Assembly (NCBI RefSeq): GCF_004010195.1
Contig: NC_057719.1
Location: 39,422,252-39,486,251, forward strand
Direction: 5' to 3'
DNA length: 64,000 bases
Source of the DNA: Chiloscyllium plagiosum
Taxonomy: Eukaryota
Positions 1 through 64,000 of this stretch are shown here, piece after piece. The notes under the pieces were generated by a model. The model did not search any database. It worked only from the letters and a program-made list of their open reading frames with translations, and was not told where the DNA came from. Made by a program: the position numbers and the translations under genes. Each line of letters begins with the position of its first letter. The first letter of the stretch is position 1.

Positions 1-845
1 CCAGCCTCCTCTCCTCTCCTCCCCCTTCCCTCTTCCTACCCACCCGTGAGAGCCAGCCCCCTCCGTACCCTCACCTGTCCGTCCTCCCTCCCTCGCTGCC
101 TGCAGTCCGCCTCCCGCCGCCCCTTTCCGCTCCCGGCAGCCGGTGGCTGACGCGTTTCCTGCCGCAGCTCTGGGCTTGGCGAGTAGTCGGAGCCGGGGCG
201 GCCATTTTCACCCGGTCCTTCCCCCCCCCCCGCCCGGCACCTCCCTCTCCGTCTCCCTCCTCGTCCTGTCCACCCACTCCTCCCCCACACCATCTGTCTG
301 CACCCAGCCAGCCAGCCACCTACCTACCTCCCTCCTCCGCTGCGATCTCCATGTTAGAGGGTGAGGAGTGGCGTCCGAAAGGTCCTGTCTCTCACGTCTG
401 GAGCCGGGAAGCGGTGCAGCGGCGGCCGGTGAGCGCTGTCTCCTCTGGCCGCTGAAGCCGGGGCCTTGTAACCGAGGCTGAGGGCAGTGAGTGGTGGGAC
501 TGCAGCTGCCGCTGTTTCTCAGGGGGAAAGGTCCGCAACCGACAGCGCCTGGAAACGGCCCCGCTTCAATATCTCTTTGCACATCATCGAGATTGTTGTT
601 TCCTTTTTTTTGTGTGTGTGTGGGGAAAATGTGGACGCACCGAAAGGATACTCGGCTTCATTAGGCGGTGTGTTTGGTGGACGGCTGCTGGATGTCTCCG
701 GCTGCAACCCGCCGGGCCGACTTCAGTTGAAGCCCACCGCTTCTCAACATTTCGCCACTCATGTCCTGTTGAGTCGAGTCTTCTGCAATTATTTGGGCAA
801 CGGTGCTAAGTTGAAACCAGGAGGGGGCAAAAAAAAAGAAACAAA
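1..845 (+). promoter_or_regulatory. CpG-rich promoter / 5' UTR region of MARK3
   Basis: GC- and CpG-rich against an AT-rich, CpG-depleted window; directly upstream of the MARK3 ATG; YY1-type motif GCCATTTT at 201-208. TSS cannot be placed from sequence. Confidence 0.8.
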
Positions 846-896
846 ATGTCTACTCGAACGCCATTACCTACAGTGAATGAACGTGAAACAGAGCAT
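846..896 (+). CDS. MARK3: MARK3 coding exon 1 (MSTRTPLPTVNERETEH)
   Basis: aaaATG at 846, 17 codons matching the recalled vertebrate MARK3 N-terminus MSTRTPLPTVNERDTEN, followed by GTAAGT donor at 897 (phase 0). Too short for the ORF track. Confidence 0.95.
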
Positions 897-1554
897 GTAA
901 GTAATCTTTATTGGGGGTTCAAGAGACCCCTGGAAGGGGAGCGCAGATAATCGGACACTTTGTTTGAGCGACTAAATTACCAACTTGGCCTTGGTCAACG
1001 TGTGAACCTGCCATGGTTTGGAAATGAATTGCTGGTGAACTTCAATAAATGCTTTGTGTTGGTTTCGTTTGTAAAGCTTTTCTGGAAGTTTTGGGTGTTC
1101 ACTTTTAAGTCGTTCGCATGTTCCTGATGCTTGGAATTTTTTTTTAAGTCTTGCTGTGCGCCTTTGCTTCTTCCCTTCACATCTCGGCCCATGTCAACAC
1201 GGCACAAGGAAGCCGACAGGTGTCAGGACACATCACTGAGGTGTTAGATTTGACCGAGTTAGTTTTCATGTGAGCCGCTATGTCATGTTTATGGAATTGA
1301 TGTTCAAAAAAAGGGAATGAGTATATTTAATAACAGGTCTCGTTGTGATGGTTTTAGAATACATATTTTTGAGGGAAGGACAAAAGTTGACCTAAGCATT
1401 TAAAGCCCAACAGTTGTTACTAGCCTTAATCTTTTAAGATGGGTTAGCATGCCTTTTGCAAGATCAGAAGGTATCATGAATTATACACTTTGTGTATCGC
1501 CTTATAGGATTGAAAATGATCACATCATTATACAGAAAGTAGTTTTTTTCTCAA

Positions 1555-2020
1555 CAACTATCGGAAAGATGTTGTGAAACTTGAAATGGTTCAGAAAAGA
1601 TTTACAAGGATGTTGCCAGGGTTGGAGGATTTGAGCTATGGGAAGAGGCTGAATAGGCTGGGGCTGTTTTTCCTGAAACATTGGAGGCTGAGGGGCATGG
1701 ATAGGAGTCCAGAACTAGAGGGCATAGGTTTAGGATGAGAGGGGAAAGATATAAAAGAGACCTAAGAGGCAACTTTTTCATGCAGAGGGTGGAGCGTGTA
1801 TGGAATGAGTTGTCAGAGGAAGTGGTGGAGGCTAGCACAATTGCAACATTTAAAAGGCACCTGGATGGGTACGTGAATAGGAAGGGTTTGGAGGGATATG
1901 GGCCAGATTCTTGAAGGTGGGACTAGATTGGGTTGGGATATCTAGTTGGCATGGACAAGTTGGACCGAAGGGTCTGTTTCCGTGCTGTACATCTGTATGA
2001 TTCTATGAACTTCTACGACT
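1555..2020 (+). mobile_element. CR1 LINE 3' fragment
   Basis: Near-identical to 3950-4450 with an internal deletion; ends in a degenerate short tandem tail (gtatgattctatga). Confidence 0.9.
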
Positions 2021-2344
2021 AATTGAAAAGATGGTTTTTATACTCAGGATCGTGGGGGACACTAAATGTTGTTGGTTCCAATGCTCACATAAAACCTGTA
2101 TAATATGTATTAAAATCTTGTACTATCACCAGGAACTGAACATACTATAATGTGTTTGTAACTCACTTCAACTGTCAATACTGATATAGGTATTGTCCCT
2201 TTAAACTGAACTCGTCTGAAGGCAATGAGAAATGATAGAGTTGAGCAATTTCTGATGTCTGTAATCTCATTCCAAAAACCCAATGAATTACTTTTGAAGT
2301 GTACCCACTAGTTTTGTGACACATTTGTCGTCTTGCTGTGTGCA

Positions 2345-4478
2345 AACTATGTTCGCAGGTAAAAGGGACGGCTGGAAAATGGGAAGCCTTCAGGAATGAG
2401 ATAACGAGAATCCACAGAAAATATATTCCTGTTAGGGTGAAAGGAAAGGTTGGTAGGTATAAGGAATGCTGGATGACTAAAGAAATTGAGGGTTTGGTTA
2501 AGAAAAAGAAGGAAGCATATGTAAGGTATAGACAGGATAGATCGAGTGAATCCTTAGAAGAGTATAAAGAAAGTAGGAGTATACTTAAAGAAATCAGGAG
2601 GGCAAAAAGGGGACAGGAGATAGCTTTGGCAAATAGAATTAAGGAGAATCCAAAGGGTTTTTACAAATACCTTAAGAAAAAAGGGTAACTAGGGAGAGAA
2701 TATGGCCCCTCAAAGATAAGCAAGGCGCCCTTTGTGTGGGGAGCCGCAGAAAATGGGTGAGATACTAAACAAGTATTTTGCATCAGTATTTACTGTGGAA
2801 AAGGATGTGGAAGGTATAGAATGTAGGAAAACAGATGGTGACACCTTATAAAATGTCCATATTACAAGGAGGAAGTGCTGGATGTTTTGAAACTGGTAAA
2901 GGTGGATAAATCCCCAGGACCTGATCAGGTGTGCCCTAACTCTGTGGGAAGCTATAGAAGTGATTGCTGGGCCTCTTGCTGAGCTATTTGTATCATCGAT
3001 AGTCACGGGTGAGGTGCCGGAAAACTGGAGGTTGGCAAACGTGGTGCCACTGTTTAAGAAAGGTGGTAAGGACAAGCCAGAGAACTACAGACCAGTGAGC
3101 TTGACGTTGGTGGTGGGCAAATTGTGGGAGGGAATCCTGAGGAACAGGATATACATGTATTTGGAAAGGCAAGGACTGATTAGGGATAGTCCACATGGCT
3201 TTGTACGTGGGAAATCGTGTCTCAAACTTGATTGAGCTTTTTGAAAAAGTAACAAAGAGGATTGATGAGGGCAGAGCGGTAGATGTGATCTGTATGGACT
3301 TCAGTAAGGCGCTCGACAAGATTCCCCTTGGGAGACTGATTTGGTTAGATCTCATGGAATACAGGGAGAACTCACCATTTGGATACAGAATTGGCTCAAA
3401 AGTAGAAGACAGAGGGTGGTGGTGGAGGATTGTTTTTCAGACTGGAGGCCTGTGACCAGTGGAATGCCACAAGGATCGGTGCTGGGTCCACTACTCTTTG
3501 TCATTTACATAAATGATTTGGATGCAAGCATAAGAGGTACAGTTAGTAAGTTTACAGATGATACCAAAACTAGAAGTGTAGTGGACAGCGAAGAAGGTTA
3601 CCTCAGATTACAATAGGATCTGGACCAGATGGGCCAATGGGCTCAGAATTGGCAGATGGAGTTTAATTCAGATAACTGCAAGGTGCTACATTTTGGGAAA
3701 GCAAATCTTAGCAGGACTTATACACTTAATGGTAAGGTCGTAGGGAGTGTTGCTGAACAAAGAGACCTTGGAGTGCAGGTTCACAGCTCCTTGAAAGTGG
3801 AGTCGCAGGTAGATAGGATAGTGAAGAAGGCGTTTGGTATGCTTTCCTTTATTGGTCAGAGTATTGAGTACAGGAGTTGGGAGGTCATGTTGCAGCTGTA
3901 CAGGACATTGGTTAGGCCACTGTTGGAATATTGTGTGCAATTCTGGTCTCCTTCCTATAAGAAACTTGAAAGGGTTCAGAAAAGATTTACAAGGTTGTTG
4001 CCAGGGTTGGAGGATTTGAGCTATAGGGAGAGGCTGAACAGGCTGGGGCAGTTTTCCCTGGAGCGTTGGGGGTTGAGAGGTGACCATATGGAGGTTTACA
4101 AAATCATGAGGGGTATGGATCGGATAAATAGACAAAGTCTTTTCCCTGGGGTCGGGGAGTCCAGAACTCGAGGGCATAGGTTTCGGGTGAGAGGGGAAAG
4201 AAATAAAAGAGACCTAAGGGGAAACTTTTTCACACAGAGGGTGGTACATGTATGGAATGACTGCCAGAGGAAGTGGTGGAAGAAGATACAATTGCAACAT
4301 TTAAGAGGCATTTGGATGGGTATGTGAATAGGAAGGGTTTGGAGGGATATGGGCCGGGTGCTGGCAGGTGGGACTGGACTGGGTTGGGATATCTGGTCGG
4401 CATGGATGGGTTGAACCGAGGGGTCTGTTTCCTTGCTGTACATCTCTATGTCTATGTCTATGACTATGACTATATCTA
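2345..4478 (+). mobile_element. 5'-truncated CR1 LINE, frameshifted ORF2 (RT)
   Basis: ORF fragments [30 protein letters not shown] and LEYCVQFWSP; (ctatgt/ctatga)n tail at 4445-4475. Confidence 0.95.
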
Positions 4479-5217
4479 AGACCTAATGGGTTGTTGAATT
4501 TCATGTTGTCCAGGACATTGGAGGCTCTCTGTGGAAAAAGTGAGGTCAATCCCTCAACACCTGAATGAGAAGTAAGGTGCATTGTTAAGTTAGGTTATAT
4601 TCCATCGCTGGTAGTGGCAGCAGTAATTTGAGTTGACACATTTACTGATGATGTTAGTTCTTTTGTTTGGTTTTTTTTAAAGGTAATGGCTTAACATTAG
4701 CTTCACCTGTGGAAGGGGAGAGCAATTAGGATTTTGCAAGAAATTAGTCTTGTGTAGCATTGGAGTCTGTTCTGAACATATGCTAATATGAGATGCCTTC
4801 TAGATTTTCCAAAGTGCTTCACTTTTTAAAATATAGCCACTTGGAATATGCTTGTTATTTGTCACAAGATCCCAACAGCAACAAAGGTAAAATATATTGA
4901 GCTGTTTTAGTAGTGATGGTTGAATTGCAAAGTTTAGCCAGGAGGTGGTAAGACCTCCCCTTCAAGTTGCTGTAGATTTTCACAGTCGCATCCAAAATCT
5001 CTTGTCAGTTTTTTTTATTTTAATAAACTGAATTATAGTTTTCAGCAGTAATGTGACATTTTTCTGTCGCCTGAGACAATAGAAGAATGCTTGGGTTATC
5101 CAGAAACTACGTGGTGATTTTTGAGTTACTGTAGGGAGTGTGGCTGTGCTGTCCATCACTTGGCAAATATAAACATGCAAATTTTGGTTTGTAGATTTGA
5201 CCAGTTTATGCAAGGAA

Positions 5218-5683
5218 TGGGGACATAATGGTAATGTCGATAGACTAATAATCCAGAGGCCTAGGCTAATAATTTGAGAAGGTAAAAACAAAAGCCCTTT
5301 GCCCGAAACGTCGATTTTGCTGAAGCTCCTCGGATGCTGCCTGAACTGCTGTGCTCTTCCAGCACCATTGATCCAGATAATAATTTGAGATACTATTGGA
5401 ATTCAAAATTTACCAGCGTTTATGAAATTGAAAGCTAGTTTGTTTCATAATCATTTTTACTGTCACTGTACAAATCCCTCTAGTTCACTAATGTTCCTTT
5501 TTAGGGAAGAAAATCTGTATCCTTACCTGATCTGGTCTACCTGTGGTTCCAGACCTACAGCAATATGATGGATTCTTGACTGGCCTCAGAGATAGTCCAG
5601 CAAGCCACTGGTTCAAGGGTACTTAAAGGGTAGGCAACAAGTGCAGGCATTTCCAATGCACTCACATACCATGGAAGAATAAA
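5218..5683 (+). mobile_element. Old SINE-like element (host of the 5280 insertion)
   Basis: Similar decayed sequence recurs at about 8105-8320; its 3' end resembles the reverse complement of the old LINE tail at about 24400-24500. Confidence 0.5.
5280..5377 (+). mobile_element. 98-bp Penelope-terminal-repeat-derived insertion with partial HHR and 13-bp TSD
   Basis: TSD taataatttgaga at 5267-5279 and 5378-5390; contains gcccGAAACGTC and the ggatgctgcctga..tccagca family motif. Confidence 0.8.
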
Positions 5684-6299
5684 AACTGTATATAGCCGTG
5701 AGCATGGAAAAATGTTGTACGTTTGGGAGAAATGCCTTATTGGCAATTTCTTTACTGCCAAATTATCACCTGTATCGATGCTATCTTTTGCTGTTTGATA
5801 TTTTCATCTAGACACTTATCATTCTTTGTCATTTCCATTTTGAGCAATGTTATACTTGCCACATCTCTTATGTCAAGCAAGTTGTTAAAAGATTCTCATT
5901 ATATTCCTTTTAAAATCCTCCATTGCTTTGACCCAGATTACTTTTTCCAGTGAACTAATCCAGCATCAGCTTACTCCACATTCCACATTGACAGCTGCTT
6001 CTTGAGCCACAGGAATGTAGGAGCTGTTTCTCCCAGCCTCTCTGTCCTACCACATCCCTTAATACCACTAAGACTGTTCTCAGTACTTGCTCCTTCAGTC
6101 TTTACTTGTTATCTGCCATACTAGACAATGTTTTGAAGATATCTCTCTTCATACTGGGATTCCTATAAAATGAAAATTCTAATGCTATCAGCCCTGCAAC
6201 CAGTTATCTTTACTGCCTTTTCGTACTTGCGCATTAAACTTAGTAATAGAACATGGACATAAATTTCAGAGTTAAGCTTCAAAAAAGTCTCTAATTTCT

Positions 6300-6890
6300 A
6301 GCGAAGATCACAAAATCACTGAATTATGCAGTGCAGAAGGAGGCTGTGTTCATCCCATCACATCTCCAGTAGTTCTCAAAACATTTTTACTTGGTGTCAA
6401 ATTCCTGTTTATTCCCTGTAACCATGCACATTGATTATTTAAATAGAAACAATGCCACTTCCTGGCAGCCCATTCCAAACATGGGCCACTTTGCTGTGTG
6501 ATACTTTTCTCACCTTTTTTTCTGATTTTTGTGAAACATTTTAAAACTGAACCATGGTTCTCGATCCTTTTGAGAAAGATTGTTTCTTCCTATCTACTAT
6601 TAGCTCCTCATGAATTTGTAAAATTTTATCCAATTTCCTTCCACCTTCTGTCAAAGAGAAACAGTTCTAACTTCTCCAATCTGTCCCATTAACTGAAGTA
6701 TGTCATCCCTGGAACCATTCTTGTAAATATCTTTTGCACTCTCTACAATACATTCACCACCTTTCTAAAGAGTGGTGCCCAGAACTGTGCACAAATTCCA
6801 GCTGTGGTCTAACATGCCCTGTATTGTTCAACAGAGTCCCTATTCTTAGATTTGTGTTCCTATTAATGAAGCCTAGAATATTATTTGCTT
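6300..6890 (-). mobile_element. Old CR1 3' fragment
   Basis: Decayed reverse-complement CR1 motifs (gtggtgcccagaactgtgcaca = CAQFWAP). Confidence 0.7.
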
Positions 6891-7166
6891 TCCATTTTTA
6901 ATTTAAATCTGAGAATCCTATAAGTTTTCAATGGAACTTTCAAATGTTGCTTGAAGAGGAGGACATATCTTGACTGGAGGGCGATTTCATTTTGGCCTTA
7001 GTTTGAACTGAAAGGTATTGCTTTCCAAGTACACGTCGATACAATAAATACTTGCATTTTTCATTCCTTTATTTTAAACCTAGATTTCTGACTTCGTTTA
7101 CTTTAACCTTTTTGTCTAAAACTTCTAAAGCTTTTCAACTAATATCCTTGTTTTCCTCCACATCAG

Positions 7167-7361
7167 CACACTTCGCATGTGGATGGCCGTTCAGAGGTTT
7201 CTTCGCGGTCAACCCGTTCTGGAGGCGCCCGATGCCGGAATTCAATTACATCTTGCGTCGATGAGCAGCCACATATAGGAAACTATAGACTTCTGAAAAC
7301 TATTGGCAAAGGAAACTTTGCCAAGGTGAAGCTGGCTAGACATATCCTTACTGGAAGAGAA
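7167..7361 (+). CDS. MARK3: MARK3 coding exon 2 (start of Ser/Thr kinase domain)
   Basis: Pyrimidine tract plus CAG acceptor ending 7166; 65 codons [65 protein letters not shown] with the glycine-rich loop GKGNFA; GTAAGT donor at 7362; phase 0/0. Confidence 0.97.
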
Positions 7362-8671
7362 GTAAGTTGGTCTGTAATTGTTTTATGACTTATTCAGTTC
7401 GTGGAGATCAGCATACCAAATTTTCTTTATCACAATTTATAATTTCTTTTCATTCTTAAGTTGACACATTGTTTTTTCTCTGGCTCCATGACACACATTT
7501 CTGAACTTTTAGGAAATCTGTCTGAGCTCTCTCATATGCCTTTTTATAATTCCTCTTGCTTTTGAGCAAATGTGTACCTTTTCACTTGGAACCTTCCATT
7601 ATGATTCGCTTAGGAAGCTCACCACGTGATATTGTATATGAACCAGCTGAAATATTTTCCTGTTTACTTTTTAAGTAAACTCACTCAATTATGTTTTTAT
7701 CTTCATGGGTTGTAGGTAGAGTATCCCTGGGTCATTTGATAAACCAGTTTAATTAAAGAAAAATCTAAATTGATCCTTTCTAGACTCTCACCTGATGTAC
7801 AGGTCACCTATTCTAGATATTAGCAAGAATGCATATTTTCACAGCACTAACATCATTTGCTATCATTTCCAACTCTCCTTTGTCTCAACAAAACCCTTGT
7901 CAGGGTTGTTATAACCTTCAAGTTCAACTTCTCCAAAATGTTCTTTGTTAACTTCAATGCCATAAGCTCAAATTTAACCTAAACTGCACTACCTGTATCC
8001 TATCCTACATTAAGCACTTAATGTCCTCATCTTTGTTTACCTTCACTGTCCCTACCATGTCCCCACACATTATCTTGAAAATCATGTTTAGAGTTCAGTG
8101 TACAATAACATAATGGTGATTGGACAATTGATCCTGAGGTATGAAATTCAATCCTACATTGACAGGTGGGCTATTTAATTCTGTTATATTAAATAACTGA
8201 GATAACAAGCTAACATCCATAATTGTAAAATGGAACTTCTGAATTGTTATCAAAATCCACCTGGTTCATTTGATATTCTTTAGAAAAATAAATCTGCCAT
8301 CCTTTACTAGTTTGGCCAGTCGATAGTCTTATCATTCCTAATATCTGCAAGTTCTTTCAATCTTGCATCCCACTTAATGAGCTTCACTTTTCTACTCCTG
8401 ACTTAATTTTTCTGCCCATTCCTGATCACTACCATTTGTAGATCCTTCAGCTATCATGGCCTACAATCCAGAAATGCTGCGTATAAACCTCTAACCTTGT
8501 TTCCATTTTTCTCTAACAAAAGCAACTTCTCCAATGTCTACCCTCCTTTCCTAGTTATATCTATTGCTTAAAGTTTGCTTGTATTCTTAATTATACGCGG
8601 TCTGCCATCTTTTTAGTATTTAGTGGCACAGTGAAAATGTCACTGAGCTAAAACTCCAGGTTCATGTTCTG

Positions 8672-9350
8672 GGAACATATGACCATAAGAAATAGGAATG
8701 AGAGCAGGGCATTTGGCCCCTTGAGGCCTACTCTGTCAATCAGTAGGATTGTGGCTGATCCAGCATTCCTCATATCCACTTTCCTGCTTTTTGCCTGGAA
8801 TCCTTGATTTCCCGATTGAATAAGAATCTATCCATCTTAGTCTTTAAATATACGCAAGGATTCTGCCTCCACAGCTGTCTATGGCCAGGACTTCCGAAGA
8901 TACTCAACACCCCCCATGAGAAGAAATTCTTCCTCTTCTCAATCTTTATTCTGAGATTATACCCTCTGGTCCTGGAATCTCCCATGAGCCGGGTGGGGAG
9001 GTGGGGGGGGTGTTTGGGATGTAACCTTAGCATTTATCCTTTCAAGTCTGTTCGGAACCTAATATGTTTCAATGAGATCACCTCTCATTCTTCTAAATGG
9101 GTAGAGTTCTGATCTGTTCAACGTTCGCTCAATGGCAATCTCTCCATGCTGGGGATCATCCTAGTCAACCTTCTCCCATCTGCCTCCAGTGAAACAATAT
9201 CTTAGATGAGGGGAGTATATGAGGCCCCACCGGTACCTTGTACAGTCCAGTAAGACTTCCCTGCTGTTGTATTACAAACCCCTTGAAATAAGGACCAACA
9301 TTCCATTAAGTCTCCTGATTACCCGATGCACCTGTATGCTAGCTTTGTGT
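8672..9350 (-). mobile_element. CR1 3' fragment (second subfamily)
   Basis: Minus ORF SRTRGYNLRIK..KNFFS; tail related to those at about 40140 and 56815. Confidence 0.75.
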
Positions 9351-10146
9351 TTTGCATATCAATTTGACACATCACCTCTGAAGTGATAATAATTAATTCT
9401 TCCCTGTATTCTTTAGTATTAATTTGATGCTAAAAGAATCTTCCACCATAAAGTTTGATGTGCAATATCTGCCAATTCCACTACCATTCCCTTGTTCCCC
9501 ATAACTGTCTCCCTAGATTCATTTTCTAAAGGGCTTTATCTAGTTAGTGTTTTAATAAAGTTTTATTTAAACTCTATAGTCCAGAAACAGATTCTTAGTC
9601 CAACTGCTCTATAGTAATAATAAGAAAAGCATATTATTTTGAATAGTCCATATTGTTTAACCACTGGTTTGATTTTTCAAAATTTAGTTGACTCCACTAT
9701 CTGTGCTATTTCTTTCTGGTATAATAGTATTTTACAGCACATAAGGAAGCTCTTGAATGGTCCTGGCTGTCTGTACAAATACATTTACAGGCTGTATACA
9801 AGCTACATTCACCTGTCTTTTTGCATACTTTTGCATACTTCTGCTTCCCTGTTTAGAAAGTATAATTCTGTTTCAATCACAGTTTGGCAGAATGTACCAT
9901 TTCTTAACATAATATGATGCAATACCAGTTGTTACACTGTAAATGTATTTCATTAGCTGTAAAGTGCTTTGGGGTAACCTGAGATCTTTGAAAGGTGTTG
10001 TATAATTGCTAGTCTGTCTTTGTGATTGATGCTTATTTTTAGTCTGTTACTTGATGCACATTACTGTTAAATATTTCCAGTGTGAAAAATATTTCTCATT
10101 GATTTACTCCAGCTATTTATCAATCTTTCAGCAATAAATCCCACTT

Positions 10147-10469
10147 TTAGATTAGATTAGATTAGATTACTTACAGTGTGGAAACAGGCCCTTCGGCCCA
10201 ACAAGTCCACACCGACCCGCCGAAGCGCAACCCACCCATTCCCCTACATTTACCCCTTTACCTAACACTACGGGCAATTTAGCATGACCAATTCACCTGA
10301 CCTGCACATCTTTGGACTGTGGGAGGAAACCGGAGCACCCGGAGGAAACCCACGCAGACACTGGGAGAACGTGCAAACTCCACACAGACAGTCGCCTGAG
10401 TCGGGAATTGAACCCAGGTCTCTGGCGCTGTGAGGCAGCAGTGCTAACCACTGTGCCACCGTGCCGTCC
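10147..10469 (-). mobile_element. Full-length tRNA-derived V-SINE (HE1-type shark SINE)
   Basis: On minus: A box TGGCACAGTGG, B box GGTTCAATTCC, V-domain GTGTGGAGTTTGCACGTTCTCC..GGTTTCCTCCGGGTGCTCCGGTTTCCTCCCAC, CR1-like 3' tail and (TAATC)n end. Confidence 0.92.
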
Positions 10470-10649
10470 ATAAATTTATGCACATTGAATTGATTATTTA
10501 AAATCAGGGTCCCTTTTTTGTTCTTGGATGGCTCTGAATTAATCTAATGAACAATTGACCTACACTGATAAGGAAGGTCTCCAGCTCTGGCTCTGTGTTG
10601 GTTAATTTCTTTTCATTTGGGTTGTATGATTATTGGACTTGGAAAGGAA

Positions 10650-13160
10650 GGATAGGCCAGAGTTTGAACTTGCAGCATGGGTTGGTACTTGGGATTTCAA
10701 TGTTGTGACCATTTTAGAGACATGGGTAGAGCAGGGACAGGAATGGTTATTGCAGGTTCCGGGATTTAGATGTTTCTGTAAGAACAAAGAAAACAGTAAA
10801 AGACGGGGTGGTGTGGCACTGTTAGTCAAGGACAGTATTACAGTTGCAGAAAGGACTTTGAGGACTCATCTACTGAAGTAGTATGGGCTGAGATTAGAAA
10901 CAAGAAAGGAGAGGTTACCGTGTTGGGAGTTTTCTGTAGGCCTCCAAATAGTTCCAGAGATGTAGAGGATAGGATAGCAAAGATAATCCTCAATAGGAAC
11001 GAGTGTGATAGGGTAGTTGTTATGGGGAACTTTAACGTTCCAGATATTGACTGAGAATACTATAGTTCAAACACATTGGGCAAAGACTGGCCCACCTAAT
11101 GTGTGCAGGAGGGTTTCCTGACATAGAATGTCGACAGACCAACAGGGACAAGACCACATTAGGTTTGATACTGAGTAATGAACCATCCAGGTGTTAGATT
11201 TGAAGGTAGGTGAGCACTTTGGTGATAGTGACCATAATTAAGTTATGTTTACTTTCGTGATGGAAGGGATAGGTATATACCACAGGGCAAGAGCTATTGC
11301 TGGGCAAAAGGCAATCATGATGCGACTAGGCAAGATTTAGGATGCAAAGGATGGGGAAGGAAACTGCAGGCGATGGGCACAATTGAAATGTGGAGCTTTT
11401 TCAAAGACCAGCTATTGCGGGTCCTTGATAAGTATGTACCGGTAAGGCAGAGAGGAAGATGTCAAGCGCGGGAGCTGTGGTTTACTAACTAAGTTAAGTC
11501 TGTTGTCAGGCGGAAGAAGAATGCTTATGTTAGGACGAGATGTGATGGCTCAGTTAGGGTGCTTGAGAGTTACAAGTTAGCCAGGAAAGACCTAAAGCGA
11601 AAACTAAAAAGAGCCAGGAGGGGACATGAGATGTCATTGGTGGCTAGGATCAAGGAAAGCCCTAGGGCTTTTTATAGCTTTATCAGGAATCGAAGAATGA
11701 CTAGAGTAAGATTAGGGTCAATCAGGCATAGTAGTGGGAAGTAGTGCATGGAGTCAGAGGAGATAGGGGAAGCGCTAAATGAATACTTTTTGTCAGTATT
11801 CACACTAGAAAAAGACAATGTGGTAGAGGAGAATACTGAGAAACAGGCTACTAGACTAGATGGGATTGGCGTGCATAAGGAGAAGGTGTTAGCAATTCTG
11901 GAAAGTGTAAAAAAAAGATAGTCTCCTGGGCCTGATAGGATTTATCCAAGGATTCTCTGGGAAGTCAGGGAGGAGATTGCAGAGCCTTTGGCTTTGAACT
12001 TTGTCATCATTGTCTACAGGAATAGTGTCAGAGACTGGAGCATAGCAAATGTTGTTCCCTTGTTCAAGAAGGGAAGTAGAGACAACTCTGGAAATTATAG
12101 ATCTGTGAGCCTTACTTCAGTTGTGGGTGAAATGTTGGAAAGGGTTATAAGAGAGAGGTTTTATAAACATCTAGAGAGGAATAAGTTCATTAGGATAATC
12201 AACACGGTTTTGTGAAAGGTAGGTTGTGCCTCAGAAACCTTATTGAGTTCTTTGAGAAGGTGACAAAATAGGTGGATAAGGGTAAAGCAGTTGATGTGAT
12301 GTATATGGATTTCAGTAAGGCATTTGATAAGGATCCCCACGGTAGGCTATTGCAGAAAATACGGAGGAATGGGATTGAGGGTGATTTCGCCATCTGGATC
12401 AGAGATTGGCTAGCTGAAAGAAGACGTTGGTTGATGGGAAATATTTATCCTGGAGTTCAGTTACTAGTGGGGTACCACAAGGATCTGTTTTGGATCTACT
12501 GTTTGTCATTTATATAAATTACCTTGATGAGGTCACGGAAGGATGATGAGGTCACGGAAGGATATTTGCGGATGACCCTAAAATAGGCAGAGTTGTAGAT
12601 AGCGACAAAGAATGTTGTAGGTTACAGAGAGACATAGATAAGCTGTAGAGCTGGGCTGAGAGGTGGCAAATGGACTTTAATGCGGAAAAGTGTGAGGTGA
12701 TTCACATTGGAAGGAGTAACAGTTATGCAGAGTACTGGGCTAATGGTAGGATTCTTGGCAGTGTAGATGAGCAGAACGATCTCAGTGTCCAGATAAGTAG
12801 ATTCTTGAAAGTTGCCAGCCAAGTGGTAAGGTTGTTAAGAAGGCATACAGTGTGTTATCTTTTATTGGTAGAGGGATTGAGTTTCGGAACCATGAGGTCA
12901 TATTGCAGCTGTACAAATCTCTGGTGCGGCCACATTGGGAGTATTTCATACAGTTCTGGTCACCGCATTATAGGAAGGATGTGGAAGCTTTGGAGAGGGT
13001 TCAGAGGAGATTTACTAGAATGTTGCCTGTCATGGAGGGAAGGTCTTATGAGGAAAGGCTGAGTGACTTGAGGCTGTTTTCGTTAGAAGGCGGTTGAGAG
13101 ACGACTTAATTGAGACATATAATCAGAAGGTTAGATAGGTTGGACAGTGAGTGTCTTGGA
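10650..13160 (+). mobile_element. Decayed CR1 LINE ORF2 (APE endonuclease plus RT)
   Basis: ORF fragments ILETW..RGGVALLV, NYRSVSLT, YMDFSKAFDK and IQFWSPHY with many stops. Confidence 0.92.
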
Positions 13161-14141
13161 TGAGTATTGGACTGCATGATTAATGATATATATTTAACAC
13201 TTCTGAAGACTACACCAGATTCCATAAGAGAGAGGCAAAATACTCAGTTTCTCTTTGCACAGATTTTGCGAGCCCTGTTGAGTTCTCCAGCATTCTCTGT
13301 TTGTTGCAAATTCAGTACTCTGCCAGTGTAAAGAAGGCTTCTGTTTCTCTCATGAGAAAAGCCTGATATAAAGCCTGCGATTATAGGATGAAGTAATGTT
13401 TGAAAATCTAATAGGATAGAAAGTAGTAGACTTATTTTTGTAGTTAATGGGTTCAGAGGCATAGATTTTGATTTAGAAAAGCAGACTGGAGAGCTCCTCA
13501 ATTGTGAGACTTTATTTTGATGATTACTACTTTGTTCTGCATTGTGGTAACCAAAACTGTGTCATATTAGAGAGTTTAACCAGCATATTGTAAAAACTTT
13601 GAAATGACTTCAATAAAAATTTCTTTCATTTTTGGTATTTAGTTCCCACCAGCTTTTCTGGTTATTTGTCACTGATTATTTGATCCATATTCAATGCTTT
13701 AAATGTAACTGTTCACTTTACTGGTTTTATTATTTTGTCCAAGTATATAAGTGATTGCATTCCTTTTCAAATTTTTAACTGCAAAGTTGTTTTTTCTGAT
13801 GCTTAACACAATTTTTTCCAGTCTCAAAATATGCTGTTCGTACAGTTTTTTTTAAAATTGATCACCTCATCACTGTGACCATTCAGACATACCTGTGCAT
13901 CATGAAACAATGAATCAAACTATCTTGGAACTTATGTTCAAGTTTTATCTTGGTTAAAATTTGTTTATTAAGAACCTGATTATTACCAAAATCTGTCATG
14001 TATTTGCAATCAATTTCAAAACCGAAATTGAGACAAGTTATTAATAACTTATTATCATATTCTTTGGTTCTTGTTACGTAATTCAAAAATGTTTTGATTT
14101 TAAAAATCAAATTTTTAATTCATTATCATTTTTATTACTAG

Positions 14142-14195
14142 GTTGCAATAAAAATTATAGACAAAACACAGCTGAATCCCACCAGTCTGCAAAAG
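14142..14195 (+). CDS. MARK3: MARK3 coding exon 3 (VAIKIIDKTQLNPTSLQK)
   Basis: TAG acceptor ending 14141, 54 nt in frame with exon 2, contains the VAIK catalytic lysine, GTAAAG donor at 14196. Confidence 0.96.
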
Positions 14196-14749
14196 GTAAA
14201 GACTTTGTGTATTATTTTTGGATATGCATATTTTCTTTGAATTACTTTTTTTTAAGCTGTATTTGTAATTCATTAATTTAATGTGACTTCAGGAATCTGT
14301 GAATGTAGCTGAAGCTGTGAACACAAGCCTTCTTTAATATTGGTAGGCCAGTTTGCATTGTTGTTTAAAAAAAGGCCGAATACATCAGAGACAGCCATCT
14401 AATTATATCATACAAGGTTTAAAAGCAGGTGTGTTTTGCAGGAAAGGAAGATATTTGAAAGGTGTAATGTGTAAAGTATTTGTGGTTGGTTATTTTGTCT
14501 ATGACAGGTAATGAGGTGTTAGTTTTTTTATGTTCAAATGGCATGTAAGTATTGCCAGCAACACAAGTTATTGTTGCCAGCATGTAATTGCCCTTTTAAG
14601 ATGTTGGTGACTCCTCATCTTGAATCAGTGCAACTCAATTGATGGAAGTATGCTTGGTGCTGTTAGGAAGGTAGTTTCAGAATTTTTAACCAGTAACCGT
14701 CATGAAGTGGCAATGTAGTTCCAAGTCAGGGTATTGTGTGTGTGTGTCT

Positions 14750-15631
14750 TTAAGCAACATATGGATTAGCAGATCAAATTAGGAAAGGTAGCCTGGAAAA
14801 TCAGATCAGTATATGTTTGTGCTCAAATCACTTATTTTAGAGTTTGGATTTTGAACTAGTGGCATGTGGATTTTTCTCTGTCAGAGTGTTTAATGATTAA
14901 CTTGCCTATATTTTTGGAGCCTTTTTTTACATCCATATAGAGTATTCCTGGGGTTGATCATGTGTATTTTTTGCATTGAGTTTTATGATTGGATAGAGTA
15001 AACATTTCAGTTAGAATTGTTTTATTTATTGGGAGGTTAGGGTGGAGCATAGCTTTGAAATCTTTGGTTTCACTTTGCAGAAGTCCTGGTTGGATTTAGA
15101 TGTAAAGACAGTCTCCTCCTGTAGAAAGCAGATAATTCGGAACAAGTCAGGAAATGGGTTACCTCAATGCAAGGATTTTAGTTTGAAAACTCCAGACGAG
15201 AAGTGTTTGGTTCAAACTCTGAAGGGGTTACTAAAAGCTGGGAAAGCCTAACTTATGTGTGAATAATCAAGGAAAAGGCTATCTAACTCTCAAGATTGGA
15301 AATTTGAAGTGAGTAGTAAGCCAAGCCTAAAAGTGTGATTGAGAAGAAAATTCTTTCTGGCGTTTTGAGGTAACGGTGTTGGCGTAGATGGGATTGTATT
15401 TTGCCTTGTCTGAATCTTTCAAACTGAGTAGTGTAAATAACTTGCTTTATTTTAGGTTACTTGAATTTTTTTATGTAATGAACTTCTGTTGTTAAAACTC
15501 AGATCTGCAACATTGCATGCTTGTATTTCTGTGAAAGGCTGTTTGGTTACGTTTTTTAAAGTGATGTATCAAGCCAGATTTCAGTCTAGGATCTGACTTG
15601 TTCAATATAATATCCAGTTGGGATCATAACA
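14750..15631 (+). mobile_element. Possible decayed LTR fragment
   Basis: Ends gggatcataaCA like the LTR end at 45700; no matching 5' TG end or TSD found. Confidence 0.3.
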
Positions 15632-15649
15632 AAAGCAAAATGGATAGAG

Positions 15650-16960
15650 GAAAACCTGTATGATGAGGTCTACTTGGGTTTTCAAAATTTATTTGCTGAG
15701 TACCAGATCAAAAATTTCTATTACCAGAAAAGAGGACAGTGGTAAAAGCAATAGCATATTAGCGTGGATGAAAGATTGGTTAATTAACAGTATGGAATAA
15801 ATTGGCCTTTTTCAGAGAGCCGGGTTGTATCTGTTGGAATGCTGCAGGGATCTTTGTTAGGTCCTCATCTATTTAGAACCTGTATCAATGACTTGGATGA
15901 AGTGACTGAGTATATGAGAGTAAATTTGCTGATGATACCGCGATAGGTGGGAAAGTAAGTTGTCTAGACCAAGTAGAAATTCCAAAAGGGACATGTATAA
16001 GCTAAGTGAGTCGGCAAAAATTTGGCCAACACACAAAAGCAAGATAAAGATGCAATAGTCCTACTGGACCACACTGCTGTGCTATTTGAGAGAGGACTAG
16101 TGATGGTTTAACCTGAAGGTCACCATACCTCGGAAGAGGTTGAGAAGGAGCATCCCTTGCGGTAACTTCAGCTGGTATGGGAATTGATCATACACTGTCT
16201 GTCTTACTCTGTATCTCAAACCAGCCATCCAGCCTACTGAACAAAGCATGGCCCATATGCTGCAATTTTGGAATTTGTGAACATGTCAACTTTGACAGGA
16301 AAAATTAGAAAAACAGTATGCCATCTAAATGGAGAGGGACTAAAGCTCTGCAGACTCTGGGAGTGATGTTACATGAATCACAAACATTGTAGTTCCAGAT
16401 AGTGATTAGGAAAGTAAGTGGAATGTTGATATCTTTTGCAAGAGAAATGAAATCTAAAAATAGAAATGTTTCACTATTACTATGCAGGGCCTTAGGGAGT
16501 CCACATCTGTGTAGTTTTGGCCTATTTATTGGAAGAAGATATAATTGCATTGAAGGGCAGGGCTTGTGAAGGAAGGTGGGGTTGTTGGGTCTACACCAGC
16601 TGGAATCTAGAAGAATAAAAAGTGATTTTACTGAAATAACATCTTAAGTGGGTATCAGGAGGATGTTTCCTCCTTGTGGGTAGGGTGGAGAGACTAGAAC
16701 TGGAGGGGGAAACATTTGAGAATTAACAAAAAAACCTCTTTATTAAGAATAATATGGAGTTTTATTCTGAGGGTCATTTATTTGTGGAGCTCTCTTCCCC
16801 AGAAAGCATTGGATGCTGCATGAGTGAATTATTCAAGATTGAGTTAATTTTTATATAGGAGAAATTGGGGTTTATGGGGTGCAGTCAGCAAATTTTGGGT
16901 TGCGTCCACAGATCACATTGAGCTTGCTCTACCATTCAGAGAGCCAGACGATCTGTTCCT
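15650..16960 (+). mobile_element. Old CR1 RT/3' fragment interrupted at about 16030-16245 by a SINE-like insert
   Basis: aaatttgctgatgatac (KFADDT) near 15920; decayed QGSLLGP motif. Confidence 0.7.
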
Positions 16961-17069
16961 GCTGCAAAAAAAACAAATTTCTGGAAAAGCTCAGCAGGTC
17001 TGGCAATACCTGTGGAGAGAAGTCAGAGTTACTGTTTCGGATTGAGTGACCCTTTCCTGAGAATGGGTG

Positions 17070-18860
17070 CTGACATGTATGTTCCAATGATTGGAAAGCC
17101 ACTTGCAGACGGTAGGTATTCTTGTGTATCTACTGTCCTTGCCTTTCTGTATAGTAGAGATTAGTTTGTAAGGTGCTGTTAGAGGGGAATTAGTTAATGC
17201 AATACATTTTGTGGATGCTACACACTGCAACTGCCATATATCGGCATTGGAGGGAGCAAATGTTTGAATTGAAGGGTGCAGTACTGATGAAGTGGACTGC
17301 TTTGTCCTGAATGGTGTCAAGCTTCAAATTATTTCAAAGTTGCAATCACCTAGTGAAGTGGAGAGTATTCAGTCACACCTTTCGTGCCTTGTAGTTGATG
17401 GATAGGATTTGTGGAGTGAGGTAGTGAGTTACTACTGTAGATTTCAGTCTCTGACTTGCTTTTGTAGTCACTTTTTATTTGAAAAGCTTGTCCAGTCCAG
17501 CTAAGTTTGTTGTCAGTCTATGCCTCTGCCACCACCACCACCAGAAAGAAATGTTGATTGTTGGAACTTTAGATTCTTTTGTTGGAAATAGTTGCTGCCC
17601 AGTACTTGTGGCATTAATATTTTTCTTTTGCTTAAGCCATAACAGTGCCCCAATTTTGCTGCACACTGTCACAAATGGTTTCGGTATTTAAGGAGTTGTG
17701 ATTGGCATAAAATAGTGCAATTATCAGCTACTGTTCCACACACTTTATGATAGAGGAAGGTTATTGAAGGATCTAAAACTGGTTGGGCCTTAGATGTTAC
17801 TCTAAGGACCTAGGACACTTGTGACATAATAGCATTGTTCCTGCCTGTGACTTGGGAGATCTGAGTCCCAGTTCCCCGTTCCAAAACTATCATTACTTAT
17901 TTGAAGTATTTGATTGGAAAAGGTAGGATTGAGCCCTTTCTAGTGAAGCGGTAGAGGCCTGGATTTATTTCTGATCCAGAGGCATGTAATTACATTTATG
18001 AACAGATTGACTTAGAAAATATCTGAAGATCTAGAGCCCAGGTGGTATGGTGGTAGCTGAGACGATTGGTCTTTCAACAACCATAAACATTTTCGGTTGC
18101 ACTGCATAATACTCTGGTATCTGAAAATCAAGAGGAAATCTGACCATTGACCAATTTTTGTTAAGATGCTTTAAAGGTACTCTCACTTTCACCTTTCTTG
18201 AAATCAGCTGTATAATCCAGATTTGGATGAAGGCTATAATGAAATTGGTTCAGAGTGAACCTTAGTGAAACTCAAACTGAACGTTGGTGAGCAGGTTTTG
18301 CTGAGTGAGTGCTGCTTGATAGTACTGTCCTTTCATGGGTTTCCTGATGAATTGTCATGATATTGGCTGATTGTCCTGCCGAAAAAGCAGACAACTCAAT
18401 ACCTGAGAAATATTTCACATTGCTGGATAGCAGTGTTGTAGCTACAGTAGAACAATCTAGCTTTTAGTACTGCAACTGAGACACTGTCATGGTCCTTTGC
18501 TGTATCTATTGCGCTAACCATTTCTGGATGTCCCAGAGAAAATTGGGTTGGCTTAAGAGTGACATTTGTGATGCTTGGGATCTAAAAAGGAGGCCAAGAT
18601 GCATCATCGAGTCAGTAGTTCTGGCTGAAGATGGACGTGGATGCTTCAGCCTTGACTCTTTTTATGTTGACATGCTGGGCTTCCCTACCAATGTGCAGCT
18701 TTCTCCAATTAGTTGTTTTAGTTGTTCAATGCCATTCGTGACTGGATACAACAGCCTTGTTGAGCTTCAATCTGACCTGTTGACTGAGGGATTGTTTGAC
18801 TTTGTTGCATACTGCTGTCCATTTTTGGCATGTGTGTAGTCATGTCTTATTGCAGTACCT
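17070..18860 (-). mobile_element. Ancient LINE (CR1/L2-related family), heavily decayed
   Basis: Shares ctgctttgtcctg(a/g)atggtgtcaagcttc with about 35810-35840; related 3' ends at about 14530-14730 and 24400-24730. Confidence 0.55.
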
Positions 18861-20639
18861 AATTGGAAGGTCATATGCAACTCTTGAACTAGGTTACTGT
18901 GCACAGTATTGATTACCTTATTGAAGAAAGGATGTAAATTCTGCAGAAGCACCTCAGAGAAAGATTGCCAAACTAATAGCTGGAATATGTGGATTGCCAT
19001 CTGAGGAAAAGTTGGGCAAGCTAAGTTTATATCTGGTGACTTGATTGAAACATATAACATCCCGAGGGAGATTCACAGATGTGATAACGATACTTGTTCT
19101 TCTGGGTGGATTGAGAGCTGGGATTTGCTGTTTTAAGAATGCGAGCTCTGCTCTTAAATTAGAGATGAGGCATTTTTATTCTGACTGCAAGTCTTTGGAG
19201 CTCCTTCCTGAAAAATTGGTTGCAGCAGAGCCTTGACTGTTAAGGTAGAGGTGAATCTGTTCTTAAGTGAGGGAATGCAAGGTTTCTGGGGTAGGTTATC
19301 ATATCAAATCATGTTCCATCAGGTCAGCTATGACATTATTCAATGATACAGCAGGAACAGGAAGTGCTTGACCTCTTCCTTGTTGGTATGTTCTTGCTGT
19401 GGCTAAGAATTTGTGAACTCAGCAATAATTATTGTGTGATTATTAAGCACATTAAGTTAGAACTTTTAGGCTTGCACAAAGAATTGCAAGGACTTGAAAA
19501 CAATACTAGCTTAACTTATTGTATTTTGATCTAGTACAGAAGGAGACATTCTGCTTTTTGAGAGAACTGTATAATTCCACATGTGTTTTGTTCTGTCACC
19601 GTATACTATTTACCCCTTTTTTCCTTTTCAAAGTTGCACTTGAATATCAATGTAGCACCCTTTTTGGTCATTGTTTTTCAGATAACCATTTTTTTGCATA
19701 AAAAGTTCAATTTCCTCTGGTTCCTTTGTAAGTTATCTAAAATTGTTGTATCTTGATTATTGACATGTGACGTAGTAAAGTGATGATTCTATCAAAACTC
19801 TTCATGAATTTGGATCCATCAAATTATTCTCAATGTCTGTGTCTGAAATCTTCATCCATGGTATCATTACAGTCACTACTTTTCCCCCCTGTACTTCCTA
19901 ATATCTTGAAATGTTAATGGAGTGCTCAGAAATAAGCATTATATCAGCTGAGGTCTAACCAGTTTTTTTAAGTAAGTTTTTGCAAAACTACTTTGCCTTG
20001 GCATTCTCTTATTTCTATTAATAAAGTCATCATGTGTGCATTTTTTCAACAGCTGTCTTAATTGGCCTGTCAGGTCTCTGTCCTGCATATCCTCGAAAAT
20101 TGTAGCTATTAATTTATATTTAATTCTGTCATTCTTCCGACCAAAATATATCTCTTCACATTTGTGACTAACGAAATTTAACACATCTGCCTGAAATCCT
20201 CAAAGTCTGCAACGTTGTTTAATACATTTTAAAATGTTGTCATCTCCACACTTTGAAATTATATCCTGTACACACATCCATGTTATCAAAATATATTGAA
20301 AAGAGTAACATGACACTCGCATGCTGAGTTTCTGACAGGAAGAATTGATCCTTTCCATTTTCAAGCTTTAAATAACACTCCTGTTTTTAAAAATAAATGT
20401 TATCTACGCATATTGACTGTTTATTGAACCTGTGTTAGTTCAATAAAGGGTCAATAAAGCCATAATTGGGAAGATTACATATGACTGTAAATTGCTGTGT
20501 ATTGTTTCTAATTTCTTTGGTTAAACATAAATTTCATTGAAAACCTTGCACTGATAGGTGAAATGGCACAATGGAGATGAATGAGGTGATTAAGTGTGGC
20601 AAAGTGCTGAGGGCAATTATTTGTAATTTTAAAGCTGAA

Positions 20640-21020
20640 GTGAATTAAAAATAAATTGATATTGATTCTAGAGATGAAGCTAATGACTTGTATATACCAT
20701 TTTCAGAGTTTTTTTAACATAATCTAACTGCAGTAGGCATGCCATCACACAGACTGAGACTGAAAGAAGGACAATTATAATGTTGATAAGAAATTTTGAT
20801 CTGAAGCAAAGATTTTGTCAGAGAACAAGTTTGTTTGTTAGGAAGCTGTTGTCTTTGAATACTGAAACTATAGCTGGCAGATTTCAAGGAATCTCAATTC
20901 TCAAATAATATTGAGCTCATTGAGCAGAAACCTGCATTTTTACCTTGGAAGCTCAAAAGTAGATCTTCAGTGAGTATACAGAAGTGGTAAGGAATTTCTA
21001 TAATTTAAGTATTTGTATTC
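20640..21020 (+). mobile_element. Helitron Rep/helicase (PIF1-like) fossil
   Basis: Manual translation across one frameshift gives NLTAVGMPSHRLRLKEG/TIIMLIRNFDLKQRFCQRTSLFVRKL..TETIAGRFQG, matching the Helitron motif GMPPHxLxLKxGxxIMLxRNLxxxxGLCNGTRL. Confidence 0.75.
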
Positions 21021-21023
21021 TTA

Positions 21024-21220
21024 GGAGAAAGTAAGGACTGCAGATGCTGGAGATCAGAGTTGAAAGTGTGGTGCTGGAAAAGCACAGCCGGTCAGGCAGC
21101 ATCTGAGAAACAGGAGAATGGATGTTTCAGGTCCTGATGAAGGGCTTATGCCCGAAACGTCAATTCCCCTGCTCCTCGGATGCTGCCTGACCTGCTGTGC
21201 TTTTCCAGCACCACAATGTC
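21024..21220 (+). mobile_element. Fold-back Penelope-terminal-repeat-derived element with HHR core
   Basis: Inverted arms (gtggtgctggaaaagcacagc..aggcagcatc / gatgctgcct..gctgtgcttttccagcaccac) around CTGATGA-A-GGGC-TTAT-GCCC-GAAAC-GTC at 21134-21161. Confidence 0.85.
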
Positions 21221-22794
21221 AATGAACTATATTCCTAAACCTGTTTATAATTAGACAGCATTCTGTATGTATTTTTCTTGAATACATTTCATTCTATTGA
21301 CATCGTTGGTTGAAAAAAATCTTTAAATCCTGTATTTAACATAGTACTGTTTGACTGCAATTATTTTGCATGTCGCTGCCAATAAGTACAGAAATACAAA
21401 GATGGTCATTACGAATAGAATATAGAATATCCTTTTATTGTCACATTTTATCCATTGTAGATATACAGTGAAAAGCTTTTACAATATCTGCTTCTTATGA
21501 TGCCATGTTAGGTACAAGTACCTAGGTACAAATTTTAAATGGATTTAACTGTGTGGGGGTATCAGCAGTTGCTATGTGCTTTTTTTATTCCATACCACGA
21601 ATGCTGACAATTATGACAACAAACCTTTGGTTCCTGTGGTCAGTGTTCTGAACAATCAAATTGCTCATATTTGTTTTCAAAAAAATCTTCATCTGATTGA
21701 AAGGTTTGAGTAAGGATTCTAACTCCCACATTAAACCTACCTATAACTTGGTCATTTATGCCTTGTAGTTTTGTTTACACTTTTGCTTGTGCATATAAGC
21801 CCAAGCCCATCATAAACCTGTCAATGCTATTTATACCTTTCCTAGAGTTGTCACTCAGCACAAAACCTGTACCAACTACACTTGGTGCCTCTAGTTCTCT
21901 TAATGCCAAAGTGAGAATTAATCCTGGTTTCTAAGCACAATCTAGTTAAACTTGGAAACTTATGTTTCTCCATGTGTAGTAGAATTTGAGCTTTTTAATC
22001 CAGTGATTCAAAACAGCTCGAAAATTAATTTATTTGAAATATTTTCAAAGTAGTATTTTCAAGTGGGTGGGGTAGAGAGAAGGAGGGAGAGAGAGAGGAA
22101 AGAAGAGGATTGAACAATAGGTGGAGATGAAACCAGAGGAAGGGAGAAACAATTGGACAGACAAAGCAATAGGTAAAGATCAGATTGGGAGAATCATTAG
22201 CTGCAAATGGGGATCATTTGTAGCTGACAATGAGTTGGTTGTGGTAGCAGCCCTTGTGGTGATAAGATCTGGTGTGTGGGGTTTGAAGTAAGGGCATGGG
22301 AGAAGATGCTCAGGCCCTAAAATTATTGAACTGAATACTTTGAGACAACCTTTTAAACAGGCTAAGTAGAGGAACATTGGTACCGCTGCTGGATTTAGGT
22401 AAATGCATTTAATTAAGTGTTGTCCCTTTTGAGATTATTTCATTGACAAGACAATGCAAAAGTTCTGAAGTTAAATTGCAGTCTCTAGTTACATGGCTTA
22501 ATCTTTATTTATGATTCAGCTTTTGAGACAACTACATAGGTTTGAGAAATAGGCTCTGAATTAGGCTTTCAATGGATCAAAATACATTTTGACCTTAGCT
22601 TTCTCAACATCTAACCCATGCCCTCATATCATGCAATTAATTTTTGAGAATATTATTCTAAATTTAATTATTCAAGCACTTTTGCATATTTCTTTGCATC
22701 CGCCAGGATCACGTTTCTTCTTGCAAGGTGAAACCACAGGTTTAATCCTCAGGCACTGGGTCAACCTAGTCAGTGTTTTTGCAGCATTGTGATT

Positions 22795-23267
22795 GTAGGT
22801 TTGCTCACTGAGCTGGAAGGATCGTTTCCAGATTTTCTTTACCCTACCTAGGTAACATCTTCAGTGGGCTTCAGGCGATGCAATGCTGAAAATTCCTGCA
22901 TTCTATTTATATGTTTGGGTTGATGATGTCATTTCCAGTGGTGATGTTATTTCCTGTGGTGAAGTCACTTTCTGTTCCTTTTTTCAGGGGGTGGTAGATG
23001 GGGTCTACCTCGATGTATTTGTTGATAGAGTTCCGGTTGGAGTGCCATGCTTCTAGGAATTCTCGTGCGTGTCTTTGTTTGGCTTGTCCTAGGATGGAAG
23101 TGTTGTCCCAGTCAAAGTGGTGTCCTTCCTTATCTGTATGTAAGAATACTAGTGAGAGACGGTCATGTCTTTTTGTGGCGAGTTGGTGTTCATGTATACT
23201 GGTGGTTAGTTTTCTGCCTGTTTGTCCAGTGTAGTATTTGTTACAGTCCTTGCACGGTATATTGTAA
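22795..23267 (-). mobile_element. Penelope-like element 3' fragment (GIY-YIG endonuclease)
   Basis: Minus ORF IYNIPCKDCNKYYTGQTGRKLTTSIHEHQ..REFLEAWH; terminal repeat related to 29357. Confidence 0.9.
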
Positions 23268-23351
23268 ATGATGCTGCCTGACCGGCTATACTTTTCCAGC
23301 ACCACATTTTTCGACTCTCCTCGCCAGCATCTGCAGTCCTCAATTTCTCCT
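23268..23351 (+). mobile_element. Arm of the short HHR-element family (no core)
   Basis: gatgctgcctgacc..ttccagcaccac..ccagcatctgcagtcctca matches the 21024 and 54946 family. Confidence 0.75.
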
Positions 23352-25094
23352 CAACCACTAGAAAGGAAAGGTTCAACGCTTGAGGCTGCATTTGAATTAC
23401 AGTGTCAAAGATTGGTGTACCAACCAAATTCAGCAACCTTTCCTGCAAATTAAGTTAAATATTTTTGATTTGTTTCTCATCTCTTGGAGAGTTATGAAAT
23501 TTTTCAGCATAGTTCATTTTGCCACTGACAGGGACTAACCCACAGCCACGTGCTGCCGGGCTCTGTTGATACACACGCCCTTGTTCATAAACAGCTCATT
23601 TCCTCATTTGATGCTGAAAAATCATCTTTTAAGAGTAGGCTCATCAGCCATGCAGCTTTTAAGGTATTTTCATGTTCCCATTGGCCTGCTTTTTTTAGAT
23701 TGCATAAGGAGGATAAATCTCCGCAATGTATGTCATGAAATAAATAGAGTCATCGAGATGTACAGCATGGAAACAGACCCTTCGGTCCAACCTGTAACGA
23801 AAGCTAACAGATCTTTAAGATGTATGCAAGTTGTCTTACAAAATGACTCCCAGAAGCCACATGACTACCCATGTGCATTCAACTAGTATTAGAACCGTAG
23901 TCTGTTTTGCAAAAAGAAATGCAAAGGTGTATTTTAAATTCATTAGATATTTTCCAGGGTAAACAATTTGGTGGCTTCTCTATTTGAATTCAAATTTCGT
24001 CCCTCTGCTGTGTTCCACCCAGAATGTTACTCAGGTTTCTGGGTTAACAGTGACAATGGTTTCCCTTCCTGCTCCCTTGCTCTTTCCCCAAATATGCCAC
24101 TGGATCTATCCTCGTCCCCTCCAATTTTTCATTGCCTTGCTGTCCTCTGTGACCTCATCGGAAAGAGCAACATCAGTTTTCAGTGTACGTTGCTGACACC
24201 TGTTTTAGACATTGCAACTCACTCCACTGTATAAGTTGCTGCTACCATTCTTTATAAAGTGTAGAAAATTGCAGGATCTGTATGGTCCAACACGGCAGAA
24301 GCAAGCCACTTCTGGTTTAACTGGAAATGTCTCTTGCAGTTAACATAATATAATTTATTGCAACAATTTCCAGGTTACGTCATTATGAGGATCTTCCCTT
24401 TTACTCGTCATGGAAAGTGGGCATTGCTGGCTGGGCCTGTATTTATTACCTATACCTAGTTGTTCTTGAGAAGGTGGTGGTGGGCTGCCTTCTTGAATCA
24501 CTGCAGTCCAGCTGCTGTAGATTGACCCTTGGGGAGCAAATTCCAGTATTTTGACCTAGCAACACTGAAGGATCAATGATATATATTTCCAAGTATGGAT
24601 GGTAAGGGACTTGGAGCTGGTGATGTATGTGCTGCCCTTGTCCTTCTAGATGGATGTGGTCATGGGTTTGGAAGACTTGATTTGTGGCAATGCATCGTGT
24701 AGACGATACACACTGCTGCTACTCAGCCTCAATAAATCAGAGAATTAATTACAATTTCAACATTTAAAAGGCATCCAGATGGGTACTTGAGTAGGCAGGC
24801 TTGAGAGGATTAGGGGGCAATTGCTGGCAAATGGGATGAGGTTAATTTAGGATATCTGGTTTGCATGGATGAGTTGGGCTGAAGGGTCTGTTTCTGTGTT
24901 TTACAACTCTGACTGTGGAGGTGTTACCGACTCTTCCAATTTCACTTTTTAAAATAAAGTTATAATAAGCCATCGAGGCTAATAGTTGACCATTTAAAAA
25001 GTTAATTGCCTCCATGAAAAGACAGTGGATGGGTCTGTGTTCTAAACCTAAATTAACTGAATACATATGATAGACACAAACACAATGCTGTAGA

Positions 25095-25335
25095 AATAAA
25101 CACAATGCTGTAAAAACTCTGGTCTGACAGCATCTGTGGAGAGGAAAAAACAGTTACCATTTCAAGTCCAGTACGAATCTTCAAAATTTGTTCTGAAATA
25201 ATTATCGTTCTGTTCTGAAGAGGTGTTGTACTGGACTGGAAACATTTAACTCTTGTTTCTCCTTCCACAGTTGCTGCCAGAATGCTGAATTTCTCCAGCA
25301 TTCATATTTATTTCAGATTTTCAGCATCAGTATTT
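25095..25335. mobile_element. Old fold-back element with decayed HHR-like core
   Basis: Imperfect inverted arms (cagcatctgtggaga / ttccacagttgctg; ttcaagtccagtac / gtactggactggaa) with ctgaaga..gaaacatt. Confidence 0.55.
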
Positions 25336-26084
25336 TGTTTTCACCTACGATGGAAACTTGATTTGATAGTTTGGGACACAGCCATTTTTATACATTGAAG
25401 TCTATGAAAGTTTAGTTGTGAACAACCATTGTGTGCAGGTATCTCTGGTGAATTATTTGAACACCAACAATAGGAAAACTGAGCAGTAACCAGACTACCA
25501 ACAGCCACACCTATAAGTGAGGGAAGATTTTGTTCACTGCCAAAAGTTGTTCAGCTCAGTCCACCTGTGGGACCCACCTTTATTTATTCAGTTGCAGAAG
25601 TCATCACAGTTGCTGATTCTGACTTAAGTTTTTGATCCCTTCACTTTGGAGGCCTGGTCAACATAAAGATTCTTTTACTAATGATGGGAGAATCTGGTCT
25701 TGATTTCAACATCATGCACAACACTTATACTTCCTCCTCGTAGTTATTACATTTCTATACTCCTATCACTACTTTCAACCATAGTTCCGTAATAAACTGA
25801 TCTTTTTATCCTGTTTGAAGAATAAAAATGTGCTCCTGTTTTTTTTTGAAAAATAGAAATATTCTAGCCCCTTTTAGTCTATGTATGACCTCATCAAAAT
25901 TCTGGGGACATCAGTCTGTTAAAATCTATCTTGTACCAAATAAAGTTGGAACAAAATGATTTGCCCAGTATGGAGATTAGTAAACATTTCTTACGGTTTT
26001 TTAATGATAATATTTGGTGTTACAGATAATGGGAAAGCACTTTTCCTTCAGTAAGTTTTCTCCTTGTTGATTAAACACTTGAAT

Positions 26085-26400
26085 AATCATAGCGATGTAC
26101 AGCACGGAAACAGACCCTTCAGTCCAACTTGTCCGTGCCAACCAGATATCCTAAATTAATTTAGTCCGAGAAGCCAGTGCTTGGCCCATATCCCTCTAAA
26201 CCCTTCCTATTCATATACCCAGCTCTTCCACTTCTTTTGGCAGGTCATTCCATACACATACCACCCTCTGCATGAAAATGATGCCCCTTGCGTCCCTTTT
26301 AAATTTTCCCCCTCTCCTCCTAAACCTATGCCCTCGAGTTCAGAACTCCCCAACACCAGGAAAAATACCTTGTCTATTTACCCTATCCATAAACCTCACA
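26085..26400 (-). mobile_element. CR1 3' fragment
   Basis: Reverse complement of the 4130-4450 tail. Confidence 0.85.
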
Positions 26401-27249
26401 ATCAAGTTAAACTTGTGCAATTAGTGAAGCTTGTGATATTTGTCACAACTTCACATATTATGGCATCTTCAGAGCCCTCCCTTCCAATGACGATTACCGC
26501 CATTTCACTGCCTGTTAGCCTATCTGTTCTAAATTTTTATTCCAATTTTCTTGAATGATATGGAAATGCTAAATCAAAAGCCAAAGGTTAGGCTTTAGCT
26601 ACCTTGTGTTTATGCCAACCCAACACTGAAGACCCCCAAAAAATTAATGTAAGCAAGCATACAATGAACTGATTAGATGTCAGTTGCATCTCTTGGTAGT
26701 TTTGACTTGGGACCCACAAATTTCAGAATGTGTTGAGCTGAGTTGTGTATGTAGATTGCATCCTAACAAATTTTTTTTTACAAACAAACTTACTATCTTG
26801 TTATTTATTGTAGTTTGGATTTGTCAGCAATTAAAATTTGCTAATATTTTAATTAGTCATACCTGACTTATGACTTGGCATCATCTCCTGCAAAGCAGCC
26901 TGCTTGATCAACACCTCATTCACAACCTTAAATATTTACTCTGTCCACCACTGACACACTGGCATCACTGTACACTATGTAGAGAATGTAGTGCAGTAGC
27001 TCCAACACTACTTAAATCTGCAGTCTCTTCCCCTACCCCCAAAACAGGGGCAAGGAGAGGCAGACATGTAGGAACAACATTATGTGCAAGAGAATTGTTT
27101 AAAAACCTGTGCAGTATCAAAATAGTGAAAGTTGCAATAGTAACATTAATAGCAGTAGGTGTCTTTCATTTGAACCTGACTGCTAGTCAGTAAATTGTGG
27201 TTCATATGCTCATTCAATTCCATTCCAGTTACTGCCCTGATCCTGCCTG

Positions 27250-29350
27250 AACAAGGAACAGAGGTAGACCACTTGACCCTTCAAACCTCCTCCGTCATTC
27301 ATGGCTGATCTTTGTTTCAAACTCCACATTTCCATCCATCTCCAATAACTTTATTCCCTTGCCTCACAAGAAACTTGATCTACCTTTACCTTTGTGATAT
27401 TCAGTGATCCTACCACCTCCACCTTCTGAGGCAGAGTATCTGGCTATATATGGTAATCTGCACAATTCTTGGAAGAAAATAAACTTTGCAACTCTGAACC
27501 GAAAGGCTGAGCCTTGATTTTTTTTTCCCCCTTTTTAAAATTTGTCTCCTAGTCTGGATTCACCTACATCTTTCCACATCCACTTTCACAAGGCCATTCA
27601 TGATCTTTATAATTCAGTCATGACATCCCTTTAAGCTAAACTCCAGTGGGAATGAGTCCAAACTGTCCAATCTTATCTCATGAGACAACCAATCATTCCA
27701 AGTATCAACTTAGTAAACCTGTTCGGGGCTGCCTTCAATATAATTACATGCTTCCTTGGATAAGAAACTCAAAACTGCACACAGTATTCAAGATATGGCC
27801 TCACCCTGTATAATTGAAGCATATCATCCTCAAATTTATGTTCAATTCCTATTTTAATAATGATTTGGAGATGATTTGGCTATTTTAATAATGGATAGCA
27901 TTCCATTAGCCTTAATTACTTTTCGTACCTGCATGCCAAAATTTTGTGGCTCAAGCAGTAGAAAACTTGGATCGTTCTACAACTCTGAATTCTCCAGTCC
28001 TTCTCCATTTAAGTAATACATTTTTTTGTCCTTGCTGCCAAAGTGAACAATTTCATTTTTCTACTTATTTCCCACTTCATCTGCAAGTTGTTTGCCTGCT
28101 CACTCAACTTGTCTATATCTGCTTGCAACCTCAACTCCTCTTCATTGCGCACTTTCCTTCCTATCATTGTCACCTTCCAATTTAGCTACTGTGCCTTCTG
28201 TCATCTATGAAATGAATATAAATTGTAAAAAGTTAAATCCCTAAAGCAAACCCCTGCGGAACTCTGTTCAGTCCATATTGTTAATCAAAGACCCATTTTT
28301 GCTTACTGTTTTCTGCCAGCCAGCTAATCTTCTATTGGTGCTCATATGTTACCCCTACATCATGAGCTTCTACTTTGCACACTAATCTTTTGTGTGGCAC
28401 CTTGTCTCATGCTTTCTGGAGATAGAAGCACAATTCCCCTTTATCCACAGCACATGTTAATCCTTCAAAGAACTCTAATACATTGCTAGTACGTAATTTC
28501 CCTTAAAACTGTTCTGACTATTTCTGCTAGCCTTCATTTTGTGATAAGTGCCCATCTATAACCACCTCAATGATTAATTCCTACCTTTTACCCACAACAG
28601 ATGTGAAGCCAACTGACCGAGAGTTTCCTATTTTCTGCTTCGCTCCTATTTTGAATAGAGTAATTACATTGCTGTTTTCCAGTCTGATAGAAACTTTCCA
28701 GAATCTAGAAATTTTTGGGAAATTACCACTAATGTATGTCTTTTCTATTTAGGGTACTGTTTGTTTTCAGGATGTTGGTGTGGCTCTTGCCAGCCCACCT
28801 TGGTAGGCAGCAATTCCCTTGTAATAGTAACTTACATGTCGTTTCTCCATTAACTGCTGATTGTATACTTGTTACTGGATGTTTTTTGTATCACTGTAGT
28901 GAAGTCAGGCAAAATATTTGTTAATTTTATCTGCTATTTCCTTATTTTCTGTTAACTTCCTATTCTCTCACTCTCAAGAGGACCAACACCCAATTTGCTT
29001 TTATGTTAAATATCCTGTACCTTTCCTTTTTAAATTTCTATCTAGTTTCCTCTGTACACTAATTTCTCTCTCCTGATTAATCTTTTAGTCATTCTCTGCC
29101 AGTAACCTGATCTGCCAGTCATCTTTGCACAATTATGTGCTTTTCTTTAACTTATTCAACCGCAGATAGCGGTTACTCCCATTAGAACTTTAAGTAATTT
29201 CAATTATCTGTTTCTGTCTGCTACTGTTTCTCTGATCCCCTAACGCATTATCTCAGTTCACTTCAGCTGGCTTAGTTTTCATACCCACACAGCTGCCCTT
29301 ATTTAAGTTTAAACTTAACTCCTCTCTTTCATGTTGGATGTAAAATTCAA
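27250..29350 (-). mobile_element. Old CR1 LINE, heavily decayed
   Basis: Scattered reverse-complement CR1 ORF2 motifs (caaaactgcacacagtattcaag = LEYCVQF). Confidence 0.7.
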
Positions 29351-29356
29351 TCTTTG

Positions 29357-30935
29357 TGGGGTGTAGGTTTGCTCGCTGAGCTTTAGGCTTGATATCCAGA
29401 CGTTTCATTACCTGGCTAGGTAACATCATCAGTGGCGACCTCCAAGTGAAGTGAAGCTGTTGTCTCCTGCTTTCTATTTATATGTTTGTCCTGGATGGGG
29501 TTCCTGAGGTTTGTGGTGATGTCATTTCCTGTTCGTTTTCTGAGGGTTGATAGATGGTATCTAGATCTATGTGTTTGTTTATGGCATTGTGGTTGGAGTG
29601 CCAGGCCTCTAGGAATTCTCTGGCATGTCTTTGCTTAGTCTGTACCAGGATAGATGTGTTGTCCCAGTCGAATGGTGGTTTTTTTCATCCGTGTGTAGGG
29701 CTATGAGGGAGAGAGGGTCGTGTCTTTTTGTGGCTAGCTGGTGTTCGTGTATCCTGGTGGCTAACTTTCTTCCTTTTGTCCTACGTAGTGTTTGTGGCAG
29801 TCCTTGCATGGAATTTTGTAGATGACATTGGTTTTGTCCATGGGTTGTACTGGGTCTTTTAAGTTTGTTAGTTTTTGTTTGAGAGTGTTGGTGGGTTTGT
29901 GTACTATTGGCATTCCGAGGGGTCTTAGTAGTCTGGCTGTCATTTCTGAGACTTCTTTGATGTATGGTAAGGTGGTTAGCATTTCTGGCTGTGTTTGGTC
30001 TGCTTGTCGTGGTTTGTTTTTGAGGAATTTGCAGACTGTATTTTTTGAGTATCCGTTCTTGAATATGTTGTATAGGTGGTTCTCCTCTGTTTTCCGAAGT
30101 TCGTCTGTGCTGCAGTGTGTGGTGGCTTGTTGGAATAGTGTTCTAATACAGCTTTGTGTGTGTTGGGATGGTTGCTGGTGTAGTTAAATATTTGGTCATT
30201 GTTTGTCGGTTTTCTGTATACGCAGGTTTGTAGTTCTCCATTGTCCTTTCTTTCGACTGTGATGTCCAGGAATGTGAGGTTGTTGTCCGTTTCTTCCTCC
30301 TTGGTGAACTTTATGCCTGTGAGGGTGTTGTTGATGATGTTAAATGTCTCTTCTATCTTGTTTTGTTTTGTGATGACAAAGGTGTCATCTACGTAGCGGA
30401 TCCAGATTTTTGGTTTGATGGTTGATAGGGCTGTTTGTTCTAGTCTTTGCATTACCGCTTCTGCTATGAATCCTGATAGCGGAGATCCCATGGGTGTGCC
30501 GTTGGTTTGTTTGTAGATTGTTGTTGAAGGTGAAGTGGGTGGTGAGGCACAGGTCCACTAGCTTCATGATGTTCTCATTGGTAGTGTGTGTGATGGTCTC
30601 TTCGAAAAGTGTGGTAAGTGTTTCCTTTGCCAGGTTGATGTTGATGGAGTGAACAGTGCTGTTAAGTTGAATGAGATCATTGTTTCGTTTTCCTCTATTT
30701 TTGTGTTTTTGATGATTTTTAGGAATTCGTGGGTGGAGTGGATGGAGCGCTGTGACTCTTCTACTAGGTATTTCAGTCTTGCGTGTAGTTCTTTGGCCAG
30801 TCTATAAGTTTGTGTTCCGGGTGGTGAGACTATGGGTCTGAGGGGGGGCTCCTGGTTTATGGATTTTTGGTAGTCCGTAGAATCGTGGGGTATTGGACCC
30901 GTCTGGTTGCATTTTCTGGAATTCCGTCTTGTTTA
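29357..30935 (-). mobile_element. Penelope-like retroelement, 5'-truncated (RT plus GIY-YIG plus terminal repeat)
   Basis: Minus ORFs MGSPLSGFIAEAVM..WIRYVDDTF..FLDI..VYRKPT and NVIYKIPCKDCHKHYVGQ. Confidence 0.95.
29396..29435 (-). ncRNA. Minimal type I hammerhead ribozyme motif in Penelope terminal repeat
   Basis: Minus strand: CCA-CTGATGA-T-GTTACCT-AGCC-AGGTAAT-GAAAC-GTC-TGG. Confidence 0.8.
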
Positions 30936-31150
30936 ATTGTCCGGAATTGTGTAATTTTCTTAGGAGATATGTAATTTTGTAAATATGTAACCTCCATCAA
31001 CATCGACCTGGCAAAGGAAGCACTTACCACACTTTTAGAAGAGCTATTCATTTGTTTATTTTGTTGCTAATATTTTACGCATTCAGCTATAAAGCCTTTT
31101 AGTTTAGTCTTTTTATTTTCTTTATAGCATTTAGATTTAACTGTTAGGCT

Positions 31151-31336
31151 TTAGATTTTAGATTAGATTAGATTAGATTAGATTAGATTACTTTCAGTGT
31201 GGAAACAGGCCCTTCGGCCCAACAAGTCCACACCGCCCCGCCGAAGCGCAACCCACCCATTCCCCTACATTTACCCCTTTACCTAACACTACGGGCAATT
31301 TAGCATGGCCAATTCACCTGACCTGCACATCTTTGG
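31151..31336 (-). mobile_element. 5'-truncated HE1-type V-SINE
   Basis: Near-identical to 10147-10315; (gatta)n tail. Confidence 0.9.
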
Positions 31337-31689
31337 TTAATCACAAAGAAAGCACCATGCCCTGACCTGCCATCCTGTGACCTTCATTTCCAGTAGGGTT
31401 TTGCTATCCTGCTTTGACTTTGCCCCTCAATTATTCTTCGAACTGCTAGCACTGTATTCCAAATTACATTCAAGTACTAAAAATGTCTGTATTTGTGTGC
31501 TACAGAAAGACAAGTTTTGGCTGATTTTCTTAATAGCATTTGAAGTTACTCAAGTAGTGAGCGTCCCTATCTCTGCTTCAACTATGAAATTTAGAATTTA
31601 AGCTGTAAATTGCAGTTAAAATATAAATGTAAACTACAAATAGAAATTGAATTGCTTAGAAAGAGATTACTCACCAAAATGCTAGCACC

Positions 31690-32680
31690 ATGTTTCAAGT
31701 CACACTCATTAACCTTGATCACCTTGTAGATCAAAAATCTAACCATATTCAATTAGTCCACCTCCACATTTGTCTGGGGAAGAAAATGCTCAAAATTAAC
31801 AATGCATCTAAGAGAGTTTTTTTAATATTCCTTTTAATCTCTTTCTTCAAGGGAAGCCACTTTATTCTGGCCTTGTGCCCTTTGCTTCTAGATTTTCCCC
31901 CATAAGGAAAAACATCCACTGAGCATCTGCCTTGTCAAGTTCCTTCAGGATCTCGTTTATTTCAGGAAGATCACCTCAATCCTGTAAACTGCAATAAGTA
32001 TAGGCCCAAATTGCTCAAACATTCCTCAAAGACAACTTCTTTATCCCAGGATTCAATCTAGTGAACCCAGTCTAACTACCTATGAAACAAATATGTTTTC
32101 TTTTTAAGGAGACCAGTATTGTATGTAGAACTGTAGGTGTGGTCTCACCAATACCCTCTACAGTTGTAGCATGAGCTCCCTGCTTTTATGCACGCTTCCT
32201 TGTTGCAATAGAGGCCAGCACACCATTTGGTTTCACATGATATGTTGTAGTTATGTGCTAATCTTCTGTGATTCCCATGGAAGAGCACCTGGATCTCGGT
32301 GCCCCCTTCTGTCCCTAGTCTGTCTCCACTTAAAAAATATTTTGCTTTACTATTCACTTACCAAAAAGGATAACCTCTATCTAAGTCGCCTTAAAGTTTT
32401 TTTGTACTCTTGTAACTTATAATTCCACCTGCTGCCATCAAGTGTGGAAATATTATATAGTTCCTCATAATCAAATCGTGAACAGTTGTGAACCTAGCAT
32501 TGACCTTTGGCATACCCAAAAGACAACATCCTGCCAATTTGAGAATGTTCAATCCAATCTTACTCTCTGCTTTCTGGTTATTGACCAACTTTCAATCCAT
32601 TAGAGTAGATTTCCTCCCAGTGCTGTGCACTTTTATTTTATTTGGTAATTTCCCATGTGGGACTTTATCGAGAACTGGAT
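31690..32680 (-). mobile_element. Old CR1 fragment
   Basis: Decayed reverse-complement CR1 3' and RT motifs. Confidence 0.65.
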
Positions 32681-33525
32681 GAAATAAAACTGAAGCTTGG
32701 CAATTAACTGTTACCTGGTATGTTTTCTATGGCAGTCTCTGTACCAATGTCACTCCACTCACGAATCATTCAGCAATTATTTCACATGCGGTATAAATTA
32801 TCGTTGCTTTGAGATTTGGTATCCTTGCAGTGTTGTCCTGATGAATGCAAGATGAAACACTTCAGCAGCATGTCTCTTTCTTTACATCGATACTCAAGTT
32901 CTATATTACTGATTTGATGATATGAAAGTTATTTCTGTACTACCAATTGATTATATGAAGCAGTTAACCTAGTTTGAGTTTAAATAAAACTCATTATTCA
33001 CCAATCTTCTGATTCATCTACTATAATGCTTTTAGAGTCAATGGAATCATACAGCACGGAAACAGACCCTTTGGTCTAACTTGTCCAGATGTCCTGAATT
33101 AATCTAGTCCCATTTGTCAGCATTTGCTCTATTTTGCTATAAATTCTTCCTATTCAGAAACCTATCCCTAGCTGCCTTTTAAATGTTGTAATTGTACCTG
33201 CCTCCACCAATTCCTCGGGCAGCTCATTCCGTACACACATCACTTTGTGTGAAAGAGTTGCCCTACCAATCCCTTTTACATCTTTCTACTCTCACCTTAA
33301 ACCTATGTCATCTAGTTTTGGACTGCGCCCACCCTGGGGGAAAATACCTTGTCTATTCACCTTATCTGTACCCCTCATGATTTAAAAACTCTCTGTAAGG
33401 TCACCCCTCAGCCTCCTAAAATCCAGCAGAAAAAAATATCTCAGTCTCTCGTTATAATTCAAATCCTCCAGTTGGGGTAATATCTTTTAGGTGTAGGTTT
33501 GCTCGCTGAGCTGTAGGTTTGATAT

Positions 33526-33565
33526 CCAGACGTTTCATTACCTGGCTAGGTAACATCATCAGTGG
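33526..33565 (-). ncRNA. Minimal type I hammerhead ribozyme motif
   Basis: Identical core to 29396-29435. Confidence 0.8.
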
Positions 33566-33998
33566 TGACCTCTAAGTGAAGCGAAGCTGTTGTCTCCTGC
33601 TTTTTATTTATATCTTTCTCCTGGATGGGGTTCCTGGAGTTTGTGGTGATGTCATTTCCTGTTCATTTTCTGAGGCGTTGATAGATGGCATCTAGATCCA
33701 TGTGTTTGTTTACGGCGTTGTGGTTGGAGTGCCAGACCTCTAGGAATTCTCTGGCATGTCTTTGGATAGATGTCCCAGGATAGATGTGTTATCCCAGTCG
33801 AAATGGTGGGTTTTTTTCATCCATGTGTAGGGCTACAAGGGAGAGTGGGTCGTGTCTTTTTGTGGCTAGCTGGTGTTCCTGTATCCTGGTGGCTAACTTT
33901 CTTCCTGTTTGTCCTACATAGTGTTTGTGGCAGTCCTTGCATGGAATTTTGTAGATGACATTGGTTTTGTCCATGGGTTGTACTGGGTCTTTTAAGTT

Positions 33999-34316
33999 TT
34001 AGATTAGATTATATTACATTACAGTGTGGAAACAGGCCCTTCAGCCCAACAAGTCCACACCGACCCGCTGAAGCGTGACCCACCCATACCCCTACATTTA
34101 CCCCTTACCTAACACTACGGGCAATTTAGCATGGCCAATTCACCTGACCAGCACATCTTTGGACTGTGGGAGGAAACCGGAGCACCCGGAGGAAACCCAC
34201 GCAGACACGGGGAGAACGTGCAAACTCCACACAGTCAGTCGCCTGAGGCGGGAATTTAACCCGGGTCTCTGGCGCTGTGAGGCAGCAGTGCTAACCACTG
34301 TGCCACCGTGCCGCCC
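33999..34316 (-). mobile_element. Full-length HE1-type V-SINE inserted in Penelope
   Basis: Near-identical to 10147-10469; splits the Penelope sequence tttaagttt|gttagtttttgtttgagag seen intact near 29860. Confidence 0.92.
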
Positions 34317-36000
34317 ATTTTTGTTTTTTTTTGTTTGTTAGTTTGTTAGTTTTTGTTTGAGAGTGTTGGTGGGTTTGTGTACTACCAGGATTCCGAAGGG
34401 TCTTAGTCTGGCTTTCATTTCTGAAACTTCTTTGATGTATGGTAAGGTGGTTAGGGTTTCTGGCTGTGTTTGGTCTGCTTGTCGTGGTTTGTTCTTGAGG
34501 AATCTGCGGACTGTATTTTTTGAGTATCCGTTCTTCTTGAATACGTTGTATAGATGGTTCTCCTCTGTTTTCCGAAGTTCGTCTGTGCTGCAGTGTGTGG
34601 TGGCTTGTTGGAATAGTGTTCTGATACAGCTTTGTTTGTGTGTGTTGGGATGGTTGCTGGTGTAGTTAAGTATTTGGTCATTGTTTGTCGGTTTTCTGTA
34701 TACGCAGGTTTGTAGTTCTCCGTTGTCCTTTCTTTCGTTTCTTTGTAATATCTTTGTAAATCTTCTCCAATTTAATAATACACTTACTTTTGCAGGATGA
34801 CCAGAACTGTACCCAGTATGCCAAATTGGCCTCTCCAGTGTCCAATTCAACCTCAACATGATGTTCAATTTTCTATACTCAGTGGTCTGAGCAATGCTAA
34901 ATGCCTCCTTAAACGCTCTGTACACCTGTGACACAAATTTCAAAGAACTATGTACCTGAACCCCTAGGTTTCTTTATTTGATAACACTACGCAGGGCCCT
35001 ACCATTAACTGTAGAAGTTCTGTCTTTGTTCTACCAAAATGCAATACCTTGCATTTATACAAATTAAACTCCATCTGCCACTCCTCAGTCTATTGGCCCA
35101 ATTGATCAAGATCTCTTTGTAATCTTAGATAACCTTCTTCACTGTTGACTATACCACCAGTTTTGGTATCATCCACAAACTTACCAAGCCTCTTACGTTC
35201 TCATTCAAATCATTTATATAAATAAAAGTGGACCCAACACCAATCCCAGCAAAACCCTGCTGGTCACAGGCCTCTACTCTGAAGAAAGACTCTCCACCAC
35301 CATCAACACACTCTCTCCTACTGTCGAGCTAATTTTATGTCCAATTGGCAAGCTTTCCCTGAATCCCATGCAACCTGACTTTAGTAATTCCAGGTTTCAT
35401 GCTGAACCTTGTCAAAAGAATTTACTGAAATCCACGTAGGCAATGTCTGCCTCTATACCCTTATCAATCTTTTTGGTTATGTCTTCAAAAAACTTAATCA
35501 GGTTTGTGAGACATGACTTCCCATGCACAAAGCCATACTGACCATCCCTAATCAGATCCCCTCTCAACCAAAACTGCAGTGAAAACACTATAAGAAGTTT
35601 GCTATCCATTTAATTGGCAACTTGCAAATAATTGTGTTCCTCTCTTGTTCTTCTGGGCTGTAGAAATCACAAGGATGGAAGGTGATAACGATGGAGCGTT
35701 GATGAGTTATTGTGCTGCATAGTGTAGATGGTACACACTATTGCCAGTATGCATCTGTGGCAAAGAGCATAAATATTGAAGGTGATTGATAGGGTGACAG
35801 CTACAAGGGCTGCTTTGTCTTGGATGGTGTCAAGCTTCTTGAGTGTTGTTGAAACTTCACTCATCCAGGCAAGTGAGAATATTCCATGACGATCTTGATT
35901 TGTGCCTAGTCCATGATGGACAGGTTCTGGAGAGGCAGGAGGCAAGTTACTCACAATGGAATTCCTAAATTCTGACCTTCTCTGGGAGTCACAGTATTTA

Positions 36001-39000
36001 CAGTACAACCTCGATTATCCAAACATCAATTATCCGAATTTTGGATTATCTGAACAAGATCTCAAGGTCCAGTAAAAACGGCACCAGGCAACTCAGCATT
36101 CAGTTATCAGTTAAACAACATTACGATGTGTGTTGCCGGATAACCGACACTCATATAAATTACAGCTTGTTTATGATCCCCAGGACGGAGGACAGGAAAA
36201 ATTTCTGGCTGTAACAGACTGCTCCTTTTTTGAGATATTTTAGATGATTTCCTTGAGTTCCAGGAGCAGCAATTACTTTTTTATATGCTGTTGCATTGTT
36301 TTGGAACTTCGGAGGAAAACAAAAGTCAAAACAACAGCACTTTTAAAAGGGAAAGGAACAGACAAAGGAAGCACATGGTGAGGTCAGTGCAAGAGAGAGA
36401 CACGGAGATAGAAACCCACACTGCTAACTGACACAGCAGCGAACCTGCATAGTTACTGTCTTTGCTGTTTGAATTCATGTATCACTGGACATCAGAGTGC
36501 GTCTGAGAAAATTAACAAACAGTGAAATTCACAACTAATCTTGGAGGAACCTGTTTGGGAGAGGTCACAGCACAGAAACAGATAAGTGAACATTTTAAGC
36601 GTGGCCTTACAATAAGATTGCAGTAGTGAGTGGAGTGGGTTCTTTCTTGATTATGTTTTATTGAGATATGTCTCTTGATTAAACTTAAAAATATAAGCCA
36701 TAAATATTACTTTAACCTGGAGCAGTGTTTTGTAGAGGAATAAATCAATGCCATTTTCTGGGTCTGTAGATTGAAAGAAGCAAAAATGGCCTTTAGTAGA
36801 GTGATATGCTCTTCTTGTCGGATCTGGGAGTTTAGGGAGAGTTTACGGGTTACTGAGGATTATAACTGCAATAAATGCCGTTGGTTGCAAATCCTATCAG
36901 TTCAACTTGATCGGTTGGAGAGACGATTAGAGGCGATAAGGAATTTACAAGAGCAAGGAGATGTGATGGATGGCAGTTATAGGAAGGAGGAAAAGACTGA
37001 GATATAGTCACATAAATGGGTTACCTCCAGGAAAGATAAGAGGTAAGCAGATAGTGCAGAAGTCTTCTGTGGCTATCCCCATTTCAAACAAGTATGCTGT
37101 TTTGGAAAATGTGGAGGGTGATGGGTTCTCAGGGGAACATAGCACAAACAGCCAAGTTTCTGCTATTGAGAGTGGCCCAAATGCAATGAAGGGTACTTTG
37201 GGTTCCAAGAGATCGATTGTGTTAGGGCATTCTCTAGTCCAAGGTGCAGACAGACTTTTCTGTGGCCAGCAGTGAGAAATCAGAATGGTATGTTGCTTCC
37301 CTGGTGCCAGGATCAAGGATGTCTCAGAGTGGGTGCAGAATGTTCTCAATTGGCCAGCAGGAGGTCATTGTCCACATTGGAACCAACAACATAGGAAGGG
37401 GAAAAGGTTGAGACTCTGAGGAGAGATTACAAAGAGTTAGGCAGTAATTTAAAAGGAGGTCCTCGAGGATAGTAATATCTGGATTACTCCCGGTGCTACG
37501 AACTAGTGAGGGTAGGAATGGGACCATAGAACAGATGAGTGCATGGCTGAGGAGCTGATGTATGGGGGAAGGATTCACATTTTTGGATCGTTGGGATCTC
37601 TTTTGGGGTAGAATTGACCTGAACAAGAATGACGGATTGCACCTAAATTGGAAAGGGAATAATGTCCTGGCAGGGAGATTTGCTAGAGCTGCTCGGGAGG
37701 ATTTAAACTGGTAAGGTGGTTGTGGGGCATGGTGAACCCAGGGAGATAGTGAAGAAAGAGATCAATCTGAGACTGGTACAGTTGAGAACAGAAGCGGGTC
37801 AAACAGTCAGAGCAGGCAGGGACAAAGCAGAGAACAAGGTAGGACTGATACATTAAACGGCATATATTTCAATTCAAGAGACCTAACAGGGAAGGCAGAT
37901 GAACTTAGGGCATGGTTCGGAACATGTGACTGGGGCATCACAGTAATTACAGAAACATGGCTCAGGGATGTTCCAGGATACAAATGCTACAGGAAGGGCA
38001 GAAAGGGAGGCAAGAGAGGAGGGGGGGTGGTGTTTTTGACAAAGAATAGAATTATAGCTGTACTGAGGGAGGATATTCCTGGGAATACATCCAAGGAAGT
38101 TATTTGGGTGGAAGTGAGCAATAAGAAAGGGATGATCACCTTACTGGAATTGTACTATAGACCTCTTAATAGTCAGAGGGAAATTGAGAAACAAATCTGT
38201 AAGGAGATCTCAGTTATCTATCAGAATAATAGGGTGGTTATTGTAGAGGATTTTAACTTTCCAAACATAGACTGGGACTGCCATAGTGTTAAGTGTATAC
38301 AAGAAAATTTTCTGATTCAGATAGTGATGTACCTGCTAGAGAAGGTGCAAACCTTGACCTACTCCTGAGAAATAAGGCAGGGCAGGTGACTGAGGTGTCA
38401 TTGGGGGAACACTTTGGGGCCAGCGACCATAATTCTATTAGTTTTAAAATAGTGATGGAAAAGGATAGACTCGATGTAAAAGTTGAAGTTCTAAATTGGA
38501 AAAAGGCCAATTTTGACAGTATTAGGCAAGAACTTTCAAAAGCTGATGGGGGGCAGATGTTTGCAGGTAAAGGGATGGCTGGAAAATGGGAAGCCTTCAG
38601 AAATGAGATAGCGAGAGTCCAGAGACCATATATTCCTGTTAGGGTAACAGGAAAGGCTGGTAGTTGTAGAGAATGCTGGATAACGAGAGAAATTGAGGTT
38701 TTAGTTACGAAAAAGAAGGAAGTATATATCAGGTATAGACAGCAGAGATCAAGTGAATCTTTAGAAGAGTATAAAGGCAATATGAGCATACTTAAGAGGG
38801 AAATCAGGAGGGCAAAAAGTGGACATGAGATAGCTTTGGCAAATAGAATTAAGGAGAATCCAAAGGGTTTTTACAAATACATTAAGGACAAAAGGGTAAC
38901 TAGGGAGAGAATAGGGCCCCTCAAAAATCAGCAAGGTGGCCTTTGTGTGGAGCCGCAGAAAATGGGGAAAATACTAAACACGTATTTTATATCAGTATTT

Positions 39001-39995
39001 ACTGTGGAAAAGGACATGGAAGATACAGAATGTAGGGAAGTAGATGGTGACATCTTGAAAAATGTCCATATTACAGAGGAAATGCTGGATGTCTTGAAAC
39101 ACATAAAGGTGGATAAATTCCCAGGACCTGATCAGGTGTACCCTAGAACTCTGTGGGAAGCTAGGGAAGTGATTGCTGTGCCTCTTGCTGAGATAGTTGT
39201 ATCATCGATAGTCATAGGTGCGGTGCTGGAAGACTGGAGGTTTGGTAATGTGGTGCCACTGCTTAAAAAAGATGGTAAGGACAAGCCAGGGAACCGAAGT
39301 CAGTGGTGGGCAAGGTGTTGGAGGAAATCCTGAGGGACAGGATGTACATGCATTTGCAAAGACAAGGACTGATTAGGGAGAGTTAACATGACTTTGTGCA
39401 TGGGAAATCATGTCTTACAAACTTGATTTTGCTTTTTTGAAGAATTAACAAAGAGGAATGATGAGGGCAGAGCAGTGGAACTTGGTAAGACGTTCGAGAA
39501 GTTGGGTAGGCTAGGGCTGTTTTCCCTGGAGCATTGGAGGCTGAGGGGTGACCTTATAGAGGTTTATAAAATCATGAGGGGCATGGATAGGATAAATGGA
39601 CAAAGTCTTTTCCCTGGGGTGGGGGAGTCCAGAACTAGAAGGCATAGATTTAGGATGAGAGAAGAAAGATATAAAAGAGACCTAAGGGGCAACATTTTCA
39701 TGCAGAGGGTGGCACATGAATGAAATGAGCTATCAGAGGAAATGGTGGAGGCTAGTACAATTGCAATATTTAAAAGGCATCTGGATAGGTATATGAATAG
39801 GAAGGGTTTGGAGAGATATGGGCTGGGTATTGGCAGGTGGGACTAGATTGCGTTGGGATTTCTGGTCAGCATGGACAAGTTGGACCGAAAGGTCTGTTTC
39901 CGTGCTGTACGTTTCCATGATTCTACGATTATCTGAACGATCAATTTTTCGAACAAAATGCTCCCCACCTTGCTTGGATAATCAAGGTTCTACTG
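36001..39995. mobile_element. Tigger/pogo-like MITE (ends about 36001-36170 and 39925-39995) split by a CR1
   Basis: TIRs cagtacaacctcgattatcc (36001-36020) and the reverse complement of ggataatcaaggttctactg (39976-39995) match at 18/20; TA on both flanks. Confidence 0.85.
36200..39925 (+). mobile_element. Near full-length CR1 LINE: 5' UTR, ORF1 (Zn finger/coiled coil plus SGNH esterase), ORF2 with RT deleted
   Basis: ORF1 MAFSRVICSSC..CNKC..LDRLERRLE, then VLGHSL, CCFPGARIKDV, VHIGTNN and DGLHL; ORF2 EDFNFP, LDLLL, SDHN (38293-39333); jumps to the 3' end at about 39480; tail ccatgattcta. Confidence 0.93.
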
Positions 39996-40139
39996 TATAT
40001 GACTGGTCCAGCTCAGTTTCTAGTGAATGATAACTCCTAGGATGTTGGTAGTGGAGGAATTCAGCAATAAGAATGGTGATATTTAGATTTTGTCTTTTAT
40101 TGGAGATTGCATTGCCTGGAGTTTACTATTTAATAAAAT

Positions 40140-41680
40140 AGAACCATAGAACATTCAGCCCCTTGAGACGATTCTGCTATTCAGTGAGATCATGGCCAGT
40201 CTGTGGCCTAACTCCACATACAGGGCAACTGCTGTATCTGCGGAATCGTTTTCCACGGTTTCAGTTACCCGTGGTTTACCGCGGCTGGAACATATTATAG
40301 GGAACATTCCAGAACCTGGGACTGGAAGCTACAGGGAAGATAAATTTCCCATTTAAATTAATGGGTTCGCTTCTATCTGTGGTTTTGGGCTTCCACGGTA
40401 GGTCTTGGAATATATCCCCCACAGGTATGGGGGGACTACTGTACCTGCATTTGGCCCATATCTCCTTAATACCTTTGCTTAACAAAATCTGTCCATTTAA
40501 AATTAACATGCTGTTTTAGTTACAAAAATCTATCACCCTTTGTATGTGTAATTGCTTCCTAACGTTTCTCCTGAATGTTCTGGCCCTAATTCTCAGACTA
40601 TGCCCCTAGCTCTAGAATCCTCAGCCAGTGAAATTGCTTATCTTTATCTGCCCTGTCTTTTCCTGTTAGTATCTTGAAGACTTTGATATGATCCTCCCTT
40701 GGCTGTCTAATTTGGAAAGGAAACAGGCCTAATGTGGGTAACCTCTCTTCAAACCTAACCCCTGAAGTCCAGATATCATTCTTATAAACCTATGTGGTAC
40801 TCCCTCCAAGTCTAATATTCTCCTTCCTGACATGTGGTGCCCAGATTTGTGCTCAGTGCTCAAAGTGAAGTTGACCCAGGGTTTTGTATAACTGCAGCAT
40901 AATGTCTCATCCTTGTATTCTAGTCATCTAGATATAAAAGTATTCCGTTAGCTTTCTTGTTTATCTTATTAATGACAATTTAATGATGTATACATCTGAT
41001 TATTTTATGCCATTATCCAAGTCATTAATAAATAATGTGAATAATTGAGACCCGTACACAGATCCGTGTGGAACACTATTGGTCACATCCTGCCAATTCG
41101 GGTACCTATCCATTATCTCTACTTTCTATCACCCGCCACTGTACCAGTTTCCCCAACCATGTTAGAAATTTGTCCTCAATTCCATGGGGGTTTACCTTAG
41201 TTAAGTCTCTTCTGTGGGACTTTATCAAATGCCTTTTGGAAGTCGATATAAACAACATCTGTAAACATTCCCGTGTCCACTACCTTAGTCAACTCTTCAA
41301 AAAAAATTGAGGTTTGTCAGGCATAACCTACTTGTCATTAATCTGTGATGGCTCTCCCTAATTAACTGAGAATTTTCAAGGTTTGCAGTTACTCCATCCT
41401 TGATTACAGACATCAACAAGTTCCCCACCACAGATGTTAGGCTAACTGGTCCGTAATTCCCTGGTTTTTCTCTTGTGGCCTTAGAAAGCAAAGTGACGCG
41501 TACAGTTTTCCAAACCGGAGGATGACTCCTATGTCTCCAGATCACACTATTTCATTTAAATACCCTTGGATGCAAACCCTCAAGTGTCAGGGACTTGTCA
41601 CTCTTTAATTCCATTAATTTCTTCTTTACCAATGTTTTACTTACGTTAACTTTATTCTGTCCAAGTTACAATCTACTATT
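40140..41680 (-). mobile_element. Old CR1 LINE
   Basis: Minus [23 protein letters not shown]; tail ccatagaacat. Confidence 0.8.
40221..40441. mobile_element. MER2/Tigger-like MITE
   Basis: TA on both flanks; ends cagggcaactgctgtatctgcgg and (reverse complement) cagtagtccccccatacctgtgg; removal restores the host CR1 actccacata|cctgcatttggccc. Confidence 0.7.
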
Positions 41681-42754
41681 ATCCACTCCTGCCAGTAAGA
41701 GGTGAAGCTCAGTGTGGATTCATCTGTTCCGTCGGCTTTTCATTTTTTTTCCTTTCTTTCTCGACTTTAGAAGGACTGTAATGCTGAATTTTTAAACTTT
41801 TATTTTGTAATTTATACCTAAGATTTTGTACCTAGGTACCTTTATACTTAAGATGGTGTTGGAAATGGTGACTTTGTACATTTTTCACCGGACTCATACA
41901 TTCTATACTTGAGTACATGTGACAGGAAAACTTAATTCTAATTGAAAGGTGGCGGTGGAGTAGGGCTTCTGAGCTCGGGGCTCGTCCGCTCCATCTGCCA
42001 TTTTTTTTTGTTTCTGTTTCTTTTTCTTTCCTTTTTTTTTAAATTCCCCCCCCCCCCCCTTATTTTACTTACCACTTGTTGAAGAGCTTGGTTGCGGCTA
42101 CTGCTTTGGTGACCAGTGAGCCCAGCATGGACTCAGCATTGGAGGTGTGTTTGGGTTTCTGGCAGCTTCTGCTTTGATAAGACAGCCCTAACACCGATTC
42201 TGGCTCCTGCAGCAGTGGCAACTTTCCCAGTAGCGTCTGTATCCTGTGCAGATTGGTAGAGACAGAAATGTGTTTCAGCCCTGGTGGCATCAGCATTGGT
42301 TGCATCAGTGGAGGAGGGCCTGAAGCAGACTCTAGTTTGGGTTGGTGCTTTGGCAAGGTCCAGCAAGGATTCATAGTAGCAAGGCCATTGTTGGAGGCAA
42401 GTTGGTGTCAAAATGTGGTGACTTTCATTCCAGTGGTAGAGGCATGTTGAAGGGGATTCATGCCTGGCCACCAGACCCATGGCTCATATAGAGCATTTAA
42501 CAAGAAGCACTGTAAAGGGGAACACATTTTATTTATTTCTTTATTTTATTAATCTTTATATTTCATGTTTTGATTTATTTTTCTGTATTTTAAGATGGTG
42601 CTGGAGTGGTGACACCATGCAACACTTCTCACTATATGTTGTAACAAAATACACATGACAACAAATAAATAAAATCAAAATATTAATTTTTCAGGATTTC
42701 CAGCAAAATATACTCCTTTCTACTGTTAAATATGGAGGCCAAGTTATTCAACTG

Positions 42755-43080
42755 ACCTTATTGAAGTTTATAAAATAATGAGGGGTAAAAATGAGAGTTA
42801 TCCTTTTCATAGGTTGGGGTATTTCAAGACTAGGGGGCACATTTTTTAAGGTGAGAGGAGAGAGATTTTGAAAAGACACAAGGGTCAATTTTTTCACACA
42901 CACGTTGGTTTGCATGTGGAATGAAGTTCCAGAGGAAGTGGTCGACGTGGTACAATTTCAACAATTAAAAAACATTTGGATAAGTACATGAATAGGAAAG
43001 GTTTGGAGGGATGTGGGCCAGGAGCAGGCAGCTGGGACTAGTTTAGTTTGGGATTATGTTCGACATAGACTGGTTGCACG
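42755..43080 (+). mobile_element. CR1 3' fragment
   Basis: Similar to 4080-4410. Confidence 0.85.
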
Positions 43081-43484
43081 ACTCTGTCTGCCATTTCCTC
43101 ATAGTCATTGACATTGTCTTCACATTAGGTCTTTTGTGGACCAGCATTGCTCCTGACCATTCGCTTTCCCTTTATGTAACTATAACATTTGTTCATATTG
43201 ATTTTGATGTCCCTGGCAAGTTTTCTTTGAAAATCCGATTAAAGCTCTATTTGGCTGCTTTGTGTCTCTTTGCTGGTCTTTGTATCTCTCCCATTCATTA
43301 GGATCTGTATGCTGCTGTTTTGCATTTTTGTGAGCCTTTTCCTTTAGTTATATGCTGTCCCTTATCTCTTTAGATGTCCATGGCTTTTTTTCTTCTGTGA
43401 ACTGGGCCATTTTCCTCTTGAGGCTATAAACTGGTTTCATACTTTGTGTCTTTTTAAAAATTCTCCATTCTTCTTTAATTCCTC

Positions 43485-44345
43485 AAGATGAAAATCAGGA
43501 AGGCAAAAAGGGGACATGAGGTACATGGGATAGCTTTAGCAAATCAGGTTAAATCTGAAGAGATTTTACAAATAGATCAAGGGGAAAAGAGTAACTAGGG
43601 AGAGAATAGTGCCCCTTAACGATCAACAAGGCAGTCTATATGTGGAACTGCAGGAGATGGTTGAGATACTAAGCAAGTATTTTGTGTCAGTATATACTGT
43701 GGAGAAAGATATGGAAGCTAGAGAACTTGGAGAAATAAGTGATAGCGTGAAAAATGGCCATATTGCAGAGGAGGTGGTGCTGGATGTCTTAAAATGCATA
43801 AAGGTGCTTAAGTCCCTGGGACCTGATCAGGTGTATCCCAAAGCTTTGTGGGAGGCTAGCGAAGTGATTGCTGGGCTTCTTGCTGAGATGTTTATACTAT
43901 CGATAGCCATAGGTGAGGTGCAGGAAACAGAGGGTGTTAAATATGACACTATTTAAGAAAGATGGTAAGGAAAAGCCAGGGAACTATGGACTGGTGAGCC
44001 TGAGATCAGTGGTGGGTAAGTTGTTGGAGGGACAGAATTTACATGTATTTGGAAAGGCAAGGACTGATTAGTGATAGTCAACATGACTGTGTGCATAGGA
44101 AATTGTCTCACTAACATTGAACTTTTTGAAGAAGTGACAAAGAAGATTGATGAAGGTAGAGCAGTGGATGTTGTCTATGTATGGGCTTCAGGAGTTCAAC
44201 AAGGTTCCACATGGTAGGCTGGTTAGCCAGGTTAGATCACATGGAATCCAGGGAGAGTTAGCCATTTGGATACAAAATTGGCTTGAAGGCAGGAGAAGGA
44301 GGGTGGTGGTGGAAGGTTGTTTTCTTTGACTGGAGGCCTGTAAAC
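43485..44345 (+). mobile_element. CR1 ORF2 internal fragment
   Basis: Similar to 2590-3455; ORFs GPDQVYP and FNKVPHGRL. Confidence 0.88.
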
Positions 44346-44526
44346 AGCACTGTTATTTCAAAATTAAACTCCATCATATTCTCCTTGGCCCAATTGGTCA
44401 CAGGCCTCCAGTCTGAAAAGCAACCCTCAACCAATTGAGTTGTTGGAATGTTGTTGCAACTTTGGGTTCTTCTGTCATCTCTGAGCCCTATATGTTTTTG
44501 TTCTTGGAAGAGATATACTTCTACAT

Positions 44527-44831
44527 TTAGGGTGTAGGTTTGCTCGCTGAGCTGTAGGTTTGATATCCAGACGTTTCATTACCTGGCTAGGTAACATCAT
44601 CAATGGCGACCTCCAAGTGAAGCGAAGCTGTTTTCTCCTGCTTTCTATTTATATCTTTCTCAGTTCAGGAGAAAGATATAAATAGAAAGCAGGAGACAAC
44701 AGCTTCGCTTCACTTGGAAGTCGCCACTGATGATACCTAGCCAGGTAATGAAACGTCTGGATATCAAACTTACAGCTCAGCTAGCAAACCTACACCCTAA
44801 ACCTCAACCTGAGCTACAAACATTGCAAAAA
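44527..44831. mobile_element. Palindromic non-autonomous Penelope terminal-repeat element with 12-bp TSD
   Basis: Arms 44527-44661 and 44669-44800 are reverse complements around a 7-nt loop; TSD atacttctacat at 44515-44526 and 44832-44843; one HHR motif per arm. Confidence 0.92.
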
Positions 44832-45100
44832 ATACTTCTACATCATTTTTGTTGAACTAACCCTTGTGACAACAGTGCTCAAACCTAGAGGTCTGAGCAC
44901 AGTGTCTAGTAGAAATCACTTTATTTGCTCCCAGTGCTGTGAAATTGAGAAGGATGTATGAAGATTTTCCAGATTGGTTGTTAACTGTATTTGTAATTCT
45001 TCTCTTAGAAACTGATCATCTTCCTTAAGGTCTTTTGATTCTTATGATATCTTTGTTTCCATAGACATTTATTTCCAATTAAACTAGTTGACTATCTGAC

Positions 45101-45700
45101 TGTGACATAGCTGCTGCTTGAACCAGGTTATGCAATCCTTGGCTTTTTCTTTGAGAGGTCTTAAACACACAAACTCAAAAAGTCTGGAGGTGAAGAGTTT
45201 TAGGGCCAATTTGTTTATATCTAAAAGGTAAGCCTCAGGCAGAAGGCTTTCAAGTTTTAAAATAAAACACTTGTACAATGAAAAGGGTGTGGCCATTTCT
45301 CCCAGCTCAGCTTTTCCTCTGCTTTAGTTTTTATTTTAAGCAGGAATGGTAAAGCTTCTGGAGCCAGATGCAGGTCCAGGCTGGTACTCTCTCTTTCTGA
45401 CTTCTTTCCTGTAAGAACTTGTGTTTGATTTTACCTTTTGTACCAAAGGGTGTCGCAAGTATTTGGAACAGCATCTTTATGTTTTCAGATAGGATAAGTT
45501 ATTCGTTACCCTGTTTTTTGTTGTTTGTGTTTAATTCAGTAATCTTGTAATTGAATTCTGTTTTGTTTAAAACTTAAGTGGTTTGTTCAGTTGATTTTCT
45601 TGTGGAATATCCACTTTACACTTGCTCAAAAAAACTAACCAAGTTAGGGTCTGAGCTATCTCCTTGCAATGTTTTGAGGGGTCTGGTCTGGTCTATAACA
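45101..45700. mobile_element. Solo LTR (600 bp)
   Basis: TGTGACA...TATAACA termini (TG..CA) with a 5-bp TSD ctgac at 45096-45100 and 45701-45705. Confidence 0.75.
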
Positions 45701-46566
45701 CTGACCATGACATGAATGCTGATAGTTGTAGATATTTTCTAATTAGCCTGCTCAGATATATAATGGCACATGTCTGAGGCAGGTGGAACTTGAGCCTAGA
45801 CTTTCTGACTCAGCTATAGGGACACTATCAGTGTGCCGTAAGAGTCTTTTGCCGATAATTGTAAGCACGTTTACGGAAGTATCAATGCATTGTAAATAAC
45901 TGAACGTGATGATCTACAAATGTTCACCAATCCTTCAAGCTTGTTCTTTCATTTGGTTAGATTGTAGTTGCTTCGTACCTTACCTCAATCTGCACATGTT
46001 TTAATATCCTTGATAACAAAAATCACTTAACTTCAATTCTGACAATTTTAGTTCACTTAACTGCAATGATTTTGGTGAGGTGAGTTCTAGGTTTTCATCA
46101 CCTGTTATGTGAAGACGTGCTTTCTGACATCACCTGTGAACAGCCTAGCTCCAATTTTAAGGTTACACATGTTCATTTGGGACCAGACAAAGTGATCCTC
46201 TCTCCTTTCCTTATTCAGTAATTCAGTTTTCTTAAACATCTCAATTAAGATCACATTCCACTCTTCAATATTCAAGGGGCAACATGCTCTTGTAACCAGT
46301 CCTCAGAACATAACCCTTTCAACTCTGCCATTATTCTGGTGAATCTACATTGCAAGCCCTCCAGTAACAATACATTTTCCCTGAATCGGGGTACTAAAGG
46401 AAGTTAAGTTTGTCAGAAATTGAGAAAGTTGAGTCAGAGTTGAAAAGTATGGCACATCCAAGGAGCAGGAGAGTTGATGTTTCAGGCCCTTTATCAGCAA
46501 TGTGGAGGGGGAAAGGAGGCTGAGAGATAAATGGGGTGGGGGTGGAATAGGGTTAGGGATAGTAGA

Positions 46567-46666
46567 TTCCTGATTCCTGAAGAAGGGCCTGTGCCCGAAA
46601 CGTCGAATCTCCTGTTCCCTGGATGCTGCCTGACCTGCTGTGCTGTTCCAGCAATAAAGTTTCAAC
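46567..46666 (+). mobile_element. 100-bp HHR-bearing insertion with 14-bp TSD
   Basis: TSD ttagggatagtaga at 46553-46566 and 46667-46680. Confidence 0.88.
46572..46609 (+). ncRNA. Minimal type I hammerhead ribozyme, intact core
   Basis: GATTC-CTGAAGA-A-GGGC-CTGT-GCCC-GAAAC-GTC-GAATC: 5-bp stem I, 4-bp stem II, loopless palindromic stem III; predicted cut after 46604. Confidence 0.85.
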
Positions 46667-47622
46667 TTAGGGATAGTAGAAAGCTCTACCCTCCTAACTC
46701 ACCTTATCACTATTTATCTCCTCCACACCCGCATCAACTAATTATTTAAAAGGCCAACTTTACCATGCACTTGTTTTATTTCCAAGTGTTGTATTGTGAA
46801 TACCAGTGACTGAAGTTAGCTATGCATGTAATCTCCACTTCATAAGAAGGCTGATTTAAATGGAAGAATGATGCATTTAGGTCACTCTCTCAAACTTTAA
46901 GCTGCTGTTTAAAAATAGCTATAGTCGCTTCGAACACGGCAGTATGATGGATCCATGTAGAGAGAATTATTGCATTAATCTTTGTATTTAAAGTTCATTC
47001 AAGTAAAACTTGATGGGTAGGTTAGTCCATAGTATTATCCCAATATTTTAGTTATTGGCTTCAAACCAATTGGTAGTGATCTAGAGACATACCATTTCAC
47101 TACTTAGCTTGAACGTTGAATTACTAGATGATGAAATAAAAACATTAGAATCTTCTATAATTTCTATAAAGGAAATGGTAGTGCAGAATGCCAGATTTAT
47201 GACTACTTGTAAGAAGCTAGTTGTGTAGAATATTGAAGAAACATAAGGTTTTTGAGCAGGTGCGTGGTATTGCATTTTAAGTTTAAATATAATTCAATAA
47301 AAGCAAAGTTAATTGAAATTGAGAAAGTTGCACAGTTCGCTTGTGTGCCCTGGATGTCCCAAAGTCTTTCAATGTAAAGTTTTGAAGTATAGACAGAAAT
47401 CTAGAGAATGCAGCAAACCATTTGCATATGACAAGGTATCACAAATTGTATTGAGACAAGATTGCTTGGAAAGGTTCTGAATCTTTGAAGTAATAGTTTG
47501 ATTTGAGAAAAGATATGAATTTGGAATTCTAGAAGTTCAGCACAGAAAATGTTTTGATTCAGTTACATATTATTTTTATAATCCTGACTCTTTCTGTATT
47601 GTACTTGGTTGAATTTATTATT

Positions 47623-47940
47623 GGATGGCATGGTAGCTCAGTGGTTAGCACTGCTGCCTCATGGAAGCAGGAACCAGGGTTCAGTTTTATCCTCAGGTGC
47701 CTGCATGGGTTTCCACCGGGTATTCTGTTTTCCTCCCGCAGTTCAAAGATGTGCAAGTTAGGTGGATTGGCCATGTTAAATTACCCATAGTGTTCAGGGA
47801 CATGTAGTTTAGGTGCATTCGCCATGGGAACTGCAGGGTTACAGGGATTGGGTAGGGGGCTGGATCTGAATGGGATGCTTTTTGAAGGGTTGGTGTGGAC
47901 TCTTTGGGATGAATGACCTGTTTCCATACTGTAGGGATTC
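47623..47940 (+). mobile_element. Old diverged V-SINE
   Basis: ggtagctcagtggttagcactgctgcctca head, partial V-domain, tail gacctgtttccatactgta. Confidence 0.8.
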
Positions 47941-49974
47941 TTTAAAAAAATAGTAGTTGCAGTTACTACGTACAAAAGTATTTCCTAGTTTTCTAGTTGA
48001 TATAATCTTGACTTGATATCTATTCAGATGAAACAGCTGTTGTCCCTTCTCTAATGGTTGTAAGTATATACGCACAGATTGAACTTAGTAGTTTGAAAAC
48101 AAATGTGCAGCTGTAGTGACAAAGTGTATCCATCATTGTCCATTACTTGGTAGAGGTGGCAACATAATTTTAGAGAGGAAACTTTTTAGTGTTGGGTTCT
48201 GTTAGAGATCTTTGATAATTTATACAAGCAATAATAGTAACAATAATAGTAGCAGTAACTGTGGAAGGACAAAAATAAAACAAGTATTCAATAGTGAGCT
48301 ATTTGTCTCACTAAGTATAATGGCATCATCTTTAATTTGTCTGTATAAACTCCTCATTAATGTTTACAACCTCAGTATTATTCAGATATTGTAACGTTTA
48401 TTGTGGATTGGCAAGAAATGTCTGTGGGTTAATTTATTAAGGCCAGTCTTTTACTATGGCTATAAATCAAAATGATTCCTATTTCAAATTTTAGCCTTTG
48501 CTGGGTTAGTTGACTTTGAAAGTAGGCATGCTGTGTTTGGCATTCTGGGGCAAAAAGCTGTGTCCCTCCCATTGTCAACCATTAATCACAGGTGAAGTTT
48601 GGGCATGAAGTGAGCAAAGTTGCTTCCTATTGGATACTATGTCAGTACTGTGCCTAGGTATTCGCACAAAGGCTGACTTGGAAAACATCTCTGAGAAGTC
48701 AATGTTTCAGGATGTGTTGGGGAAGATAAATTACTAAAGAATAATTATAAGGCTATTAAGTCATCATATACAACAGCAACTTGCAACTGATATAGTAACT
48801 TAAATGTAGAAAAAAAACATCCAAGTTGTAATCCAAGTACAGTACCTTCTTCAACCTTAACTACTTAAATAAAACTGTCAGGCTTAGAGAATTAATGGCA
48901 GGGTTGTCTCATGCAGAGAAACAGTGTATCTCTAAACAAACTTTCTTTCTCATAGCTGGCTCAATACAGAGACGGCTAACTAGTATCTGCGCACTAGCTA
49001 CATTTTAATCTTTGGAGGTAACCAATAGTCTATGTAGCAATAGTACCACGTTTTTCATCCTCAAAACAAGTGGATTGTTTTTGCTGTGCCACCTGAGTAG
49101 GCAATTGCAATGGCCAATTTATTGGTGACACAGTCTCACAAGCTGCAAATAAATTTATGACTAAATAAACTTGCTAATAGCATTCGGTCGATTGAAGAAT
49201 ATTATCCTAAATATTATCCAGGAAGACTTCATACTCTTGGAATACCAATAGTTAGTTTTACAGCCAAGTAAGAGTGTGCTTAATTCAGTATTTTTAATAT
49301 ATTCATTCAAAAGACTACATTTTCAACAATAAATTACTCTTCGATGCTGCATTGAATTGCCAGTTTAAATTGCGAGGCTCAAACCCACAATTTACTGGCT
49401 GTTGGAGGAGAGAGTTCTTGCAAATGAGCCAAGCCAAAACAAGGAGTCACATGTTTTGTAACTTTCTCAATTGAGAATTACAGTGGAACAAATAAGCATT
49501 CTCTGCATTTGTCAAGGAGTTTTCTCCCTTTTCATGTAACTTTGTCAATTTGGCACTGAGTGTTTGAATTGAGAATGCTTCATCACTGAATTACATTTCC
49601 TTTGTGCAGGATTTTACCTTACCATTGTGCATTTGTCTGTTAATTAGAACTGAAGGTATTCCATGACCACCACTTTTACGCACATCCTCCAATTATAACT
49701 ATTCATAAGATCCTACACTAAAAACATAAATAGCTCAAAACAGAAGCCAATTAGATGCAGAATTAAACTTGAAACAGAATTGCTCTTAAAAAGATAATGG
49801 CCTACAATTTCATGGCAATTATTATTATTCTTCCCTGCTGAAATGATGCTGTATGTTGCATGTATTTGTATGTCGGTTAAAACCACCATGGTAATTGCAA
49901 GGAATGCCAATGTGTGGTTATGATCCTAATGAAAGAACTATAAATCAAAATAATCACATTTATGGAGTTTACAA

Positions 49975-51170
49975 ATATCTGTAATACAGAGGAGGAAGTG
50001 CCGGATATCTTGAAACACACAAAAGTGAATAAATCCCCAGGACCTGCTCAGGTGTACCCTAGAACTCTGTGGGAAGCTAGGGAAGTGATTGCTGGGCCTT
50101 GCAGAGATATTTGTATCATCAATAGTCACAGGTGAGGTGCTGGAAGACTGGAGATTGGCTAACGTGGTGCCACTGTTTAAGAAAGGTGGTAAGGATAAGC
50201 CAGGGAACTATAGACCAGTGAGCCTGACATCAGTGGTGGGCAAGTTGTTGGAGGGAATCCTGAAGGACACGATGTATATTTATTTGGCATGGCAAGGACT
50301 GATTAGGGATAGAGAACATGGCTTTGTGCATGGGAAATCATGTCTCACAAACTTGATTGAGCTTTTTGAAGAAGAAACGAAGAGGATTGATAAGGGCAGA
50401 GTGGCAGACATGATCTATATGCACTTCAGTAAGGCATTTGACAATGTTGCCCATGGGAGACTGGTAAGCGAGGTTAAATCTCATGGAATACAGGGAGAAC
50501 TAGTCATTTGGATACAGAACTGGCTCAAAGGTAGAAGACAGAGGGTGGTGGTGGGGGGTTGCTTTTCAGACTGGAGGCCTGTGACCAATGGGGTGCCACA
50601 AGGATCGGTGCTGGGTCCACTACTTTTCATCATTTATATAAATGATTTGGAGAAAGTGAGGACTGCAGATGCTGGAGATCAGAGCTTAAAAATGCATTGC
50701 TGGAAAAGCGCAACAGGTCAGGCAGCATCAAAGGAACAGGAGAATTGACGTCAGGGAGAGGTTGAGTAGACTAGGGCTGTTTTCCCTGGAGCATTGGAGG
50801 CTGAGGGTGACCATATAGAGGTTTACAAAATTATGAGGGGCATGGATAGGATAAATAGACAAAGTCTTTTCCCTGGGGTGGGGGAGTCCAGAACTAGAGG
50901 GCATAGGTTTAGGGTGAGAGGGGAAAGATATAAAAGAGACCTAAGGGGCAACTTTTTCACACATATGGTGGTATGTGTATGGGATGAGCTGCCAGAGGAA
51001 GTGGTGGAGGCTAGTACAATTGCAATATTTTAAAGGCATTTGGTGGGTATATGAATAGGAAGGGTTTGGAGGGATATGGGCTGGGTGCTGGCAGGTGGGG
51101 CTAGATTGGGTTGAGATATCTGGTCGACATGGATGGGTTGGACTGAAGGGTCTGTGTCCGTGCTGTACTC
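49975..51170 (+). mobile_element. CR1 RT fragment plus 3' end, separated by an HHR-family arm (about 50649-50752)
   Basis: ORF 50089-50748 [26 protein letters not shown] runs into gagaaagtgaggactgcagatgctgg; the CR1 3' end resumes at about 50753. Confidence 0.9.
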
Positions 51171-51689
51171 TCCAGGGAAAACAGCCTGTGATGCTCCAGG
51201 GAAAACAGCCCCAGCCCATTCAGCCTCTCCCTATGGCTCAAATCCTCCAACTCTGGCAACACCCTTGTGAATTTTTTCTGAACCCTTTCAAGTTTCACAA
51301 CATCTTTCCGATAGGTAGGAGACTAGAATTGCACGCAATATTCCAACAGTGGACTAACCAATGTCCTGTACAGCCGCAACATGACCTCCCAACTCCTGTA
51401 CTCAGTACTCTGACCAATAAAGGAAAGCATACCAAACGCCTTTTTCACTATCCTATCTACCTGTGACTCCACTTTCAAGGAGCTATGAACCTGCACTCCA
51501 AGGTCTCTTTGTATAGGAACACTCCCTCGGACCTTACCATTAAGTGTATAAGTCCTGTTAAGATTTGCTTTCCCAAAATGCAGCACCTCGCATTTATCTG
51601 AATTAAACTCCATCTGCCACTTCTCAGCCCATTGGCCCATCTGGTCCAGATCCTGTTGTAATCTGAGGTAACCCTCTTCGCTGTCCACT
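51170..51689 (-). mobile_element. CR1 fragment (post-RT region)
   Basis: Minus ORF VDSEEGYLRLQQDLDQMGQWAEKWQMEFN..LEYCVQF. Confidence 0.92.
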
Positions 51690-51749
51690 CTCTTACTTAG
51701 AAAATATTGCTGACTATTTTTAATTAATTCTTGCCTCTTCAGAATTTTT

Positions 51750-52830
51750 TTCAACCGTTTCCTACCACAGTCATTAGACCCACTGACCTGTAGTTTCCTG
51801 GTTTATCCCTACTTCACTTCTTGAATAATGGTTACACAGTAGCTGTCTTCTAGTTCTCTGGCACTCTTCTTGTAGCCAGAGGATTTGAAAATTAATATCT
51901 TTGCACCTGACAGCAGCCTTAGTTACATCTCATTTGGGCTTGGGGGTTTATCCACTTTCAAGCCTGCTGAAACCACTAATATCTCCTTTCTCCCAAAGCT
52001 AATTTGTTTAAATATATCATAGACCCTCTCTGATTTGTATTTTTACATTTTACTTCTCTACAGTGAAAACAGATGCAGAGTACAAATTGGAAGCTTCAGC
52101 TATATCTTCTGACTCCAGATATGGATTGACATTTTGGGCCCTTATGGGCTCTGCTCTTTCCTCGCTATTCTTTTGCCCTGGCGTAAAATATCATTAAATT
52201 TTCCTTAATGTTATCTGCCATTGTTTTTTTCATGTTCCCACTTTCCTAATTTCTTTTTTAAGCAAATCCCTGTACTTTTTGTACTCCTCCTCTATAGCAT
52301 CCAATGTTTTGAACCTTTGGTATTTATCATAAGCTTCCTTTTTATCCCCCTTAATCACATACACCCCTTGACATTCAGGGTTCTCTTCACACCCCTTCAA
52401 CTTCACAGAAACATATTGGCTCTGCACTCTCCACTGCCCTTTTGAATGTCCCCTACTACTCTGCTGTGGTTTTTCTGCAAAGAGCTGCTTCAGCGCCTTT
52501 ATTTCCAGTTCATCTTTGCCCTTATGTATAAGTACCAATCTTGCAGAACTATAGTCACTAATGGAAAAATGCTTCCTCACTGACACATCTAACACTTGTC
52601 TGTCTTCTGCACCTAAAGTTAAGCAGCACACCTTTTGTAATATGATGTTCTGCATGCTGGCTTAAAAATTTGTCCTTGACATACTTGAAGAATTTTGGCC
52701 CCCTAAGTCTTTCACATTTTGTCTATTCCAGTTAATATTGAAAGTTGAAATCCCCTACTATTACTACCCAATCATTTTTATACACTTCTGTAATTTGCTG
52801 TCTCCTTAAGCCTTCCTGCCTGTTGGGAGT
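51750..52830 (-). mobile_element. Old CR1 ORF2 fragment
   Basis: Decayed minus-strand motifs (ISDY, EEYKKYRDLLKKEIRK). Confidence 0.65.
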
Positions 52831-54945
52831 CCACAGTAGAATGGTTTTTGAATGCAACTGCTTACCCCATCCTTTTTGGTCATGGGGGTCATGAATTTTT
52901 CGCAATGGTGAAAAAATTTGTTATTCTCTGCATTGACTAGTGCCATGGTGGAAGGCGTAGGTTCACCCATTCAGAAAAATTGAGCTTTCCTTCGCACTTC
53001 TGACTTGTGACAAAATATTTTGTAAACTTGTAAACTGTTAAATTTGCTATTACGTTTCTCGATCTGTTCCAAAGGCAGTACTGCCAGTAATATTTTAGGG
53101 AATTACTTTGGGTTCAGATGTATCTGGATTTGAACCTTTGGTGACAAAAAGTCGTCTTTCTTTTCTCTGCTTTGACAAGATATTTCAATAATCTTTTGCT
53201 ACTTATTTTTAATAATACCATTTTGCTTAAAATACTTCTACTAAATTCCATTAGTGCATTTAAGTGATCTGAAATTATAATTTTCAAAGGGTACTTTTCT
53301 CACTCCTATTTTACTAAAATGCAAAAGCTACATTCCTGTAAAACATACTGGATTAACAAGATGTAAAATAAGTTCTTTTTCAAAAAAAATTTATCAAATT
53401 AGAGAAGTGATCTTAATATTAGCTGTGTTTTGGCACTAGTCACCAGATGATGTGCAGAACTGATGTGACAGCACCATGCAGCTGTTTTCTTGAAATATTT
53501 GAAGTAATACTCTGAAGTACTTAATAACATCTAGGTCCCATTTAATGATTTAGGCAGGTGTCAGAGGCTAGCACAGTCCTTTGAACTAGTATTTATATTC
53601 TAAGTGGTATTTATATTCTACTGTTAACTGTGTGATTAAAGGTTGGAATGAGATGACCTTTCAGTGTAACTGAGAGTGCACTCAATGCTATTGTAATTAT
53701 AAAAAGATTGAATCTTTTGGTTTTCAATATGTATTGAACTATTTATTTATAGTATACTGTGTTGACCCATGAGCATACTGTATAGGAAAAAAAGCTTACA
53801 TTTTATGTTGGATTGTGGTCCTATTCAGAAGATTGTTTCCCTTGATTTTTTTTTGGTATCATAAAGTAAGTGACCAAGTTGCCTGACCAGTAAACAAGAC
53901 GTTAATTAGAGGAGAAATTTTGGGTACTGGTGAAAGTGTTGTTGAAGATATTGCAAGCCCTTTAAGAGCAGAAGGACTGTATTAATAGTGAGGTGAACTC
54001 CAGGGTAGCCAAGCCAAGGAGAGTCCAATTTCTTCGATGAAAAGTCACTTTGAAGCCATCATGCCCATTACAAGGCTGCCATGTGCAGCAATAATGCACC
54101 ACAGGAGGACTAAATTCTAAATTAGCGAATAGTCAGTTTTGACCAGCAGTGCCAGAACTCTGTAACAGACACTGCCAGTACTGCCAGATGGAGTCTCAGG
54201 AAGATCAAAGATGTTAAAGTCCAGGGCTTTAGTACGGGGTTGGACTCTCGAACGTAGGGAAAGGGAGTTGAGGGAGGTGAAATTCCATCAGTAAGGCAGT
54301 GCAGAAGGAGGCGGGGAAAGGGGTGGAATCTTGCGGACTCAGGTTTTCATGATGCCCCTCATTGTATACAGGACATTCCCTCCTTGAATGAGGTAACCCC
54401 TGCACATTTTACCTTAATTCATTTAGATCTGTAAGACAGTGGATCCAGTCCTGGTCAACTGTCCACACCAGCCATATGGTGTAGGCAGCATATTCAGGCC
54501 AAGAGGCATGTTAACAAGGCAAATTGGCCTTCTAATTATTTATTTAAATATGGGTGGGAACCAAAATTGGCTGCCTACCTACCACCTTATATAAAAGAGA
54601 GTGGGTTTGGGTTGGTTAGTTAGTTGTCTTCCAACTTATTTTATCTGCTTCCTAACAACACGCCTGGCAAGGTGCGACATGTAAAATCCAGCCCACACCT
54701 GAGGTACTAACAGCATCTATTTTGAACTGAGTGTCTACACACAATGGAAGAAGTTTGAAGGGGCAGCCTGACAATGTAAACAGATGACACAATAAATTTA
54801 GATTTTTAAATAAAGCTTTGTAAATGCGTTGATCAAGTGGTCAAATTGCAAATCTTTGAATATTTGATTTATTTTGCTACAAAAGTCAAATCCATATAGA
54901 AGGAAATTTGAATGAAATAGTTTTGTTTAGTTATGAATAACTGCA

Positions 54946-55105
54946 TGTCGAGCAGCATCCAAGGAACAGGAGAATCGACGTTTCGGGCAAAAGCCCTTCT
55001 TCAGGAATGATTCTCCTCTGCCTTGAATGCTGCCTGACCTGCTGAGCTTTTCCAGCAACACATTTTCAGCTCTGATCTCCAGCATCTGCAGTCCTTACTT
55101 TCTCC
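54946..55105. mobile_element. 160-bp fold-back HHR-bearing insertion with 15-bp TSD
   Basis: TSD ttatgaataactgca at 54931-54945 and 55106-55120; minus-strand HHR ATTC-CTGAAGA-A-GGGC-TTTT-GCCC-GAAAC-GTC-GATT at 54973-55008. Confidence 0.88.
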
Positions 55106-56811
55106 TTATGAATAACTGCAGTCATTATAGTTTTAATATTCTTAGCATAGCCAGCTCTCAGTGTGTGGTGACTGGTATTCACATTCTTTGATATTTGTAT
55201 ATTCATATTGCAGTTAGTGGATGTAGATTCTGAAATGGAAAATATTCTTTTGATGCCCAGATTAATTTTAAACCTGTTTAGTGCAGGCGGGGGTAGTTAC
55301 TGCGGAAGTCTAGCTTAACCACGTGGAGGCATTTACAGCCACAAAGGCCTTTTCATTTGTCTCAAGATGCACTTTTCCTATTTGTCTGGCTGAATTTATG
55401 TTTAACTTCTCAATATTTAGAACTTATTTATAGACCAATATACTCCTAATTCTGAATATTTGAAGGTTACTTGAATGTCTTATAGTATAGGTTTTAACAC
55501 TTAATAACAATTGACAGATATTGATGTAAAATAGTGCATTTACATAATGTGCAATAATGTCTAAAATATAAGTTTAGGCTTTAATACATAATTTACATTT
55601 TCTACCTCAGTAGATTTATACAAAGTATGTACTTTATTTTGCCTCTGAAAGTATTTTTCCTTTATATTCTTCACTCATTAGTTATAGCCTTCTAAAACGT
55701 GTTTAAAATGTTCAGAAATTTTGTGTGTCAGTGAGGCAACAAATTGGTAATGCAAGTCACAGAACAAAGCTGTGGTAACAGCAGTATTCATAAACCACAG
55801 CCTCCACCCTTTCTGTTAATGTTGATATTTCCTCTACATTTGCAGTTGCAATTTTTTTTTTCAAATTCTGAAGAGCTTGGATACTGTTAGCTAATTTTTA
55901 AATCAATTTCATTTGTGGAAGAATACCATTTTTAAAGCGTGTTGAACATTCAAATTTACTATTGTAAAATTTAGAAGTTGAAATTAACCATTGCATGCAA
56001 AATTTGTTGCGAACTGCATGAGCCCAAAATTGTTTTAAGTGATTGAGCGCTTTGAGTTCCAACCAGAAAGTTGTGAATTTTCAGTTAAGCTGTAGATCTT
56101 TTCAGTTTGATTAATTTTCAGTGAGTTTATATATCAGCATTATTATATTGGCTTTGTTATGGTTTTGGTTTCATATCAGTGCTTGTTACATTTACTTTGA
56201 AGAAACTAGACCCCTTAAACCACAAGCAGAATTGTAGACCATTGAAAACACTGCAGCAGGAGGCAAAAGGCACCGATTGTTTTTCATCTTCTGTTAATCA
56301 GATCCAAATTTCACCACTCTTAGCTGATCATTAAATTGTATTATGAAAACAAACCATTACATGTTGAAAATATGAAATAAGAACAAAAATGGCTCGAAGA
56401 ACTCAGAAGTCAGGCAGCATCTGTGGAGAGAAAGAGTTAACATTTTAAATTTTTTTTATATATCAGAACTGAAGAAAGGTAGAAGTGCACAAGATTTGAA
56501 GCAGATATATTTGGTGGTGGGGACAGGAAGAACAAAGGAGAAGGTCTGTGAAAGGGTGGAGGCCTGGCGAGATTAAATAACAAAAGATTTCATGATGCAC
56601 CAGCCAAAGAGCATGGTAATGGATATAGTAAGGGAACAAAGATTGTGTCTGAATGCAAAATGAAGGGATAAAGAAAGAAATGAGACAAAGACCAATCCAG
56701 CAAGACAAAAAAACACACTGTAGAGGCAGAGGTTTGATCTGAATTTGTTGAACTTAGTGTTGAGTACAGAAAGCAAGTTGAAAAATAAATTGCTGTTCCT
56801 TGAGCTTGTGT

Positions 56812-59050
56812 TAGACAATAGACAATAGGTGCAGGAGTAGGCCATTCTGCCCTTCGAACCTGCACCACCATTCAATATGATCATGGCTGATCATCCATAA
56901 TCAGTATCCTGTTCCTGCCTTATCTCCATAACCCTTGATTCCACTATCCTTGAGAGCTCTATCCAACTCTTTCTTAAACGAATCCAGAGACTGGGCCTCC
57001 ACTGCCCTCTGGGGCAGAGCATTCTACACAGCCACTACTCTCTGGGTGAAGAAGTTTCTCCTCATCTCTGTCCTACATGGTCTACCCCGTATTTTTAAGC
57101 TGTGTCCTCTGGTTCGGCACTCACACATCAGCGGGAACATGTTTCCTGCCTCCATCAGACCCCCATCTTATGTCTCAACCAGACCCCCTCTCAGTCTTCT
57201 AAACTCAAGGGTATACAAGCCTAGTTGCTCCAGTCTTTCAGGGTAAGGTAGTCCCGCCATTCCAGGAATTGACCTCATGAACCTTCGATAGCCAGAATGT
57301 CTTTCCTCAAATTTGGAGACCAGAACTGCACACAATACTCCAGGTGTGGTCTCACCAGGGCCCTGTACAGCTGCAGAAGAACCTCTTTGTTTCTATACTC
57401 AATCCCTCTTGTTATGAAGGCCAGCGTGCTATTAGCCGCCTTCACTACTTGCTGTACCTGCATGCTTACCTTCATTGACTGGTGTACAAGAACACCCAGA
57501 TCTCTCTGTACTGCCCCTTTACCTAACTTGATTCCATTTAGGTAGTAATCTGCCTTCCTGTTCTTACCACCAAAGTAGATAACCATACATTTATCCACAT
57601 TAAACTGCATCTGCCCACTCACCTAACCTATCCAGGTCACCCTGTAATCTCCTAACATCCTCCTCACATTTCACCCTGTCACCCAGCTTAGTATCATCAG
57701 CAAATTTGCTAATGTTATTACTAATACCATCTTCTATATCATTAATATATATTGTTAAAAAGCTGCGGTCCCAGCACTGATCCCTGCAGTACCCCACTGG
57801 TCACTGCCTGCCATTCCGAAATGGAGCTGTTTATCACTACTCTTTGTTTCAATCCAAGTTAGTAATTTGCCCGCAATACCATGCGCCATAATTTTGCCCA
57901 CTAACCTCCTATGTGGGACTTTATCAAAAGCTTTCTGAAAGTCCAGGTACACTACATCTATTGGATCCCCCTTGTCCATCTTCAGAGTTACATCCTCAAA
58001 ACATTCCAGAAGATTAGTCAAGCATGATTTCCCCTTCATAAATCCATGCTGACTCTGACCTATCCTGTTAATACTATCCAGGTGTGTCGTAATTTCATCC
58101 TTTATAATAGACTCCAGCATCTTTCCCACCACTGAGGTCAGACTAACTGGTCTATAATTTCCTGCTTTCTCTCTCCCACCTTTCTTAAAAAGTGGTACAA
58201 CATTAGCCACCCTCCAATCTGCAGGAACTGATCCCGAATCTATCGAACTCTGGAAAATAATCACCAACACATCCACGATTTCTCGAGCTACCTCCTTCAG
58301 CACCCTGGGATGAAGACCATCATGCCCCGGGTACTTATCAACCTTCAGTCCTAACAGTCTCTCCAACACCAATTCCTGACAAATATAAATTCCCTTAAGT
58401 TCAGGTCCTCCAGCCACTGTTACCTCAGGGAGATTGCTTGCGTCTNNNNNNNNNNNNNNNNNNNNNNNNNNNNNNNNNNNNNNNNNNNNNNNNNNNNNNN
58501 NNNNNNNNNNNNNNNNNNNNNTGCTATGTTATATTTTTTCTCTTTTAACTTTATATGTTTCTTAACTTCCCTCGTCAGCCACGGCCACTCATGCCTCCTC
58601 CTAGGATCTTTCTTCTTTCTTCCTTTTTGGAATGAACTGATCCTGCATCTTCTGCATTATACACAGAAATATCTGCCATTGTTCCTCCACTGTCATCCCT
58701 GCTAAGGTATTGCACCATTGAACTTTGGCCATCTCCTCCCTCATAGCTCCATAGTTCCCTTTATTCAACAGAAATATTGTCACTTCCGATTGTACCCTCT
58801 CCCTCTCAAATTGCAGATTGAAGCTTATTGTATTATGGTCACTACTTCCCAATGGCTCCTTCACTTCGAGGTCCCTGATCAATTCTGGTTCGTTGCACAA
58901 TACCAGATCCAGAATTGCCTTCTCTTTGGTAGGCTCCAGCACCAGCTGTTCTAAGAATCCATCTCTGAAGCACTCCACAAAGTCTCTTTCTTGAGGTCCA
59001 ATACCATCCTGATTCTCCCAGTCTACCTGCATGTTGAAATCCCCCATGAA
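56812..59050 (-). mobile_element. CR1 LINE ORF2 (relatively young), spanning an assembly gap
   Basis: Minus ORFs [42 protein letters not shown] and LEYCVQFWSP; tail (ctattgt)n. Confidence 0.95.
58446..58521. other. Assembly gap (N run)
   Basis: Run of n characters. Confidence 1.
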
Positions 59051-59510
59051 CCTCACTGGAACTTACTTAGCCCATGATAGGTCAGCACGAGAGCAAGGTG
59101 GAAACTTTAAAGTGAAAAGCAACCGTGTTTATATTTGCAGACTGGACAGATAGCTATGTTCCAAGATGTGACCTCCCTGTGCAGAGAATGTCATGAGCAG
59201 TGAATGTAGCACACTAAAATGAAAGAAATTGCAGCAAATTATTTTTTCACTTGGAAGAATTGGTTTGGACAGTGAGAAAGGTGTCTTACGTTGCAGTATC
59301 TAGTTAGAGATGGTTGAGGATAAAATGTGACGTGTCTTAGTGAGAAGAGCACTTGTCTTACACAATAAGATGTAATTTTATTATTTATGATAGGTACATG
59401 AACTCTGTAGTTGTGCTCCTCAGCTATCTTCCCAGGTATTACCCTTTATAAGCCTTGCAATATATTGGATATAGTCCACTGGAAAATCTCTGGTGCTGAA
59501 GTGATCCTGA

Positions 59511-59688
59511 GTAGAGGAAAAAAATCAGAAGTTGGAATCCAAGGTATTCAGGCAGAAGGCTGGAAGAATGCAGCAAGCCAGGCAGCATCAGGAGGTGGCA
59601 AAGTCCACGTTTCGGGTGTGACCAGTCCTGAAGAAAGGTTATATCTGAGACATTTTCTTCTCCACCTCCTGATGCTGCCTGGCCTGTG
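59511..59688. mobile_element. Older fold-back HHR-family insertion with probable 10-bp TSD
   Basis: gtgatcctga at 59501-59510 and 59689-59698; arms ccaggcagcatcaggaggtgg / ccacctcctgatgctgcctgg; decayed cctgaaga core and acgtttcggg. Confidence 0.7.
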
Positions 59689-60629
59689 GTGATCCTGAAT
59701 TGCAGTCTATTGAAGCAAAATCTCCCAAATAGAATTATAAATGCAGTAAGCAGTCTTGTTAGTTCATCTAATGGTAATTGTCGAAAACCGCTGTTTGCCT
59801 AATGTTTGGTAAGATCTCAACTTTTGGACAACTTGGCTAAACTTTCACTGTACACATAGGATGGATTCCCCTCATTCCTGTCTTGCTGAGTTATTAGATT
59901 AACTATCCTGATTAATCCCTTTGGTTTGGGAACAGCAAGCGTACCCGAATGCCACCTCATTAGTTTGGTTACTAGGCAATAGCATCCATTTTGGTCATTT
60001 CCTCGAGTCTTTCTGAACTTGATTTTTTTTAAGTTAGGGAATCTTCCTGGGGTATGGTGACATACTAGCACAGCATCCTTTTTATCAAATGCTGTATTCA
60101 GTACTGAATTTGTTTAATCCAGTGAATAATTTAGTGGAATCCTTTTTAAAGGAAAATTTACTTGTATTCCAATTCTTCACCCTTTTGAATTCAGGTTAAG
60201 GGAAAAGCATGTCTTTGTCAAGTGATGTTTCCTGTGTATGAATTATGGATATGTTTTCTACTATCTGATTTTTTTGTAATTTTACTTACAGCGTACCTAT
60301 TAATGTAGAAAGTTATGCATCCTACACACACAGTTTCATGCTTGCAGCCTATAACTGCTGTTTCTTCAGCCATGGTATTTGAAGTGATAAGATAATGACA
60401 CTTGCCCTGTATCAAGCTTAAAATTAATGAAATGTCCATTGACATAAATAAGTTCAGAAAAATACTCAGTTGAATCACAAACTTCCCCTAGGACTGCTTT
60501 GGATATCTTTTTGGTGGTAGTTCTATCGCATTAATGTTTGCGTAAGTAACTATTTGGCTTCATTTTGCTCTGAAACTGTGTTTCACTTCTGCACATCTTC
60601 TGGAAAAAACCTTTTAGTTTGCATTTTTT

Positions 60630-63600
60630 TCATACCTGGAGCCGGAGAGACTTTTTTTTTGTTCCACAGGACTGACACTGACTCGTGGCTTCTGTTGAAT
60701 GGCTTACTCTGTGTTGATGTCTTGTGTACCTGTGGAGTGTTGAGACCTTATAAAGTGGATAAGGTCTGTTGTTCGGCGGATCCAAGATGGCGACAGTCTG
60801 AGTGGTCTGCAGTGCTGGGCTCTGTGCCATACCCCCCCCCGGGCAAGGTGGAGAGTTACCCCCCTCCCCCCATCAACCAACCCTCGGGAGAAAAAGTATT
60901 AATTTAAACTTACTGACTATTTGGAGCTGCTGAATCATCTTGGACAGCTTTAAGGCCAGGATGAAGTCTGGTAAAAGAAAGGGGCCTAAAGGAAGACAGC
61001 AGACAGGGCACTTTCCTACTGCATTGGGGGTGGGCGGAAGGGTGGGGGGGGAGGGTGTAGAGGGTTGCTGCAGCCAGTGCTCAGTCTCCTGGGATATCCC
61101 CTTTGGATCCAGCAGGACAGCAGCATTTATTCTCAGAGTTTGCCTCAGAGAGTGGATCCAAGCAGCAGTTGAGCCATTAGCTGCCATGCTAAAAAGGCAT
61201 GAGCAGGAATTCCAGCTGCTGGAATGAAGACGTGAGGCAGTGGAGGAGAGGACCGAGGCATCTGAGACCGTAGCGGAGGTCCCGGGAGGATGAATCCGAA
61301 CGCTGGATGACCAGGTTTGGATCCTTCAAGATCGAGTCAATGACCTGGAAAACAAAACTAAAAGGAAAAACTTAGATTGCGGGTCTTCCGGAATGGGTAT
61401 CCATTGTTAACTTTCAGAATGTAAATAACAGGTTTTCCTCATTTGTGAATTGGATAGGGCATGGCCTCAGCTAGAGGGAGTTAAGATGTTAGTAAGGATT
61501 GGGAGGGGTGCCCACTATGGGCAAGAGAGAAGATCTCGAGTGAATTGGTGGTTATTTGGGTGTCTGTTTCAGTTAAATGTAGTGTGTTTTTTAAGTTGTA
61601 GTTGTTTTCATAGGAACGGTTCTTAGATCTCATAGAGTTAATATTTTTGGAACGTGTCGCACCTCAGATAAACTCCCTCCTCCTGGGAAGCCATGGGCTG
61701 TCCTACATGACCCCCGCTAGTGATTTGTTCAGGTGATGCATCTGGAATATAAAAGGGAGCCATTCTCCTATTAAAAGAAAGAAGGTCTTATCAAGCCTCA
61801 GGAAAGAAAGGGTAGACATTGCCCTGTTGCAGGAGATGCATCTAACTGATAAGGAGCATCTGAAACTGCAGCAGGGGGGGCTTATGACAGGATATTTTTC
61901 TCATTCTTCAGCTCTAAGAGTAGAGGAGTGACTATACTGATAAGAAGGAACCTCCCTTTCCAGGTAACGGAGCAGATCAAGGATGAACATGGACGGTTTA
62001 TCATTGCTCATACATGGAGAAGATTAACCTCTTAAATTTCTAATTGATGCAATGGCTAAAATAATGAACTGTGGGGTTTGCCGTATGATTATAGGAGGGG
62101 ATTTTAATTGCCCAATAGATCCAAGAGATTGACAGGGTGCCAAAAGGCCTGACAGGTATGCCCGCGCAGTCTAAACAGTTGGTGGACATGTGCGATGAGT
62201 TGGGACTAGTGGATGTGTGGAGGCACCTCCTCCCTAATGGAAGAGACTTCGCATTCTATTCCAACCCCCACAAGTGCCATATGCAAGTTGACATGTTTCT
62301 TATGCCAACTGATGGTTTGGACAGAACATTGGTGTGCAAAATTGGGAATATAGCTGTTTCAGATCATGCACCAGTGTATTTAGATGTTAAAATCAAGGCT
62401 CGTGGAATGGATGCACATCATTGGCGCATGGATCCATTTTGTTAGGGGGTGGCAAGTTTATTGAATATATTACAAGAGAGTTCAGGGCCTTTTGGGGATA
62501 TTAATTCAGGTACAGCTCGTAATCTGGCAATGCTTTGGGAGGCCACTAAGGCATATTTACGAGGTCTGATCATTTCACATTCAACGACTAGAAAGAGGCA
62601 GAGGGAGAAGCAGCAACAGATGCTGGAGGCCCGGCTGAAGGTAGCTGAGAAAACATTATAATAGGCCGTCATTGGTCAAGCTTCAGCGGGTCACAGCTCT
62701 TTGAGTTGTTTTCGACTCAATGCACACACAAGTGGCTAAAAAAGAGGTCTCCTTTGCCAAACAAAGACTGTTTGGATTCTGAGATAAGCCTGGTAGATAT
62801 CTGGCTTATTTGACTAGGAGGAAAGAAGCTTCCCAATCTATTACCTCTGTTAGGGAGAAGGCTGGTATGATTATCCGCGAATTGAAAAAGATCAGTGTTA
62901 GGTTTAGGAAATACTTTGAAGAGCTATTTCGGTCGCAGGGGTACGAACACAGTACAATGGGAATGCAGCCCTTTTCTGAAAGTCTGAACCTCCCCAACAT
63001 AAGTACGGAGGAGGCTTTCCTTTTGAATGCACCTTTAATGGTACAGGAAGTGCAGGAAGCAATAAGGCATCTCCAGGGAGGCAAAACACCGGGACCAGAT
63101 GGATTCCCAACTGAATTCTATAAGGATTTCATAAGCATGTTAGTGGAGCGACTTCTGGGGATGTACGAATATTCTTATGCACAAGATTGTCTGCCACCTG
63201 CTCTTAGGGAGGCTGAGGAGAGTATTGAACACAGTACAGGTATACTAGCAAAGATTGATTCCAGGTTTGGCGGTCGCCCTGGATGCAGAAAAGGCGTTTT
63301 GATCGGATAGAATGGCCGTATCTATTTGAGCGCTTTGGTTTGGGGGGATCCTTTGCCAGATGGGTAGCAGTACTGTATAATGATCCTAAGGCGGCAGTCA
63401 TTACAAACTGTATTAAGTCAAATAACTTTAATATTGGAAGAGGTAGTTGATAGGGGTGTCCTTTATCACCGCTGTTTTTTACCTTGGCGATTGAATTGTT
63501 AGATGAAACTATCAGGAGGGATCCTGAAATAGTAGCGCCAAAGGTGGGAATGGGGGAAGCATAAGATCACCCTATATGCTGACGACGTCTTTTTATTCTT

Positions 63601-64000
63601 GGCCCATCCTGTTCCTCGATTGATCCAAACATTTAATTCATATGGTGGTTTCTCGGGTTACAGGATCAATTTTACAAAATCGGAAGCCATGTCGGCAGGG
63701 GGAATAGTGGAGGTGCCTGACGAAGGATGGAATGCAATTCCCAATTCCCGTTTAGATGGTCGCCAAAAAGTCTTTTGTATTTGGGAATTTTTATTACCCC
63801 TTGCTTCCATCATCTGTATAAAGCTAACTATGTACAACTGAGAGAGGATAAAACAGGATTTGCAGCGGTGGGAGGGATTACCGTTATCCTGATTGGGCCG
63901 GATAGCCCTGATTAAGATGAATGTTCTTCCTCACCTGCTGTACCCCATGAGAATGCTCCCGTTGTTGTTACCCAGATAAGTGTTATGGAGGCTCAATGGT
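60630..64000 (+). mobile_element. Decayed L1-clade LINE (5' UTR, ORF1 remnant, ORF2 EN plus RT), runs off the window
   Basis: ORF1 remnant NDLENKTKRKNL..GLPE near 61340; EN WNIKG..IALLQE, GGDFN, SDHAPV; RT KTPGPDGF, LDAEKAFDRIEW, GCPLSP, YADDV; YY1-like AAGATGGCG at 60784. Confidence 0.9.

Follow-up and report, generated by a model that had tools for sequence, protein, structure and literature searches.

Hammerhead-bearing stubs in Chiloscyllium plagiosum as terminal-repeat copies of Neptune-type Penelope-like elements

A 64,000-nt stretch of the Chiloscyllium plagiosum genome (NC_057719.1, 39,422,252-39,486,251 of the forward strand; hereafter the window, to which all insert coordinates refer) contains several tiny insertions related to a hammerhead ribozyme. 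What are these insertions, and which element made them? A sequence-only reading had taken them for one family of independent retro-insertions, consisting of little more than the ribozyme repeat and either retrozyme-like or truncated from a Penelope partner. On sequence grounds, the inserts are copies, flanked by target site duplications (TSDs), of the hammerhead-bearing terminal repeat (pLTR, with an optional tail of about 35 nt) of Neptune-type Penelope-like elements (PLEs). Their independent insertion is supported, and the truncated Penelope was the closer of the two alternatives, the unit being the pLTR of a coding element, but the truncation is not of the ordinary random kind. The copies are indeed related by their hammerhead repeat, but they form at least four subfamilies (s1-s4) rather than a single one.

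The TSDs of 13, 14, 15 and 10 bp that had been reported were all found exact and in place. One young case is the CTGT-loop (s1) stub at 46567-46666 on the plus strand, with a 14-bp TSD (46553-46566 and 46667-46680). It starts with a 6-nt reiterated leader, so that unit position +1 is at 46573, has its core at 46577-46604 with the ribozyme cut predicted after 46604, and stops at the short, tail-less 3' end. Seven further copies were 100% identical to it among 40 scored candidates. It was inserted at the edge of an older degenerate copy with 3' UTR (46451-46558, minus strand, 66% identity). In one of the four sequencing runs examined (X16), a contig joins 46552 to 46667 with 114 bases skipped and 14 letters shared, which gives an empty site with one target copy. 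The TTTT-loop (s3) stub at 5280-5377 (plus strand; 13-bp TSD, 5267-5279 and 5378-5390) consists of about 18 nt of inverted pieces from the tail end and stem II, followed by the unit from about +18 to +94 without the CTGA core, and it is 88% identical to the 5' pLTR of another locus, L215.

Three insertions in the window have two arms placed head to head. The one at 54946 (15-bp TSD, 54931-54945 and 55106-55120) has a short minus-strand arm (54946-55008) beginning from +1 at 55008, with its core at 55004-54977, and a long plus-strand arm with tail (55009-55105, +33 to +129). The long arm starts at the predicted cut position, a single case with no enrichment genome-wide. The insertion at 59511-59688 belongs to the older fourth subfamily (s4), with stem II GGGT/ACCC and stem I AGTC/GACT; its long arm (59634-59511, minus strand) and short arm (59624-59688, plus strand) both have decayed cores, and its TSD (59501-59510 and 59689-59698) is 10 bp when exact or 12 bp with one mismatch. 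The third, of the TTAT subfamily (s2), has a long minus-strand arm with tail (21024-21131, +22 to +129) and a short plus-strand arm (21132-21221, +3 to +92), whose core at 21134-21161 has the first pair of stem I broken. Two coreless copies complete the set, an s2-like fragment at 23270-23350 (plus strand, +50 to +129; earlier placed at 23268), which abuts a Poseidon-type relic, and an s2 arm at 50649-50751 (minus strand, +28 to +129), located where a CR1/L2-type LINE relic is interrupted. These related copies are real, although the TSD search at 21024, 23270 and 50649 found none. The full core CTGA(T/A)GA-A-GGGC-N4-GCCC-GAAAC-GTC was confirmed at 21134 (plus, loop TTAT), 46577 (plus, CTGT) and 55004 (minus, TTTT), and is not intact in the copies at 5280, 23270, 50649 and 59511.

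Could such cores and duplications arise by chance? The copy-number check that had been proposed found 87,227 exact cores genome-wide and 0 for the reversed control; 70 sampled stretches held 32 cores against 0 in a base-shuffled control, and the control of the TSD finder gave 1/95. The hammerhead cores and TSDs are not chance. By extrapolation there are about 5.6x10^5 loci. The stems covary among subfamilies (GGGC/GCCC versus GGGT/ACCC; ATTC/GAAT versus AGTC/GACT), while stem I of s2 and s3 has a U-U mismatch. The predicted fold has the features of minimal PLE hammerheads, namely the conserved core, stems I and II and a palindromic loop 3 region. The Rfam check gave a different result, with no hammerhead family matched by the copies at E up to 1; hits to MIR7504, Phe_leader and MIR841 were hairpin matches on inverted repeats and were rejected. 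By fold energy the copies could not be told from shuffles (z from -0.3 to -1.8, one at +0.6; 12/200 shuffles, not significant). Like the hammerheads of metazoan PLE pLTRs reported by Cervera and De la Pena (2014; PMC4209133), these have a type I core that lacks helix III, the palindrome ACGT, an unpaired base before stem II, a stem I of 4-5 bp and opposite-strand pairs; unlike them, stem II has just 4 bp, and the ribozymes here are putative, known from sequence. There as here, dispersed single motifs "probably related to truncated PLEs" predominate, and about 4,000 motifs in coelacanth and 9,000 in Xenopus compare with the 87,227 exact cores of this genome.

Which element do the stubs come from? 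The search for copies joined to RT/GIY-YIG coding sequence found such loci. Of the 15 s3 loci fetched, 9 have the unit ahead of the ORF start and a second time 3.0-4.0 kb further on, the arrangement of a pLTR with partial tandem that encloses RT/GIY-YIG coding sequence on either side. Locus L073 holds an RT fragment (RVT_1, E 2.5e-06, slightly short of the Pfam threshold), the ORF C-terminus, the 3' UTR and an s2 unit all together; s1 and s4 units continue into homologous ORF starts, with the putative start at about +167. ORF-linked copies with a matching unit were found for every subfamily examined. A CX2-5CxxC linker precedes GIY-YIG in L071, L082 and L215; of 43 database relatives whose EN motif can be recognised, 39 have it too. 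One relative (P0082) has the Pfam GIY-YIG domain, and the nearest proteins are shark and ray RTs (73-86%). This linker is described as a mark of Neptune/Nematis in the part of PMC8557442 used here; the Neptune assignment is made through this feature, common to Nematis as well. Long copies are decayed or partly N, and since parts of those fetched read N, no single one can be read as an intact ORF; L071, once considered a full element, is in fact two unrelated insertions flanking another retroelement. The Neptune-clade EN+ PLEs presented there share the unit at both ends, a size of 3-4 kb, the order RT, linker, GIY-YIG, partial tandems, head-to-head copies, an optional tail (30-40 bp there) and long TSDs. 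As had been suggested, the driver is not the Poseidon-type family coded in the window, whose RT is only 28% identical to that of the stubs' partner over 47 aa, whose stems differ from those of the stubs and which is without the linker that the partner carries. In the Pfam search, four other ORFs and two short EN fragments of the window were unmatched.

How then were the stubs made so short? An unbiased sample of 70 stretches of 10 kb yielded 135 arms in 104 loci. TSDs are mostly of 14-16 bp. One long and one short arm were combined in 26 of 27 head-to-head loci, the Penelope signature of an optional tail at one end and an adjacent inverted truncated copy. The 3' ends fall at two sites, about +85-98 and about +127-130. 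Ends were taken by BLAST on copies 70-100% identical and are blurred by several bases; with this resolution, 5' ends occur at 3.9 per 100 nt at -8 to +12 (53/131 arms) against 0.2-0.9 in eight other intervals, with a somewhat raised 0.89 at +13 to +27, and 0.43 around the cut site (+28 to +40). The mis-placed row L228 of alignment A1 was ignored. Within two-arm loci the peak reaches 7.0 per 100 nt, and it is there beyond what divergence from the reference could produce, because the neighbour is the other arm. Among young s1 arms with base-exact ends, 10/31 end at +1/+2 and 1/31 at +33; five ends of this set at -68 reflect a deleted reference, L048, which overlaps L047, was dropped, and s4 end positions were left unused owing to a poor reference. 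The randomly spread ends expected of plain truncation were not seen, and there is no excess at the cut site, so ribozyme cleavage does not set the ends or unit boundaries. All 30 top matches had suggested a single fixed 5' end with a reiterated leader; this was an effect of query selection, and the unbiased sample has a sharp peak instead of one end.

We favour, with moderate confidence, an origin of the stubs from reverse transcription of the element's own mRNA by a Neptune-type RT, initiated at a site inside the leading pLTR and ended by run-off at the RNA 5' end. The end pile-up makes +1 in the upstream pLTR a likely candidate for the transcription start. We take this site to be pyrimidine initiator-like in all four subfamilies, a motif of low complexity inside a pyrimidine-rich stretch. 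Transcription would begin at +1, GIY-YIG would cut the target with a stagger, and the RT would prime at either internal site. With one or with both nicked strands used, the products would be single arms or one-tailed head-to-head pairs. Since a unit also lies at the 5' end of the mRNA, priming there would yield a product of 95-135 nt. Reiterated leaders and partial tandems would then arise at the template end, where the RT may repeat a few bases or switch to another RNA position. On this view most stubs would leave no further copies, and the ribozyme would be carried along as a passenger, with no part for its cleavage in fixing the ends. Penelope is reported, in the part of PMC2377424 drawn on, to have an internal promoter from which its transcript starts within the upstream pLTR. 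For the Anolis Poseidon element PAc (Frangieh et al. 2024, PMC11167929), the sections available describe two internal RT initiation sites that account for the tail, with uncleaved RNA as the main substrate; this in vitro mechanism is that of a Poseidon, not of a Neptune. Like PAc, the stubs have their 3' ends at two positions spaced by about 35 nt, both lying downstream of the hammerhead and independent of its cut site. They differ in clade, in the ORF start (about +167, downstream of both ends, versus at stem II in PAc) and in the 5'-end pile-up, which those sections do not describe.

Could the stubs instead be ordinary, severely 5'-truncated copies of the 3' pLTR, whose ends reflect pausing of the RT or a hot spot of repair at the upstream edge of the ribozyme and involve no template end? 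Strong 5' truncation and adjacent inverted copies are usual in PLEs (PMC8557442, in part), and the raised rate at +13 to +27 agrees with it. Exact s1 27-mers from +3 number 12,255 genome-wide and 4,845 of them read through to -6; with some 40% passing +1, ordinary truncation of copies made from the 3' pLTR has a share as well. As a full account we consider it unlikely, for the roughly tenfold peak is sharp to the base at +1/+2, both stems should, from the fold, be already unwound once the RT reaches +1, and the reiterated leaders and joins at +1 resemble template-end events. Of 18 joins between an ORF-start fragment and a downstream unit, nine lie at -8 to +7 (9/16 without L259, the reference itself, and the mis-anchored L275; 12 of the 30 loci are without a downstream unit). 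Two results speak against the run-off origin. TSDs were found for only 11/69 single arms in a wide search, so that many of these arms do not represent clean units of insertion. Raw RNA (polyA single-cell reads of one informative run) contained the unit on both strands, with 94% of reads running into unrelated flanks and with no start pile or back-joint.

Are the solo stubs themselves mobile? They would keep the start site, the promoter and the RT initiation sites, and might be re-mobilised in trans as a self-propagating SINE-like unit of about 130 nt. Stubs far exceed ORF starts (12,255 s1 cores versus 35 exact matches to an ORF 33-mer), the reiterated leader is common to all 14 top s1 matches, though the query itself selected for these, the genome does contain deleted units mobilised in trans, and the promoter of Penelope is internal and its 3' pLTR able to drive transcription (PMC2377424, in part). 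Such re-mobilisation nevertheless seems distinctly improbable to us: every examined subfamily has ORF-linked copies with a matching unit, in many inserts (466 exact matches) a few bases of ORF-side sequence follow the tail, and the minimal Anolis RNA requires ORF sequence 3' of the initiation sites (PMC11167929, same sections), which solo stubs do not have. It is quite unlikely, too, that the hammerhead-headed module is a complete mobile unit with its own start and two initiation sites; if so, it would be a Neptune RT-driven SINE equivalent of several hundred thousand copies, independent of Pol III and ribozyme cleavage.

The retrozyme label did not hold for the window copies. Such a family would make unit-length circular RNAs from tandem hammerhead repeats, and the window copies would be monomers descended from it. 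Outside the window there are indeed units of 224 and about 320 nt, arranged head to tail and with a core in each (40 and 82 exact junction matches), one identical junction is common to 23 of 30 loci, and animal retrozymes have been proposed as pLTR-derived (bioRxiv 10.64898/2026.07.22.740005, in part). The window copies, however, are single or head-to-head and never tandem, ends ignore the cut site, the junctions amount to about 1% of s1 cores, and the cores are of the minimal PLE type with a mismatched stem I in s2/s3. We thus regard this origin as very improbable. The stubs share with animal non-LTR retrozymes, as the available parts of Cervera and de la Pena 2020 (PMC7229834) and of the Li et al. 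2026 preprint describe them, the non-coding nature, type I hammerhead, long TSDs and PLE derivation; they differ in arrangement and in ribozymes that are minimal, not canonical. The 224/320-nt units, as a minor non-autonomous lineage, fit the preprint's working definition of a retrozyme.

In the open literature searched, we found no paper on this shark family or on a hammerhead 5'-end pile-up; the 2026 preprint, whose survey includes one chondrichthyan genome, may list these units in its supplements. Neptune-type terminal repeats as a kind are already known. The difference from other Neptune-clade EN+ PLEs is that most ribozyme-reaching arms stop at +1, so that stubs of 95-135 nt dominate the family, and that the copy number is very high. 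This scale, with 87,227 intact cores and recent polymorphic insertions, provides a large natural record of Penelope-type integration: near-identical insertions by the thousand, each bounded by a TSD, point at base resolution to two sites of RT initiation and to one candidate RNA start. Should run-off at the RNA 5' end be the true origin, it would extend internal initiation, seen in vitro for Poseidon, to the Neptune clade in vivo, it would account for most PLE hammerheads being lone motifs, and it would show how head-to-tail retrozyme-like units may originate by template jumps.

The four inserts that the sequence-only reading took to be flanked by target site duplications (TSDs), at 5280-5377, 46567-46666, 54946-55105 and 59511-59688, all have exact duplications, of 13, 14, 15 and 10 bp. 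The full minimal hammerhead core assigned to three copies was located at 21134, 46577 and 55004 (the last on the minus strand). For the copies at 21024, 23270 and 50649 the proposed kinship stood, while a search for TSDs found none. The 46567 copy has seven 100%-identical counterparts among 40 scored of 325 candidates, and its empty site, a single 14-bp target, lies on one contig of public sequencing run X16, one of four runs compared; thus the insertion is recent and its TSD is read correctly. By sequence, the window copies divide into four subfamilies: CTGT-loop (46567), TTAT-type (21024, 23270, 50649 and 54946), one whose tail is TTTT-type (5280), and an older subfamily, represented by 59511, in which the stems are changed. 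The stems covary between subfamilies. In the computed fold of the 46567 core, stem I has 5 bp and stem II 4 bp, and a U-U mismatch occurs in stem I of the two commonest subfamilies. Comparable minimal motifs are described as poor cleavers that need dimerisation or the help of a protein (PMC4209133; PMC11167929).

What element do these inserts come from? We number the repeat unit from the A four bases ahead of the CTGA core (+1, window 46573), with the predicted cut at +32/+33. Upstream of the unit are the C-terminus of an ORF and a pyrimidine-rich 3' UTR; downstream are a tail of ~35 nt and an ORF start at about +167. ORF-linked copies exist for each of the four window subfamilies. One locus (L073) combines a reverse transcriptase (RT) fragment (matching RVT_1 at E 2.5e-06, which falls short of the Pfam cut-off), the ORF C-terminus and a TTAT-loop unit, and another (L215) is a classic partial tandem. 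The TTTT-loop subfamily has a unit before the ORF start and again 3.0-4.0 kb on in 9 of 15 loci fetched. No single long copy gave an intact ORF, because the middles of long copies are partly N. The nearest relatives of the RT are named shark and ray proteins, and the coding element has a CX2-5CxxC linker upstream of its endonuclease, a mark of Neptune/Nematis (PMC8557442). The inserts are the terminal repeat (pLTR) of a coding Penelope-like element with a Neptune/Nematis-type linker.

The window also holds decayed Poseidon-type Penelope relics (22794-23271, 29359-30930 and 33486-34737; minus-strand hammerhead cores at 22864, 29432 and 33562). Their RT matches at 28% over 47 aa and their GIY-YIG domain has no such linker, which agrees with the earlier suggestion of another driver; the relics are a lineage distinct from the stubs' partner. 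At 44526-44830 lies a head-to-head Poseidon-type terminal repeat insertion (core at 44727, longer stem II, 12-14 bp TSD), a stub of the same kind from this other lineage; spurious Rfam matches to MIR7504 and Phe_leader arise from it. Divergent hammerhead-like stubs at 25084-25303 (core-like motif at 25215, long stem II, inverted arrangement) and 16978-17060 (weak 28-nt match at 16978), where searches found no TSD, are probably older Penelope-like subfamilies. A CR1/L2-type LINE relic (49973-51690) is broken at the 50649 stub, its missing segment inverted at 51193-51689. An unrelated dispersed family of ~320 bp (10147-10471, 31168-31336, 33999-34318, 47622-47941) is probably a SINE. Elsewhere, a decayed Gypsy-like protease/RT fragment lies between two unrelated stubs (L071, G000 C5:78720500-78729000).

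In the 3.56 Gb genome there are 87,227 exact copies of the 28-nt core, while its reversed control never occurs. An unbiased sample was drawn from large contigs: seventy stretches of 10 kb, placed at round coordinates and amounting to 700,000 bases, 39,769 of them N. It contained 135 arms (unit copies) in 104 loci, about 158 loci/Mb, or by extrapolation roughly 5.6x10^5 loci in the genome. TSDs of at least 10 bases flanked 22 of the 27 head-to-head loci, which have two opposed arms. For single arms the figures were 9/75 in a narrow search (control 1/95) and 11/69 in a wide one (control 0/69). The length was 14-16 bp in 21 of 31 TSDs. That the stubs propagate themselves is, in our judgement, improbable.

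Where do the ends fall? In the unbiased sample 3' ends are bimodal, at about +85-98 and +127-130, and 26 of 27 head-to-head loci pair one long with one short arm. This is the tail signature of Penelope elements; Frangieh et al. explained it by RT initiating internally at two sites (PMC11167929). The 5' ends in the sample are not random: for 53 of 131 arms the end lies within -8..+12, a rate of 3.9 per 100 nt at risk (7.0 in two-arm loci). Rates elsewhere are 0.2-0.9, and the figure near the predicted cut is 0.43. Genome-wide, 12,255 CTGT-subfamily 27-mers start from +3, of which 4,845 extend to -6. Base-exact ends of young arms peak at +1/+2 (10/31), with one at +33, and often carry a few reiterated bases. 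Fragments of the ORF start join the following unit at -8..+7 in 9 of 18 cases. No excess at the predicted ribozyme cut site was seen in the sample or the young arms. A pause or repair hot spot could also produce such a peak, but we regard this as unlikely.

We favour the reading that stubs are run-off products of internally initiated reverse transcription from the leading pLTR of the mRNA, +1 probably being the RNA 5' end. The ribozyme's ACGT palindrome (+28..+31, window 46600-46603) partially matches a downstream promoter element. If +1 is the start site, such an element would sit at about +28..+31. In D. virilis Penelope the element is RGACGTGY, and the promoter that drives transcription is internal to the upstream pLTR (PMC2377424); the mRNA would therefore bear the unit at both ends. 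RT initiating internally could start in the leading copy and yield stubs exactly as observed, slipping or jumping where the template ends. The palindrome is possibly a dual-use sequence. Public run X19 showed no pile of RNA starts at the unit. Its 1,329 matching reads fall on both strands, and 94% of them run into unrelated flanks; run X20 had no matching reads.

Are the stubs retrozymes? Non-LTR retrozymes are by definition tandem hammerhead repeats (PMC7229834; preprint 10.64898/2026.07.22.740005), whereas none of the window copies is in tandem. The retrozyme-like reading, one of the two first proposed, does not hold for these copies, and descent of the window stubs from retrozymes is very doubtful. 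Elsewhere, the CTGT subfamily includes units of 224 and ~320 nt that stand head to tail and have internal deletions (G000 C1:26522037-26522500, L047; C2:96929334-96929900, L072; L095-L120). Their junctions recur identically at 40 and 82 places respectively, often as one 224+320 cassette, and amount to about 1% of CTGT-subfamily cores. These units are candidate true retrozymes; they form a real, minor non-autonomous lineage, mobilised in trans.

Published work already describes minimal pLTR hammerheads, truncated copies standing alone, inverted pairs, tails and short Penelopes that are non-autonomous (PMC4209133; PMC8557442; 10.1101/596502). A search of largely open-access literature found no description of this shark family or of the +1 peak. 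The element family is thus of known type, and the +1 peak is its one useful, testable peculiarity.
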